Assembly: GCF_004115085.1 (NCBI RefSeq)
Contig: NZ_QXJP01000022.1
Span: forward strand, 32,325 to 64,324
DNA from: Longirhabdus pacifica
GTDB taxonomy: Bacteria; Bacillota; Bacilli; Paenibacillales; DSM-105158
Reading direction: 5' to 3'
DNA: 32,000 nucleotides
In this document: positions 1 through 32,000 of the stretch, in pieces
Layout: each line of letters begins with the position of its first letter
Numbering within the stretch: position 1 is the stretch's first letter
Notes under the pieces: model-generated
Told to the model about the DNA's origin: nothing
What the model saw: the letters and a program-made list of their open reading frames with translations, nothing else
Databases searched by the model: none
Translations under genes and position numbers: made by a program

Positions 1-2
1 GA

Positions 3-854
3 AAAAATGCTATTTATCCTGCTACTATAGTAGGGAAGCCGAAACAAGAGGATTATTATCTCGGAGAATTTTTACAGCGATTGTTATCTCCAGCTTTTCC
101 AATGGCTATGCCTGGTGTGAAGGATTTATGGACGTATGCAGAATCTGGATTCCATCCACTCGCAGCAGCTATCGTAAGGGAAAGTTATGCTCGAGAAGCG
201 TTAGGAACAGCGTTTAGAATTTTAGGAGAAGGGCAATTAACGTTAACGAAATTTCTAGTCATTACTGACCAATCTGTTGCATTAGATAATTTCACGCCTT
301 TACTTGAAAAAGTGTTAGAGCGTTTCGATCCTAGAAAAGATTTGTTGATTGTAAATAAAACATCGCATGATACGTTAGATTATACGGGTAAACGTTTAAA
401 TCGCGGTAGTAAAGCAATCTTACTCGGTATCGGTGATCCCGTTCGCACATTGCCAGGTACGTATAACGAGGGAGAATTGACAACGATAGATCAAATAAAA
501 GTGTATTGTAAGGGATGCTTATTAATATCTGGGAAAAGCTATGAAGAAGATCCTACATTACCTGCAAGATTGTTGGAACAAAACAAAGATAAATTGTCTG
601 CATGGCCGATGGTATGCATTGTGGATGATGTGTCACAAATTAAAGATCAAACGTCGTTCTTATGGACGGTATTCACCCGCTTTAACCCTGCGATGGACAT
701 TTATGCTGATTCTAATTTGGTCATGCACCATCTGCAATACACGTTGCCAATCGTTATCGACGCGAGAATGAAACCGGGTTATCCAGATGAGTTATTCCCT
801 AGAGAAGATATTGTGAAAAAAGTCGACGATCGCTGGAAAGAATATTTTGCATAA
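3..854 (+). CDS. UbiD-family decarboxylase, C-terminal part (5' end outside the window); probably the futalosine-pathway-associated decarboxylase
   Basis: The frame of ORF 81..854 stays open back to nt 3 (..YPATIVGKPKQEDYYLGEFLQRLLSPAFPM..), so the TTG at 81 is not the start. The sequence is UbiD-like throughout. It lies next to two MqnC/MqnE-type radical SAM genes. Confidence 0.8.
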   Translation, partial: KNAIYPATIVGKPKQEDYYLGEFLQRLLSPAFPMAMPGVKDLWTYAESGFHPLAAAIVRESYAREALGTAFRILGEGQLTLTKFLVITDQSVALDNFTPLLEKVLERFDPRKDLLIVNKTSHDTLDYTGKRLNRGSKAILLGIGDPVRTLPGTYNEGELTTIDQIKVYCKGCLLISGKSYEEDPTLPARLLEQNKDKLSAWPMVCIVDDVSQIKDQTSFLWTVFTRFNPAMDIYADSNLVMHHLQYTLPIVIDARMKPGYPDELFPREDIVKKVDDRWKEYFA

Positions 855-874
855 GGATATAAAAGGAGTATGTG

Positions 875-1564
875 ATGCTGAAAAGTTTGTTAGGACTAAA
901 GGAACAAGCTTATTGTACTGAGCAAGTTGAGGCAGATCAGAAAATACGGCAGTTTTGCAATACAGTGAAAAAGATGGAGCAGCCTCCGGAAAAATACTAT
1001 CGTTTGGAACTATGGGCAAGCGGATTTACGGATGCATTAAATGAATTGGAACAAAGCATATTTTGCTGTCGAACTTTTGGCGTACACATCCATTCTCATA
1101 CAGAAGCAGCGATGGAAGCAGATGAAAAAACGTATTATCATCGCTACTTGTACTTTTATAAAAACGCTATTATTCGTATTTTTTCTATTCTCGATAAACT
1201 AGGATATTTCATGAATGAGCGCTATGATTTATATACGGAAAAAATCAAGCACCGATTTTCATATTACACGGTATTGCGACATATGGAGAAGCAAAAGAGG
1301 GTAAAGTACTTGTATCAGCAGCTTTATGCTCATAAGGTAGCGAATATAAATACGATGAAAAGATTGCGTAATCAGCGTAATATTGAAATCCACTATATGA
1401 ATTTTGATATGATTAATGATCTCATTCGTAGCAAGCAACAACCGAGCATTCATAATGTCGTGGAGGATATTGAACGAGATGTATCCGAACTGCATGATGC
1501 ATTTAAAATGACGTGTGCTATTTTAATCGATGTGTTCTCCCATGCAAGCAAAGATATGAGATAA
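875..1564 (+). CDS. HEPN-domain protein (Cthe_2314-like family)
   Basis: R-x4-H motif RNIEIH within ..MKRLRNQRNIEIHYMNF.., and a helical, Lys/Glu/Tyr-rich sequence. SD AAAGGAG (862-868) lies 6 nt before ATG 875. The ORF-track GTG at 872 is too close to the SD. Confidence 0.6.
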   Translation: MLKSLLGLKEQAYCTEQVEADQKIRQFCNTVKKMEQPPEKYYRLELWASGFTDALNELEQSIFCCRTFGVHIHSHTEAAMEADEKTYYHRYLYFYKNAIIRIFSILDKLGYFMNERYDLYTEKIKHRFSYYTVLRHMEKQKRVKYLYQQLYAHKVANINTMKRLRNQRNIEIHYMNFDMINDLIRSKQQPSIHNVVEDIERDVSELHDAFKMTCAILIDVFSHASKDMR

Positions 1565-1570
1565 CATTAA

Positions 1571-1601
1571 AGAGGCTGCCTATATTACATAGGCAGCCTC
1601 T
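1571..1601. terminator. Perfect 13-bp hairpin between convergent genes (bidirectional terminator-like)
   Basis: agaggctgcctat (1571-1583) / ataggcagcctct (1589-1601) with a 5-nt loop. It sits between the HEPN gene stop (1564) and the yutI-like stop (1630). The flanking T-runs are short. Confidence 0.6.
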
Positions 1602-1629
1602 TATGATGAATCATTAGCTAGTCAAATCA

Positions 1630-1881
1630 TTAGAATACTTGTTGTACTTCTTCAATACCTTCTACTTCTTCAACTAGTGCTCTTTCTATACCTGCTTTTA
1701 GTGTAATGGTAGAACTAGGGCAGCTTCCGCAAGCACCTACTAATTTCAATTTTACGATACCATCATCTACATCCACTAATTCGCAATCTCCACCGTCTCT
1801 TTGTAAAAAAGGGCGTAGTTTATCTAAAACTTCCATGACCTGGTCATATTGTGTTTTTTGATCAATACTCATTTGCGTCAT
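1630..1881 (-). CDS. yutI: NifU C-terminal-domain (Nfu-type) Fe-S cluster protein, YutI-like
   Basis: ..[48 protein letters not shown].. contains the canonical Nfu CxxC motif and has YutI-like length. Confidence 0.9.
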
Positions 1882-2004
1882 CTCCTTCCTTGTATTATTA
1901 TATTACAATATATCATAAATTAAAATGGTTATCATTTTGAAATAAGAATACTTCTCATTGGCTAGGACTACAAAAAATTTCAAAACAAAGGTTGTGTCAC
2001 ATAG

Positions 2005-2268
2005 ATGAGAGCAATAATCGAATTTTGCAGCAACAACTTCCATCATGGAACAGATAAAGTGATGGAAAAGTTAGAGGGAAATCCTGAAATCGATACGATC
2101 GAATACGGTTGTTTGGATCAATGTGGTCAGTGTAGTTTAGAGCCATTTGCATTAGTAGACGGAAAAGTAATTAGGGCCGCTACAGCAGATGAACTGTATG
2201 AAAAAATCATGACCGCCATTGAAGAAACAAGTGATGTATCTTCTCCTTTCGATGAACTTCTCGATTAA
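2005..2268 (+). CDS. yuzB: YuzB-like small Cys-rich protein (DUF1450/UPF0349)
   Basis: MRAIIEFCSNN..YGCLDQCGQCSLEPFALVDG.. matches the DUF1450 pattern. It is syntenic with yutJ/yutI-like neighbours as in Bacillus. Confidence 0.85.
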   Translation: MRAIIEFCSNNFHHGTDKVMEKLEGNPEIDTIEYGCLDQCGQCSLEPFALVDGKVIRAATADELYEKIMTAIEETSDVSSPFDELLD

Positions 2269-2269
2269 T

Positions 2270-3334
2270 TTACCCAAAGTGGCGTTTGGACATCCAAAGC
2301 ACGCCACTTTTTAATAAACGTGGCACTTTCCCTATCATGACGGTTTTCTTGCCCATCATACCGAAACCGGATTTTTTTCCTAAGGAACCGAGAACACCTT
2401 TTAATTTAATTTGTCCTAGTGTAGGCGTTTCGTTTTTCCATAACGCTCGCAGCACTTCTACTACTTGTTTTCCTTGTGCTTCAGCTAGCTGAGCGCTTGG
2501 AGCAAAACTGGAACTTGCACAGTCACCAATGATATACGTATCGTCATGTTCAGGAAGTTGGTGGAATTCATTGGTTAAAATACGACCAGTGGGGTCTTTA
2601 GGGAAATTCATTTTCTGCACGACTGCAACGGGTTGAATGCCGGCAGTCCATACTGTTAAATGTGTGCTGATTTCTTGATCTTTATTCAATAGGCCATCTT
2701 CATACACTTCGGAAATGGAAGCATGAGAGATGATTTCTACCTCATTTTTTATAAACCATTCTGCGACATATTTTTGTAGTTTTTTAGGAAATGGGGATAG
2801 AACACAGGAACCACGGTCCATAATACGAACATTTAGGTCTGGGCGTCCTTCACGTAATTCTGCTGCAATCTCTACACCACTTAATCCCCCTCCTACGACC
2901 GTTACTTGACTATGGGGACAAAGGTTATTTATTTTTGTGTATGTTTCTCTGGCAGAGTATAAAGATTGAATGCTGCATGTATGCATATCTGCTCCGGGGA
3001 TTTGATGGTATTTATCTGTACAACCTAAGGCAATAATCAAAATGTCATAGGACAATGCTTCGCCATCTTCAAAAAGAATGGATTTTTGTTGAACATTAAT
3101 CTCATGCACTTCTCCATAATGTATGTTTAATTCTGAGAAGCTAGGAAATGCATTTCTAATTTCTACATCGGAAACCGTTCCACTTGCTAGTGCATAATAT
3201 TCTGTTTTCAGGCCTTGGAATGGCATACGATCCACAAGCGTCACTTGATAATCATCTGGGATGTAACCGTCAAAAAGCTCGTTAATGACCGTTACTCCAC
3301 CATAACCTCCACCTAATACAATGATGTTCTTCAT
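2270..3334 (-). CDS. yutJ: FAD/NAD(P)-dependent pyridine-nucleotide-disulfide oxidoreductase, type-II NADH dehydrogenase-like (YutJ-like)
   Basis: N-terminal Rossmann MKNIIVLGGGYGGV, second dinucleotide fold VTVVGGGLSGVE, and C-terminal IGDCA motif. I place the start at ATG 3334 (SD AGGAAGG 9 nt upstream) rather than the ORF-track start at 3385. Confidence 0.85.
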   Translation of the reverse strand: MKNIIVLGGGYGGVTVINELFDGYIPDDYQVTLVDRMPFQGLKTEYYALASGTVSDVEIRNAFPSFSELNIHYGEVHEINVQQKSILFEDGEALSYDILIIALGCTDKYHQIPGADMHTCSIQSLYSARETYTKINNLCPHSQVTVVGGGLSGVEIAAELREGRPDLNVRIMDRGSCVLSPFPKKLQKYVAEWFIKNEVEIISHASISEVYEDGLLNKDQEISTHLTVWTAGIQPVAVVQKMNFPKDPTGRILTNEFHQLPEHDDTYIIGDCASSSFAPSAQLAEAQGKQVVEVLRALWKNETPTLGQIKLKGVLGSLGKKSGFGMMGKKTVMIGKVPRLLKSGVLWMSKRHFG

Positions 3335-3515
3335 CTCTCCAATCCTTCCTGTACATACTGTATAGACTGAAATAAACGATTTCAATCTATTTGTTTATCC
3401 ATTAGTATTCATAATTTTTACTGAATGGATGAAGAAACGTGATACGTTATGCTATTTACTATGAAGCAAGCTAGCAAACGTACACCATTTCTCCATCTTG
3501 TTCTCATTGATAACG

Positions 3516-4616
3516 TTAGTACACTTTGATGGTATTGTAGAATGTATCGCGTTCAATTGCTTTCTTATTGGCACCTTGAATTAACCAAACTAACTCGTCT
3601 CTTGTTAGTCCTTCTTGTGTTAAAGCACCTGCTGCATGACTAATACGCTCTTTAATTAGCGTACCATGTACATCAGAAGCTCCAAATGTAAGTGCCATTT
3701 GAGTTAACTGTGTACCAATATTAATGAAATAAGCTTTAATATGGTCGAAGTTATCCAGCATCAGACGGCTAATCGCTATCGTCTTCATATCTTGAATTGC
3801 ATAACTTCTACGCTTAATACCTGCAGACTTTTTAATGGGCTGTGCTGCAAGCGGAATAAACACCATAAATCCGTTTGTTTCATCTTGTACTTCTCTAAGT
3901 TTGATCATATGTTGCAAACGATCTTCCAGTGATTCAATCAGTCCATACAACATCGTTGCATGTGTTTTCATTCCTAATTGATGTGCTGTTTTATGCACTT
4001 CCGTCCATTGATCAGAGCTTGCCTTTGTCACGTTCATTTTTTTACGATAACGATCGGATAAAATTTCTGCTCCACCACCAGGTAACGTTTGCAAACCAGC
4101 ATCTTGTAATTCTTTCAGCACTTCTATCGTACTTTTAGCGCTAAGACGAGTAAAAAATTCGATTTCAGCTGCGGTATATGCTTTTATCGTTACATTGGGA
4201 AAGTGTTCTTTTAACGCTCTTATTGATTCCACATAATAAGAAAAAGGTACGGTATTGTTGTGACCTTGTGCGATATGGAACTCTCTTATCCCTTCATGAT
4301 AATGCTGATTGACGTAAGCAATCATTTCTTCAGGTGTTAACGTATATGCTCCTTCTTCACCTGGTTTACGTTTGAAATTACAAAAAGCACAATTATCTTC
4401 ACATACGTTCGTAAAATATAAAGTCATGTTTTCTATAAAATAAACGTTATTATCGTTTTTTCTTCTATTCATTTCATTTGCTAATTGTCCAATCGTCAAA
4501 AGATCATCACTTTCGTAAAGAAACATGCCTTCTTCTAGTGACAGTCTTTCTCCGGCAAGTACTTTGTCTACGATGGATTGCATTTTTAAGTTTTCTTGCA
4601 ATATATGAACCGCCAT
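3516..4616 (-). CDS. Radical SAM enzyme of the MqnC/MqnE (CofH-like) family, futalosine menaquinone pathway; paralogue A
   Basis: CEDNCAFC cluster motif (CxxxCxxC), GGGAEIL, LREVQDETNGF, ~366 aa. SD GGAGGA lies upstream of ATG 4616. I cannot safely say by eye whether this copy is MqnC or MqnE. Confidence 0.8.
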   Translation of the reverse strand: MAVHILQENLKMQSIVDKVLAGERLSLEEGMFLYESDDLLTIGQLANEMNRRKNDNNVYFIENMTLYFTNVCEDNCAFCNFKRKPGEEGAYTLTPEEMIAYVNQHYHEGIREFHIAQGHNNTVPFSYYVESIRALKEHFPNVTIKAYTAAEIEFFTRLSAKSTIEVLKELQDAGLQTLPGGGAEILSDRYRKKMNVTKASSDQWTEVHKTAHQLGMKTHATMLYGLIESLEDRLQHMIKLREVQDETNGFMVFIPLAAQPIKKSAGIKRRSYAIQDMKTIAISRLMLDNFDHIKAYFINIGTQLTQMALTFGASDVHGTLIKERISHAAGALTQEGLTRDELVWLIQGANKKAIERDTFYNTIKVY

Positions 4617-4717
4617 ACTTTATCCTCCAGACGTTAGTTAATAAGCTGTTATTGCTTTAGGCTATTCATGTTAAATGGATATTCCATTACATTGATATCA
4701 TCGTTACTGACATCACG

Positions 4718-5827
4718 TTAATATGTCTTGATTTTGCGGTACAGTGTATCTCTTTCAACAGGTTGTCGTCCTGTTTCTTTGATCATGTCGATGAACGTAG
4801 CAGCAGGAACCATATGTTTAGATTTGCTTCCAGCGGCATGAATGATTTGCTCTTCCATTACGGTTCCATCTAAATCATCTACACCAAAACTTAATGAAAC
4901 TTGTGCCATTTTAAGCCCAATCATCATCCAAAAAGCACGAATGTGAGGGAAATTATCCAACATAAGGCGTGCTACAGCAAGTAATTTCAAATCGTATACA
5001 CCCGTTGTATCTCTCGTTAACTTGTACTCTTCTGCTAGTTTTGTGTTAGCAGGATGAAAAGAGAATGGGAAGAAAGCTTGAAATCCATTCGTTTCATCTT
5101 GCAATTCTCGCAAACGAATAAAATGATCAATCACATGTTCAGGAGATTCGATGTGACCATATAAGATAGACGCATTCGATTTCATCCCCATGTCATGGGT
5201 AATACGATGAATTTGGAACCAACGATCAGAGTCTGTTTTATGGCCTGAAATAATTTTTCGAATTTCAGGATCAAAAATTTCCGCTCCTCCTCCGAGAATG
5301 GAACCAAGACCTGCCTCATGCAATCTGGTGATTGCATCTTCAATCGATAATTTAGCTACTCGAGCAATGTAATCGAGCTCAACAGCAGTAAAAGCTTGAA
5401 TGTGAATATGCGGTAAGTGCTTCTTAATGATTCGCATCATATCTTCATAATAGGAAAAAGGAAGTTTTGCATTCACACCACCTACAATGTGTATTTCAGC
5501 AAAGTCTTTCGAAACCATATCTTTTACTTTTTCCTCAATCTGTTCTAGTGACAAGGTGTATGCGTTAGGGTTATCCGCTTTTAATCCAAAAGCACATAAC
5601 TTACAATCTAAATAGCATACATTCGTATAATTGAGATGGGTATTAACGATAAAATATACATTATCCCCATGCATTTTTTGTCGAACCATGTCGGCCATTT
5701 GCCCGATTTCAAGTAGCTGATTCGACTTTAATAACGTTACACCGTCTTCAAATGTTAGGCGCTCCCCTTGGAGTACCTTTTGTTTAATTGAATCTAAAGA
5801 ACTTTTCGCAACATGGACACTCATCAT
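4718..5827 (-). CDS. Radical SAM enzyme of the MqnC/MqnE (CofH-like) family, futalosine menaquinone pathway; paralogue B
   Basis: CYLDCKLC cluster motif, GGGAEIF, YGHIES, LRELQDETNGF, ~369 aa. It aligns colinearly with paralogue A. Confidence 0.8.
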   Translation of the reverse strand: MMSVHVAKSSLDSIKQKVLQGERLTFEDGVTLLKSNQLLEIGQMADMVRQKMHGDNVYFIVNTHLNYTNVCYLDCKLCAFGLKADNPNAYTLSLEQIEEKVKDMVSKDFAEIHIVGGVNAKLPFSYYEDMMRIIKKHLPHIHIQAFTAVELDYIARVAKLSIEDAITRLHEAGLGSILGGGAEIFDPEIRKIISGHKTDSDRWFQIHRITHDMGMKSNASILYGHIESPEHVIDHFIRLRELQDETNGFQAFFPFSFHPANTKLAEEYKLTRDTTGVYDLKLLAVARLMLDNFPHIRAFWMMIGLKMAQVSLSFGVDDLDGTVMEEQIIHAAGSKSKHMVPAATFIDMIKETGRQPVERDTLYRKIKTY

Positions 5828-6231
5828 ATGATTCTCCTTTACGGATTTACGATATCTACATCAACTTCAATATCCATCGAAGATATATAAATAAAATATA
5901 CAATAGGTTAATAACATAAACGTAACCCAACCTAATATAAGATGAGAAAACATTTTCACACCAATGTACGACTGTACTACTAGTCGTGATCAATAAAGGG
6001 TATAATGTTTGGCATCTTCTTGACATGAATCTTGACATGAAAATATAAAATATGACAAATTCATATATAAATTATGAATAAACCATGAATTCGGTTTTGT
6101 ACTATATAATATTATAAACCTCCATATGAAAGGGAGCAATAAAAACATATTGGACACTGCATAAAGTTTTTACGTCTCTTGAGTAAGTGTGCTTTTCCTT
6201 GGTATAATAAAAGTGGAAAGGAGGAGTTTGA

Positions 6232-6591
6232 ATGATTCAAATTTCTATATCGGATCAAGCCGTAAAGCAAATAAGCGACATGTTAGCAGAAGAGGAACAT
6301 AGCAACATGTTTTTGCGCTTAGGTGTAAATGAAGGTGGTTGCAGCGGTTTTTCTTATAGCCTTGGTTTTGACAATGAGCAAAGCGATGAAGATCTTGAAC
6401 TTGAAATCAACGGACTTAAAGTGGTCATGGATGAAAAAAGTTCACCGTTAATCAACGGGCTAAGTATTGATTATAAGCAATCTGCCATGGGTGGAGGCTT
6501 TACTGTTGAAAATCCAAATGCGACCGCAACATGTGGTTGTGGAAGTTCATTTAGAACAGCAACAGAAGCAGGTAAACCAGAAGAATGTTAA
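6232..6591 (+). CDS. sufA: IscA/HesB-family Fe-S cluster carrier (SufA/YutM-like)
   Basis: ..GGCSGFSY.. and the C-terminal CGCGSSF motif, ending GKPEEC as in Bacillus YutM/SufA. SD GGAAAGGAGGAG lies upstream. Confidence 0.9.
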   Translation: MIQISISDQAVKQISDMLAEEEHSNMFLRLGVNEGGCSGFSYSLGFDNEQSDEDLELEINGLKVVMDEKSSPLINGLSIDYKQSAMGGGFTVENPNATATCGCGSSFRTATEAGKPEEC

Positions 6592-6613
6592 ATGGATTTA
6601 TATAGATGGGATG

Positions 6614-6645
6614 ATCGGGTGAATATTCACCTGATTATTTTTTTC
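6614..6645 (+). terminator. Intrinsic terminator of the sufA-like gene
   Basis: atcgggtga / tcacctgat 9-bp stem (one G-T pair), 4-nt loop, followed by tattttttt. Confidence 0.75.
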
Positions 6646-6875
6646 TTACCTACACTGACAAGTTCTGAGCCGTTTTAAATTGGTAAAGGGATACATAAAA
6701 TGAAAATTATCTAAATTTTCTTACAAATATAATGATTGAAAACACAATGAAGTGGACGTATAATTAGTAAGTGACACGGTATTTCATTCCAAATTGTACA
6801 ATAATTTATTGCGTATTACTTCGTTACAACACATTTTATTGATCTGGTGTAAAATTTTATTAAGGAGCGATGAGG

Positions 6876-7220
6876 ATGAACAAACAATCTATGTTAGACA
6901 GCATGCTACAAGAGGTACCTTCAAAGCGTATGAAAAAACATATTCAGCTAATTACGGATAGCGTAGATAACTTTTATAAAACGATAAATTATAGTTGGCA
7001 TCAACATGTGGATGATAACAATCGCTATTACCTTGCAATGATTGTAACCGATGTAAGGGAGGCATTCTCTCAATTTCACTTTTACTATATGGATTGTGTG
7101 GATCAAAAATATGATGAGTACTCTTATATTTCGATGTCCGTAGAAGATGTGGAAAATTTAATTTTTTGCTCTAAAGAACTATTCACCATGTTTCAACAAC
7201 AAAATGTTATAAATAATTAG
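6876..7220 (+). CDS. Hypothetical protein (114-116 aa), no recognisable domain
   Basis: ORF 6870..7220. SD AAGGAG (6862-6867) is 8 nt before the second ATG (6876) and only 2 nt before the first. Confidence 0.5.
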   Translation: MNKQSMLDSMLQEVPSKRMKKHIQLITDSVDNFYKTINYSWHQHVDDNNRYYLAMIVTDVREAFSQFHFYYMDCVDQKYDEYSYISMSVEDVENLIFCSKELFTMFQQQNVINN

Positions 7221-7385
7221 ATAAAATAAAAAAGATAAATAATAATAAATATTAATGGTTATTTATACACCTTAGATAAACTATATTTAAAGATAATAAA
7301 TAATTATTTTCATTAAGCAGCCAAATCTATGTGCTGTTTTCTTCTTTAAGTTTAAAATAAACAATGAATGAATATCCGTCTAGTG

Positions 7386-7515
7386 TATATTTCATTTACT
7401 TTCTATTCTTTACTATCTCATCTATAATTTATATTTATTACTATATATTTTTCCCTACCTACTATCAAATATCTACTTTTTTCTAACTACTCACAACTAC
7501 CTACTCATAACTACC
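7386..7515. other. 130-nt completely G-free (top strand) pyrimidine/A tract inside a ~570-bp ORF-free spacer
   Basis: Direct count finds no G between 7386 and 7515. The tract has many CTAC/TACT motifs. A 12-nt direct repeat ttctttactatc occurs at 7406-7417 and 7607-7618, and ttacgaagct occurs at 7549-7558 and 7578-7587. Confidence 0.7.
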
Positions 7516-7723
7516 GCTCATATTTGACTACGCTTACCTGCCTATCCATTACGAAGCTAACTTCCGTCAGCTCCCTTTTACGAAGCTCCCTGTAAACTAC
7601 CCTCTGTTCTTTACTATCCATTGGAATTATTGTTTTTTTCATTGAACTTTTTATGTTACATTATTTCATCTAGAACTTCATGTCCAGTATTTTATTACAT
7701 ATTGTGCTCATTTCAGGATTTTA

Positions 7724-7769
7724 TTGACTGGAAAAAAATTATGAGGTAGTATATTAGAACAAATGTTCT
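7724..7769 (+). promoter_or_regulatory. Sigma-A-type promoter with overlapping LexA (Cheo) box
   Basis: TTGACT (7724-7729), 17 nt, TAGTAT (7747-7752). It is followed by aGAACaaatGTTCt (7756-7769), a perfect GAAC-N4-GTTC core of the Bacillus LexA operator, 25 nt upstream of ORF 7794. Confidence 0.7.
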
Positions 7770-7793
7770 TATTTTGTTTGTAAACCATAAGGG

Positions 7794-8303
7794 GTGAAGT
7801 ATATTATAGTATTAAGTGAACTGTCGGAGTTAATAGCAAAGTTAGAGCGTTGCTTGCGAAAAAACCAACCTTTTGTATATGATGATGTGCATTTTAGTTT
7901 AGAAGATCGGGAACAAAGAATAAAGTGCATTACCTATATTTTAAAAGATGTAGATCAAGAAGTTTGCGGAAGTGAGTATCATCTTTGGGTAGAGAAGTTA
8001 TCGGATCTTATTTTATATGAAGAATTAACAGACCATCATCCATATAAATCGTTTTATGCTGAATATCCTGTATTAAGTAAGTGGCAAATCAGCTCTCGTA
8101 AAGATAGGGAATACAATATTGTATTAGCTTACAATATAGATATGAACAAGCAAAAATGCTGCGATCCTGTCAGGAGAAAACGAACAGCAAAAGAAGAGTG
8201 GGTTCGTGAGGTGAACGACCAGAAAAAACTAAGGGAACAAAATGCATACTATAAACAGCAATCACAAGATAGTGAAGTTGAAAGTTTTATCATTTATAGC
8301 TAA
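7794..8303 (+). CDS. Hypothetical 169-aa protein, first gene of the island, predicted SOS-controlled
   Basis: ORF with its own promoter/LexA box and its own terminator. No recognisable domain; the C-terminus is basic (..RRKRTAKEEW..). The start is uncertain because GTG 7794 overlaps the only SD-like AAGGGG. Confidence 0.55.
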   Translation: MKYIIVLSELSELIAKLERCLRKNQPFVYDDVHFSLEDREQRIKCITYILKDVDQEVCGSEYHLWVEKLSDLILYEELTDHHPYKSFYAEYPVLSKWQISSRKDREYNIVLAYNIDMNKQKCCDPVRRKRTAKEEWVREVNDQKKLREQNAYYKQQSQDSEVESFIIYS

Positions 8304-8333
8304 TTCCACGTCAACGAACGTGGAATTTTTTTA
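8302..8333 (+). terminator. Intrinsic terminator of ORF 7794..8303
   Basis: aattccacg (8302-8310) / cgtggaatt (8319-8327), a perfect 9-bp stem with an 8-nt loop, then a T-run. Confidence 0.8.
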
Positions 8334-8364
8334 TGATTCTAACCCATTGTATCCAAAAAAAGTA

Positions 8365-8421
8365 TTGACGAAAGAAACAAATGGAATTAAAATGAGAACA
8401 AATGTTCCGAACAAGTGTTCT
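8365..8421 (+). promoter_or_regulatory. Sigma-A-type promoter followed by two tandem LexA (Cheo) boxes
   Basis: TTGACG (8365-8370), 17 nt, TAAAAT (8388-8393). Then aGAACaaatGTTCc (8395-8408) and cGAACaagtGTTCt (8408-8421), back to back over the expected +1 region. Confidence 0.8.
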
Positions 8422-8492
8422 TTCAAACCAATACAAGTTTAAATGTAAAATCAATAAAAATAAAAACTATTATAAAAATGAGGAGACATGCT

Positions 8493-8876
8493 ATGACAAT
8501 TTTAAATGTAGATATGATGGAGAAAGCACAATTTTATGTTGCTAAATATGCGTTGGATAATGTTGATGGGGTAAAACGATTACTTGCCGACCGTTATATT
8601 ATAGATGAACGAAGGTTTAAAGGAGATACTGCTGCAAGCGATATTTTAATAGATTTGAGTCGTGCAATAGAAAAAGCAAATCTTAGTGAGAAGCAAGTCG
8701 AAGTCATTGCACTTATTTATGGGTACTGGCAATTAACACAGAGAGAAGCATCGGAAGTCATGGGAGTTTCACAGAAGCAAGTATGGAGATATGTACAAGC
8801 AGCAGTTGAGAAAATTGCCGATGTATTTGCAGAGTGGAAATACAATGAAATTGAAGTGTGGATGGAAGTCGAATAA
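8493..8876 (+). CDS. Sigma-70 region-4-like late-gene activator (PBSX Xpf / ArpU-like)
   Basis: The C-terminal ..LSEKQVEVIALIYGYWQLTQREASEVMGVSQKQVWRYVQAAVEKI.. is a typical sigma region 4 HTH. SD AGGAGA lies 6 nt before ATG 8493. The ORF-track start at 8415 lies inside the LexA boxes. Its position, immediately before the tail genes, matches xpf. Confidence 0.7.
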   Translation: MTILNVDMMEKAQFYVAKYALDNVDGVKRLLADRYIIDERRFKGDTAASDILIDLSRAIEKANLSEKQVEVIALIYGYWQLTQREASEVMGVSQKQVWRYVQAAVEKIADVFAEWKYNEIEVWMEVE

Positions 8877-9017
8877 AAAAAATAAAAAAAATTGCATTTA
8901 GGGGGTATAATTTTTGAAGTTCGTTACCTACTTATATGAACAATCAGAAACATCACCACAAGATGCTTTATTGTTCACTACACTGTAATGTCATCTACTT
9001 GGAATAGGTTATAGAAT

Positions 9018-9056
9018 AAAACGTCGTTGATCACAGATCATAACGGCGTTTTTTCT
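9018..9056 (+). terminator. Strong intrinsic terminator between the regulator gene and the structural operon
   Basis: aaaacgtcgtt..(gatc aca gatc inner pairing)..aacggcgtttttt. A long, nearly perfect hairpin followed by T6. Confidence 0.8.
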
Positions 9057-9178
9057 ATAGGAAGGAAAGGATTGGGAAGGGACAAGATGAAGACACATGA
9101 TCAAGACAAAGCTTTGGATGAACAAATGTCGGAACATTTTATTCATCCCTTGTAAGTTGAAAAAAGGAGGTGATGAAC

Positions 9179-9628
9179 ATGTCCATTGAAACTAACTTTG
9201 CAGCTATGGAACAATTTTTGCAGCAAACCCTTTCAGCCAATCATGTTGTAAGGCATGAGAAGCCGAGTGTGGTGGAGGACGGAACGTTTGTCATACGATT
9301 TATGGAAGACAAAAGAGAAATCCAATCCCCCTATCAAATGAAAAGTACAAAACAATTTGCTATCGATTACTACGAGCAAAACATGAACAACGTACTAAAG
9401 CAAATGGACATGTTAAGTGACGCCTTATATGAGGCAAAGAGCATCGCACTACCTAACGCTAAACCTGCGATGAGAGTCCAATCGTTCACTTACTCTATTC
9501 CAGAAGATAACGTTGACATACAGTGTACAGGGGTACTAGCTGTTACCGAAATGCTTCCTTTCCAACAAGGAACGTACAGCAAAATCAAAAATGTTTATGC
9601 AACATATCAAAACAATGAGGAGGAATAA
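9179..9628 (+). CDS. Hypothetical protein immediately upstream of the sheath gene (positional candidate for a tail terminator/completion protein)
   Basis: SD GGAGG (9166-9170) is 8 nt before ATG 9179. It is separated from the sheath gene by only 3 nt (stop 9628, sheath ATG 9632). I recognise no family. Confidence 0.6.
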   Translation: MSIETNFAAMEQFLQQTLSANHVVRHEKPSVVEDGTFVIRFMEDKREIQSPYQMKSTKQFAIDYYEQNMNNVLKQMDMLSDALYEAKSIALPNAKPAMRVQSFTYSIPEDNVDIQCTGVLAVTEMLPFQQGTYSKIKNVYATYQNNEEE

Positions 9629-9631
9629 AAC

Positions 9632-10651
9632 ATGGCAGGAGGATCTTGGGATTCAACAGCATTACCAAAGCGTCCAGGTTTATATTTAAATTTTGTAGAG
9701 GCTGCAACAGCACAAATTCAAGGAGGTGCTCGTGGCATTATCGCTATGCCGATCATGACTTCATCCGGAACAGCAGTAGCGAAAACAATGTACACCGTTT
9801 CCAAAGAAAGTGAAGCAGCAACATTATTCGGAGAAGGGAACATTCAATCCATCAAATTTGCATTACAAGGTGGTGCAAAAGAAGTACTCGCTTATGCTAT
9901 GGAAACTACGCCAGATTATGCTGCAATGCGTGATGAATTTGATAAGTACGAATTCAACGTATTCGTGTTTGACGGTACAGCAGATACAAGCGAGCAAGCA
10001 AGTGTAAAAACATGGATTGAAACAAACCGTTCCGAAGGGAAACACTTCATGGCTGTGCTCGGCCGCTCAGATGATAGCGCTGTTCCAGCAACAAAAGAAT
10101 TCGATGAGGATTATATCATTCATCTCATTAATGGTGTCAAAATTGAGGATGAAACGCATCATTCAGCAGCTTTTGCACCATATATTGCAGGACTTATTGC
10201 AGGTACAGCGATTAATAAATCGATTACGTACAACCAAGTATTTGTAGATGATGTCAATGTAAGATTCAAGCACAGTGACATCAAAACAGCACTAGGCAAC
10301 GGTGCCCTTGTACTTGTACATGACGGTGGAAGAGTGAAAATCGAACAAGGTATTTCATCTTCAACGAAAAAAATCCGTGCAATCAGAGCAAGACAAGCAG
10401 TTGCAACGGACATCACCAAAGCAGCAGCAGAAGCTTATATCGGTAAGTTGAATAATAATGAGGATGGTCAAAAAGCATTAATTGGTGTCATTAAAGCTTA
10501 TTTAGAAACGTTAGAGAATGCGAATGTGCTTTCTGACATTACAGTGGAATTAGATGCAAACCAAGTATCCGAGGGAGACTCTGTATTCCTAATTGTAGGG
10601 TATAAAGAAGTAGATTCCATGGAACGTATATTCTTAAACATTAATGTATAA
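9632..10651 (+). CDS. xkdK: Contractile tail sheath protein (XkdK-like)
   Basis: N-terminus MAGGSWDSTALPKRPGLYLNF.. and overall similarity to PBSX/SPP-type sheath proteins. SD AGGAGGA upstream. Followed by the tube gene. Confidence 0.9.
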   Translation: MAGGSWDSTALPKRPGLYLNFVEAATAQIQGGARGIIAMPIMTSSGTAVAKTMYTVSKESEAATLFGEGNIQSIKFALQGGAKEVLAYAMETTPDYAAMRDEFDKYEFNVFVFDGTADTSEQASVKTWIETNRSEGKHFMAVLGRSDDSAVPATKEFDEDYIIHLINGVKIEDETHHSAAFAPYIAGLIAGTAINKSITYNQVFVDDVNVRFKHSDIKTALGNGALVLVHDGGRVKIEQGISSSTKKIRAIRARQAVATDITKAAAEAYIGKLNNNEDGQKALIGVIKAYLETLENANVLSDITVELDANQVSEGDSVFLIVGYKEVDSMERIFLNINV

Positions 10652-10684
10652 ACAAAATAAAATTAACTGAGGAAGGTGATTGAT

Positions 10685-11122
10685 GTGGCATTAGATGCAT
10701 CACGTACAATTAACGGAACATTTGGAGAAGTTTGGTATGATGGAGAATGGTTAACAAATATAAAAAGTGCAGAAGCTGCTGTAGAGATAAACAAAGAAGA
10801 AATACAACGTGCTGGGACTCGTTGGGTAGCTCATAAGGTTACTAGTTTAACCGGCAGTGGTACAATGACCGGGTATAAGATTACTACAGAATTTATTGAG
10901 CGAATAGGACAAGTAGCAGATGATACAAAGGGGCCATTTGTAACAAGTATTATGATGAAGTTAGCTGATCCTGAATCATTTGGTGCATACCGTGTTCGTC
11001 TAAAAGGCGTTCAATTCGATAGTATTCCGCTAATGAACTATGAAGTTGGTTCAATAGTAGAGGAAGAGCTACCATTTACATTCACTGGATATGAATTAGA
11101 AGATAAGATACAAGCTCAATAA
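10685..11122 (+). CDS. xkdM: Tail tube protein (XkdM-like)
   Basis: (M)ALDASRTINGTFGEVWYDGEW..EELPFTFTGYEL is XkdM-like from end to end. SD GAGGAAGG ends 9 nt before GTG 10685. The ORF-track GTG at 10676 abuts the SD. Confidence 0.9.
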   Translation: MALDASRTINGTFGEVWYDGEWLTNIKSAEAAVEINKEEIQRAGTRWVAHKVTSLTGSGTMTGYKITTEFIERIGQVADDTKGPFVTSIMMKLADPESFGAYRVRLKGVQFDSIPLMNYEVGSIVEEELPFTFTGYELEDKIQAQ

Positions 11123-11133
11123 AGAGATTTTAG

Positions 11134-11171
11134 TAGCGGTTTATTTCCTTATTAGAAATAAACCGCTTTTT
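11134..11171 (+). terminator. Intrinsic terminator-like hairpin directly after the tube gene, inside the structural operon
   Basis: agcggtttatttc (11134-11146) / gaaataaaccgct (11154-11166), a perfect 13-bp stem with a 7-nt loop, followed by ttttt. Confidence 0.75.
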
Positions 11172-11233
11172 ACTTTTATTCATGCAAGTATTTCATAGCA
11201 TTATTCTATTTTATACATTGGAGGAAAAATAAA

Positions 11234-11626
11234 ATGAGTAACCAACGACAGGAAGAAATTTTAAATGCATTATTAGATACGGAAATCAAACCACAAAAAG
11301 AATTATATATGAAACGATTTGGTGTTAATTTCTCCATCGAAGCATTAGATGGAAAAACAATACATCGAATTCGTGAACAGGCAAGTTACCCAGTGAAGAA
11401 TGGAAAACAGCTTGATGAAGAGAAGTTTGGAGCATTAATCATTGAAAAATCTTGTAAACAACCAAATTGGTCTGATGATAAGCTAGTGAATGCCTTCGGC
11501 CCTACACCAGTTGATGTTATTCAAAAGCGTTTATTAGCAGGAGAAATCGCAAGATTAACAACCGAAATTTTAAATCTTTCTGGATTTGGTGATGAGGAAG
11601 AACAAATTGAAGAAATAAAAAACTAA
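11234..11626 (+). CDS. xkdN: Tail assembly chaperone (XkdN-like), zero-frame product
   Basis: Position between the tube and tape-measure genes, acidic C-terminus (GDEEEQIEEIKN), SD GGAGGAAAAA upstream. Confidence 0.8.
   Translation: MSNQRQEEILNALLDTEIKPQKELYMKRFGVNFSIEALDGKTIHRIREQASYPVKNGKQLDEEKFGALIIEKSCKQPNWSDDKLVNAFGPTPVDVIQKRLLAGEIARLTTEILNLSGFGDEEEQIEEIKN
11617..11623 (+). promoter_or_regulatory. Programmed -1 ribosomal frameshift slippery heptamer A_AAA_AAC
   Basis: Zero-frame codons ata aaa aac are followed by taa taa. The -1 frame opens exactly here and stays open for 63 codons, up to the tape-measure start. Confidence 0.7.
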
Positions 11627-11814
11627 TAAAGTCAGGTGGCATACCTTATTTAATGCATGAAATATTTCAAAGACAAGGGATACCACCTGACGAAATCTTC
11701 TCCAAACCTAGAATAGTCCAGCAATTTATGCTTTCTTCTATGATATTAGTACTTGAAGAAGAAGAGCGTGAAAGAAAGCGTACAACAAGGTTAAATCAGA
11801 AAGGAGGGAGATAG
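11623..11814 (+). CDS. -1 frame extension of the chaperone (G/GT-type fusion; missing from the ORF track)
   Basis: The -1 frame reads LIKSGGIPYLMHEIFQRQGIPPDEIFSKPRIVQQFMLSSMILVLEEEERERKRTTRLNQKGGR. Its stop TAG (11812-11814) directly abuts GTG 11815 of the tape measure gene. Confidence 0.65.
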   Translation, partial: LIKSGGIPYLMHEIFQRQGIPPDEIFSKPRIVQQFMLSSMILVLEEEERERKRTTRLNQKGGR

Positions 11815-13872
11815 GTGGATCAGGATTTAAGTAAGACGATAAAAAAAATAAATACTTTTTCAGACAGCTTAAAAGAAGCCCTAGATCGGCTAGATGCTTT
11901 TAATAAGTCTTTAAAAAAGATGAGTGAAGTTAGCAAAGTAGCAGCTAAAAAATTGAAAAAAACCACAAAAGAAACCAGAAAGTTAACGGACCAAACAAAT
12001 ATGCTAGCCGCATCTATGAAACAGACATCCTCTGCTTCAAGCAAACTTAAGAAGACAATGAAAACTATCCCTTCTATCTCAAATAAAGCGTGGAACATGA
12101 TGAATAAAACAAAGATCATCAAATCTTTCACAAAAACTGCAACTCATGGATTTCAGTCCTTCATAAATAAGACGAATCAAGCCAAAGGAAAACTAAGTGC
12201 TTTTTTTAATAAGATGAAGTACGCAGGATTAATAAAAAAGTCGTTTGGTAAACTGGGTTCAGTTTTCACATCTACATTCGGAGGATTGAAATCAGGTGCT
12301 GGAAAAGCATTTGGAGCAATGAAGTCTACATCCTCTAAAGCTTTTGCAGGAATGAAAAGCGGATTGTTAATGGTTGCTGATTTAGCTGTAAAAGCCGCAA
12401 CTGCTGTATTTAGTCTAGCTTCAACAGCTTTGAAATCGGCTGCAAAGCGGGAAACGCAAGTTATACCTATCCAAGCGGCTATACACGCAAAACTTGGTGG
12501 TGGTGAAGATGCAAAGGCAAAAGCTGCTCAATTAACATCAGACCTAGTTAACGAAATGAAAAAGAAGGCAGATGGTTCAAGGCTTTCCACAGATAATTTT
12601 CTTGCCTCTGCCAATTCGTTTACTCCTATAACAACGGATCAAAGTGAATTAAATCAATTAGTCGATTTTGCGAATAGAATGGATGCTGCTACTGGTAAAG
12701 GCATGTCATCTTTATCAGATGAACTAATGCAAGTCATGCAGGGTAATACGGATGCATTTGCACAAAAGTATGACATTGCTGATCAATTTGTAGGGTTTGA
12801 TCAACTACAAACAAACGCAGAAAAGATCCAACGACTAGATGAAATATTAGAAGGTATTGGTCATTCCACTTATGCGGTGGAGTTAATGGACAATAGTGCA
12901 ATGGGAGAATATTTGCAATTTACTACACGATTTAAAGAAGGTTTGGCTCAGGTTGGATTAATGGCCTTAGACAAACTAAAACCACTACTATCACTGATGA
13001 ATGAAATATTTAGTGCTGATAAAATGCAACCTTTCATTCAAATGGGAGGTAACTTATTTGCTGGTCTAATAGAGGGGGTAATGTATCTAATTCAGTTTAT
13101 ACAATTAAACTGGCCAAAGATTCAGCAATATTTTGCTAATGGTGTAGCGCTATTAACACCAGTATTTAATGCGTTTAAAGATGCTATGATTACCATCATT
13201 GAAGCCGTGAAACCGTATTGGGGCTCATTTATAGAAACTATACTCTCCGTTCAAACCGCAGTAAAGCCCGTTTTCACATTAATTGCTAGTTTAATTCGAG
13301 CGATTGGATCTGTGGTAGAAGCTGTAATGCCTACTGTTATGGATATTTTTAATACCGTTTTTCCTATGGCAGCGGACCTAGCAGGTACTTTGGCAGAAGG
13401 AATTAACTGGCTCGTGACTGAAATAGTTGAACCACTAATTCCTCTCATTGGAGATGTTATTAGCATAATGTGGGGAATAGTTGAGCCTATAATTGGTTCT
13501 CTCAAGTCTGCGTTTGACTTCCTTGCAGATAGTATTGGTAGTGTTGTAGGGAATGTAACGGACTTCTTTAAATCTGTAGGAGATGTTGGTGGAGAACTTA
13601 TTGGCAATGCTATTAATTTCGTTACAGGTGGAGATAGCGTGGATGGTTCTCATTCTAGCGGCCTTTCTTACGTTCCAAGAGATGGATATATTGCCCGTTT
13701 GCACAAAGGGGAAAGGGTATTAACATCTGAGGAAAATAAAGCTTACGGTAGCAATAGCATGCACATTGCTAAATTAGCGGATCAGATTGTTGTTAGAGAA
13801 GATGCAGATATTGATCGTATTGCTAGTGTTTTAGTTTCTAGAATGAGTGAAGCAGGCATGTCTTATGCTTAG
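11815..13872 (+). CDS. xkdO: Tail tape measure protein (XkdO-like, 685 aa)
   Basis: Lys/Ala/Ser-rich helical N-terminal half, hydrophobic Gly/Ala/Ile-rich central part, C-terminal ..LSYVPRDGYIARLHKGERVLT.. motif typical of tape measure proteins. Position after the chaperone. Confidence 0.85.
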   Translation: MDQDLSKTIKKINTFSDSLKEALDRLDAFNKSLKKMSEVSKVAAKKLKKTTKETRKLTDQTNMLAASMKQTSSASSKLKKTMKTIPSISNKAWNMMNKTKIIKSFTKTATHGFQSFINKTNQAKGKLSAFFNKMKYAGLIKKSFGKLGSVFTSTFGGLKSGAGKAFGAMKSTSSKAFAGMKSGLLMVADLAVKAATAVFSLASTALKSAAKRETQVIPIQAAIHAKLGGGEDAKAKAAQLTSDLVNEMKKKADGSRLSTDNFLASANSFTPITTDQSELNQLVDFANRMDAATGKGMSSLSDELMQVMQGNTDAFAQKYDIADQFVGFDQLQTNAEKIQRLDEILEGIGHSTYAVELMDNSAMGEYLQFTTRFKEGLAQVGLMALDKLKPLLSLMNEIFSADKMQPFIQMGGNLFAGLIEGVMYLIQFIQLNWPKIQQYFANGVALLTPVFNAFKDAMITIIEAVKPYWGSFIETILSVQTAVKPVFTLIASLIRAIGSVVEAVMPTVMDIFNTVFPMAADLAGTLAEGINWLVTEIVEPLIPLIGDVISIMWGIVEPIIGSLKSAFDFLADSIGSVVGNVTDFFKSVGDVGGELIGNAINFVTGGDSVDGSHSSGLSYVPRDGYIARLHKGERVLTSEENKAYGSNSMHIAKLADQIVVREDADIDRIASVLVSRMSEAGMSYA

Positions 13873-13883
13873 GAGGTGATAAA

Positions 13884-14525
13884 GTGCAATTTTGGTTAAG
13901 TTACAATAACGAAGCGGAAACTTTTCAACTTCCAGTGAATCCACAAAACATCAGCATATCTTCTGGTCATAACTTTAACGATGTACAAGTTTCCAAACTT
14001 GGTGAGTTTACCATCATCGGAGAAGAGCAACTCAAACAGTATGATTTCTCATCTTTTTTTCCAAAAGACTATCAGCCGATGTATTGTGAATATGATGGCT
14101 TTCCAGAACCTTGGCAGGCAGTAAAGAAAATAGAAGAGTGGCAAAAGTCAGGTAACCCCGTTAGCTTTAAAATTACAAGTCATGATGAAACCCAAAAAGT
14201 AAATACCGCAGCAACCATCCGCTCATTCAATTACGAAGAAAAAGCGGGTAGCCCTGGAGATATTTACTTTACGATTAGTTTGAAGGAATTTAAATTCCTA
14301 GAATTTCAAAAAGTAGAAGGTCCCGATGACTTGCAAAAAGTAAGACCAAATAACCAAGAGAAAGTAACAACTTACATTGTAAAAAGCGGAGATTCATTAT
14401 GGAAAATTGCGCAAAAAACATTGGGAAATGGAAGTGAGTGGCGCAAAATTTATGATGCAAACGTCGATGTCATCGGACCGAATGAAAACTTGATTTACCC
14501 GAAACAAAAGTTGGTGATTCCATAA
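13884..14525 (+). CDS. xkdP: LysM-domain tail protein (XkdP-like)
   Basis: C-terminal LysM: YIVKSGDSLWKIAQKTLGNGSEWRKIYDAN...LIYPKQKLVIP. SD GGAGGTG lies before GTG 13884. Confidence 0.85.
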   Translation: MQFWLSYNNEAETFQLPVNPQNISISSGHNFNDVQVSKLGEFTIIGEEQLKQYDFSSFFPKDYQPMYCEYDGFPEPWQAVKKIEEWQKSGNPVSFKITSHDETQKVNTAATIRSFNYEEKAGSPGDIYFTISLKEFKFLEFQKVEGPDDLQKVRPNNQEKVTTYIVKSGDSLWKIAQKTLGNGSEWRKIYDANVDVIGPNENLIYPKQKLVIP

Positions 14526-15520
14526 TGAATTTACAAATAGCATATAACGGAGACTTTTATATTGATCCTATCGTGACTTCTGTTACATGGTCGGGAGATA
14601 TTAAACAGGCATTCCGCAAACTAGAACTTAGTATTTCCAATACGGAAAATGGGGATAATCCTATCATTACGTTTGAAAAAGGGAAACCACTAGTCCTTTC
14701 AAAAGACGATAAAGAACTATTTCGCGGTGTTATTTTTTCTCATTCTATGGAATTAGATGGGACGATGAAACTAACGGCATACGATGAAAATATATATTTA
14801 ACAAAAAACATGGATACGAAAAAATTTGTCAACATGACAGCTTCTGAAATTATCGGGCAGCTATGTAGTGAGTATGATATTCTCGTTGGATCGATTCAAG
14901 ATACAGGCTATGTGCTGCCAAAATTAATTTTACGAGACAAAACATTATGGGATATGATGATTACCGCCTTAACGGAAACGAAGAAACAAACCGGAAGGCG
15001 CTTTTTTATTTATTCTGAACAAGGAAAACTATTTGTTAAAGAACGCAAAGAAAGAGTAGTAGAGTGGGTTTTACAAAACGGATTTAACATATTAGGCGCA
15101 TCCTATTCTGAATCTATCGAAGACTTACGCAATCAAGTGAAGGTATACAGTGGAGATATTAATAAGGGTCCCTACGATGAAGAGATTGAGCATGACGATC
15201 AGTCTATTGAAAAATATGGTTTAATGCAGCATTTGGAAACGGCAAGCAACGATCAAAAACAGTCTCAACTAAAACAATTAGCAAAACAGTTATTAAAAGA
15301 CTTGAACAAAGTGTCGGAAGAAGCAAGCATCGAAGCATTAGGTCACGATGGCGTTATTTCTGGAACATCCGTGGATGTCACCGAAGCCATGACAGGCATG
15401 AAAGGTGCTTACTATGTCGTAACAGATAGTCATACTTTCGAGAACAATATGCATCGCATGCAAGTGACATTATCTGAAAAAGAAGAGCTTCCTACACTAG
15501 AATATACAGAGCAAGAGTAG
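14525..15520 (+). CDS. xkdQ: Baseplate hub / late-control-D-like tail protein (XkdQ-like)
   Basis: TAATG overlap with the previous gene. Size and N-terminus (..VTSVTWSGDIKQAFRKLELSI..) resemble XkdQ/YqbQ. Confidence 0.8.
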   Translation: MNLQIAYNGDFYIDPIVTSVTWSGDIKQAFRKLELSISNTENGDNPIITFEKGKPLVLSKDDKELFRGVIFSHSMELDGTMKLTAYDENIYLTKNMDTKKFVNMTASEIIGQLCSEYDILVGSIQDTGYVLPKLILRDKTLWDMMITALTETKKQTGRRFFIYSEQGKLFVKERKERVVEWVLQNGFNILGASYSESIEDLRNQVKVYSGDINKGPYDEEIEHDDQSIEKYGLMQHLETASNDQKQSQLKQLAKQLLKDLNKVSEEASIEALGHDGVISGTSVDVTEAMTGMKGAYYVVTDSHTFENNMHRMQVTLSEKEELPTLEYTEQE

Positions 15521-15555
15521 CATTGTAGTTTTCACCTGCTTAGGAGGAGGTAAAA

Positions 15556-16026
15556 ATGAAAGTGAATGAAGAAAAGCCAGAAGGCGGCTCCTATAGCAAG
15601 CTCATACAAATGATGCAAACATTCGGCTATAACAAAGATGTAGATGTCGAATTAGCAACCGTACTGTCTGTTGAACCTCTGAAAATTAAAGTGGACAATA
15701 TGAACATTGAATTAGAGGGTACGGATTTAATTGTAGCGGAGCAATTGTTGGAACATAAACGTACGTTAAACATAAATCAGCAGCCTATGACGGTGCAAGC
15801 AGATGTATCCCAACATGATATTAGCGCCACCAGTTCATGTACTGCTGGGGGTTCTACTATCCCCAATAATAACGTTACGTTTACAACATTAGGCTTGGAT
15901 GCCGAAGTTTCAGGAGAAAATATCGAAGTGACGATCATGTCTAAACTTGAAGTTGGAGACCGTGTTATTGTCGCCTCGATACAAGATAATCAAATTTTTG
16001 TCGTATTAGATAAGGCGGTGATTTAA
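15556..16026 (+). CDS. xkdR: Baseplate spike/plug-like protein (XkdR-like, DUF2577)
   Basis: Order in the cluster and the ..ATVLSVEPLKIKVDNMNIELEG.. pattern of the DUF2577 family. SD AGGAGGAGG upstream. Confidence 0.7.
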   Translation: MKVNEEKPEGGSYSKLIQMMQTFGYNKDVDVELATVLSVEPLKIKVDNMNIELEGTDLIVAEQLLEHKRTLNINQQPMTVQADVSQHDISATSSCTAGGSTIPNNNVTFTTLGLDAEVSGENIEVTIMSKLEVGDRVIVASIQDNQIFVVLDKAVI

Positions 16027-16440
16027 TTGGCTTTAAGCCCAATACAACAAGCGCCAAATGTAGAGATAAAAGAGAGTAGAAAGCAAATAGCATCGTCAAA
16101 GACATACCATTTTAATTTTGATACAGGCGAAATGAAAGGATTTGTAGATAGTTTACAAGCGATCAAACAATATATTCGTAAAGCACTATGTACGCCTAGA
16201 TTTCGCTATTTAATATATGATGACCAATACGGAAGTGAATTGGAAGAACTTATCGGCAAAGACGTTTCTAATGAGTTCATTTTTGCCGAAATTCCTCGTC
16301 TCGTAAGAGAAGCACTCATTTACGATGATCGAATTACAGACGTTAAAGATGTAAAAGTAAAGCGACAAGACGATGCTATCTACGTATCGTTTCAAGTAGA
16401 AACTTACCTAGGTAGCATACAAGAGGAGGTGAAGTTGTAA
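16027..16440 (+). CDS. xkdS: Baseplate wedge protein, gp25/W-like (XkdS-like, DUF2634)
   Basis: TTG start directly after the previous stop. ..TPRFRYLIYDDQYGSELEELIGK.. is typical of DUF2634. Precedes the baseplate J gene. Confidence 0.75.
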   Translation: MALSPIQQAPNVEIKESRKQIASSKTYHFNFDTGEMKGFVDSLQAIKQYIRKALCTPRFRYLIYDDQYGSELEELIGKDVSNEFIFAEIPRLVREALIYDDRITDVKDVKVKRQDDAIYVSFQVETYLGSIQEEVKL

Positions 16441-17549
16441 TGGCATATGAGAACGTAACAAAAGATGTTATTTTAGAGCGTATGTTAGGACAAGTGCCAG
16501 ATGACATTGATAAGCGACAAGGGTCTATCACGCATGATCTCTTATCGCCAGCAGCGATTGAACTAGCACAAACTTACATTCACTTAGATCAAGTACTTCG
16601 TTTTGGCTTTGCTGATACGACTTACGGTGAATATCTGGATTTACGCTGTGCAGAAATGGGTTTAACACGAAAAGCGGTAACGGAAGCAGAAGGACAAGTC
16701 ACGTTTACCGGACCTGATGGAACCGTCATCCCTGTTGGAACACAAGTTTCCTCATCCCCACTCATCGACAGTGATACCCTATATTACGTGACAACGGAAG
16801 AAGGTAAGGTTTTAAATGGCAGTGCGGCCGTGAACATTAAAGCTGTTACTGGAGGTGCACAAGGTAATGTGGAAGCACATTTCATTACTACCGTGATAGG
16901 AGATTTAAGCAGCGTATTGAGTGTGACAAATGATAAACAGACCGAAGGCGGAACAGACGAAGAATCAGATAAAGAATTGCTCGACAGATATTTAGAACAT
17001 GTACAGCAGTCTGGTACGAGTGGCAACGCCAACCATTACTTGCAATGGGCAAAAGAAGTCCCGGGTATATCTGAAGCGTTGGTCAAACCGCTTGCCAATG
17101 GACCAGGTACTGTAAAAGTGATCATTCTAGGTGATGATAAAAAAGCACCTTCTACCGAAATAACGGAAGATGTGGACAAGCATATTGAAAAAGTACGTCC
17201 CATTGGAGCAGATGTTACCGTAGAAGCAGCAACAGAAATTCCAATTACTATATCCGTAAAAATAGAATGGTTAGATGGCTACAAAGGACAACGGACATTA
17301 GAACAGTTACAGCAAAAAATTACAGAAGATATTACGCAATATTTAGCTTCATTAGCTTTTGCTGATCCTATCGTACGCCGCTCACAAATAGGAAATGTCA
17401 TACTCGATTTAGAAGCAGTCAAAGACTACGATGAACTATATATTAATGGACAAGCAACAGGTAATGTAGAAATTGCTATCCAAGATGGACAAGTAGCCGT
17501 ACTGTCTGAAAACGGTGTGACCGTAACAGAGAAGGAGGGAAGTGCATGA
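16440..17549 (+). CDS. xkdT: Baseplate J-like protein (XkdT-like)
   Basis: TAATG overlap with the previous gene. ..GSITHDLLSPAAIELAQ.. and ..GGTDEESDKELLDRY.. are baseplate-J family features. 369 aa. Confidence 0.85.
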   Translation: MAYENVTKDVILERMLGQVPDDIDKRQGSITHDLLSPAAIELAQTYIHLDQVLRFGFADTTYGEYLDLRCAEMGLTRKAVTEAEGQVTFTGPDGTVIPVGTQVSSSPLIDSDTLYYVTTEEGKVLNGSAAVNIKAVTGGAQGNVEAHFITTVIGDLSSVLSVTNDKQTEGGTDEESDKELLDRYLEHVQQSGTSGNANHYLQWAKEVPGISEALVKPLANGPGTVKVIILGDDKKAPSTEITEDVDKHIEKVRPIGADVTVEAATEIPITISVKIEWLDGYKGQRTLEQLQQKITEDITQYLASLAFADPIVRRSQIGNVILDLEAVKDYDELYINGQATGNVEIAIQDGQVAVLSENGVTVTEKEGSA

Positions 17550-18136
17550 ACAACAAAAACACCACTTCTCTAGAAAAAGTGACCCAAGATATGTTGGACT
17601 ACTTGCCAAGTTACTATCAGGACAATCGTATCGTTAACAATGTCATGAAGTTAGAAGCAAGTGAAGTAAAAGCATTAAATGATGCAGTACAAGATGTACT
17701 GCATCAATTTTTTGTAGACAAAGCAACATGGGGCTTAGACAATTGGGAACGCATTTGTGGTATTACTCCAGATTACACTAAAACACATGAAGAGCGACGT
17801 GCTGTCGTGCGTTCAAAACTAAGGGGCATTGGTACTGTGAATATCGAGTTGATGAAAGAAGTGGCAGAATCTTATAACTACGGGGAAGTAGACGTAGAAG
17901 AATTACCTGCTCAATATCAGATTAACGTTAGATTTGTTGGGAAACTTGGTATTCCCTCTAACCTCGATGATATCAAACAATCGCTGCAAGAAATTATCCC
18001 AGCGCATTTGAACATTAGCTTTGAATTTACGTTCATCATTTGGAACGATATGGACGCTAACCAGTTTACATGGGATGAATTGGATGGTGAAAATATCATT
18101 TGGAGCGAATTTGAAGCTTACGAGGAGGCTTTATAA
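17546..18136 (+). CDS. xkdU: Baseplate/tail-fibre connector protein (XkdU-like, DUF2313), copy 1
   Basis: ATGA overlap with xkdT-like. ..MLDYLPSYYQDNRI..ATWGLDNWERICGI.. is the DUF2313 signature. Confidence 0.8.
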   Translation: MNNKNTTSLEKVTQDMLDYLPSYYQDNRIVNNVMKLEASEVKALNDAVQDVLHQFFVDKATWGLDNWERICGITPDYTKTHEERRAVVRSKLRGIGTVNIELMKEVAESYNYGEVDVEELPAQYQINVRFVGKLGIPSNLDDIKQSLQEIIPAHLNISFEFTFIIWNDMDANQFTWDELDGENIIWSEFEAYEEAL

Positions 18137-19749
18137 TGCCTGACTTAACGTCAAAATTAGGAATCAAAAAACCGCATGGGAATGAGTATGTGAAGCGGGA
18201 AATGTTTAATGAAAATTGGGATATTATTGATGAAAATAGCGCTTCCCAATCGCAGCTAGACACGCATGAAAGTGACACCACTGTTCACATCACACAGCAG
18301 GAAAGAGAGCAATGGAACGAAACAGAAGCAAATGCTAAAGCATACACCGACCAACTTAGCGATACAATGCACTTCCAACGTAACTGCCTCATACTAGGTA
18401 ATAACGACTGGACGTCACTAGTATATGACACAGATATGAGTAAAATTGCTTATGATCCAGAACAACAAGGGGGAATCGTGAAAGATGAAACCGCTGTTCT
18501 CATTCGCACACGTATACCTATTGATCCTGAAAGTACGTACTACGCTAGGGTAAAGGTGAAGAAGTTAAGTGGAAATGGTACGTTTTATTGTGGTGCTGCT
18601 TCATTAGATAGTGATTTTAATGCAATTATGAAAGATCAAGCAACTAATTATAATTATTTTGCAGCTTTAGCAGCTACACCACCTGTTAACAACACAATGA
18701 CCTATGAAGGCACAATCAAGGGATACAATATTGAGAATGAAGCTGATCACCATAAATTTGATCCCAATGCAGCCTATTTTGATGTTGTTATAGTCTGTAA
18801 TTACTTAAATGATGGTACTGGAACAGGACAAACTTTAATCGAATCGTTGGAAGTGTATAAAGCACCTAATACTTTATATGTAGGTGATGCAAGAGTACAA
18901 ACAAAGAAAACGATAGACTTTGTTGTAGAAGGCGATGCCAACACGTACTATCCCGTTGTGTTTGAGGGGGTAGAGTTTACTGAAAATACAAGAAAGCATC
19001 GATTAGATATTTATCGTTCATACGGTTGGCAGGCACCATCAAGTTGGTATCCTGATTCCACAAATCATTTTGCTGGATTAAATCTCATCATAGATCAAAT
19101 GTTAATAGGTTGGTCTGGTGCTTCGTATGAGATGGATGTTACGATCGGTCAAACTTTTGAAACAACGGTAGCTGACATTATATGCTCTAGACCTGATACC
19201 TCTGTAGTGATTGTTTGGATGCGAGGTGGAGGTGCGGCATATCAAATAAGCTCAACTTCACCAAACATAAAAGTGGAAATATATTACGATAAATATGAAC
19301 GAAATCCAAGAACAGATTTACCTGAGTATAATACAACTTATTATCCTAAAACTGAGGTTAATGATAGATTGAAAATATCTGAAGATGGAATATCGACAGG
19401 AATACTAACACGGTTTAATTCTTCTGCTAATCATTATATTGGAGGGGGAATTCGTGCACCGTTAAAAGGTAATAAAGTATTAACCCAAGCTGACATGGGC
19501 GAATGGGGATTCTCACCAAATAAAGACTTTCAATACTTTGGTAAAAATGCTTTAGCTGTCAAAGATTTAGCTGTGGAAGAAAAACTAGTAATTAACCAAA
19601 ACAATGATTTTTCCCATGGCGTTGAAGTTGAAGGAACCTTAACAAACAACGGAGACAAAGTGTTAACAGAAGGAACATTAAAAATAGATAGTGACGGTAA
19701 CCTAAAATTCTATAACGGACAAAACTGGAAAACCGTTCGCTACTATTAA
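18136..19749 (+). CDS. Tail fibre / receptor-binding protein 1 (XkdV-like N-terminus), 537 aa
   Basis: TAATG overlap with xkdU-like. The N-terminal ..REMFNENWDIIDEN.. anchor motif is shared with fibres 2 and 3. The C-terminal ..KVLTEGTLKIDSDGNLKFYNGQNW.. motif is also shared. Confidence 0.8.
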   Translation: MPDLTSKLGIKKPHGNEYVKREMFNENWDIIDENSASQSQLDTHESDTTVHITQQEREQWNETEANAKAYTDQLSDTMHFQRNCLILGNNDWTSLVYDTDMSKIAYDPEQQGGIVKDETAVLIRTRIPIDPESTYYARVKVKKLSGNGTFYCGAASLDSDFNAIMKDQATNYNYFAALAATPPVNNTMTYEGTIKGYNIENEADHHKFDPNAAYFDVVIVCNYLNDGTGTGQTLIESLEVYKAPNTLYVGDARVQTKKTIDFVVEGDANTYYPVVFEGVEFTENTRKHRLDIYRSYGWQAPSSWYPDSTNHFAGLNLIIDQMLIGWSGASYEMDVTIGQTFETTVADIICSRPDTSVVIVWMRGGGAAYQISSTSPNIKVEIYYDKYERNPRTDLPEYNTTYYPKTEVNDRLKISEDGISTGILTRFNSSANHYIGGGIRAPLKGNKVLTQADMGEWGFSPNKDFQYFGKNALAVKDLAVEEKLVINQNNDFSHGVEVEGTLTNNGDKVLTEGTLKIDSDGNLKFYNGQNWKTVRYY

Positions 19750-19802
19750 CATAGATAGTATGAAAAGAAACAACATTTGATCTACCTGCAACATACCAAT
19801 CA

Positions 19803-19870
19803 GCAAAAGATGTGGATGGGTAGCGACCTTTGCGGTTTATGCAAGAGGAGCACCCAGCCACATCTTTTGC
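19803..19870 (+). repeat. Structured intergenic repeat, copy 1
   Basis: Perfect 13-bp outer stem gcaaaagatgtgg / ccacatcttttgc, 5-bp inner stem tgggt / accca, conserved 29-nt core gcgacctttgcggtttatgcaagaggagc (19823-19851). Confidence 0.75.
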
Positions 19871-19882
19871 GTTTCAACTAGC

Positions 19883-19946
19883 AAAATACATGTATGCATC
19901 GCGACTTTTGTGAACTACGCAAGTGGAGCAAGCAGGCATATATTTT
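19883..19946 (+). repeat. Structured intergenic repeat, copy 2
   Basis: Stem aaaatacatgtatgc / gcaggcatatatttt (15 positions: 2 mismatches, 1 G-T). Core gcgacttttgtgaactacgcaagtggagc (19901-19929). It ends 5 nt before SD GGGAGG of the second xkdU. Confidence 0.7.
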
Positions 19947-19993
19947 ACCTCGGGAGGCTGAATACCATACTAACTCGAAAATATAAACAAGAA

Positions 19994-20545
19994 ATGCTAG
20001 ATTACTTGCCACGTTATTACCAAGATGCACGCATCCCACAAAACATCGTAAATTTAGAAGCTGAAGAAGTACAGCAACTAAATGATGCCGTACAAGATGT
20101 ACTGGATCAATTTTTTGTATCTACCGCCACATGGGGGTTAGAACACTGGGAGCGTATTTGTGACATCCCAACAGATAATTTTAAGCCCGTCCAAGAAAGA
20201 CGCTCTGTCATTGAATCCAAGCTAAGAGGGGTCGGTACCGTTAATGCTGATCTCATCAAGACAGTAGCTAAAGCATACGTCAATGGTGAAGTAGAAATTA
20301 CGGAAAATCAAAAGTTATACCAGATTAACATCACATTTGTGGGTCAGCGCGGCGTGCCATCTAACTTAGCAGACATACAAAATGCCATTAATGAAATCGT
20401 CCCAGCACACTTACAAACGACATTTACATTCACGTACTTACCGTGGAGTGAATTAGAAGGTTATAAAACAACCTATAACGATATAAAAGCCTATCAGTGG
20501 GGCGAATTACAAACTATGTTTCTAAATGATAGCAATTCAACATAG
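19994..20545 (+). CDS. xkdU: XkdU-like DUF2313 protein, copy 2 (paralogue of 17546..18136)
   Basis: MLDYLPRYYQDARI..ATWGLEHWERICDI.. is colinear with copy 1. The start is uncertain. ATG 19994 has no SD. SD GGGAGG (19952-19957) is 9 nt before an in-frame ATA (19967). The ORF-track GTG at 19910 lies inside repeat copy 2. Confidence 0.75.
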   Translation: MLDYLPRYYQDARIPQNIVNLEAEEVQQLNDAVQDVLDQFFVSTATWGLEHWERICDIPTDNFKPVQERRSVIESKLRGVGTVNADLIKTVAKAYVNGEVEITENQKLYQINITFVGQRGVPSNLADIQNAINEIVPAHLQTTFTFTYLPWSELEGYKTTYNDIKAYQWGELQTMFLNDSNST

Positions 20546-20577
20546 TTAAAACTCAACGATGCGATGCTTAACTGAAC

Positions 20578-20641
20578 AAAGAAAGTAAGTGAAAAGTGAC
20601 TTTTGCTATTTTTGCAAAAGAAGTGTTCACTCACTTTCTTT
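20578..20641 (+). repeat. Structured intergenic repeat, divergent copy (copy 4)
   Basis: 16-bp stem aaagaaagtaagtgaa / ttcactcactttcttt (1 mismatch). Core gtgacttttgctatttttgcaaaagaagtg aligns with the other cores and carries a perfect inner 7-bp hairpin cttttgc / gcaaaag. Confidence 0.6.
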
Positions 20642-20652
20642 ACGCCTACCTA

Positions 20653-20720
20653 GCAGAATATATGTCTGTGCCGCGACTTTTGTGACCTATGCAAGTGGAG
20701 CAAACAGACATATGTTTTGC
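20653..20720 (+). repeat. Structured intergenic repeat, copy 3
   Basis: 17-bp stem gcagaatatatgtctgt / acagacatatgttttgc (2 G-T pairs, no mismatch). Core gcgacttttgtgacctatgcaagtggagc (20673-20701) matches the copy 2 core at 27 of 29 positions. Confidence 0.75.
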
Positions 20721-20731
20721 CCCCTATGTTC

Positions 20732-20791
20732 CATCTCTACTATCGTTCTTTTTTAAGCGAATTAAGAGCGTACGATAGTAGAGATGTTTTT
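20732..20791 (+). terminator. Perfect 15-bp hairpin plus T-run just upstream of the fibre-2 RBS (terminator-like)
   Basis: catctctactatcgt (20732-20746) / acgatagtagagatg (20772-20786) with a 25-nt loop, followed by ttttta. The large loop makes its efficiency uncertain. Confidence 0.55.
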
Positions 20792-20833
20792 ATATACAGT
20801 AAAGTTGCAAGATGAAAGGAGAGGAAATAATAG

Positions 20834-23764
20834 ATGAGCAATAACAAAACCAACCATTTGAATCTGAATGTATGGGAATCATCAGATTACGTACTACACG
20901 AAGAATTCAATGAAAATTTTCAAACAATAGATCTTGAAGTAGCAGACGCAAAAGAACACCTAACAAATTTACAAGATGAAGTGAATGATTTAGAAGAGAA
21001 TGTTGAGCATATTAAGCAAAAACTAGCGGATACATCGGCAACGACCATCTCTTTACAGCGAGGACAAAACATTGTAACTACCGAACAAGCATCTGGTGTT
21101 CGTATGACAGAGATAATAGGGAGGACAATGGTTAACTTGTTAGGTAGCGATGGCAACTGTGAGGACACAAGTAAATTTTCCGTGCAAATTGCTTTAAAAG
21201 CGGATACATTCCAGCTAAGTAAAGCGGATGCAGTGTATGGTGGACATGGGATTCGTGCTACTTTCTCCTTAGTAGATGATTTGGAATATGGAACTAGTTT
21301 TTATGGTATACGGAATTACAACATCAAACAAGGGAAACACTATTTAGCTGCGGCACATATTAAAGATAGTAGTTCATCAATTAAAGGAAATGTTGCTGTA
21401 AGAAAATTTAATACGGAATATCATATTCAAAGTACAGATAGTAAATTAACATCGACATTAGACTATGTCACTTTCACAGCAGATGGAACAGAAGAGAGTG
21501 TAGGGATATATTTTAATGTTTTAGCTAATGAGCAATGGTGTGCTTTTGATGGCTTAAGGCTATACGAAATAATAGAAAGTGAAAAAACCTACATCGACTC
21601 ACTTAGTATCATAGAAGCGGAAAAATACATTGCAACGCGATATCCATATGTTGAAGGTTTACGTTCTTTAACAAATCCATATGTCATTCGTTATGGTAGA
21701 AATGTCATCCCTCCCTTTTCTGATTGGAATTTGTCGGAGGAAACTACGATAGATAAAGATTATAAACTTACATTACGTGCTACAGAACATGAGCGATGGA
21801 GCATCAGTCCGCCTATTTCAGTAGTTGCTGGTGAAGCCTATGCTTTTAGTGCTGACACTATGGACGGTAACGCCATCTATCAGTCGTGGAATGATGAAGG
21901 TGAGATCATAGAGGAAGAAGTCTTAGAAAATAACAGCTCACTTACCATTTCTGATGAAGCAGTGAAGATGACCATAAAAATAGGCAATACAGTGGAAAAA
22001 GGTACAGGTACATTCGGTTTTGAAAATTTAATGTTGGCGTTAGGCACAGCAAAAGTCAATTTTGAACCGCAAAACAATGATGAAATGTATGTCGAAACCG
22101 TCCTGCGATCAAGTATGGACGGTGAAGTATATGATTCGATCACTGAGCGAGACGGGATATTATACAAGAATAAGCGCATGGATCATATTGAGTTAACTGG
22201 AAAAATAATTTATAGATTAGTTGAAGATGTGTCAGGGGTAAAGAAAATAAGGCTTTCTAATGAATTTTTAGATAATTTCTTTAAGACATTTAAGAAAAAA
22301 CCAAACAAGCACCTATTAATAAAATATAACAATCAATTATTGGAACAAAGTATAGATGAAACAATAAAAGCAGATGCCTTTACTATATCGGAAGAAAAAG
22401 CTGTATTTATTTTTCTCTCCGACGAGGATACAGGCTGGGAAAATTATAATCCTTCTGAATGGGATATTTGTAGATATTTTAACGGTTGGAAATACATTGA
22501 TGGTGAGAAGTGGGAAAGCATTACAGGAAATAATGAAATTACAAATAGCTTACAATCACAAAAATCAATGCCTTCTAACTACACGCCTTATCAACTTCAA
22601 TATGAACTTGAAGAACCCATAGAAGAAGTAATTGAAGGTCAGTTAGGACTATCGTTTCTTACAGGGAAGAACCAAGTAGAGGTTGGTGAAGGAATTATTG
22701 TACAGGAGGAAGTTAGACCGAGAATTTTCAACTCTCAATACTGGATTAACGCTGCATTTGCAGAAAATCTTGGTGAACAATTGCCAAAGAAAAATTCAAA
22801 AATTTCATGTGTGTATCGGGACGGAAGGAAGGATGCTAATTGGAGTATTGCACCACATAATACTGATCTTGTATCTATGTATGGTAAAGAATACGCAGTT
22901 ATTTCTGAATATGACTATCATTCCGATTCAACTTACACCGTTACCTATCAAATGATAAATTCGTTAACTCCACCAATGTCTACAATGCATTTAGAATATG
23001 AGGGTAGTTTGCATACTGTAGTGGAATCTTTAGTGCAAAAAACAGCCGATCTGTCCAAGGAACTTACTTCTGTAACGAATAAAATAGATAGTGCTAAACA
23101 ATATTCCAACAAGTTAGAAAAAGAGATGCTGCATACCAAAGATACATTGTTGCTCGGTAATAATGATTGGTCCCCTTTAATATACGACTATAATAGTGAA
23201 GGATCTGTTGCATATCGTGCAGAGCATCAAGGTATTGTATTCACAGACGAGTGCTGGACAAAGGTTAGAATGAGAATGCCTGTTGACCCAGATAGTACGT
23301 ATTTTGTAAAGGCAAAAGTGAAGAAATTAGAAGGGGAAGAAGATACTAAATTTTGGTTGGGTGCGATCTCTCTTGATAACAATTATAACGAACTGCTTTA
23401 TGATACAGCCCATGTATACAATTATTTTGGAGCGGAGTTTCAAAATATATCGGCAGGAGAAACTGCATTTTTTGAGAGTGCAATTTCGGGTTATAACACA
23501 CCAGAGGAGAATTCCCATAATAAATTTGATCCAGATGCAAAATACTGGGATTTAGTGGTTATATGTAATTATGTAAATAGTTTAGACATTGTCGGAAAAG
23601 GTGAAACACTCATAGAATGGATTGAAGTAAGAAAAGCCCCATCCACTTTTTATGTAGGAGATAATAAAGTACTGGATGAAAGCACAATCCAAATCTCAAG
23701 CGACGGTAAGTTGCATTATAAATATAACGACAATTGGTATGAACTAAGTGGGATTCAAAAATAG
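20834..23764 (+). CDS. Tail fibre / receptor-binding protein 2, 976 aa (mosaic)
   Basis: N-terminal ..LNVWESSDYVLHEEFNENFQTID.. anchor. About 750 aa are colinear with fibre 3. The C-terminal 211 aa are homologous to fibre 1 aa ~77-253, plus the shared terminal motif ..ISSDGKLHYKYNDNWYELSG. SD AAAGGAGAGG upstream. Confidence 0.85.
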   Translation: MSNNKTNHLNLNVWESSDYVLHEEFNENFQTIDLEVADAKEHLTNLQDEVNDLEENVEHIKQKLADTSATTISLQRGQNIVTTEQASGVRMTEIIGRTMVNLLGSDGNCEDTSKFSVQIALKADTFQLSKADAVYGGHGIRATFSLVDDLEYGTSFYGIRNYNIKQGKHYLAAAHIKDSSSSIKGNVAVRKFNTEYHIQSTDSKLTSTLDYVTFTADGTEESVGIYFNVLANEQWCAFDGLRLYEIIESEKTYIDSLSIIEAEKYIATRYPYVEGLRSLTNPYVIRYGRNVIPPFSDWNLSEETTIDKDYKLTLRATEHERWSISPPISVVAGEAYAFSADTMDGNAIYQSWNDEGEIIEEEVLENNSSLTISDEAVKMTIKIGNTVEKGTGTFGFENLMLALGTAKVNFEPQNNDEMYVETVLRSSMDGEVYDSITERDGILYKNKRMDHIELTGKIIYRLVEDVSGVKKIRLSNEFLDNFFKTFKKKPNKHLLIKYNNQLLEQSIDETIKADAFTISEEKAVFIFLSDEDTGWENYNPSEWDICRYFNGWKYIDGEKWESITGNNEITNSLQSQKSMPSNYTPYQLQYELEEPIEEVIEGQLGLSFLTGKNQVEVGEGIIVQEEVRPRIFNSQYWINAAFAENLGEQLPKKNSKISCVYRDGRKDANWSIAPHNTDLVSMYGKEYAVISEYDYHSDSTYTVTYQMINSLTPPMSTMHLEYEGSLHTVVESLVQKTADLSKELTSVTNKIDSAKQYSNKLEKEMLHTKDTLLLGNNDWSPLIYDYNSEGSVAYRAEHQGIVFTDECWTKVRMRMPVDPDSTYFVKAKVKKLEGEEDTKFWLGAISLDNNYNELLYDTAHVYNYFGAEFQNISAGETAFFESAISGYNTPEENSHNKFDPDAKYWDLVVICNYVNSLDIVGKGETLIEWIEVRKAPSTFYVGDNKVLDESTIQISSDGKLHYKYNDNWYELSGIQK

Positions 23765-23835
23765 AGTAATTAGTTGTAAACATCGGCGTTAGTTCTTATC
23801 TAATTTTAGTAATGTGAAAGGAGAGGAAATAATAG

Positions 23836-26565
23836 ATGAGCAAGAAAACAGAAAATCTCGAGCTTCATACATGGGAATCATCAGATTATGTACTACACGA
23901 AGAATTTAATGAGAATTTTGAAACGATAGATACAACCGTGCAAGAAGTAAAGGATAGTGTAAACGATTTGCAAAGTGATTTAGGAGAAATACAGGGGAAA
24001 TTAGCAGATTCAACAAACAAAATAGTAACATTAAAACGAGGACACAATAAAGTCACGACTAATCAAGCTACCAATGTAACCTTTGATCAAATACGTGGGC
24101 GTACATTGATTAATTTATTAGGAAGAGAAGGGAATTGTGAGGAAGAAAGTAAATTTTCCGTTCAAATTGGTCAAGTAGCCAGTTCTTTTCAATCGAATAA
24201 GGAAAATGATTTTAACGGTAAATACGGTATAAAAGTATACTTTGACTTAGCAGATCAATATCCTGCTTCAAGTTACTATGGTATTCCTACTCAACATATT
24301 ATAAGCGGTAGAAACTATCTATTTGCATCAGTTATAAAAGATGGAAGTAGTTCTATTACTGGAACAGTAGCGGTAAGAAAGTCAGGAGGGTACCATAAAC
24401 TAAGTAACAAGAATAACAGTGCTTCATTTATTTTAGATTATGTAACATTCACCGCTGATGGTACAGAAAACAATGTTGGAATTCATTTTAAAATTGATTC
24501 AAATAATCAGTGGGTTGCTTTCGATAGTTTGCGTTTATATGAAATTTCTGACGAAGAAAAGACCTATATCGATTCTCTCACGCTTGAGGAAGCAACAAGT
24601 TATATCACAGTAGCTTATTCGTATGTAGATAGTGTGCAATCAATACAATGTCCTTATATCATTCGACATGGAAAAAACATGATACCTCCATTTCATGCAT
24701 GGGAATTAAGTAATGATATGATGATCCATGAAGACTACAGTGCAACATTAAATGCAACAGCATCTTCCACATTTAGTTATAGTCCAAAAATCCCGATAGT
24801 ACCTGAAGAAAATTATACTCTGAGCATGGATAAAGTAGAGGGGCAGCTGATATATCAGCTGTGGGACGATCAAGATGATCTTGTGATGGAGTCAGAGGTG
24901 ATTGGTGAAGTAACTTTCTCTCCTCCACCCAATGCTGTTAGTTTGAGCTTGAAATTAGGTATTACTTCATTTGAGACACCAGAGATGTATGTATTTGAGA
25001 ATCCAATGCTTAGCATAGGATCAAAAGTGATGAAATTCGAACCGAAAAATGATGATTTAGTATTTTTTAATACTAGCCTATGTTCGAGTATGGATAACGA
25101 GAAAGCAGATACAATAACAGAGCGTGAAAATAAATTGTACAAAACAACATGGTTTGAGAAGAAAGAATTGGATGGGTCGATGAATTGGCAATTACATGAA
25201 GAGGGATCTGGATACAAAATAGTAAAACTCTTAAACTTTGCAATAAATAAATCAATAGATATGAGTAATCTTGTTCTTATTTCTTATAACGGTCAAATTG
25301 TTGAAAATGAAGACTTTATATTAGAGAACGGAAGTTTACACATTAAGATTATGAATAGTGATAGTGGTTGGTCAGATATTACTCCCAATCCATATGATAT
25401 AAAAAGATATTTTAACGGGTGGAAATATAATGACGGAGAATTGGATCAAAGTGTTTTAAATGAAGACGAAAAAGTAGATAAGGGAACAGCGGTTCTTTAT
25501 AAATCATTTCAGTATACGCCTTATACAATCGTATACCAACTACAACAGTCTATTGAAGAAGAAATAGAGGGTCAAGTTGGTTTATCCCTTTTTGAAGGAG
25601 AGAATCAGTTAACTTTTGGTGAGGGGTTAATAGTAAAAGAAACAGTTACACCTAAATATTTCAATTCAAAGTATTGGATTAATGGTGCTTTTGAAGATAG
25701 CGAAGGATTAAGCTATAAAACAAAAAAAATCTTAGATGTATATGAAAATGGAAATGAAAAAGCAAGCTGGTCGAGAGTTTTTCATGAAGATGTAGATATA
25801 AAGCATTATGGTGATGAGCAAGCCATCATTGAAACTGGAAACTTTAATAAGAATGCCCAATATAGTGTTACTTATTTTGTAGCTGATAGTTTAAGTACAA
25901 AAGTACAACATATAGATATGCTTTATGATACAAATTTAAATATGGTAGTTCGTGAACTTGTTCAAGATATAGCTGACCAGAAACAGCAACTAGCTCAAGT
26001 TAATCATTCTTTATCTGAAAAGTATCTACGAAACGAAGGGAATCAATATAAAGAAGGGAAATTATACATTCGTCATGAAGGAGATGGTTTAGAGTTATTT
26101 CATCATGATACAAATGGATATGCTGGGATACAGTTGCATAGTAAAGGGAATGAAAACTCTGATTACGGTTATATTCGTTACTATGATGAAGCAAAGAATT
26201 TTGCTGAAGGTTTGTATGATTTACAAGAAGGGTTAGCAAATGGTGCGGATGTAAAAGAAGAAGGGTTGTTAGTTATTGGTTCAGAGAATGATCCACATAG
26301 CGTATTTGGTCCAGATCATTTGGTACTCAGAAGTGGTGCGAGGTTTATATTTGATGTAAATACAATGGTTTATGATTCAACAGACAATATATTAGCAGAG
26401 TTTCGATATAACGGAGATGTGAAAGCATATATGGACAACAATGGTGAAATCATTATTAATGATAATAAAGTATTACATGAAGGTAATATTCGAGTAAGCG
26501 ACGATGGGAAGTTGCAATATAAGTATAATAATGAGTGGTACAGCATGTCTGGAACAAAATCTTAA
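23836..26565 (+). CDS. Tail fibre / receptor-binding protein 3, 909 aa (paralogue of fibre 2 with a different tip)
   Basis: A 29-nt stretch (tgaaaggagaggaaataatagatgagcaa) spanning the RBS, start codon and first codons is identical to that of fibre 2. The N-terminal ~715 aa are colinear with fibre 2. The C-terminal ~190 aa are unrelated except for the final ..VSDDGKLQYKYNNEWYSMSG motif. Confidence 0.85.
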   Translation: MSKKTENLELHTWESSDYVLHEEFNENFETIDTTVQEVKDSVNDLQSDLGEIQGKLADSTNKIVTLKRGHNKVTTNQATNVTFDQIRGRTLINLLGREGNCEEESKFSVQIGQVASSFQSNKENDFNGKYGIKVYFDLADQYPASSYYGIPTQHIISGRNYLFASVIKDGSSSITGTVAVRKSGGYHKLSNKNNSASFILDYVTFTADGTENNVGIHFKIDSNNQWVAFDSLRLYEISDEEKTYIDSLTLEEATSYITVAYSYVDSVQSIQCPYIIRHGKNMIPPFHAWELSNDMMIHEDYSATLNATASSTFSYSPKIPIVPEENYTLSMDKVEGQLIYQLWDDQDDLVMESEVIGEVTFSPPPNAVSLSLKLGITSFETPEMYVFENPMLSIGSKVMKFEPKNDDLVFFNTSLCSSMDNEKADTITERENKLYKTTWFEKKELDGSMNWQLHEEGSGYKIVKLLNFAINKSIDMSNLVLISYNGQIVENEDFILENGSLHIKIMNSDSGWSDITPNPYDIKRYFNGWKYNDGELDQSVLNEDEKVDKGTAVLYKSFQYTPYTIVYQLQQSIEEEIEGQVGLSLFEGENQLTFGEGLIVKETVTPKYFNSKYWINGAFEDSEGLSYKTKKILDVYENGNEKASWSRVFHEDVDIKHYGDEQAIIETGNFNKNAQYSVTYFVADSLSTKVQHIDMLYDTNLNMVVRELVQDIADQKQQLAQVNHSLSEKYLRNEGNQYKEGKLYIRHEGDGLELFHHDTNGYAGIQLHSKGNENSDYGYIRYYDEAKNFAEGLYDLQEGLANGADVKEEGLLVIGSENDPHSVFGPDHLVLRSGARFIFDVNTMVYDSTDNILAEFRYNGDVKAYMDNNGEIIINDNKVLHEGNIRVSDDGKLQYKYNNEWYSMSGTKS

Positions 26566-26607
26566 TATATTGCACTTGATAAATAGATAAAGAGTTTTCC
26601 CATAGTA

Positions 26608-26910
26608 TTGGATTACAAAGATTCGGGGGAGGTGGACATCATAGATAGCCAATACAACATCATCGATTATTTTACACTGTATGGGCCGTTTGCGGTCCTT
26701 TTTGTTAGCTTATTTTTTTGGACGTTGAAAACATATAATACGAGAGAAGAATTGTATCGCAGTGAGATAGCAAACATTCGCAAAGAGTATGATATACAGT
26801 CCCAGCGACATCATGAGATATTAACCAAATTTGCAGAAAAATATGATATTGTTATAGATAAGTTGAACGCACTAGAAATAAAAATAGATACGAGTAAATA
26901 TGATGAATGA
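26608..26910 (+). CDS. bhlA: BhlA/UviB-family holin-like membrane protein
   Basis: Single N-terminal TM ..GPFAVLFVSLFFWTL.. followed by KTYNTREE and a charged coiled-coil tail, as in BhlA/UviB. The start is uncertain. TTG 26608 has no SD. SD GGAGG (26628-26632) precedes in-frame ATC 26638 and ATA 26641. Confidence 0.7.
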   Translation: MDYKDSGEVDIIDSQYNIIDYFTLYGPFAVLFVSLFFWTLKTYNTREELYRSEIANIRKEYDIQSQRHHEILTKFAEKYDIVIDKLNALEIKIDTSKYDE

Positions 26911-26973
26911 TCATGAATGATGGATTTCATTCGGGTTGCTTATTGTAGCTATGCTGTCCTTTCATAAACGAAA

Positions 26974-27011
26974 GTAAGCCGTCCTATGCTTCAAACAGCT
27001 AGACGGCTTAC
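26974..27011. terminator. 10-bp perfect hairpin between convergent transcription units (right edge of the island)
   Basis: gtaagccgtc (26974-26983) / gacggcttac (27002-27011) with an 18-nt loop. There is no strong T-run on either side. Confidence 0.45.
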
Positions 27012-27048
27012 TACAATTATATAAATGAGCCAATCTTCTATAACAAAC

Positions 27049-27357
27049 TTAAAAGTATAAGGATAACAATAAAATTAACTGGTAGATCGCTATGCCAAAA
27101 CAAAATAAAGCAACGAGAAACGAATATATAATGACAACGGTATGAGATTTATTCAAAATTTCTTGAATGCCTACTAAGCTAAGCATTATTGTTAGTAAAA
27201 CAAATGAGGTAAATTCTAGTATATATGTTGTCTCGTCTAACGTCTTAGATTTACAGTACAGCATAACAGCAACTATAGCTAAGAAAACTTGGAGTGCTAA
27301 AACTAGTTTGGAATGTTTTTTCATATATAACAAAACATGCTGCATCATCCTGATCAC
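27049..27357 (-). CDS. Small integral membrane protein (about 3 TM segments), unknown function
   Basis: Hydrophobic segments LVLALQVFLAIVAVMLY, FTSFVLLTIMLSLVGI, VVIIYSFLVALFCFGIAIYQLILLL. No family recognised. Confidence 0.5.
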   Translation of the reverse strand: MIRMMQHVLLYMKKHSKLVLALQVFLAIVAVMLYCKSKTLDETTYILEFTSFVLLTIMLSLVGIQEILNKSHTVVIIYSFLVALFCFGIAIYQLILLLSLYF

Positions 27358-27383
27358 TCCCGCTTCGCTCTTAATAACTAACC

Positions 27384-27605
27384 CTACTTGACTCCATACA
27401 ACGGCTGTCTGCTTTCTTTCAACTTAGAAAGCTTTCTCATGAGGATAACTAGTAAAAGATTTACTATAAAAGTGAATAAAAACAGAATGCCAGCTACAAT
27501 CGAAACGATAACCGCCTTAATTAGCTCCTTTTCAAGCTCAGGTGCATAATTAACAGGCACATAATCTGTGAAAGTTGCTCCTTCATTACTTTTTCCACTT
27601 ATCAT
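27384..27605 (-). CDS. Small single-pass membrane protein, unknown function
   Basis: TM AVIVSIVAGILFLFTFIVNLLLVIL followed by a basic tail. ATGA overlap with the upstream ORF 27602..27784. Confidence 0.4.
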   Translation of the reverse strand: MISGKSNEGATFTDYVPVNYAPELEKELIKAVIVSIVAGILFLFTFIVNLLLVILMRKLSKLKESRQPLYGVK

Positions 27606-27889
27606 AATGGAATATGCAATATAAGAAAGATGATCAGGGTTTTATTGACTAAATATAGTGATCCTATCGGAATCCCTAATGAATTGGCTTCATTTATCTC
27701 TAACTCATAATCAGAGGAACTTGCTGTTATAAACACATCACTGTTTTTTATTCCCATTGGAGCTTCCATACGTTCTATAGTCAATGCTTCTTTTGGCTGA
27801 TCAAGCTCTTGTGATTGAAAATAGAGATAGTTCCCTCCCTAACTCAATATAAGCAGAAATAAACTAATCCAAAGTACTTTTTGTTTCAA
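27602..27889 (-). pseudogene. Secreted/membrane protein gene interrupted by an in-frame TAG
   Basis: On the minus strand, SD GGAG then TTG 27889 opens MKQKVLWISLFLLILS (signal-peptide-like). An in-frame TAG follows at 27841-27839. The same frame then continues into the 60-aa ORF 27602..27784. Confidence 0.4.
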
Positions 27890-28069
27890 CCATTTTTAAC
27901 TCCTACAATGATACTGAATTCATTATACAATATATAAATATTTATGGAAAATAAAGGGTGTATGAGAACCGAAACAAATGATTCATCTTAGAACCAAAAG
28001 GAATCCGAATAAAATGCAAGTTGATGCCTGAGTACAAAGCCGTAAAAGTAATATTTAGTAGGACAAACA

Positions 28070-28897
28070 ATGTGGAAGGATAAAACGATCAACATGCAAG
28101 AAAGTGAGTATTTCATTAGAGAAAGGATCACGAACGATGAAAATGCAAAAAACCTTTTACTACTTCACGGTTTAGGTTGGACAAGCGAGATCTGGTCTTC
28201 TACAGCTAGAATCATAAAAAAACACTACCGAATCATCGCCCCAGACTTAGCAGGGCACGGGAATAGTTCAGATGCTCCTTCATATGAGTTTGATACACTA
28301 GCTGAACATCTAACAAGATTACTTGAAGCGTTAAACATAGAGAAAACGGTCGTTGTTGCAAGTTCGTGGGGCGCTGACCTAGCTGTTAAATTTTCCAGTA
28401 TGTATCCGCAGTATGTAGAGCATCTCGTACTTTTGGATGGTGGTTATCATCCTGTTAGCAAAGTGCCTGGGTTGCAATGGGAAATGCTTGAACAGCAAGA
28501 GTTTCCAGAAGAAGCATTGCAAGACTTGTCATCTTTTTTTACATTTATGAAATCCGATGATCCTGACCTATGGAATGAAGATATTGAACATGCAGTCCGT
28601 GACCAAGTAAATATAAGGGAAGATGGTAAAGTTACTTTTAAATTGAAAAGAGAAGCTCAAATCGCTTGCTTGAAAACGATGTGGGATTTCGATCCATTTG
28701 ATGCTGAAAATACGTTGAAAGTGCCTACAACGGTTGTAGTTGCGATGAATAAAAATGAATCTTCAGAGATGAGAGATTTTAAATTAAAGCAAAGTCATGC
28801 ATTTTGTAATAAAAATAATGCTAAAGAAGTGATATTGGAAAATACAGATCATTTAATTATGTTGGATTCTCCGCAAAAAGTGGCAGCGTTTATTTGA
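28070..28897 (+). CDS. Alpha/beta-fold hydrolase
   Basis: LLLLHGLG oxyanion region, nucleophile elbow VASSWGA, ..NTDHLIMLD.. catalytic His region, 275 aa. Confidence 0.8.
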   Translation: MWKDKTINMQESEYFIRERITNDENAKNLLLLHGLGWTSEIWSSTARIIKKHYRIIAPDLAGHGNSSDAPSYEFDTLAEHLTRLLEALNIEKTVVVASSWGADLAVKFSSMYPQYVEHLVLLDGGYHPVSKVPGLQWEMLEQQEFPEEALQDLSSFFTFMKSDDPDLWNEDIEHAVRDQVNIREDGKVTFKLKREAQIACLKTMWDFDPFDAENTLKVPTTVVVAMNKNESSEMRDFKLKQSHAFCNKNNAKEVILENTDHLIMLDSPQKVAAFI

Positions 28898-29043
28898 CGA
28901 AGAAGATTTATGAAATTTGACAGTATACATTATGATATAGAGAAATTTTGTACACCAGATATCATGCATGTTAAAAGAAACAATGTCTGCAATGTCACAG
29001 ATCGACTTCCTTTATCGTTATAAGGGTAAGGAGGCGATAAACA

Positions 29044-30225
29044 ATGAAAACCATAGTCATTGTTGGTGGCGGATATGCAGGAATTAACTTAGTGGATAGT
29101 TTGAAAAAAGAATGGAAAGAGGAAATGGGCATTACGCTTCAGGTTATTTTGATAGATAAGCACGAATATCATTTTCGAAAAGTATTGTTAGTGAAAGCAA
29201 TAACAGAACATACAGATGAATTAAATATAAAGATCCCATTTGATACGTATATAGATAAAGGCATATCCTTTATGCAAGGAGAGTTTATACAGCTAAAAGA
29301 AGAGGAAAAGAAAGTAGTCATCAAACAAGCCCGTGATGAAGTGATCGAAGTTGATTACGATATGCTAGCAATGACACTAGGAAGTAAAGTGAAAGACCAG
29401 CATGCCTTTACAGGTGGCGTTATACTGAAAGATTTAGCTAGTGCCCAGCAAATGAGAGAGCAATTAGACCACATCATGCAGGAAAGGAAAACAGACAACA
29501 TAAACAAAGAAAAAAACGTCAATATAGCCCTTGTAGGTGGCGGGATTACAGGGATAGAAACTGCATGTGAGCTAGCCGTATGGCTGAAGAAGCAATATCG
29601 CTCTAACGGCATGAACGAAGATAAAGTGAACGTGTTGTTAATAGATTCTCATTCCCACTTATTGCACCAAGCTCCCCATCATATTAGTTTGAAGTTGCAA
29701 AAAAGAATGCGCAAGCTCGGTGTTACATTTATGCCTAACAGTAGGGTGAAACAATATAAGGCAGGATCACTTCTATGTGAGAATGGAACAGAAATAAATG
29801 TGGATTACTGTATGGTGTCAGCGGGAGTAGAAGTGAATCCCATAGTAAAAGAACTTCAACTGCCCCTTACGAAACAGGGTCAACTTATCGTCAATGATTA
29901 CTATCAGGTAGAAGGACGCAACGATATTTTTGCCATTGGCGATTGCGCACAAATTATAGATGCTGTAAGTCATGAAGCCGATGGTATGACGTGTAAAGAA
30001 GCGATACCACAAGCACAACGCTTAGCAAAAACGATGCAAAATATGATGCATCACAGCAGTCATCCTATTGCTCATAAAAGCATGCCAGTAACATTGTTTT
30101 GTGTCAGTATAGGCCCAAAAGATGGTTTCGTTTGGATACAAAAATGGGGGATGAACTTTACGATAACAGGCTCCTTAGGTTTAAAACTTAGAGAATATAC
30201 TTGGAAGTCTGCCAGTTTAGTTTGA
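29044..30225 (+). CDS. FAD/NAD(P)-dependent oxidoreductase, type-II NADH dehydrogenase-like
   Basis: MKTIVIVGGGYAGIN, second fold IALVGGGITGIETACE, FAIGDCAQI. SD AAGGAGG upstream. Confidence 0.8.
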   Translation: MKTIVIVGGGYAGINLVDSLKKEWKEEMGITLQVILIDKHEYHFRKVLLVKAITEHTDELNIKIPFDTYIDKGISFMQGEFIQLKEEEKKVVIKQARDEVIEVDYDMLAMTLGSKVKDQHAFTGGVILKDLASAQQMREQLDHIMQERKTDNINKEKNVNIALVGGGITGIETACELAVWLKKQYRSNGMNEDKVNVLLIDSHSHLLHQAPHHISLKLQKRMRKLGVTFMPNSRVKQYKAGSLLCENGTEINVDYCMVSAGVEVNPIVKELQLPLTKQGQLIVNDYYQVEGRNDIFAIGDCAQIIDAVSHEADGMTCKEAIPQAQRLAKTMQNMMHHSSHPIAHKSMPVTLFCVSIGPKDGFVWIQKWGMNFTITGSLGLKLREYTWKSASLV

Positions 30226-30243
30226 AGAAAAGGTAGTGATACG

Positions 30244-31134
30244 ATGGAAAACAACACGATACAACAATGGTATAGTGAATACGGGCAACTGCTTTTTTCA
30301 CTGGCATATAAGATGACCGGTAGTGCTAGTGATGCAGAGGATATCATACAGGATGTATTCACGCAATTGAAGTCGTACGAATTACAACATCAACAACATA
30401 TAAAAGCATTTTTGTGCAAATTAGTTACAAACCGGTGCTTGGATTTGCTGAAATCTGCTGCGAAAAAAAGAGAAGTGTATGTTGGAACGTGGCTTCCAGA
30501 ACCTATTGTAAAGGAATACAGTCCATTAGATGAAGTCATACGGGAAGAGGAAGTTTCCATCGCGCTACTACGCTTGTTTGATCAGTTAACGCCTGTGGAA
30601 AGAGCGGTGTTTATACTACACGACGTATTAGACTACGACTATGCCAGTATTGCACACATTGTGGAAAAGACAGAAAGTAATTGCCGAAAAATATTAAGCA
30701 GAATCAAGCAGAAACTTCCTACGTTACAAACGACGATGCAAGCAGAAATAAGCGGGAATGAAAGCAAAAAGGAACATGAAGAAGTCGTACTGTCTTTCAT
30801 GGCTGCTTTCCAAGAGGGCAACGTCAAGGAGCTGGTCAACCATCTTCGTGAAGATATTGTCTACTATGCGGATGGTGGCGGCAAGAAAACGGCTGCAATG
30901 AAACCGATAATTGGAAAAGAGAGAGTAATGGCACTGCTTGATTTTATTTCTCATATTGTAGTACAGCCAAATTTCATCGTCTCGTTATGCTCCGTAAACG
31001 GGCAAACTGGCTTTAAATTAAGAGATCTTGACGGAACCCCATCGATTATAAGTTTTGATGTAGAGGATAAAAAAATAAAAACGATGTACTATATGGTCAA
31101 TCCAGATAAGCTTGCTCATATGGTACATGGTTAG
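30244..31134 (+). CDS. ECF sigma factor of the ECF41 (SigJ-like) group with a fused C-terminal SnoaL-like extension
   Basis: Sigma-2 (..DAEDIIQDVFTQL..), sigma-4 (..LTPVERAVFILHDVLDYDYASIAHIVEKTESNCRKILSR..), plus all three ECF41 signature motifs: WLPEP, DGGGK, NPDKL. Confidence 0.85.
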   Translation: MENNTIQQWYSEYGQLLFSLAYKMTGSASDAEDIIQDVFTQLKSYELQHQQHIKAFLCKLVTNRCLDLLKSAAKKREVYVGTWLPEPIVKEYSPLDEVIREEEVSIALLRLFDQLTPVERAVFILHDVLDYDYASIAHIVEKTESNCRKILSRIKQKLPTLQTTMQAEISGNESKKEHEEVVLSFMAAFQEGNVKELVNHLREDIVYYADGGGKKTAAMKPIIGKERVMALLDFISHIVVQPNFIVSLCSVNGQTGFKLRDLDGTPSIISFDVEDKKIKTMYYMVNPDKLAHMVHG

Positions 31135-31178
31135 GTTCAATAAAGCTCATATTTGCCATGTTACTTTAACCATTTTAA

Positions 31179-31734
31179 AAGATAAAACGTGTCCTTTCTG
31201 ACATTCGAATAGTGAAAAGTAACAATGCGGAACAAAGAGAACGGAAACATGGGAATGCAAAGTTGCTTGAGTTATTTCAACTCAGCTTAAAAGAAGCTAA
31301 AATCCAGTCGATTGTTTCTCCCATTATCACTAGTCTCATGATGGTGATCTTCGTTGGTGTCATCGGTTACGGTGGACTGAGAGTTTTCAGTGGCGATATT
31401 TTCGCTGGAACATTTATCGCTATTGTGGTGTATTTAGTGCAAACTGTAACACCCATCGTTTCACTTGTGTCCTTTTACAACGACTACAAAAAGACAGCAG
31501 GCTCTACGGAAAGAGTGTTTGAAATCTACAATATGTCAGAAGAAAAGTTAAACGGTAGTGAGAAATTAGCGTTAGAAGCTTTTGAAAATGCGGACGTTAC
31601 CATTGAAAATGTAAGCTTTAGTTATGATCAAAAAACGACGATATTAAAAAATATTTCCATGCACATTCCGAATAAAAAAACGACAGCCATTGTAGGGCCT
31701 TCTGGTTCCGGTAAATCTACTTTGTTTTATTTAT
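31179..31734 (+). pseudogene. ABC exporter (fused TMD-NBD type) gene remnant, truncated at both ends
   Basis: Encodes only the last TM helices and the start of the NBD (..VGPSGSGKSTLFYL, Walker A). The expected ~200 N-terminal residues are absent. The reading frame runs into IS-derived sequence after ~31734 and stops at 31769. Confidence 0.7.
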
Positions 31735-32000
31735 CTTTTTCCGACAGAAGACTCCCACTTCAACGGTGAGAAGGGCGTAGCCCAATGAGTAAGTGGGAGT
31801 TGAATGTCGGTAGGCGTAGCCTAAGATGGTTTGGTATAATTTAGATAATGTTAGAAAGTGAGGTGGAAACAATGTTAGTCAATAAAGCCTATAAGTTTCG
31901 TATCTATCCGAATCAAGAACAAGAAATACTAATTGCCAAAACAATCGGCTGTTCTCGTTTTGTGTTCAATAGGTTTTTAGCACTTTGGATTGATACTTAC
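31735..32000 (+). mobile_element. IS200/IS605-family element, tnpB-only (IS1341-like) organisation, left end; continues beyond the window
   Basis: Subterminal imperfect palindrome ccgacagaagactcccactt (31741-31760) / aagtgggagttgaatgtcgg (31791-31810). GGCGTAGCC occurs twice. Extended -10 TGgTATAAT at ~31832-31840. The tnpB start follows with no tnpA in between. Confidence 0.75.
31872..32000 (+). CDS. tnpB: TnpB (IS605 OrfB-type RNA-guided endonuclease/transposase accessory protein), N-terminal 43 aa only
   Basis: MLVNKAYKFRIYPNQEQEILIAKTIGCSRFVFNRFLALWIDTY is the hallmark OrfB_IS605 N-terminus. SD GAGGTGG upstream. Confidence 0.85.
   Translation, partial: MLVNKAYKFRIYPNQEQEILIAKTIGCSRFVFNRFLALWIDTY

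Follow-up and report, generated by a model that had tools for sequence, protein, structure and literature searches.

Organization of the tail module

The locus occupies positions 7724–26910 of the window, by which we mean the whole 32-kb stretch of DNA analysed here, from Longirhabdus pacifica, a member of the family Paenibacillaceae and not, as the initial annotation had it, a Bacillaceae-like host. Searches of the ORFs with Pfam, PHROG and PDB sequences identify a complete contractile-tail module that is collinear with diffocin gene for gene, and they bear out every tail component previously named. The structural genes up to and including the first copy of xkdU, beginning with the collar gene, are as follows.

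9179–9628, + strand: collar or tail-terminator candidate (Pfam Phage_tail_terminator_8, weak, E = 0.008; assigned mainly by position)
9632–10651, + strand: tail sheath, 339 aa, short diffocin-like type (Pfam; CD1363, E = 3e-23)
10676–11122, + strand: tail tube, DUF2001 (Pfam)
11234–11626, with −1 extension to 11814, + strand: XkdN-type tail assembly chaperone (Pfam; slippery heptamer)
11815–13872, + strand: tape measure protein, 685 aa (PHROG/profile search)
13884–14525, + strand: tube initiator ('tube tail') with C-terminal LysM domain (Pfam; PDB-sequence matches)
14525–15520, + strand: baseplate hub, YqbQ/XkdQ type, 331 aa (Pfam; CD1368, E = 3e-24)
15556–16026, + strand: candidate central spike, DUF2577, XkdR-like (Pfam)
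16027–16440, + strand: sheath initiator, gp25-like (Pfam)
16440–17549, + strand: baseplate J or triplex protein Tri2 (Pfam; CD1371, E = 8e-50)
17546–18136, + strand: XkdU, Mu gp48 or triplex protein Tri1, copy 1 (Pfam; CD1372, E = 1e-17)

Among solved structures, diffocin proteins give the best matches: CD1363 for the sheath, CD1368 for the hub, CD1371 for Tri2 and CD1372 for Tri1. The hub lacks the peptidoglycan hydrolase domain carried by CD1368. The tube initiator is matched best by gp61 of structure 9g8s, a phage tail-tube initiator (E = 2e-30), followed by diffocin CD1367 (E = 3e-25). Two proteins have no match in the PDB sequence search, namely the DUF2577 candidate spike and the collar candidate; the latter takes the position of diffocin CD1362 and of ORF13 in Sporosarcina phage Lietuvens, and is homologous to ORFs that lie 5′ of the sheath gene in relatives. 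The frameshift proposed for the chaperone is upheld: a −1 slippery heptamer, A_AAA_AAC at 11617–11623, opens a 65-codon −1 extension that stops where the tape-measure gene begins, and both heptamer and extension are conserved in all 8 of the 8 loci tested.

Every one of the 16 structural ORFs is intact; lengths are normal for the 13 core ORFs when compared with relatives at 30–68% identity. The tight packing described for the cluster holds between the collar and first fibre genes, where junctions measure 0–35 nt or overlap, with the exception of a single 111-nt gap, but not over the last 7 kb, which are loosely packed (gaps of 160, 289, 72 and 43 nt). Copy 1 of xkdU overlaps both adjoining genes and is thus probably coupled to them in translation.

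Fibre region and lysis gene

Downstream of the first xkdU, the cluster contains fibre candidates, repeats and a holin-like gene. XkdU had been counted once; it is indeed present, but as two genes.

18136–19749, + strand: fibre or receptor-binding candidate 1, 537 aa (profile search; comparison with fibre 2)
19800–19949, + strand: 72-nt hairpin repeat, two tandem copies
19910–20545, + strand: XkdU/Tri1 copy 2, xkdU2 (Pfam; 52% identity to copy 1)
20650–20721, + strand: 72-nt hairpin repeat, third copy
20732–20791, + strand: terminator-like hairpin with 25-bp arms and U-run (dG −27.1 kcal/mol, z −6.7)
20834–23764, + strand: fibre candidate 2, 976 aa (phrog_13022)
23836–26565, + strand: fibre candidate 3, 909 aa (phrog_13022)
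26608–26910, + strand: BhlA/UviB-family holin-like protein (Pfam, PHROG)

Residues 66–272 of fibre 1 share 43% identity with the C-terminal domain of fibre 2, and fibre 3 is 43% identical to fibre 2 across about 750 aa but diverges in its C-terminal part. The large 3′ proteins carry N-terminal anchor motifs common to fibre genes 3′ of XkdU in related phages and prophages. The presence of two extra paralogous fibre genes is a local oddity of the L. pacifica locus, as are the second XkdU copy, the missing endolysin, the hub that lacks a hydrolase domain and two terminator-like hairpins within the cluster. Copies of the 72-nt hairpin repeat bracket xkdU2, the listed GTG start of which falls within the second copy; no canonical start codon paired with a Shine–Dalgarno sequence was found for this gene, so its expression is uncertain.

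The cluster ends, as first described, with the holin-like gene. No endolysin follows it, as judged by Pfam and by tblastn of the 32 kb with lysin proteins of related phages, and relatives in Marinicrinis and Chengkuizengella have an Amidase_3 gene 3′ of the holin. The predicted lysis module of the L. pacifica locus is incomplete.

Regulatory region

Upstream of the structural genes lie two short genes, each preceded by a promoter with one or two predicted LexA boxes.

7724–7769, + strand: promoter P1, TTGACT-17-TAGTAT, with predicted LexA (Cheo) box AGAACAAATGTTCT
7794–8303, + strand: 169-aa protein, phrog_13088 (PHROG; start codon uncertain)
8302–8327, + strand: intrinsic-terminator-like hairpin and T-run 3′ of the 169-aa gene
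8365–8421, + strand: promoter P2, TTGACG-17-TAAAAT, followed by two tandem predicted LexA boxes
8493–8876, + strand: sigma-like late activator, 127 aa (GAGGAG ribosome-binding site; Pfam/PHROG)
9009–9059, + strand: strong terminator-like hairpin and U-run (dG −21.8 kcal/mol, z −6.7)

The predicted boxes are perfect ones; that of P1 begins 4 nt past the −10 element, and those of P2 have their cores at 8396–8407 and 8409–8420. The window contains four GAAC-N4-GTTC motifs where 0.39 would be expected, a count reached in none of 100 shuffles, and three of the four sites stand immediately 3′ of the −10 elements of P1 and P2. The same layout of promoter and LexA box is found 5′ of the sigma-like gene in seven head-less loci (L009, L060, L061, L004, L007, L008 and L018) from three genera besides that of the window, and is missing upstream of the sigma homologue in the head-bearing prophages L005 and L033. 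The predicted LexA boxes account for the absence of an Xre/CI repressor.

The sigma-like gene had been listed as 8415–8876, but its true start is probably the ATG at 8493. Sigma-70 region 4 alone is detectable in its product, which leaves 'sigma factor' rather than 'activator' unproven. Homologues adjoin the large-terminase gene on its upstream side in L005 and L033. In related head-less loci the 169-aa protein accompanies the sigma-like gene as its conserved partner; structure prediction and Foldseek gave nothing informative for it. The sigma-like and collar genes are separated by the 300-nt gap already noted, which contains the hairpin at 9009–9059, and no convincing late promoter for the tail operon was found. 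This hairpin and the one at 20732–20791 are two strong terminator-like structures inside the presumed operon, and they count against the reading that we favour below, as do the lack of a convincing late promoter, the missing endolysin, the hub that lacks a hydrolase domain, the start-less xkdU2 and the detection of region 4 alone in the sigma-like protein.

Head genes and alternative readings

The reported lack of head, terminase, portal, integrase, repressor and amidase genes is reproduced across the 32 kb by Pfam, and tblastn queries with the head and lysin proteins that related phages encode find no match there. The flanks are housekeeping genes, as had been noted, with NifU, an MqnC/E-type radical SAM protein and SufA on the left and an alpha/beta hydrolase, an oxidoreductase and an ECF sigma factor on the right (Pfam). 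Full phages of this family have their terminase, portal and capsid genes directly 5′ of the collar gene. We consider it likely that 7724–26910 is a domesticated head-less contractile phage tail, a candidate R-type tailocin, derived from a Lietuvens-like myovirus; it is a candidate phage tail-like bacteriocin, apparently switched on by DNA damage.

The locus could instead be a decaying prophage remnant, in which the head module was lost by chance deletion, the tail genes have not yet degraded and no useful particle is made. Such decay would fit the missing endolysin, the start-less xkdU2 with repeat elements on its flanks, the terminator-like hairpins within the cluster and the 160–289 nt gaps of the fibre region. 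The intact structural ORFs, the normal core lengths, the conserved frameshift signal and a regulator promoter whose predicted LexA boxes are conserved in four genera all speak against it, and the relatives do so as well. Head-less loci, those with no head gene in the 10 kb 5′ of the sheath gene, make up 25 of 55 related genomic loci. The 24 of them placed in a tree of five proteins, together with the window, form three monophyletic clades, that of the window with a bootstrap of 100; the head-less state is old. Housekeeping genes, with some genes lacking a Pfam match, lie upstream of the head-less L003, L004, L016 and L058, and housekeeping genes lie downstream of L059 and L061, the Marinicrinis and Chengkuizengella axinellae loci; the C. 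axinellae cluster has mostly housekeeping genes on either side. Tail-gene dN/dS is 0–0.14 in two head-less pairs with unsaturated dS, which argues against decay; between the window and L003 it is at most 0.20, with dS saturated. The earlier proposal that selection, not decay, has kept a head-less tail is supported by the counts, the clades, the dN/dS values, the housekeeping neighbours and the predicted LexA boxes that account for the missing repressor, and we regard a remnant as unlikely.

Slightly less probable still is a split defective phage or gene-transfer-agent-like system of which the cluster would be the tail half, with head and packaging genes that lie elsewhere, are co-induced and join the tails. 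PBSX, with its defective, head-bearing phage-like particles, is a precedent in Bacilli; the head-gene search covered the 32-kb window of the L. pacifica genome, and other contigs carry a second sheath gene and two further BhlA genes. That second sheath, however, groups inside the head-less clade beside the C. axinellae locus with its mostly housekeeping neighbours, and no third L. pacifica sheath of the family appears among the best 120 matches. Homologues of Lietuvens ORF9–12, presumed head–tail connectors, are absent from the window and from all head-less relatives, and in the complete genome of Chengkuizengella sp. SCS-71B the locus (L058) has no head genes and lies 3′ of genes for haem biosynthesis. 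An extracellular contractile injection system of the Afp/PVC/MAC kind, one that acts on eukaryotic or bacterial targets through a delivered protein effector and not through pore formation, would suit the contractile architecture, the marine host and the three large 3′-end proteins without assigned function, but is very improbable given the phage- and diffocin-type gene set with frameshifted chaperone, LysM initiator and XkdU, the fibre-type anchor motifs of those 3′ proteins and the lack of an AAA+ ATPase, Afp-type cap or toxin-like cargo gene in Pfam, PHROG and NCBIfam searches.

Proposed mechanism

If the locus is a domesticated tail, LexA in undamaged cells would sit on boxes 2–4 nt past the −10 of two sigma-A-type promoters and silence the sigma-like late activator (8493–8876) and its 169-aa partner (7794–8303). 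DNA damage would lead to RecA-stimulated cleavage of LexA and expression of both genes, and the sigma-like protein, the homologue of which adjoins the terminase gene on its upstream side in related prophages, may then activate the ~17.7-kb tail operon from 9179. The products would build a sheathed tube of roughly 100 nm on a diffocin-type baseplate of tube initiator, hub, spike, sheath initiator and Tri2/Tri1 triplex, with the collar closing the far end of the tube; at least one of the three fibre proteins, attached via Tri1/XkdU, would set the target range. The BhlA/UviB holin-like protein may permeabilise the producer cell and, as the locus has no endolysin, breakdown of the wall would depend on autolysins of the host or on the amidase from a paralogous locus. 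On the model of diffocin and R-pyocin, released particles would bind related bacteria, contract, puncture the membrane and kill.

Comparison with known systems

The R-type pyocins of Pseudomonas aeruginosa are chromosomal head-less contractile tails that DNA damage induces and lysis sets free; their fibres determine the killing range. The candidate L. pacifica tailocin is alike in concept. Pyocins have a P2-like tail origin. Their control runs through the repressor PrtR and the activator PrtN and not, as predicted for L. pacifica, through LexA boxes directly on the activator promoter; they have just one fibre, with its chaperone, and a complete cassette of holin and lysin.

PBSX of Bacillus subtilis, named earlier as the known relative, matches in its tail families and their order (XkdN, XkdP-like LysM, XkdQ/YqbQ, XkdR (DUF2577), XkdS, XkdT and XkdU) and in having a sigma-like positive regulator, Xpf, upstream of the late genes; by sequence, diffocin is closer. 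PBSX keeps terminase, portal and capsid genes, packages host DNA and has an Xre repressor, an XlyA amidase and a long-type sheath, none of which is seen here.

The closest annotated complete phage is Lietuvens (MT104122), with which related Paenibacillaceae and Bacillaceae prophages are grouped for tail likeness. Its tail module is syntenic from collar to XkdU at 27–51% identity, and its frameshift heptamer is identical. Lietuvens has integrase, terminase, portal, scaffold, capsid, endolysin and replication genes, with four ORFs, the presumed connectors, between capsid and collar genes, and unlike in L. pacifica no LexA box was found near its late genes. The phage tail-like bacteriocin of Brevibacillus laterosporus also comes from a Paenibacillaceae producer and has a tail region like that of PBSX and a holin of the BhlA/UviB type, but its ~48-kDa XkdK-type sheath belongs to a sheath family other than that of L. 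pacifica, and terminase genes and an integrase lie within its region (PMC9406221).

By sequence, the closest characterised relative is diffocin, not PBSX, at a remote, HMM-detectable similarity. The diffocin of Clostridioides difficile (CD1362–CD1374; component map in PMC10996793) has the gene order seen here from collar through Tri1, followed by its receptor-binding protein, and both systems are head-less, have a short sheath of roughly 340–350 aa and come from Gram-positive hosts, albeit of different orders. Diffocin is described as SOS-inducible (PMC6088184), a likeness for which the L. pacifica side is predicted from LexA boxes. The two differ in the 250-aa bifunctional hydrolase domain of the diffocin hub, absent in L. 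pacifica, in the LysM domain of the L. pacifica tube initiator, shared with structure 9g8s, in the BhlA holin without endolysin, and in having one very large receptor-binding protein in diffocin against three mid-sized fibre genes and two Tri1 paralogues here. The weapon type itself is already known; the candidate tail-shaped bacteriocins predicted here in Paenibacillaceae are a widespread and previously undescribed family of it.

Tail gene set and architecture

Judged by gene content and architecture, the Longirhabdus pacifica locus at 7724–26910 probably represents an R-type tailocin that belongs to the diffocin/PBSX lineage of tails. Its sheath matches a RefSeq protein from L. pacifica (family Paenibacillaceae) at 100% identity. 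Its contractile-tail gene set is complete, with sheath, tube, chaperone, tape measure, baseplate and fibres. The ORF listing together with Pfam, PHROG and NCBIfam scans bears out the gene list that the initial annotation had drawn up for 7794–26910:

7794–8303, + strand: 169-aa protein, function without assignment (phrog_13088)
8493–8876, + strand: sigma-like protein, with sigma-70 region 4 as the sole detectable part
9179–9628, + strand, directly upstream of the sheath gene: collar or tail-terminator candidate (weak Pfam match and position)
in the locus, + strand: sheath, tube, XkdN chaperone and tape measure (Pfam/PHROG/NCBIfam)
in the locus, + strand: LysM/Dit-like protein, YqbQ hub, DUF2577 protein, sheath initiator and baseplate J (Pfam/PHROG/NCBIfam)
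in the locus, + strand: two Mu-gp48/XkdU proteins (xkdU1, 17546–18136; xkdU2, 19910–20545) and three large fibre candidates of 537, 976 and 909 aa (Pfam/PHROG/NCBIfam)
3′ end of the cluster, + strand: BhlA/UviB holin-like protein (Pfam/PHROG/NCBIfam)

From the collar to the first fibre, the genes overlap or lie ≤35 nt apart, one 111-nt gap excepted. The frameshifted chaperone of the initial annotation is likewise found: the chaperone gene ends in the slippery heptamer A_AAA_AAC (11617–11623), where a −1 shift yields a 65-codon extension with its stop exactly at the start of the tape-measure gene. Heptamer and extension peptide (KKLI.SGG...IFQR..PPDE) are kept in 8/8 loci examined, among them that of phage Lietuvens (MT104122), the nearest annotated complete phage.

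Among solved structures, the best matches of the sheath (CD1363, E = 3e-23), the hub (CD1368, E = 3e-24), baseplate J (Tri2, CD1371, E = 8e-50) and XkdU (Tri1, CD1372, E = 1e-17) are all diffocin proteins, for which the component map and gene order are published (PMC10996793). The LysM protein matches first the phage tail-tube initiator gp61 (9g8s, E = 2e-30) and second the tube tail CD1367 (E = 3e-25). The alignment of the 331-aa hub is confined to residues 10–310 of the 581-aa CD1368, and the hub is without the lytic transglycosylase/endopeptidase (hydrolase) domain of that protein. The fibres have no relatives among PDB sequences. Collar and spike are equated with diffocin parts by position and Pfam only; for the collar the assignment is a weak one, made from position and the weak Pfam match, and a 7-sequence profile searched against PDB sequences returned noise only. 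One Chengkuizengella lineage has its DUF2577 (spike-like) gene behind xkdU (18166–18642 in locus L003, 17140–17535 in L060), a position that differs from the usual slot between hub and sheath initiator.

Absence of head genes and chromosomal flanks

Domain searches, and tblastn with related phages' head proteins and lysins, agree with the initial annotation that genes for head, packaging, integrase, repressor and amidase are missing from the 32 kb and that ordinary chromosomal genes stand on both sides. Queried by tblastn with 17 head and neck proteins from two related phages, the window gave 0 matches, and no capsid, packaging, replication or integration genes are present in the locus. Pfam, run on every ORF of substantial size in the 32 kb, detects no Xre/CI-type repressor or amidase domain in the window, with helix-turn-helix matches restricted to sigma-like proteins. 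The left flank encodes UbiD-like, HEPN, NifU, DUF1450 and NADH dehydrogenase-like proteins, two MqnC/E-type radical SAM enzymes and SufA; the right flank encodes small membrane proteins, an alpha/beta hydrolase, an oxidoreductase, an ECF sigma factor and an ABC transporter. The cluster carries no marks of an integration site (neither a tRNA gene nor a flanking direct repeat), and base composition does not shift between cluster and flanks.

Several flanking features merit separate mention. The HEPN protein (Cthe_2314-like, 872–1564) adjoins the UbiD-family gene and is not related to the tail cluster. The two adjoining MqnC/MqnE-type radical SAM genes (CofH_C domain, 3516–5827, − strand) suggest a futalosine route to menaquinone in L. 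pacifica. Between sufA and the tailocin regulators lies a 116-aa ORF (6870–7220) that has a near-consensus promoter (6736–6764) and AAGGAG as ribosome-binding site; searches of Pfam, PHROGs, NCBIfam and the related loci give no match for it. Behind it come about 500 nt of non-coding DNA at 29% GC (AT-rich spacer, 7230–7720). The ORF might be part of the element, as an immunity or regulatory gene for instance. Two small predicted membrane proteins, one with a weak DUF3953 match, are encoded next to the holin gene on its downstream side, in convergent orientation (27049–27605, − strand); they could be unrelated to the cluster or the products of immunity-type genes.

Putative LexA control of a late activator

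The window contains four perfect GAAC-N4-GTTC cores (0.39 expected; 0/100 shuffles with four), three of which fall in the regulatory region, at the putative promoters P1 and P2:

7756–7769, + strand: putative LexA box of P1 (TTGACT-17-TAGTAT, upstream of the 169-aa gene), 4 nt past its −10
8395–8421, + strand: two tandem putative LexA boxes of P2 (TTGACG-17-TAAAAT, upstream of the sigma-like gene), 2 nt past its −10

The sigma-like gene likely starts at ATG 8493, with a GAGGAG ribosome-binding site ahead of it. Seven further loci (Marinicrinis L009; Chengkuizengella L060 and L061; Paenibacillus L004, L007, L008 and L018) have this arrangement of −35, 17 nt, −10 and LexA box ahead of their sigma-like gene. 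The regulator pair, made up of the sigma-like gene and a gene of the 169-aa type, precedes the collar gene in the window, in L009 and in the four Paenibacillus loci. In L061 the pair (9577–10498) is downstream of an amidase gene and in L060 (9574–10522) it is convergent to the cluster; these regulators are not upstream of the tail genes and therefore have to work in trans, on a late promoter some way off. L005 and L033 are prophages with head genes; their sigma homologue is found shortly before the large-terminase gene and has no LexA box upstream, with one core mismatch allowed. Our reading is that the late activator of the ancestral phage would now be directly under LexA, which would account for the lack of a CI/Xre repressor in the locus. 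The LexA binding, the sigma activity and a late promoter are predicted from sequence.

A late-promoter motif, GGGGTATA...TATA(A)TGAA, is visible past the regulator genes in the window and in L009, and ahead of the collar gene in L003; it proved too loose to formalise, the search pattern missed the window copy, and we dropped it as evidence. The 169-aa protein might supply sigma region 2 in a split sigma factor; it has no Pfam or NCBIfam match, its AlphaFold model is all-helical and of moderate quality (pLDDT 70, pTM 0.49), and Foldseek against the PDB returns nothing below E = 2. Strong terminator-like hairpins with U-runs lie between the sigma-like and collar genes (9009–9059, z −6.7) and between xkdU2 and the 976-aa fibre gene (20732–20791, z about −6.7). 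Their location within the presumed late operon hints at termination/antitermination control or at separate transcription units.

An apparently appended receptor-binding cassette

The genes for baseplate J, XkdU1 and the 537-aa fibre overlap one another and are therefore probably translationally coupled. Beyond them come a tandem pair of 72-nt hairpin repeats, xkdU2, a third repeat copy, a hairpin with 25-bp arms and a U-run, and the genes for the 976-aa and 909-aa fibres. XkdU2 is 52% identical to XkdU1. The two larger fibres are paralogous (43% identical over about 750 residues), and the ribosome-binding-site regions of their genes are 97% identical over 32 nt. Residues 66–272 of the 537-aa fibre match the C-terminal domain of its 976-aa counterpart at 43% identity, and short N- and C-terminal motifs are common to all three. 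Relatives carry a single XkdU; their fibre resembles the 537-aa one in Chengkuizengella axinellae and three of the Paenibacillus loci, and the 976-aa one in Marinicrinis and the prophages L011 and L048. Because each has one XkdU and one fibre type, the L. pacifica arrangement looks like a native XkdU1–fibre pair to which an XkdU2–fibre–fibre cassette has been appended. No canonical start codon paired with a Shine–Dalgarno sequence is found for xkdU2, which is bracketed by the repeats:

19800–19871: 72-nt hairpin repeat, MFE −40.8 kcal/mol
19878–19949: 72-nt hairpin repeat, MFE −17.1 kcal/mol
20650–20721: 72-nt hairpin repeat, MFE −30.5 kcal/mol

The outer stem shows compensatory changes between copies. 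No Rfam family matches in the window and no copy occurs in the 57 related loci searched; the repeat may be a REP/MITE-like element or a recombination scar.

Lysis genes and a possible second tail locus

The BhlA/UviB holin-like gene is the last of the cluster. In Marinicrinis L059 and Chengkuizengella L060 and L061, an Amidase_3 endolysin gene follows BhlA; in the window no endolysin gene does, and tblastn finds no amidase remnant there. Other L. pacifica contigs encode a second sheath (P0003, WP_128893597.1), 63–65% identical and placed inside a head-less clade next to the C. axinellae locus, and two further BhlA/UviB paralogues (P0123, WP_128893631.1; P0125, WP_128895021.1). One of these paralogues shares a 324-kb contig with the second sheath gene. 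Together these genes suggest at least one more tail locus in L. pacifica, and a second tailocin locus of this kind, able to supply a lysin in trans, is plausible. The clade placement of the second sheath is also indirect evidence against a cognate head module elsewhere in the genome.

Head-less relatives and selection

In Sporosarcina phage Lietuvens and the partial MRSA107 record, terminase, portal, scaffold and capsid genes lie immediately upstream of the collar homologue, together with four more ORFs that are presumed to encode connectors. Scanning a single genome per species yielded 55 related loci, with head genes ≤10 kb upstream of the sheath gene in 30 and none in the other 25. A neighbour-joining tree built on five concatenated tail proteins places the head-less set (24 loci plus the window) in three monophyletic clades. 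The first comprises the window, C. axinellae and Marinicrinis sediminis (bootstrap 100), the second four Paenibacillus loci (bootstrap 100), and the third 17 loci from Paenibacillus, Fontibacillus, Gorillibacterium and Ectobacillus (bootstrap 74). Upstream of head-less loci we find genes for MetRS, an MFS transporter, ZnuA and MntR (L003), haem biosynthesis (L058), a biotin-synthase-like protein (L004), or ParB-like and MFS transporter proteins (L016); most of the genes there are housekeeping ones, and a handful of ORFs lack a Pfam match. Between them, L003 and L061 delimit the C. axinellae cluster at either end. Across eight tail genes (Nei–Gojobori), dN/dS is 0–0.14 in two head-less pairs with unsaturated dS, and ≤0.20 between the window and L003, where dS is saturated. 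The head-less clades, housekeeping flanks and low dN/dS argue for long-term purifying selection after head loss. The proposal of the initial annotation, that a tail-only cluster has been selected rather than left to decay, thus finds support in silico.

The MRSA107 record (KY038360.1, our L002) is a partial genome without annotation, flagged UNVERIFIED_ORG, and is titled ‘Staphylococcus phage MRSA107’ under the organism name Brevibacillus phage MRSA107. Its Staphylococcus label looks wrong, because its head and tail modules match Brevibacillus/Paenibacillus prophages.

Implications

A broader reading, which we offer tentatively and hold to be somewhat doubtful as a whole, is that the locus belongs to an ancient LexA-wired head-less tail family of three clades and at least 25 species, with a multi-receptor tailocin and cross-locus lysis. 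The family would span Paenibacillaceae and neighbouring families and would have placed the ancestral late-gene activator under direct host SOS control. L. pacifica would carry two paralogous loci, the present one minus the endolysin and plus a second Tri1 adaptor and two extra fibres. If so, release would depend on the lysis genes of the sister locus, with tasks divided among the tailocin loci of a single cell. The missing endolysin and three fibre genes raise questions on release and target range.

To our knowledge, the molecular detail of Gram-positive R-type tailocins comes essentially from diffocin alone. A family that is large, diverse and apparently under selection, found in spore-forming Paenibacillaceae of soils and the sea, would broaden this base. 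It offers natural baseplate variants (a hub without hydrolase, a LysM tube initiator), a panel of exchangeable receptor-binding modules and a simple predicted circuit, from LexA box to small sigma-like activator to tail operon. Direct LexA wiring would also be a sequence signature separating domesticated tail loci from prophages in genome scans.

Comparison with known systems

PBSX-like defective prophages retain terminase, portal and capsid genes, package DNA, and have an Xre-type repressor and an XlyA-type amidase. A defective phage of this type is ruled out for the L. pacifica locus by the absence of head genes, Xre repressor and amidase from the 32 kb. Pfam, PHROG and NCBIfam searches recover no AAA+ ATPase, Afp16-type cap or cargo toxin genes, against an extracellular contractile injection system of the Afp/PVC type. 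The one characterised Paenibacillaceae tail-like bacteriocin that we found, that of Brevibacillus laterosporus, belongs to a different sheath family (PMC9406221), and we rejected it as a member of the same family given its ~48-kDa XkdK-type sheath and its terminase and integrase genes. Literature searches turned up no account of tailocins of this family, and nothing published on phage or tailocins for Longirhabdus. Diffocin has the same gene order, and its CD1363, CD1367, CD1368 (hub domain), CD1371 and CD1372 are matched at E = 1e-17 to 8e-50; the L. pacifica locus differs from it in its hub, fibres and lysis genes.

Follow-up and report, generated by a model that had tools for sequence, protein, structure and literature searches.

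Gene content of the locus

The window analysed here is a stretch of 32,000 nt from Longirhabdus pacifica (GCF_004115085.1; NZ_QXJP01000022.1, positions 32,325-64,324 of the forward strand). The element at approximately 7.7-27 kb of the window is a PBSX-like contractile tail cluster, and it includes the following genes and transcription signals.

7794-8303, plus strand: partner gene, 169 aa, of the uncharacterised phage family phrog_13088, nearly always located beside the sigma-like gene
8302-8327, plus strand: intrinsic terminator that makes each regulator gene a transcription unit of its own
8493-8876, plus strand: gene for a 127-aa protein with sigma region 4 only (DUF134), a presumed late-gene activator
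8872-8911, plus strand: candidate late promoter, an A-tract followed by GGGGGTATAAT
9018-9054, plus strand: terminator-like hairpin and T-run within the leader of the tail operon
9170-26565, plus strand: contractile tail structural operon, from the putative tail terminator gene through the fibre genes
26608-26910, plus strand: holin-type gene, BhlA/UviB-like, the final gene of the element

The contractile tail module of the tail operon is complete, with genes for sheath, tube, XkdN-like chaperone, tape measure and baseplate proteins and three fibre genes; the operon further encodes the putative tail terminator, a LysM protein and two adaptor paralogues. No genes for capsid, portal, terminase and packaging, replication or integrase were found in the element, and no HTH or S24-type repressor was detectable in the window. 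The element is flanked by host genes on both sides and has the same G+C content as its flanks; scanning the window against Rfam and for tRNA genes gave no match. The combination of a contractile tail cluster with the lack of capsid, packaging, replication and integrase genes and of a detectable HTH repressor marks the element, as far as its genes tell, as a domesticated R-type (contractile) tailocin. Because no endolysin gene was found in the window, including the region after the holin gene, it is not certain that the element is fully functional; in contrast, its Chengkuizengella relatives have an Amidase_3-SLH gene.

The first-pass annotation described the 127-aa protein as a sigma-like activator. 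This description is valid for sigma region 4, since the only matches of the protein are Sigma70_r4 and DUF134 at residues about 59-114, but it needs to be narrowed to that region: no Pfam or NCBIfam match to sigma region 2 was found, and hence the protein is not a TcdR/UviA-type (group 5) sigma factor. It also left the protein unconnected to the 169-aa product, with which it is paired. The two genes lie side by side in 33 of 34 loci, as they do in 33 of 35 viral contigs, and they adjoin in almost all of the approximately 70 related loci examined. In related complete phages the pair immediately precedes the packaging and late genes, and so it is presumably a late-gene activator, a role suggested by position and conservation.

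The partner family has 487 representatives when clustered at 50% identity. SigO-RsoA is a split sigma factor, and a similar role of the partner as the missing sigma region 2 was considered and found to be unsupported. The partner has no sequence match in PDB, none of the 64 family members has a Pfam match, and a BFVD search returned only uncharacterised phage proteins. The AF2 model of the partner improved from a pLDDT of 70 to 92.8 when built from the 64-sequence alignment, and a Foldseek comparison of the model with PDB revealed no neighbour (E at least 1) and nothing similar to sigma region 2.

Promoters, predicted LexA boxes and their conservation

Two promoters with adjacent palindromes precede the regulator genes.

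7724-7752, plus strand: P1, sigma-A-type promoter TTGACT-17-TAGTAT, serving the 169-aa partner gene
7756-7769, no strand: predicted LexA (Cheo) box 1, AGAACAAATGTTCT, 3 nt past the -10 hexamer of P1 and spanning the predicted transcription start
8365-8393, plus strand: P2, sigma-A-type promoter TTGACG-17-TAAAAT, serving the sigma-like gene
8395-8408, no strand: predicted LexA box 2a, AGAACAAATGTTCC, 1 nt past the -10 hexamer of P2
8408-8421, no strand: predicted LexA box 2b, CGAACAAGTGTTCT, abutting box 2a and sharing one base with it

All coordinates and sequences given for these boxes and promoter hexamers in the first-pass annotation were confirmed. The exact GAAC-N4-GTTC palindromes occupy positions 7757-7768, 8396-8407 and 8409-8420, the latter two with their centres 13 bp apart. 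The 14-mers begin 1-3 nt past the -10 hexamers of P1 and P2 and overlap the predicted transcription starts. The earlier statement that there are no further intergenic copies also holds: the fourth exact core, GAACAGCGGTTC at 25484, has a G+C-rich spacer and lies within the tail-fibre ORF 23836-26565. The exact core is thus present four times in 32 kb, compared to 0.39 expected occurrences, and none of 100 shuffled sequences reached four. For the 14-mer CGAACN4GTTCG with at most two mismatches, five occurrences were found in the window compared to 6.4 expected, and this count alone is not above chance. The boxes depart from CGAAC...GTTCG by one or two mismatches at the outer positions, with A or G at position 1 and T or C at position 14. 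The signal is formed by the perfect cores, which cluster on the two promoters and are conserved in relatives.

The LexA motif used here is the order-wide consensus, which was taken as that of the host by assumption. In B. subtilis, the spacers of LexA operators follow an RNRY rule, and dinC has tandem boxes. The operator consensus CGAAC-N4-GTTCG is quoted in PMC4551915 and PMC4234289. Boxes 1 and 2a agree with the B. subtilis LexA consensus (PMC4551915) and are close to the C. difficile recA operator AGAACAAATGTTTG, which was used experimentally (PMC4234289).

Comparative analysis was centred on six tail-only loci, comprising the window, L001, L044 from Marinicrinis, and L030, L031 and L032 from Chengkuizengella (three Chengkuizengella genomes and one metagenome are represented); L035, like L044, is tail-only as well. 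In 6/6 of these loci, the sigma-like and partner genes are preceded by TTGACN-17-TAnnAT and, 1-3 nt past it, an exact box. When the six loci are aligned, nothing is invariant except the promoter hexamers and the box, and the flanking regions are unalignable. The eight core positions are the same in all eight boxes, and the spacers differ (AAAT, AAGT and ATAC). The geometry of box 1 recurs in L001 and in Marinicrinis, where a single exact box was found in 13.8 kb, at this promoter. The 14-mer of box 2a has the same letters as the box in two Chengkuizengella genomes, whereas the second box, 2b, was found only in the window. In the tree of the sigma-like and partner proteins, the six loci form one clade supported by 100/100 NJ bootstraps. 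The sigma-like proteins are only 48-62% identical, which indicates that the box has been kept over a long divergence.

The phage-type relatives, approximately 65 in number (24 genomes, phage Ley, L033, six metagenome loci and 35 IMG/VR contigs, these collections partly overlapping), have TerL and portal genes. No promoter-associated box at the regulator pair was found among them, although the pair is present. The two boxes that did occur there, in L033 (position -647) and L046 (position -340), were attributed to chance, as they lie inside a DNA methylase coding sequence and have no promoter. Fisher's test of box presence against tail-only status gives p of about 4e-7, on which we do not rely because the six tail-only loci are monophyletic, so that the evidence is one of conservation and not of repeated acquisition. 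The six loci represent one evolutionary event followed by retention, not six independent acquisitions. The LexA-type wiring was probably acquired once, when this phage lineage turned into a tailocin.

The palindromes could instead be operators of a regulator other than LexA, or resemble the Cheo box by chance, given that short AT-rich palindromes are common operator types and that the outer bases depart from the B. subtilis 14-mer consensus. We regard this as very improbable in view of the invariant core in all boxes despite the varying spacers, the approximately 10-fold enrichment of the exact core in the window with three of four copies on P1 and P2, and the lack of a conserved candidate regulator gene nearby.

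All small ORFs near the promoters and at the right end of the element were scanned against Pfam, PHROG and NCBIfam, which revealed no repressor, and none of the six loci has a conserved neighbour gene able to supply one. Two small ORFs are located near P1, at 7511-7642 (minus strand, 43 aa) and 6870-7220 (116 aa). Neither has a family match or a homologue in any related locus. No small ORF near the promoters has a family match or a conserved homologue, and no gene resembling gp7, the LexA cofactor of phage GIL01, was recognisable among them.

These two ORFs, which adjoin P1, nevertheless bear on a reading in which LexA binds but is insufficient, and silencing or timing needs a second factor: a gp7-like co-repressor, a prophage repressor acting in trans, or an attenuator in the leader. 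Such dependence has parallels in GIL01, which needs gp7 to stabilise LexA on a second, weaker site (PMC4551915), and in the Listeria monocin, which is reported to be regulated together with a resident prophage (PMC6872733). Two features in the leader of the tail operon also fit, the terminator-like hairpin and, at 9120-9144, a degenerate repeat of the tandem half-sites. On the other hand, the ORFs lack family matches and homologues, the boxed promoter in L001 and Marinicrinis directly follows a tRNA cluster that leaves no space for a regulator gene, and the boxes of the window are all complete palindromes, in contrast to the half-site for which GIL01 needs gp7. We consider a second factor unlikely.

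It could also be argued that the cluster is a decaying prophage remnant, no longer expressed as a functional tailocin, and that the boxes are relics without a present function. The missing endolysin gene would fit this view, as would the locus of C. marina (L030), which has lost the tail genes and retained the boxed regulator pair. However, the approximately 20 tail ORFs in the window are all long as well as intact, with fibres of 976 and 909 aa among their products, and the promoters and boxes are perfect, although neutral decay would hit them first. Moreover, the base composition shows full amelioration, and the fibre cassettes have undergone duplication and diversification, which suggests ongoing selection. 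We give decay hardly any credence as an explanation of the locus.

Proposed regulation of the tailocin

As a whole, the data are best explained by direct repression of the two-protein late activator of the tailocin by host LexA, which we consider quite probable. The first-pass annotation had proposed that host LexA, and not an Xre/CI-type repressor of the element, gates the element through its activators. As far as sequence allows, the proposal is supported by the perfect Firmicute cores over the transcription starts, their same offset in six loci and the lack of a detectable repressor. The host SOS response, rather than a phage repressor, would then most likely decide when cells fire and lyse. 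On this reading, LexA binding and SOS inducibility are predicted for both P1 and P2.

In the proposed mechanism, each regulator gene would be transcribed from its own housekeeping-type promoter, and host LexA dimers on the GAAC-N4-GTTC operators, one at P1 and two abutting at P2, would occlude the transcription start. DNA damage would activate RecA and cause self-cleavage of LexA, and both genes would be derepressed. The pair would then switch on a promoter without a -35 element, consisting of an A-tract and GGGTATAAT at 8872-8911. Transcription of the tail operon (17 kb) and of the BhlA-type holin gene would start from this late promoter, and lysis would release the particles.

The candidate late promoter, which has TATAAT at 8906-8911, is proposed from its position and conservation: four tail-only loci share the heptamer GGGTATA without variation ahead of the tail operon, and a -35 consensus is absent. 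GGGTATA does not occur upstream of either regulator gene, and no autoregulatory promoter was seen there. The hairpin at 9018-9054 could be an attenuator or a terminator of the P2 transcript.

Two boxed genes suggest an AND gate or threshold logic. If both proteins are required, and given the double operator at P2, SOS signalling should have to be strong or prolonged before a cell fires, and lethal production would then stay confined to a subpopulation. Tentatively, we further suggest that the pair may be an undescribed two-protein late switch widespread in phages of Paenibacillaceae and Bacillaceae, and that the LexA-operated promoter may have been the single step from phage to a host-controlled tailocin lineage, conserved across several genera and elaborated in the window as an AND gate with a double operator.

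To our knowledge, little is known overall about the regulation of tailocins in Gram-positive bacteria. The well-studied tailocins (pyocins, monocin, rhizoviticin and PBSX) retain a phage-type repressor. The whole tail-only clade, in contrast, appears to have shed the phage immunity module and placed the late activator under direct control of the SOS repressor of the host, which would be a simple and testable route from a prophage to a weapon owned by the host. The analysis also draws attention to a pair of phage regulators that is very common yet uncharacterised and for which a candidate target promoter is now defined. Single and double operators could serve as a natural system for relating the strength of LexA sites to the fraction of self-sacrificing cells. 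For engineering, the two small genes form a compact switch of about 1.2 kb that could drive tailocin production.

Comparison with known systems

In GIL01, a tectivirus of Bacillus thuringiensis, host LexA maintains lysogeny through dinBox1 and dinBox1b at the phage promoter P1, with gp7 as a cofactor (PMC4551915). Like the element in the window, GIL01 has no dedicated CI-type repressor, and its LexA sites are adjacent and located just downstream of the early promoter start (PMC4551915). It also shares the CGAAC-N4-GTTCG-type operator and, with the reading proposed here, an SOS-triggered lytic programme (PMC4551915; PMC6182141). In contrast to the headless tail cluster with its full palindromes and no recognisable gp7-like gene, GIL01 is a replicating phage that combines a full site with a half-site and depends on both gp7 and gp1. 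In GIL01 the late activator is the LexA homologue gp6, whereas the predicted activator in the window is sigma4-like and has a partner protein.

SigN (ZpdN) of the Bacillus subtilis plasmid pBS32 is expressed from a SigA-dependent, LexA-repressed promoter, and its derepression by DNA damage leads to cell death (PMC6751061). This corresponds to the proposed arrangement of an element-encoded sigma-type regulator behind a LexA-controlled SigA-type promoter. However, SigN is homologous to sigma factors over its full extent, has a promoter for positive feedback and leads to a lethal output apparently independent of the prophage, whereas the window has region 4 only, a second boxed gene as a partner, no autoregulatory promoter and a tail operon as the output. 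By analogy, GIL01 and SigN show that such logic works in Bacillota.

Colicin operons have tandem or overlapping SOS boxes. The double operator just past the -10 hexamer of P2 matches this arrangement, and colicins of Enterobacteriaceae are bacteriocins directly repressed by LexA, the release of which kills the producer. The strength of LexA binding sets the fraction of lysing cells (bioRxiv 10.64898/2026.09.21.753294). In colicins LexA acts on the toxin gene itself, whereas in the window it would act one step upstream, on the activators; the operators also differ (CTGT-N8-ACAG versus GAAC-N4-GTTC), and the weapon encoded in the window is a phage tail.

The uviA/uviB/bcn system of Clostridium perfringens plasmids pIP404 and pBCNF5603 is a UV/SOS-inducible bacteriocin system with a putative LexA site (PMC4459074; PMC10467148). 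The first-pass annotation drew a parallel to it, which holds for the BhlA/UviB-like holin, and both systems have a dedicated sigma-type activator together with such a membrane protein. The likeness of the regulators is functional and not homologous: UviA is a TcdR-family sigma factor with regions 2 and 4, whereas the protein in the window has no region 2 and an obligate-looking partner. The products differ as well, BCN5 being a soluble protein and the output in the window being tail genes.

PBSX of Bacillus subtilis has a homologous tail module (XkdN-type chaperone, LysM XkdP-like protein and Baseplate_J) and, as other tailocins, an SOS-inducible and lysis-coupled biology. PBSX packages DNA and has an Xre repressor with Xpf, and R-pyocins have PrtR/PrtN. 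Pyocins, rhizoviticin and monocin encode their own LexA-like or CI-like repressors (PMC12066065, PMC10811719, PMC6872733, PMC9043618); for PTLB of Brevibacillus laterosporus, regulation was outside the scope of its report. In contrast to pyocins, rhizoviticin, monocin and PBSX, no repressor of the element was found in the window, and predicted host LexA sites stand in its place. The wiring is a new variant of a logic known from colicins, GIL01, SigN of pBS32 and uviA, the principle of which is not new.

A headless contractile tail cluster with LexA-type boxes

The open reading frames between about 9.2 and 26.9 kb specify a complete contractile tail of the PBSX-like type: a weak tail-terminator-like protein, sheath, tube, an XkdN-type chaperone, a 685-aa tape measure, a LysM protein, baseplate proteins, two paralogous adaptors, three fibres and a BhlA/UviB-type holin. 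No capsid, portal, terminase, replication, integrase or tRNA genes were found in the window. Host genes flank the element: to its left they encode futalosine-pathway radical-SAM enzymes, NDH-2 and a HesB-type protein, to its right a hydrolase, NDH-2 and an ECF sigma factor; the G+C content is equal within and outside the element. Judged from its predicted genes, this is a domesticated tail-only element, an R-type tailocin. The holin gene, followed by a hairpin (26608–27050), closes it; no endolysin gene follows in the window, and Chengkuizengella relatives have an Amidase_3-SLH lysin at this place.

The adaptor paralogues (17546–18136 and 19910–20545) are 52% identical, the large fibres (20834–23764 and 23836–26565) share 43% identity across about 750 aa and differ in their C-terminal parts, and a 210-aa domain of the third fibre (18136–19749) recurs in the C-terminal part of the 976-aa fibre. 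The receptor-binding module (17546–26565) thus appears duplicated and diversified, which suggests several target specificities. Two MqnE/MqnC-like radical-SAM proteins are encoded in the left flank (81–5827), as is the C-terminal part of an SCO4490-type decarboxylase; such futalosine-route menaquinone genes are unusual for Bacillales.

Two sigma-A-type promoters, P1 and P2, precede the genes of a 169-aa product (the partner) and a sigma-like product, respectively. The three boxes that the first-pass annotation placed on them are present exactly as described.

Regulatory features at the left end of the element (window positions)
7511–7642, minus strand: 43-aa ORF divergent from P1, no family match
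7724–7752: P1, TTGACT-17-TAGTAT, found by consensus scan
7756–7769: box 1, AGAACAAATGTTCT, 3 nt past the P1 -10
7794–8303: partner gene, 169 aa, phrog_13088
8302–8327: intrinsic terminator between the partner and sigma-like genes
8365–8393: P2, TTGACG-17-TAAAAT, found by consensus scan
8395–8408: box 2a, AGAACAAATGTTCC, 1 nt past the P2 -10
8408–8421: box 2b, CGAACAAGTGTTCT, its first base being the last base of box 2a (centre-to-centre distance 13 bp)
8493–8876: sigma-like gene, 127 aa, matching only sigma-70 region 4, DUF134 and a PHROG 'sigma factor' family

Four exact GAAC-N4-GTTC cores are present in the window, where 0.39 would be expected, and no shuffle out of 100 contained as many; the fourth copy (GAACAGCGGTTC at 25484) lies within a fibre gene. 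When two mismatches to the 14-mer consensus were allowed, the window count was not above chance, so the signal consists of the perfect cores, their placement and their conservation. GAAC-N4-GTTC is the Bacillus subtilis LexA operator, common to B. thuringiensis and clostridia (PMC4551915, PMC4234289), and AGAACAAATGTTTG, the recA operator of Clostridium difficile, has served in binding assays (PMC4234289). Boxes 1 and 2a each have two mismatches to the latter over 14 positions. Winterling et al. are said to have refined the B. subtilis LexA consensus in 1998 to CGAACRNRYGTTYC. This consensus fits all promoter boxes (spacers AAAT, AAGT and ATAC) and does not fit the coding-region copy (spacer AGCG). 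Direct repression of P1 and P2 by LexA is probable. At 9120–9144, about 35 nt ahead of the first tail gene, GAACAAATGTCG-GAACATTTTATTC repeats the tandem P2 operator in degenerate form, with the first 10 nt identical and GAAC recurring 12 nt on; this may represent a weak site for LexA, or else a relic.

Conservation of the boxed promoter in tail-only loci

Related loci fall into two types. The phage-type set comprises 24 genomes (Paenibacillus, Cohnella, Brevibacillus, Neobacillus), phage Ley, the Logan contig L033, six metagenome contigs and 35 IMG/VR contigs, these collections overlapping in part. Here terminase and portal genes lie a few kb downstream of the regulator pair, with no sheath nearby, and the 800 bp ahead of the sigma gene yielded no promoter-associated box; the two exact cores in these loci are both within methylase coding sequence. 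The tail-only set (n=6) comprises the window, the Logan contig L001, Marinicrinis sediminis (L044), Chengkuizengella marina (L030), C. sp. SCS-71B (L031) and C. axinellae (L032/L035). In L035 and L044 host genes or a tRNA cluster lie immediately beside the tail genes and the capsid module is absent.

All six tail-only loci have TTGACN-17-TAnnAT followed 1 or 3 nt on by an exact box (GGAACAAATGTTCG, AGAACAAATGTTCC, AGAACATACGTTCC). In an alignment of seven promoters, conservation is complete only at the -35, at the -10 and in the GAAC/GTTC arms, and the boxed promoter of Marinicrinis holds the sole exact core in 13.8 kb. In a neighbour-joining tree of concatenated sigma and partner proteins, the six loci form one clade (100/100 bootstraps), with the window sister to Chengkuizengella (92/100), so the box was most probably gained once and then retained while the elements moved to different chromosomal contexts. 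Repeated independent acquisition is unsupported by this single clade, and we set aside a Fisher p-value for box versus tail-only status, since the pattern points to one gain and retention. The regulators of the clade have diverged to 48–62% identity; retention of the box across this divergence is strong evidence of purifying selection for function.

The upstream neighbour of the boxed promoter differs between tail-only loci, being a tRNA cluster, an amidase, a Toast_rack protein or an opposite-strand protein without known family. Neither ORF next to P1 (6870–7220 and 7511–7642) has a homologue in any related locus, and no ORF in or beside the element matched an HTH, Xre, CI or S24 family, in line with the earlier claim that a phage repressor is missing. 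Given these non-conserved neighbours and the lack of a repressor match, an element-encoded repressor appears very unlikely. Less probably than LexA, a repressor acting in trans may silence the element; box conservation, together with the lack of a repressor family, supports host LexA as the gate, as first proposed.

Three side observations concern these loci. A G-poor non-coding stretch (7397–7640, plus strand) contains repeated TACT/CTAC-rich units (direct repeats D1 and D2). In C. marina (L030, 9342–12997) the boxed sigma-partner operon is intact and the tail genes are lost; all that is left in its neighbourhood is a short BhlA-like ORF and a dCMP deaminase gene. The pair, presumably SOS-controlled, may have been retained to serve some other function, or the decay of the element may be recent. 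In L001 (1–60) and L044 (200–930) the tailocin lies immediately downstream of a tRNA cluster with an identical tRNA 3' end, probably the ancestral integration site; no tRNA was found near the window element.

The regulator pair and a candidate late promoter

The first-pass annotation named the product behind P2 a sigma-like activator. The 127-aa protein matches sigma region 4, lacks region 2 and belongs to a conserved pair. HMM searches found the sigma and partner genes adjacent, sigma first and mostly overlapping, in 33 of 34 loci and 33 of 35 IMG/VR contigs. For Paenibacillaceae and Bacillaceae phages and tailocins, this adjacency is almost obligatory. Paenibacillus larvae phage Ley carries the pair as 'RNA polymerase subunit sigma' and 'hypothetical protein'. 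The order is inverted in the window alone, where each gene has its own promoter.

The partner has no Pfam or NCBIfam match; a profile search gave 487 family representatives at 50% clustering, with conserved motifs DLILYEELTD, EYP..S.WQ and RRKRT. Its AF2 model, built from a 64-sequence alignment, is confident (pLDDT 92.8) and has no structural neighbour in PDB, BFVD yielding only uncharacterised phage proteins. These results lend no support to the partner as a source of the missing region 2; the model may represent a new fold of a common phage regulator.

Upstream of the tail operon, four tail-only loci share a motif in which an A-tract leads into GGGTATA, unchanged in all four, and then into a -10-like end. 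The motif lies directly 3' of the regulator genes in the window, L001 and Marinicrinis, and directly after the terminator of the upstream host gene in C. axinellae.

Candidate late-promoter motifs in tail-only loci
Window, 8872–8911: GGGGGTATAAT at 8901–8911
L001, 1324–1357: AGAGGGTATAAAT
Marinicrinis L044, 2214–2242: CAGGGTATAAAA
C. axinellae L035, 9155–9184: AGGGGTATATTT

No -35 consensus was found at the motif, which suits a candidate activator-dependent late promoter for the regulator pair. Between it and the first tail gene of the window, a leader of about 260 nt (folding z-score -2.9 as a whole) includes a strong hairpin resembling a terminator, with a T-run (9018–9054); this may be an attenuator, acting by attenuation or antitermination, or merely the terminator of the P2 transcript.

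In the proposed mechanism, LexA would sit on the single P1 operator and on both P2 operators until SOS induction takes it away. The sigma-like protein and its partner would then build up and jointly activate the late promoter, and expression of the tail operon and holin would lead to lysis and particle release. Two separately repressed genes, one with a double operator, would be expected to raise the SOS threshold. In colicin promoters, the strength of the LexA site sets the number of lysing cells (bioRxiv 10.64898/2026.09.21.753294).

Relation to described systems

That LexA can directly control a mobile element, or a lethal weapon released by lysis, is already well known from colicins, GIL01 (PMC4551915, PMC6182141), SigN of pBS32 and uviA/bcn. 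The two neighbouring LexA sites of GIL01 lie just past its P1 start (PMC4551915), and the window boxes likewise lie across the predicted start. SigN is an element sigma factor driven by a LexA-repressed SigA promoter (PMC6751061). In contrast to SigN, the window gives no sign of positive feedback, since no GGGTATA copy lies ahead of either regulator gene. The bacteriocin locus uviA/bcn is inducible by UV/SOS and carries a putative LexA site (PMC4459074, PMC10467148). The uviA/uviB parallel drawn earlier holds for the BhlA/UviB-type holin and fails for the regulator, which is not homologous to UviA and lacks region 2. The earlier interpretation is supported once three points are corrected, namely the regulator pair, the lack of UviA homology and a single ancestral acquisition.

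PBSX is regulated by Xre. Characterised tailocins keep their own repressors: PrtR in pyocins (PMC12066065), a LexA-like CI in rhizoviticin (PMC10811719), and a CI-like repressor with an antirepressor in monocin (PMC6872733, PMC9043618). The window element, in contrast, has LexA-type boxes and no detected repressor. The report on a Brevibacillus tailocin does not address regulation, and a full-text literature search of incomplete coverage found no tailocin under direct host LexA-box control. Considering this together with the known precedents, we class the system as a probable variant of the known direct-LexA logic, to which an uncharacterised two-protein candidate activator is added.

Follow-up and report, generated by a model that had tools for sequence, protein, structure and literature searches.

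Two XkdU paralogues and three anchor-bearing fibre genes in a head-less contractile-tail cluster: candidate cognate adaptor-fibre sets

Why would a single contractile-tail cluster encode the baseplate adaptor XkdU twice, together with three complete tail fibres? We addressed this question in a 32,000-nucleotide stretch of Longirhabdus pacifica DNA (the window), for which a reading made without database searches (the sequence-only reading) had described two XkdU paralogues and three fibres with N-terminal anchors at 17546-26565. All of these ORFs are present, and both adaptors lie far above the gathering score of their Pfam family. The explanation that we favour, and to which we give about an even chance, is that the cluster encodes two cognate adaptor-fibre sets within a head-less tailocin-like element, which would be co-expressed and stochastically assembled.

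The element spans ~7.7 to 26.9 kb (~20 kb), with all of its genes co-directional on the + strand, and is bracketed by host genes for Fe-S assembly (6232-6591) and a hydrolase (28070). Its contractile-tail core (9170..17549), which was assigned by Pfam and PHROG matches and is complete from sheath to baseplate, encodes a 152-aa pre-sheath protein, the sheath (9632; 339-aa type), tube (10676), XkdN chaperone (11234), tape measure (11815), LysM protein XkdP (13884), YQBQ/XkdQ (14525), XkdR (15556), sheath initiator XkdS (16027), and Baseplate_J protein XkdT (16440). The sequence-only reading had assigned the locus to the PBSX type. However, no capsid, portal, terminase, or connector genes precede the sheath gene in the ~3 kb that separate it from the host genes, whereas the closest backbones among the related loci (L029, L032, and L034, with sheaths 56-59% identical) have connector or capsid genes right upstream.

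Upstream of the core, a LexA/Cheo-type SOS box (AGAACAAATGTTC, 7756..7768) precedes an ORF at 7794-8303 and lies just 3' of a sigma-A-like promoter (7724-7752). Two tandem SOS boxes (8395..8420) lie just 3' of a promoter-like site (8365-8393) and upstream of a gene for a small sigma-factor-like protein (8415..8876, + strand; Sigma70_r4; TIGR02937; phrog_3512 "sigma factor," E = 5e-24), an Xpf-like late regulator whose true start is probably downstream of 8415. SOS boxes were called by GAAC-N4-GTTC, the consensus of B. subtilis LexA. At the 3' end of the element, a BhlA-family holin-like protein is encoded at 26608..26910 (+ strand; PF10960, phrog_2429). Because it lacks head genes but has LexA boxes, a sigma factor of its own, and a holin of the BhlA type, we reclassified the cluster from PBSX-like with heads to R-type tailocin-like. 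Judged by its gene content, it is a head-less contractile-tail element of a Paenibacillaceae-like host, predicted to be under SOS/DNA damage control and to be bactericidal. No endolysin was found within the window, which counts against the favoured explanation, in which particle release, like function, is predicted.

XkdU-1 (17546..18136; 196 aa) and XkdU-2 (19967..20545, within a stop-to-stop ORF at 19910-20545 that would yield 211 aa from its GTG) are both encoded on the + strand and matched PF10076 (Phage_Mu_Gp48) at 130 and 129.7 bits, respectively, relative to a gathering score of 37.4. Both are homologues of the Tri1/Mu gp48 wedge adaptor and matched diffocin TRI-1 (PDB 8v3w_N) with E = 9.5e-18 and E = 2.9e-15, the alignments ending at the PAHL motif. 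The diffocin wedge triplex consists of two Baseplate_J-like subunits and a single Tri1, whose C-terminal region is joined to the tail fibre (PMC10996793). Each wedge of Mu has one gp48, and the N terminus of the trimeric fibre docks on a loop of this protein (PMC11915804). The two XkdU paralogues are 52% identical across 187 aa and diverge mainly in their C-terminal tails: identity falls from 57-75% in aa 1-100 to 45-60% in aa 100-160 and finally to 14-20% in the last ~35 aa. We labelled the tail of XkdU-1 (IIWNDMDANQFTWDELDGENIIWSEFEAYEEAL) type D and that of XkdU-2 (LPWSELEGYKTTYNDIKAYQWGELQTMFLNDSNST) type E.

The fibre genes, also on the + strand, encode fibre 1 (18136..19749; 537 aa), which follows xkdU-1, fibre 2 (20834..23764; 976 aa; phrog_13022, E = 7e-105), and its homologue fibre 3 (23836..26565; 909 aa). 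The long ORFs of the region are not chance occurrences: at local base composition, the probability of finding no stop is 1e-7 to 2e-35, and all four of the ORFs compared are free of stops while containing 13-119 in their other two frames. The anchor motif that had been noted in each fibre (REMFNENWDIID, HEEFNENFQTID, and HEEFNENFETID in fibres 1, 2, and 3) proved to be real and to be one instance of a more general anchor at the N terminus (..NLxLKKP...D.V.I..LN.N.D.ID), which across ~40 related loci occurs only on genes directly 3' of xkdU. Fibre 1 opens with a canonical KLGIKKP anchor and a helix, continues with a shared beta-rich module (aa 66-272) and an unassigned distal part, and closes with a conserved C-terminal motif of ~30 aa. 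In fibre 2, a derived anchor (LNLNVWESSDYVLHEEFNENFQTID) and a helix are followed by tandem CBM-like beta-sandwiches; then come a long helix (aa 727-772), a distal module homologous to aa 66-272 of fibre 1, and the conserved C-terminal motif common to all three fibres. In fibre 3, the distal ~150 aa preceding this motif differ from those of fibre 2.

Comparison with the related loci suggests that tail type matches anchor type, with XkdU-1 pairing with fibre 1 and XkdU-2 with fibres 2 and 3. Across 39 non-redundant XkdU-fibre pairs, tail similarity correlated with anchor similarity (r = 0.88, or 0.76 as a partial r once similarity of the XkdU core is controlled for; permutation p <= 5e-4), although the correlation is partly inflated because neighbouring genes are co-inherited, an effect that controlling for the core lessens without removing. 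The tails nearest to that of XkdU-1 were found in L031 and then in the second XkdU (U') of L058, as well as in L029, and it is the fibre following L058-U' whose anchor comes nearest to that of fibre 1. For fibres 2 and 3, the nearest anchors were those of L039 and L038, whose XkdU tails terminate with WSELETKFF and WGELETAFLDN; the XkdU-2 counterpart is WGELQTMFLNDS. L058 independently shows the order T-U-F-U'-F' and combines two distinct tail/anchor types. These comparative data favour two cognate sets, which supports the sequence-only reading in part, and tail and anchor would presumably determine the specificity of physical docking.

In the explanation that we favour, XkdU would be the single fibre-holding subunit of each wedge, present six times per baseplate and encoded twice here. 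Both paralogues would retain the triplex-forming core and differ in their docking tails, each of which would pair with the N-terminal anchor type of whichever fibres are encoded immediately after it, and fibres 2 and 3 would offer different distal parts on a near-identical anchor. No recombinase was found in the window, and inverted repeats flanking the fibre genes were likewise absent. Given a single late array whose genes all point the same way, and in which neither an invertible segment nor a recombinase is present, we infer co-expression and stochastic assembly as the default. Up to three receptor-binding proteins would then be displayed, either on mosaic particles or across a mixed particle population. 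The ratio between sets would probably be tuned by the internal RNA hairpins, by the terminator-like site that precedes fibre 2, and by the ATA, a weak start, of XkdU-2. Points against this explanation include the absence of XkdW/XkdX-type small genes or chaperones, which relatives have, after all three fibres and a structure model of fibre 1 that was unusable at a pLDDT of 37.

The sequences around xkdU-2 suggest a different possibility, in which the xkdU-2/fibre 2/fibre 3 module is normally off and is expressed only upon read-through, antitermination, or RNA processing, giving particle sub-populations with different target ranges. Structured hairpin repeats of ~74 nt, arranged as two tandem pairs and all on the + strand, exactly flank xkdU-2: copy 1 (19800..19873; -40.8 kcal/mol) and copy 2 (19878..19951; overlapping the 5' part of the stop-to-stop ORF) precede it, and the diverged copy 4 (20573..20646; 37.9 bits, E about 1e-7 to 1e-9) and copy 3 (20650..20723; -30.5 kcal/mol) follow. 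In the repeat alignment, 94% of cells were paired, 6 pairs showed double changes, and the covariation score was 0.467, versus 0.213 in shuffles (0/500); G·U pairs favoured the mRNA-sense strand (93 bits, versus 20-33 bits on the opposite strand). A 25-bp hairpin followed by TTTTTATAT (20732..20786, + strand), which resembles an intrinsic terminator and is unrelated to the repeats, lies 47 nt 5' of the fibre 2 start; with its U-run, this strong hairpin speaks for conditional expression and counts against the favoured explanation. Conditional expression also has a possible parallel in Kosakonia, whose three fibre genes are reportedly in separate operons (PMC6629978). However, the repeats are not followed by U-runs, and neither an antiterminator nor a riboswitch nor any known RNA family was recognised. 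No promoter was evident between the terminator-like site and fibre 2, which weighs against conditional and co-expressed sets alike, and a comparable site at 11135-11167, 3' of the tube gene, speaks for simple stoichiometric attenuation and not for a switch. We consider a conditional module unlikely, albeit the best of the alternatives.

The start of XkdU-2 raises the possibility that the cluster is instead a partly defunct mosaic, in which the second module was gained by recombination, its 5' junction was replaced by hairpin repeats, XkdU-2 fell silent upon loss of its start codon, and fibres 2 and 3 are orphans unless they can dock on XkdU-1. The frame of the second XkdU is open from 19910 to 20545, but the GTG at 19910 sits in a hairpin repeat and has no Shine-Dalgarno (SD) site; the sole SD (GGGAGG, 19952-19957) is followed 9 nt further by ATA (19967). 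The lack of an ATG, GTG, or TTG at SD distance counts against the favoured explanation, and XkdU-2 may be produced at a very low level or not at all. The BLASTP alignment to XkdU-1 begins at "NT," ~2-3 codons 5' of the ATA, which suggests that hairpin 2 may have overwritten the ancestral xkdU-2 5' end, and the translational coupling between xkdU and xkdT seen in relatives is missing for xkdU-2. Backbone and fibres also differ in their nearest relatives, since the fibre 2/3 family otherwise occurs mostly in clusters with a 482-aa (Cohnella-type) sheath rather than the 339-aa type. On the other hand, the xkdU-2 frame is intact for at least 193 codons and retains every family-invariant residue, and its SD is perfect and at the right distance from the ATA. 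The holin gene has the same layout, with an SD at 26625-26632 followed by ATA at 26641 and a TTG at 26608 that lacks an SD. In addition, the reading frames of fibres 2 and 3 run unbroken for 976 and 909 codons, and the conserved anchors of both fit the XkdU-2 tail type. A defunct second module is a doubtful reading that we place just behind conditional expression.

We also considered whether fibres 2 and 3 are free or cell wall-associated carbohydrate-binding proteins or toxins with no role in the particle. An AF2 model of fibre 2 (pLDDT 70-90 at aa 70-550 and 586-720) gave Foldseek matches to CBM22, CBM4, CBM16, and the C-terminal domains of the Cry1Ac and Vip3 protoxins; phrog_13022 is annotated as "unknown function," and no fibre-like Pfam domain was found. 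The modelled tandem CBM-like domains would nevertheless be consistent with receptor binding, and both proteins bear the anchor that is confined to genes directly 3' of xkdU. Moreover, a homologue is the only fibre candidate behind XkdU in 17 related loci, mostly Cohnella; aa 429-557 of fibre 2 match annotated tail-fibre proteins of SPO1-like Bacillus phages; and no signal peptides or enzymatic domains were found in fibres 2 and 3. A role outside the particle is very improbable.

The sequence-only reading had further taken a 29-nt identity at the starts of fibres 2 and 3 as a sign of recent tandem duplication. The block (TGAAAGGAGAGGAAATAATAGATGAGCAA; 20813..20841 and 23815..23843, + strand) is exact, with two matches within the window and none in 100 shuffles; both genes have perfect SD sites, their first 90 nt are 80% identical, and 19 of the 21 anchor residues are shared. 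The SD sites and the strong conservation of the anchor relative to the whole protein, together with the stop-free frames, speak for functional constraint. Overall, the proteins are only 43% identical over ~750 aa, and along about 95% of the length third-codon-position identity is 0.27-0.5, close to saturation, so the duplication is old and similarity is kept only in the RBS and the first ~30 codons. Given this divergence and the different distal domains, we dismiss a recent duplication with still undiverged function as scarcely credible.

Among known systems, the diffocin of Clostridioides difficile (8v3w, PMC10996793) is likewise a Gram-positive head-less contractile tail with a Tri1 homologous to XkdU-1 and XkdU-2, but it has one Tri1 gene and one fibre/receptor-binding protein set with chaperones, whereas in the element described here Tri1 is represented by two paralogues that differ in their tails, three receptor-binding proteins bear anchors, and neither recognisable chaperones nor, within the window, an endolysin are encoded. 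Bacillus PBSX and PBSX-like elements and Brevibacillus laterosporus PTLB (PMC9406221) share the xkdK-M-N-O-P-Q-R-S-T-U-fibre order, the Xpf-like sigma factor, and the BhlA-type holin; however, PBSX makes heads in which it packages DNA, and its xkdU and xkdV occur once each. Alternative fibres on the same gp48-family adaptor also change host range in the Mu G segment, the P1 C segment, and carotovoricin, but there an invertase switches the fibre C terminus and chaperone on a single adaptor, in contrast to tandem complete fibres with their own adaptor paralogue.

The suggestion that this arrangement is unusual holds only in part, for the duplicated and apparently matched adaptor, which, with three fibres, would probably widen the killing range. 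It does not hold for multiple fibres as such, since Pseudomonas chlororaphis 30-84 tailocin 2 and kosakonicin are R-tailocins with as many as three tail-fibre genes in a cluster, and fibre gene deletion mutants of P. chlororaphis are described in the same review as having distinct killing spectra (PMC6629978). Those Gram-negative tailocins share the rationale of a broader target range, but they belong to a P2/Mu-like lineage with LPS receptors and other fibre families, and the review describes multiplied fibre and chaperone genes without mentioning a duplicated adaptor (PMC6629978). Nor are tandem modules unique. L058 (xkdT-xkdU-fibre-[XkdW/X]-xkdU'-fibre') carries a U'/fibre' set of the XkdU-1/fibre 1 type, L051 has two T-U-fibre sets, and Aneurinibacillus (L001-L003, L071, and L073) has two S-T-U-fibre sets whose second fibre is homologous to fibres 2 and 3. 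Compared by module layout, these loci lack a doubled fibre behind the second adaptor, hairpin repeats, and an ATA start, and in L051 and Aneurinibacillus xkdT (and xkdS) is duplicated as well. Finally, two anchor-bearing fibres stand behind one XkdU in the Cohnella-type loci L013, L015, and L025.

Homology searches and reading-frame analysis confirmed the gene layout that the sequence-only reading had given for the adaptor-fibre region. The predicted open reading frames (ORFs) lie at 17546-18136 (xkdU-1, 196 aa), 18136-19749 (fibre 1, 537 aa), 19910-20545 (xkdU-2, 211 aa counted from the first GTG), 20834-23764 (fibre 2, 976 aa), and 23836-26565 (fibre 3, 909 aa). Their lengths were beyond chance (probability of no stop, 1e-7 to 2e-35), and the other frames contained 13 to 119 stops. 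The two XkdU paralogues, which are 52% identical, matched PF10076 (Phage_Mu_Gp48) with 130 and 129.7 bits against a cutoff of 37.4; phrog_521 was matched as well. Fibres 2 and 3 both matched phrog_13022 (E ~1e-103), and the N-terminal FNEN(W/F)..ID motif, here called the anchor, was present in all three fibre-like proteins.

Diffocin provides the structural frame for the wedge adaptors of the window: XkdU-1 and XkdU-2 matched diffocin TRI-1 in the PDB (8v3w_N; E = 9.5e-18 and 2.9e-15, respectively), and their other PDB matches were phage triplex proteins and Mu gp48. [quoted passage not shown] In Mu, each wedge contains one gp48, a loop of which docks the N terminus of the trimeric fibre (PMC11915804). 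The Tri1 alignment stops at a shared PAHL motif, and the differing C-terminal ends of the paralogues, or tails, lie past it; identity between XkdU-1 and XkdU-2 is 57-75% over aa 1-100, 45-60% over aa 100-160, and 14-20% over the last ~35 aa. Three W-x-[DE]-Φ pseudo-repeats (Φ, hydrophobic), spaced 8-10 residues apart, are found in these tails (18030-18136 and 20440-20545) and in XkdU genes of related loci L005-L063, an arrangement that may suit a monomer docking a trimer.

We located XkdT, XkdU, and ORFs with an anchor in 69 related loci obtained through XkdU scans of IMG/VR and GTDB genomes and in four Aneurinibacillus loci obtained through fibre 2 homologues, a sample biased by these search patterns. 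An anchor hidden Markov model (HMM) found the motif in about 40 of the loci, on the gene 3' of xkdU. When XkdU tails were listed beside the anchor of the next fibre, discrete types traveled together, and at least five tail/anchor types were visible across Paenibacillaceae-like tail clusters. Tail similarity was correlated with anchor similarity (r = 0.88, n = 39 nonredundant pairs; partial r = 0.76 after the XkdU core was regressed out; 0 of 2,000 permutations as high), although this correlation is not a clean test of co-evolution, since linked genes share history.

The window and one related locus (L058), each with two unlike pairs side by side, act as internal controls for this comparison. 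The XkdU-1 tail clusters with the tails of L031, L029, and the second XkdU of L058, and the anchor nearest to that of fibre 1 belongs to the fibre 3' of this second L058 gene. Fibres 2 and 3 carry a derived anchor (L.L..W.SSDYV...EFNENF.TID) that is closest to those of the L039 and L038 fibres, and the XkdU tails of these two loci, which end in WSELETKFF and WGELETAFLDN, respectively, resemble WGELQTMFLNDS in XkdU-2. Together with the literature, the co-variation of tails and anchors indirectly supports a putative docking of the trimeric fibre N terminus on the XkdU C-terminal region.

Among the related loci, xkdT was usually joined by a single xkdU and a single anchor-bearing fibre; in Cohnella species, this fibre is a fibre 2/3 homologue located directly 3' of xkdU. 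Three Cohnella-type loci combine a single xkdU with two anchor-bearing fibres of about 330-360 and about 860-880 aa (L013, 9986-14325; L015, 9201-13559; L025, 9986-14344). L058 (4671-11767) has the order T-U-F-XkdW/X-U'-F' (T, U, and F being xkdT, xkdU, and fibre) with two unlike tail/anchor types, and L051 (3730-12757) contains two T-U-F sets; these two loci are independent cases of stacked adaptor-fibre modules. In Aneurinibacillus (L001, 2903-13617; L003, 3008-13757; L071; L073), XkdS-XkdT-XkdU-fibre-XkdW/X occurs twice in succession, with the wedge-plus-fibre modules separated by a ~230- to 350-nt noncoding gap. Stacked adaptor-fibre modules thus recur within this group, though in a minority of the loci, and the T-U-F-U'-F'-F'' order of the window is the most expanded layout of this kind within the sample.

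The sequence-only reading had also placed the cluster with PBSX-type elements. Its xkdK-to-xkdV tail synteny is of this type, but the head and packaging genes (xtmA/B and xkdE-G) are absent within the window, where no capsid, portal, terminase, or head-tail connector gene was found between the host genes and the tail array. The contractile-tail set is complete from 9170 to 26565 (sheath, tube, tape measure, baseplate hub and wedge, and fibre, based on Pfam and PHROG matches), and an unbroken plus-strand array encodes a 152-aa pre-sheath protein, sheath, tube, XkdN, tape measure, XkdP, XkdQ, XkdR, XkdS, and XkdT. In the three loci with the closest backbones (L029, L032, and L034; sheath 56-59% identical, tube up to 70%), connector or capsid genes lie directly 5' of the homologous pre-sheath gene. 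In the window, ~2.6 kb of small ORFs and regulators separates an Fe-S assembly gene (6232-6591) from the ORF at 9170, and this regulatory region includes a small sigma factor gene (8415-8876). Three perfect GAAC-N4-GTTC boxes of the LexA/Cheo type (7756-7768 and 8395-8420), located right behind promoter-like (sigma-A-like) sites, precede the ORF at 7794-8303 and the sigma gene, which implies that the tail cluster may be under direct SOS control. Because head genes are missing and SOS boxes are present, the element is best read as a contractile tail cluster that lacks heads and is apparently controlled by LexA; it is tailocin-like rather than a PBSX-type particle with heads.

Our best-supported model, to which we give an even chance, is that a single late array, induced by the SOS response, depends on the element's own sigma factor for transcription and that two interchangeable Tri1-type adaptors vie for the six wedge positions. 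XkdU-1 would recruit fibre 1, and XkdU-2 would recruit either fibre 2 or fibre 3. With two adaptors each bringing their own fibres, up to three receptor-binding proteins could be shown per particle or across the particle population, in ratios set by internal hairpins, a terminator-like site, and a weak start. Alternatively, the second module (xkdU-2 with fibres 2 and 3) may be gated, such that sub-populations of particles arise; we consider this unlikely. Hairpin repeats that bracket xkdU-2 are compatible with a gate of this kind, and they are also part of the competing-adaptor model. No shared late-promoter motif was found in the inter-module gaps.

Mu-type systems switch among alternative fibres, and the invertase-switched cassettes of Mu (Gin), P1 (Cin), and carotovoricin combine a recombinase with inverted repeats, both of which the window lacks. 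Invertible or shufflon-type switching was rejected on these grounds, as no recombinase domain was detected in any ORF and no long inverted repeats were detected around the fibres; the repeats around the fibres are direct.

The hairpin repeat is ~74 nt long and occurs in four copies arranged as two tandem pairs at the exact flanks of xkdU-2 (19800-19873 and 19878-19951; 20573-20646 and 20650-20723). Its apical core (GCGACYTTTGYG..YTAYGCAAGWGGAGCA) is conserved among the four copies, and its outer stem is compensated, with 94% of cells paired and double changes at 6 pairs. The covariation score was 0.467, compared to 0.213 in shuffles and ≤0.16 in slid controls, and both G·U pairs and score asymmetry (93 versus 20-33 bits) favored the mRNA-sense strand. 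A coding function for the repeats was rejected, given that the copies lie in inconsistent frames and that the compensatory changes favor structure. Rfam 15 gave no matches at the gathering threshold (only chance-level miRNA/snoRNA matches at E > 1), the core pattern was absent from IMG/VR and JGI metagenomes, blastn returned nothing from phage and plasmid collections, and a covariance model had no match in the 73 related loci. These repeats are the most unexplained part of the cluster, and their description is based on four copies at a single locus.

A terminator-like 25-bp hairpin with a U-run, unrelated to the repeats, lies at 20732-20786, 47 nt 5' of fibre 2, and another terminator-like hairpin with a U-run lies at 11135-11167, just 3' of the tube gene. 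Such sites within the late array are candidate attenuators that could set subunit stoichiometry. Translation signals also vary along the array: a GGAGG-type Shine-Dalgarno (SD) sequence is found 6-10 nt 5' of the start in all tail genes but xkdQ and xkdS. The xkdU-1 start overlaps the xkdT stop; xkdU-2 instead lies 3' of fibre 1 and a pair of hairpins, and its strong SD (19952-19957) is followed by ATA at the start position (19967), with no canonical start in range. The BhlA-like holin gene similarly has a strong SD from 26625 and then ATA at 26641, a position that fits the N terminus of the BhlA profile. In these two genes, the combination of SD and ATA may reflect either deliberate weak initiation or start-codon decay. 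If decay is responsible, the second module could be partly defunct and XkdU-2 silent, a reading that we rank just behind gating; the intact xkdU-2 frame counts against it.

Several observations bear on what fibres 2 and 3 might do. The AlphaFold2 (AF2) model of fibre 2 (mean pLDDT, 62; 70-90 at aa 70-550 and 586-720; poor over the distal ~250 aa) consists of tandem CBM-like beta-sandwiches that matched CBM22, CBM4, and CBM16 in the PDB, as well as the CBM-like C-terminal domains of Cry1A and Vip3. This model fits a carbohydrate-recognizing receptor-binding protein. Fibres 2 and 3 could also be nonstructural CBM proteins, as the predicted fold of fibre 2 would allow, but with an anchor on each of them, we regard this as very improbable. 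Sequence comparisons of the three fibres with the PDB gave no usable match, and the pLDDT of the fibre 1 model (37) was too low for use. When 5.8 billion proteins were searched by word index, fibre 2 had 15 matches and fibre 1 had 4; tblastn added more relatives (~27% identical) among the related loci. Fibre 2 itself was not on record, and a GTDB scan based on XkdU patterns of the window yielded no confirmed locus. The closest fibre 1 relatives were P0017 and P0019, two proteins of Longirhabdus pacifica. Fibres 1 to 3 and P0017 all end in a C-terminal ~30-aa motif, KVL.EG.I.I..DG.L.Y.Y...W...SG (19650-19749, 23660-23764, and 26460-26565 in the window), whose likeness to the T4 fibritin foldon had no statistically supported match and is a lead only.

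Fibres 2 and 3 are 43% identical over the first ~750 aa, have unlike distal parts, and have a C-terminal ~35-aa motif in common. The 29-nt identity that had suggested a recent tandem duplication is exact (20813-20841 and 23815-23843; 0 in 100 shuffles). However, codon alignment gave third-position identities of 0.27-0.5 over nearly the full length, compared to 0.69 over the first 30 codons, such that a recent origin is effectively refuted. The duplication is instead old, since third positions have diverged almost throughout and similarity 5' of the two genes is limited to the 29-nt RBS/start block. The anchors of fibres 2 and 3 are identical at 19 of 21 residues. Thus, the translation-initiation region and the anchor alone have been kept constant, through either selection or local gene conversion. 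A further module of ~200 aa (43% identity) is common to fibre 1 (aa 66-272; 18331-18951) and fibre 2 (aa 753-964; 23090-23725), and its proximal position in the former and distal position in the latter point to domain shuffling between fibre sets.

We also propose, tentatively, that XkdU tails and fibre anchors form a "docking code" of orthogonal pairs with which Paenibacillaceae-like bacteria stack adaptor-fibre cassettes in tandem on one tail scaffold, yielding multivalent or switchable tailocins. At this locus, the hairpin repeat, previously undescribed, might then delimit the cassette or gate its expression through RNA processing, attenuation, or recombination. Three-fibre systems have precedents in the R-tailocins of P. 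chlororaphis, which have distinct killing spectra, and in the tailocin clusters of Kosakonia (PMC6629978). In the literature searched, we found no account of a cluster in which the Tri1/gp48 adaptor is duplicated and fibre anchors match its copies, or of tail/anchor typing as done here.

If the model is correct, the target range of a tailocin could be widened at the level of the adaptor and not of the fibre alone, and a sequence-readable rule (tail type equals anchor type) would assign fibres to baseplates in multifibre prophages. If XkdU tails discriminate between anchors, they would also be natural orthogonal connectors for placing several receptor-binding proteins in defined proportions on one Gram-positive tailocin scaffold; loading several such proteins is the present bottleneck in engineering diffocin-like antibacterials. 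The hairpin repeats and the two SD-plus-ATA starts are leads on how expression ratios arise in late operons.

With respect to lysis functions, the BhlA-family holin-like gene that follows the adaptor-fibre region is the only such gene in the window. No amidase or lysozyme ORF for an endolysin was found in 26910-28070; all that lies there are small, membrane-protein-like minus-strand ORFs, including one with DUF3953, and the host genes begin again at 28070. Upstream, host genes extend to 6591 and encode a UbiD_C protein, a HEPN protein, an oxidoreductase, MqnE/MqnC-like radical-SAM enzymes, and the Fe-S assembly protein. MqnE is ≤80% identical to any public protein, with its best matches in Ferviditalea and Paenibacillus. 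The HEPN protein (872-1564) belongs to the HEPN_Cthe2314 family (E = 1.6e-42) and may be defence or toxin related, independently of the tail cluster.

Follow-up and report, generated by a model that had tools for sequence, protein, structure and literature searches.

Phage T7 and the Bacillus phage SP82 carry intercistronic hairpins that are processed by RNase III, and cleavage leaves protective terminal hairpins. The put RNA of HK022 consists of two tandem stem-loops that are transcribed 5' of terminators. REP palindromes are marked by a GTAG or CGTC tag on one side (PMC3733652), and they act locally as regulators in the 3' UTR whichever way they face (bioRxiv 10.64898/2026.03.23.713779; PMC3733652). 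The T4-type PeSL has stem-loop motifs on either side of single genes, where modules meet, and these motifs can mediate shuffling (PMC2839356; PMC4122927). The TnpA and RAYT enzymes, in turn, recognize the irregularities of imperfect palindromes (PMC3479197; PMC10055086).

We analyzed a 32-kb stretch of Longirhabdus pacifica DNA (the window), which holds a head-less, PBSX-like contractile-tail cluster. The original prediction, made from the nucleotide sequence alone, described a family of structured repeats around the second xkdU gene of this cluster. The repeats and their structure were borne out; a specific link to tail genes, a strand argument drawn from G-U pairs and an exposed GGAG were not. 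Our analysis confirmed that the four hairpin repeats of ~68 nt are real, and all of them were found on the plus strand at xkdU-2, in the following setting:

17546-18136, + strand: xkdU-1, preceding the fibre-1 gene
18136-19749, + strand: fibre-1 gene, 5' of dimer unit 1
19787-19952, + strand: dimer unit 1 (repeats 1 and 2, separated by a spacer of 10 nt), homologous throughout to dimer unit 2
19803-19870, + strand: repeat 1, type a; core at 19823-19851 (GCGACCTTTGCGGTTTATGCAAGAGGAGC); outer arms of 19 bp, 95% complementary
19881-19948, + strand: repeat 2, type b; core at 19901-19929; the weakest hairpin of the four
19967-20545, + strand: xkdU-2, Mu Gp48/YmfQ family (PF10076, 7.8e-38; 100% identical to a Longirhabdus pacifica protein), with one dimer on each side
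20560-20724, + strand: dimer unit 2 (repeats 3 and 4, separated by a spacer of 11 nt)
20578-20641, + strand: repeat 3, type a, degenerate; core at 20596-20624 (GTGACTTTTGCTATTTTTGCAAAAGAAGT)
20653-20720, + strand: repeat 4, type b; core at 20673-20701
20732-20791, + strand: terminator-like hairpin with 25-nt arms, then a run of five T (dG -27.1, z -6.4)
20834-23764, + strand: fibre-2 gene, 3' of dimer unit 2 and the terminator-like hairpin
23836-26565, + strand: fibre-3 gene, 3' of fibre-2

All four copies were clustered inside 1 kb of the 32 kb and, as predicted, lay in intercistronic gaps of the tail operon, whose transcript would run through them. Their position is immediately past stop codons: repeat 1 starts 53 nt past that of fibre-1 and repeat 3 starts 32 nt past that of xkdU-2. 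The end of repeat 2 is 3-4 nt, and not 5 nt, from the Shine-Dalgarno (SD) sequence of xkdU-2 (GGGAGG, 19952-19957). An in-frame ATA follows 9 nt further on, and the first ATG is at 19994. The repeat units are 64-68 nt long with 27 predicted pairs and have the ends (C/T)(A/C)AGCA(A/G)AA... and ...TTTT(G/A)C. A 29-nt core, GCGACYTTTGNGNNYTAYGCAAGWGGAGC, was common to repeats 1, 2, and 4, rather than to copies 1-3 as first proposed; copy 3 is degenerate and carries GTGACTTTTGCTATTTTTGCAAAAGAAGT. The core GCGACYTTTGNGNNYTAYGCAAGWGGAGC occurred three times in the window and in none of 100 shuffles. A covariance model trained on the four copies and run over the window retrieved just these four, at 91.9, 83.9, 78.6, and 84.9 bits for repeats 1-4 (range, 78-92 bits); the next best match scored 15 bits (E = 0.16). 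Copies 2 and 4 have the heptamer TTGTGAA in their cores, which was considered as a Rex/CRP-type operator and rejected, as the half-site is unconserved in copy 1 and in Marinicrinis. The window also contains an IS200/IS605-family element (31741-32000; TnpB N-terminus, E = 4.8e-21), the left-end hairpin of which (31741-31810) has 20-bp arms with 30 nt between them.

The predicted arrangement of two tandem pairs around xkdU-2 held, although colinear alignment showed that it is better described as one ~165-nt dimer, duplicated. Repeat 1 resembles repeat 3 (60% identity), repeat 2 resembles repeat 4 (82%), and the two intergenic regions are colinear, so the hairpin dimer was duplicated whole. Start-to-start spacing inside the dimers was 78 and 77 nt, and a single CTAC occurs in the spacer 5' of copy 4. 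The arms were 41-74% identical between copies. Dimer unit 1 was predicted to fold into two independent hairpins (dG -58, z -5.9), and dimer unit 2 folded with a dG of -54.3 (z -7.3). Alignment showed the second intergenic region to be longer than the first by ~95 nt, and the extra part holds the terminator-like hairpin, which is present in this region only, ~40 nt 5' of the fibre-2 start codon. By fold prediction, this hairpin fits an intrinsic terminator (a G+C-rich stem with a loop of 3-8 nt, then an unpaired U-tract).

In the five related PBSX-like tail loci that we compared, there was a single xkdU, the gaps after it were just 13-17 nt, and the hairpin repeat was absent. The extra xkdU-2/fibre-2/fibre-3 module was found at the L. 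pacifica locus only, so that the large structured gaps accompany the extra fibre module. Since xkdU-2 alone lies between direct repeats of ~165 nt whose positions coincide exactly with module borders, and none of the relatives has the extra module, the dimers could be scars or hot spots of recombination, serving as junctions for the exchange of xkdU cassettes between tail clusters, for which PeSL provides a precedent (PMC2839356; PMC4122927). This would be a very improbable explanation by our analysis: the two dimers, at 51-82% identity, would recombine poorly by homology, promoter-like sites are missing from the plus strand of the elements, no second genome with a cassette bounded by the repeats was found, and the pfl array described below is left unexplained.

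The structure of the repeats was assessed on a gapless alignment of all four copies with 27 pairs. Pairing was kept in 89.8% of cells, vs. 31-57% when the partner was slid, and 8 of the 27 pairs had changed on both sides (0-3 with the partner slid). The covariation score was reached by none of 500 shuffles, and the proposal that structure is kept through compensatory changes was thus upheld. The predicted RNA folds of repeats 1-4 had dG values of -40.8, -17.1, -23.8, and -30.5 kcal/mol, with z-scores of -8.2, -1.4, -4.5, and -6.0, respectively. In the predicted core fold, a G-C and a C-G pair are followed by tandem G.A/A.G, a C-G pair, one N.N mismatch and a UUUG/CAAG helix. The GGAG, originally taken for conserved and unpaired, is placed within the tandem G.A internal loop of this fold and not in an open loop; in repeat 3, the G.A motif is lost. 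At the base of the stem, the TTTT U-run pairs with an A-run, as in bidirectional terminators, and a scan with an intrinsic terminator consensus did not call any of the four repeats. The G-U pairs had been taken to favor a plus-strand RNA. However, the summed dG of the four copies was nearly the same on both strands (-112.2 on the plus vs. -111.3 on the minus strand), and repeats 2 and 3 folded better on the minus strand; for repeat 2, dG was -17.1 on the plus strand, a weak hairpin, vs. -22.7 on the minus strand.

Template-switch correction (quasi-palindrome mutagenesis) can also yield compensatory change in DNA palindromes, and such changes alone are therefore no proof of RNA. Because this correction is an established mutational mechanism, the repeats might be decaying neutral palindromes, functionless now, whose complementarity is maintained by intrastrand template-switch correction and not by selection. 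The degraded state of copies 2 and 3 (weak fold and lost core, respectively) and the apparently low copy number are consistent with such decay. Nevertheless, we give it only a slight chance, as the asymmetric G.A mismatches have been kept, where correction would have yielded a perfect palindrome, and an identical core sits on stems that share nothing in a second genus.

In that genus, the core was found in the gap between pflB and pflA of Marinicrinis sediminis, in a tandem array of six units with an 85-nt period. The array begins 4 nt past the pflB stop codon, runs antisense to both genes, and has a terminator-like hairpin after it; the units themselves have no U-tract. When compared with repeat 1, all 22 non-loop positions of the core matched, whereas the stems were unrelated. 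There are no tail genes in the context of the array. In M. lubricantis, where pflB and pflA are 96 nt apart, the gap contains no array and, judging from the two sequences, the M. sediminis array is a lineage-specific gain. The exact core occurred at this one locus only in the whole representative genome of M. sediminis, and no further copy was detected in 20 kb around the array or in 20 kb of M. lubricantis. Repeat copy number thus appears very low, unlike that of typical REP families.

Core-pattern scans were extended to two viral collections, one genome collection and one metagenome collection. The genome scan gave 16 loci besides the M. sediminis array (L008), the only exception, and each of them was inside a long ORF; a few (e.g., L006 and L013) had short flanking stems and most had none. 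Likewise, all 28 matches from the metagenome (24 loci) and viral (4 loci) collections were inside long ORFs and had no flanking stems. Being inside long ORFs and mostly stemless, the matches other than L008 were dismissed as chance. Searches (blastn) with the window and the Marinicrinis units against phages and plasmids returned nothing, or chance Klebsiella matches at E = 0.1. The presence of the same core in the pfl operon of another genus suggests a rare local type of intergenic palindrome and not an RNA switch specific to tails and, together with its absence from the five related tail loci, argues against the specific link to tail genes that had been proposed.

As originally suggested, the repeats could not be matched to a known class. 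Rfam gave no match to the window at the gathering threshold (at E<=10, spurious miRNA and snoRNA matches only) and none to the Marinicrinis array; we did not find a description of this hairpin repeat element in the literature, and the repeats fitted neither the REP tag nor attC. Integron attC sites have conserved ends and a variable center, the reverse of the conserved center and variable arms seen here. A classical k-turn was rejected because a 3-nt bulge is missing and Watson-Crick pairs flank the tandem G.A symmetrically. ANTAR dual hexaloops, RAT, shufflon or invertase sites, type III antitoxin arrays, and CRISPR-like arrays were rejected on architecture, as the loops differ in size and sequence, there is no toxin gene after the array, and unique spacers are missing.

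A scan for promoter-like consensus sites on the plus strand found none in 19750-19960 or 20546-20833, and the stretch between the terminator-like hairpin and fibre-2 is too short to hold a promoter. Tandem hairpins lie directly 5' of a strong terminator-like hairpin that would otherwise block expression of fibre-2 and fibre-3, and repeat 2 adjoins the SD of xkdU-2, a gene with no standard start codon where one would be expected. From this arrangement, the repeats might be a dedicated cis-regulatory RNA of the fibre modules, a sharpened version of the original proposal, with the tandem-G.A core bound by a protein or acting on RNA polymerase as put does in HK022. It could set the ratio of alternative fibres through read-through of the terminator at 20732-20791 or through control of xkdU-2 translation. 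A conserved internal-loop motif is typical for protein-binding RNA, and the core-sense strand folded better in seven of nine copies. We nonetheless consider a dedicated RNA of this kind quite improbable, given that the core is antisense in a pfl operon, that the repeat is missing from all five related tail loci and from Rfam, that copy 3 has lost the G.A motif, and that the window copies show no strand preference.

Several of the same observations could be read at the level of DNA. Each dimer may be a miniature, non-autonomous single-strand transposon, similar to an IS200/IS605 PATE or a REPIN, whose effects on mRNA are incidental; the two same-strand hairpins would be its left and right ends, with the core bound as single-stranded DNA by a Y1 HUH transposase. 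Two hairpins in direct orientation do form one unit that was duplicated whole, and the palindrome of the core is imperfect, its conserved irregularities being of the type that TnpA and RAYT read. Orientation is independent of transcription, the same pflB-pflA gap is occupied in M. sediminis and empty in M. lubricantis, and the IS200/IS605-family element of the window has a left-end hairpin of similar architecture. The core of that hairpin is, however, unrelated in sequence. Moreover, the outer stems vary between copies, unlike the ends of transposons, where sequence is normally conserved, and comparison of the two dimers revealed no shared flanking target or cleavage motif. The dimers are 18-40% diverged, which argues against recent insertion, copy number appears very low, and the head-to-tail array of M. 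sediminis better fits slippage or unequal crossing-over. On balance, we regard a transposon as unlikely, albeit with an appreciable share of the probability.

The explanation we prefer, at a probability of roughly 0.4, is that the repeats belong to a rare, REP-like family of intergenic hairpins restricted to marine Paenibacillaceae (Longirhabdus and Marinicrinis), in which a core of ~29 nt sits atop a long outer stem of free sequence, and that they probably punctuate mRNA in the tail operon while the core serves a partner. Members of such a family would settle just 3' of stop codons within operons, in either orientation, and multiply through local tandem duplication. In the tail operon, the hairpins would be co-transcribed with the genes. 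The first hairpin of each pair could keep 3' exonucleases away from the end of the preceding message (fibre-1 or xkdU-2) or, alternatively, terminate a fraction of transcripts; the A-tract and U-tract at its base resemble a bidirectional terminator. RNase Y or RNase III might then cut in the 10-11-nt spacer or the long stem, so that the following message would start with the second hairpin, located just 5' of the xkdU-2 SD in the case of repeat 2, and be protected by it from RNase J1. The roles in RNase III processing or mRNA stability suggested earlier are plausible. Along with the terminator-like hairpin past repeat 4, the hairpins would step down or uncouple xkdU-2, fibre-2, and fibre-3 relative to the core tail genes.

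Conservation of the core across genera on unrelated stems implies a sequence-specific partner, putatively a protein or a mobilizing enzyme that acts on folded RNA or single-stranded DNA. A hairpin-level role in punctuation leaves the cross-genus conservation of an asymmetric 29-nt core and its G.A mismatches unexplained, and the weak plus-strand hairpin of repeat 2 and the apparently very low copy number also count against punctuation. A further proposal, which we judge distinctly improbable, is that the tandem-G.A core hairpin is a new RNA or single-stranded DNA motif with a dedicated binder in marine Paenibacillaceae, and that the dimers bound a fibre-adaptor cassette that is exchangeable or separately regulated. 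Such a motif would give tailocins a new means of controlling the choice of receptor-binding module on display. If, instead, the repeats punctuate mRNA, they would be a Gram-positive counterpart of REP-type operon punctuation and offer a concrete way to study how the expression ratio between the two fibre modules of a tailocin is set. An asymmetric core conserved within free stems is unusual among palindromic repeats and points to the putative partner. The main practical result is a negative one, in that the repeat element is not inherently linked to tail genes, and the small size and narrow distribution of the family limit its general importance.

With regard to known systems, the repeats share with HK022 put the two stem-loop copies per element and the position 5' of a terminator, although the sequences are dissimilar, the L. 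pacifica hairpins are much longer, and the antisense pfl context argues against the comparison. As in T7 and SP82, long hairpins with a conserved internal loop, here in a predicted fold, lie between cistrons of a phage or phage-like operon; the sequences are unrelated, however, and the repeat also occurs antisense in a chromosomal metabolic operon. PeSL likewise places repeated stem-loop motifs around a single gene at a module boundary, but it combines an early promoter with a terminator stem-loop, whereas the L. pacifica gaps have no promoter and the copies are too dissimilar for efficient recombination. In an IS200/IS605 PATE, too, two same-strand subterminal hairpins bound a short non-coding unit and an imperfect palindrome is recognized in single-stranded DNA, as is putatively the case here. 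Unlike in a PATE, the stem sequences vary between copies and none is shared with the resident IS hairpin, no TAM or cleavage motif was identified, and the Marinicrinis form is a tandem array. The REP/BIME/REPIN elements of Proteobacteria differ in being shorter (20-40 nt for REP, compared with 64-68 nt) and in conserving the stem, whereas the L. pacifica repeats conserve the apical core and leave the stems free; in addition, neither GTAG nor CGTC is found next to the stems of copies 1, 2, and 4, the pairs are direct rather than inverted, the apparent copy number is tiny, and the host is Gram-positive. As with REP/BIME/REPIN, however, the repeats are extragenic imperfect palindromes located past stop codons or between genes of an operon, in either orientation and paired or clustered. 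They would likewise be transcribed as hairpins able to stabilize upstream mRNA or attenuate downstream expression, and they carry a conserved signature that is presumably read by a partner enzyme.

The hairpin-forming repeats that bracket xkdU-2 were found to constitute a real, small and lineage-restricted family that is tied neither to tail genes nor to the direction of transcription. All four predicted copies were present, with coordinates essentially as originally given:

17546-18136, XkdU-1
18136-19749, fibre-1
19803-19870, + strand, repeat 1
19881-19948, + strand, repeat 2
ending at 20545, XkdU-2
20578-20641, + strand, repeat 3
20653-20720, + strand, repeat 4
20732-20791, terminator-like hairpin (25-nt arms, dG -27.1, z -6.4), then a five-T run
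20834-23764, fibre-2
23836-26565, fibre-3
26608-26910, BhlA holin

The copies align without gaps, and the 29-nt core forming their apical part occurred three times in the window versus never in 100 shuffles. With the copies placed on a common 27-pair structure, 89.8% of cells were paired, compared with 31-57% when the partner was slid; two-sided changes were seen at 8 of the 27 pairs, and none of 500 shuffles reached the covariation score. Against shuffled sequence, copies 1, 3 and 4 gave much more stable folds (z -8.2, -4.5 and -6.0, respectively); copy 2 folded weakly (z -1.4). When the 32-kb window was searched with filters off, a covariance model of the four copies (R1) retrieved these copies only. 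The core trio, previously assigned to copies 1-3, comprises copies 1, 2 and 4, the core of copy 3 being degenerate. Copies 1 and 3 are alike (60% identity), as are copies 2 and 4 (82%), and the two intergenic regions are colinear in alignment over about 165 nt; the true unit is therefore a two-hairpin dimer that was duplicated. Start-to-start spacing of the hairpins is 78 and 77 nt in the two dimers. Their position would fit recombination junctions of the PeSL type (PMC2839356, PMC4122927), a reading made doubtful by the limited sequence identity of the two dimers and by the absence of a promoter.

From its base, the predicted core fold consists of G-C, C-G, tandem G.A/A.G, C-G and one N.N mismatch (C.A, U.U or A.A), beyond which a UUUG/CAAG helix carries a variable apical loop. 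The GGAG formerly described as conserved and unpaired is not exposed in this fold. The argument that G-U pairs identify a plus-strand RNA also fails, as summed folding energies were -112.2 kcal/mol (+) and -111.3 kcal/mol (-), with copies 2 and 3 folding better on the - strand. Because template switching also corrects quasi-palindromes in DNA, compensatory change alone cannot tell RNA from single-stranded DNA.

L. pacifica, whose NCBI entries include a protein 100% identical to XkdU-2, is a member of the Paenibacillaceae, and about 7.8-27 kb (7794-27000) of the window is a compact PBSX-type contractile-tail cluster. Its products are a sigma-like/DUF134 protein, tail terminator, sheath, tube, XkdN-like chaperone and tape measure, next a LysM protein, YqbQ, DUF2577, sheath initiator and Baseplate_J, and then the XkdU/fibre genes. 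No capsid, portal or terminase gene was detected among the genes examined, and no endolysin was recognised downstream of the holin. With menaquinone and Fe-S housekeeping genes on both sides, the cluster resembles either an R-type tailocin or the tail module of a defective prophage; its pair of XkdU adaptors and its three large fibre-like genes, together with the lack of those head genes, suggest a tailocin with alternative receptor-binding modules. Five related tail loci (L042, L047-L049, L050/L051, L054) each have a single xkdU and an xkdU-to-fibre gap of only 13-17 nt, and no comparable hairpins were found in them. What sets the L. pacifica locus apart, therefore, is its second xkdU/fibre module together with two large structured gaps of about 210 and 290 nt. 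The second gap equals the first plus about 95 nt carrying the strong terminator-like hairpin, which sits between repeat 4 and the fibre-2 SD. As there is no promoter-like site between this hairpin and fibre-2, nor room for one, fibre-2 and fibre-3 would need read-through. A dedicated antitermination or translation-control RNA would account for the terminator and for the proximity of an SD, but not for the absence of repeats from the related tail loci.

Several other features of the window were observed. xkdU-2 has a strong SD (GGGAGG, 19952-19957) with an in-frame ATA 9 nt further on, at 19967; the first ATG (19994), at which the NCBI annotation starts XkdU-2 (183 aa), has no SD, and homology to XkdU-1 reaches upstream of it, so the start may be a non-canonical ATA. 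A hairpin at 11631-11691 (17-nt arms, 27 nt between) spans the end of the XkdN-like chaperone gene (stop 11626) and the start of a small ORF (11653-11814), where tail-chaperone frameshifting usually occurs. Upstream of the mqn genes, 872-1564 encodes a Cthe_2314-like HEPN domain protein (E 1.6e-42) and adjoins a UbiD C-terminal fragment. Within 31212-32000, an ABC-transporter ORF stops right after its Walker A motif (about 31740-31769) and is followed by a hairpin (31741-31810; 20-bp arms, 30 nt between) and by an ORF from about 31878 (MLVNKAYKFRIYPNQEQ...) matching HTH_OrfB_IS605 (E 4.8e-21). This looks like an IS200/IS605-family (TnpB) insertion (31741-32000) with its left end inside the window.

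Scanning the core pattern (19 fixed bases) against one genome per species (185,579 species) yielded 17 loci, about the chance expectation. Sixteen were dismissed because they fall within long ORFs, mostly in high-GC genomes; a few of them (for example L006 and L013) do have short flanking stems. Likewise, 24 metagenome loci and the 0 and 4 loci from two viral scans were chance matches inside ORFs; blastn against phages and plasmids found nothing, and Rfam gave no match for the window locus or for the array described here. The exception was Marinicrinis sediminis, also a marine species of the Paenibacillaceae, which has six tandem units with an 85-nt period (one shortened to 62 nt), each a hairpin scoring 13-28 bits with R1. 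Its core, GCGACATTTGCG...GCAAGAGGAGC, agrees with repeat 1 at 22/22 non-loop positions, whereas the stems in the window bear no relation to its outer stem, GAGAGAGAATGGAATCAG / CTGAGCCTTTCTCTC. The array begins 4 nt after the pflB stop; a long terminator-like hairpin (GGGGACTG...CAGTCCCC, then a T-run) comes next, and then pflA. Both genes run antisense to the core-sense strand of the array, which also counts against an antitermination or translation-control RNA. Between pflB and pflA, M. sediminis has 925 nt (L053 9076-10000) and M. lubricantis 96 nt (L052 9905-10000), and as the latter gap contains no repeat, the array represents a species-level gain in M. sediminis. The repeats themselves stand with corrections; their original interpretation as a tail-operon-specific plus-strand RNA is only partly supported, as the strand argument and the link to tail genes do not hold. 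The same core in a pfl operon partly bears out the contrary view of palindromes unconnected with tail genes, though the data do not reveal a dispersed family of many copies.

Taken as a whole, the family is defined by a long hairpin with free stem sequence, by a core whose asymmetry is shared between genera, even at mismatches that might readily have been "repaired" into a perfect palindrome, and by local tandem duplication at sites just downstream of stop codons within operons. The conserved core argues against neutral decay and, since its asymmetry and mismatches are kept across genera, implies a putative sequence-specific partner. This could read RNA, or single-stranded DNA in the manner of TnpA and RAYT enzymes (PMC3479197; PMC10055086). 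A single-stranded DNA transposon of the PATE/REPIN kind would be consistent with the dimer architecture, the orientation independence, the presence in one and absence from the other Marinicrinis species and the IS200/IS605 element resident in the window, but the arms are not conserved, no shared boundary motif is evident in the two dimers, copy number appears low and M. sediminis carries an array.

The most likely mechanism here would be punctuation of the message by hairpin pairs that split and protect it. The hairpins, which lie inside the tail operon, are probably co-transcribed with it, and a pair with its 10-11-nt A/U/C-rich spacer is what splitting a polycistronic RNA into two protected pieces would need. 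The 27-pair stems have the length of RNase III substrates, as at the T7 and SP82 intercistronic sites. The upstream hairpin, whose A-run/U-run base resembles a bidirectional terminator, would end the fibre-1 (or xkdU-2) message and block 3' exonucleases; the downstream hairpin would occupy the newly created 5' end, 3-4 nt ahead of the xkdU-2 SD, and in Bacillus 5' stem-loops are known to shield mRNAs from RNase J1. Overall, the second fibre module would be reduced stepwise or uncoupled.

REP-like extragenic palindromes share the free-stem long hairpin and the local tandem growth after stops, and their accepted local effects, in either orientation, are to protect upstream mRNAs at their 3' ends and to cause attenuation or termination in 3' UTRs (PMC3733652; bioRxiv 10.64898/2026.03.23.713779). 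The window repeats differ from REP members in size, tag and conservation pattern, and carry a conserved tandem-G.A core. They are best classed as a new variant among intergenic palindromic repeats, one that would act like REP elements.
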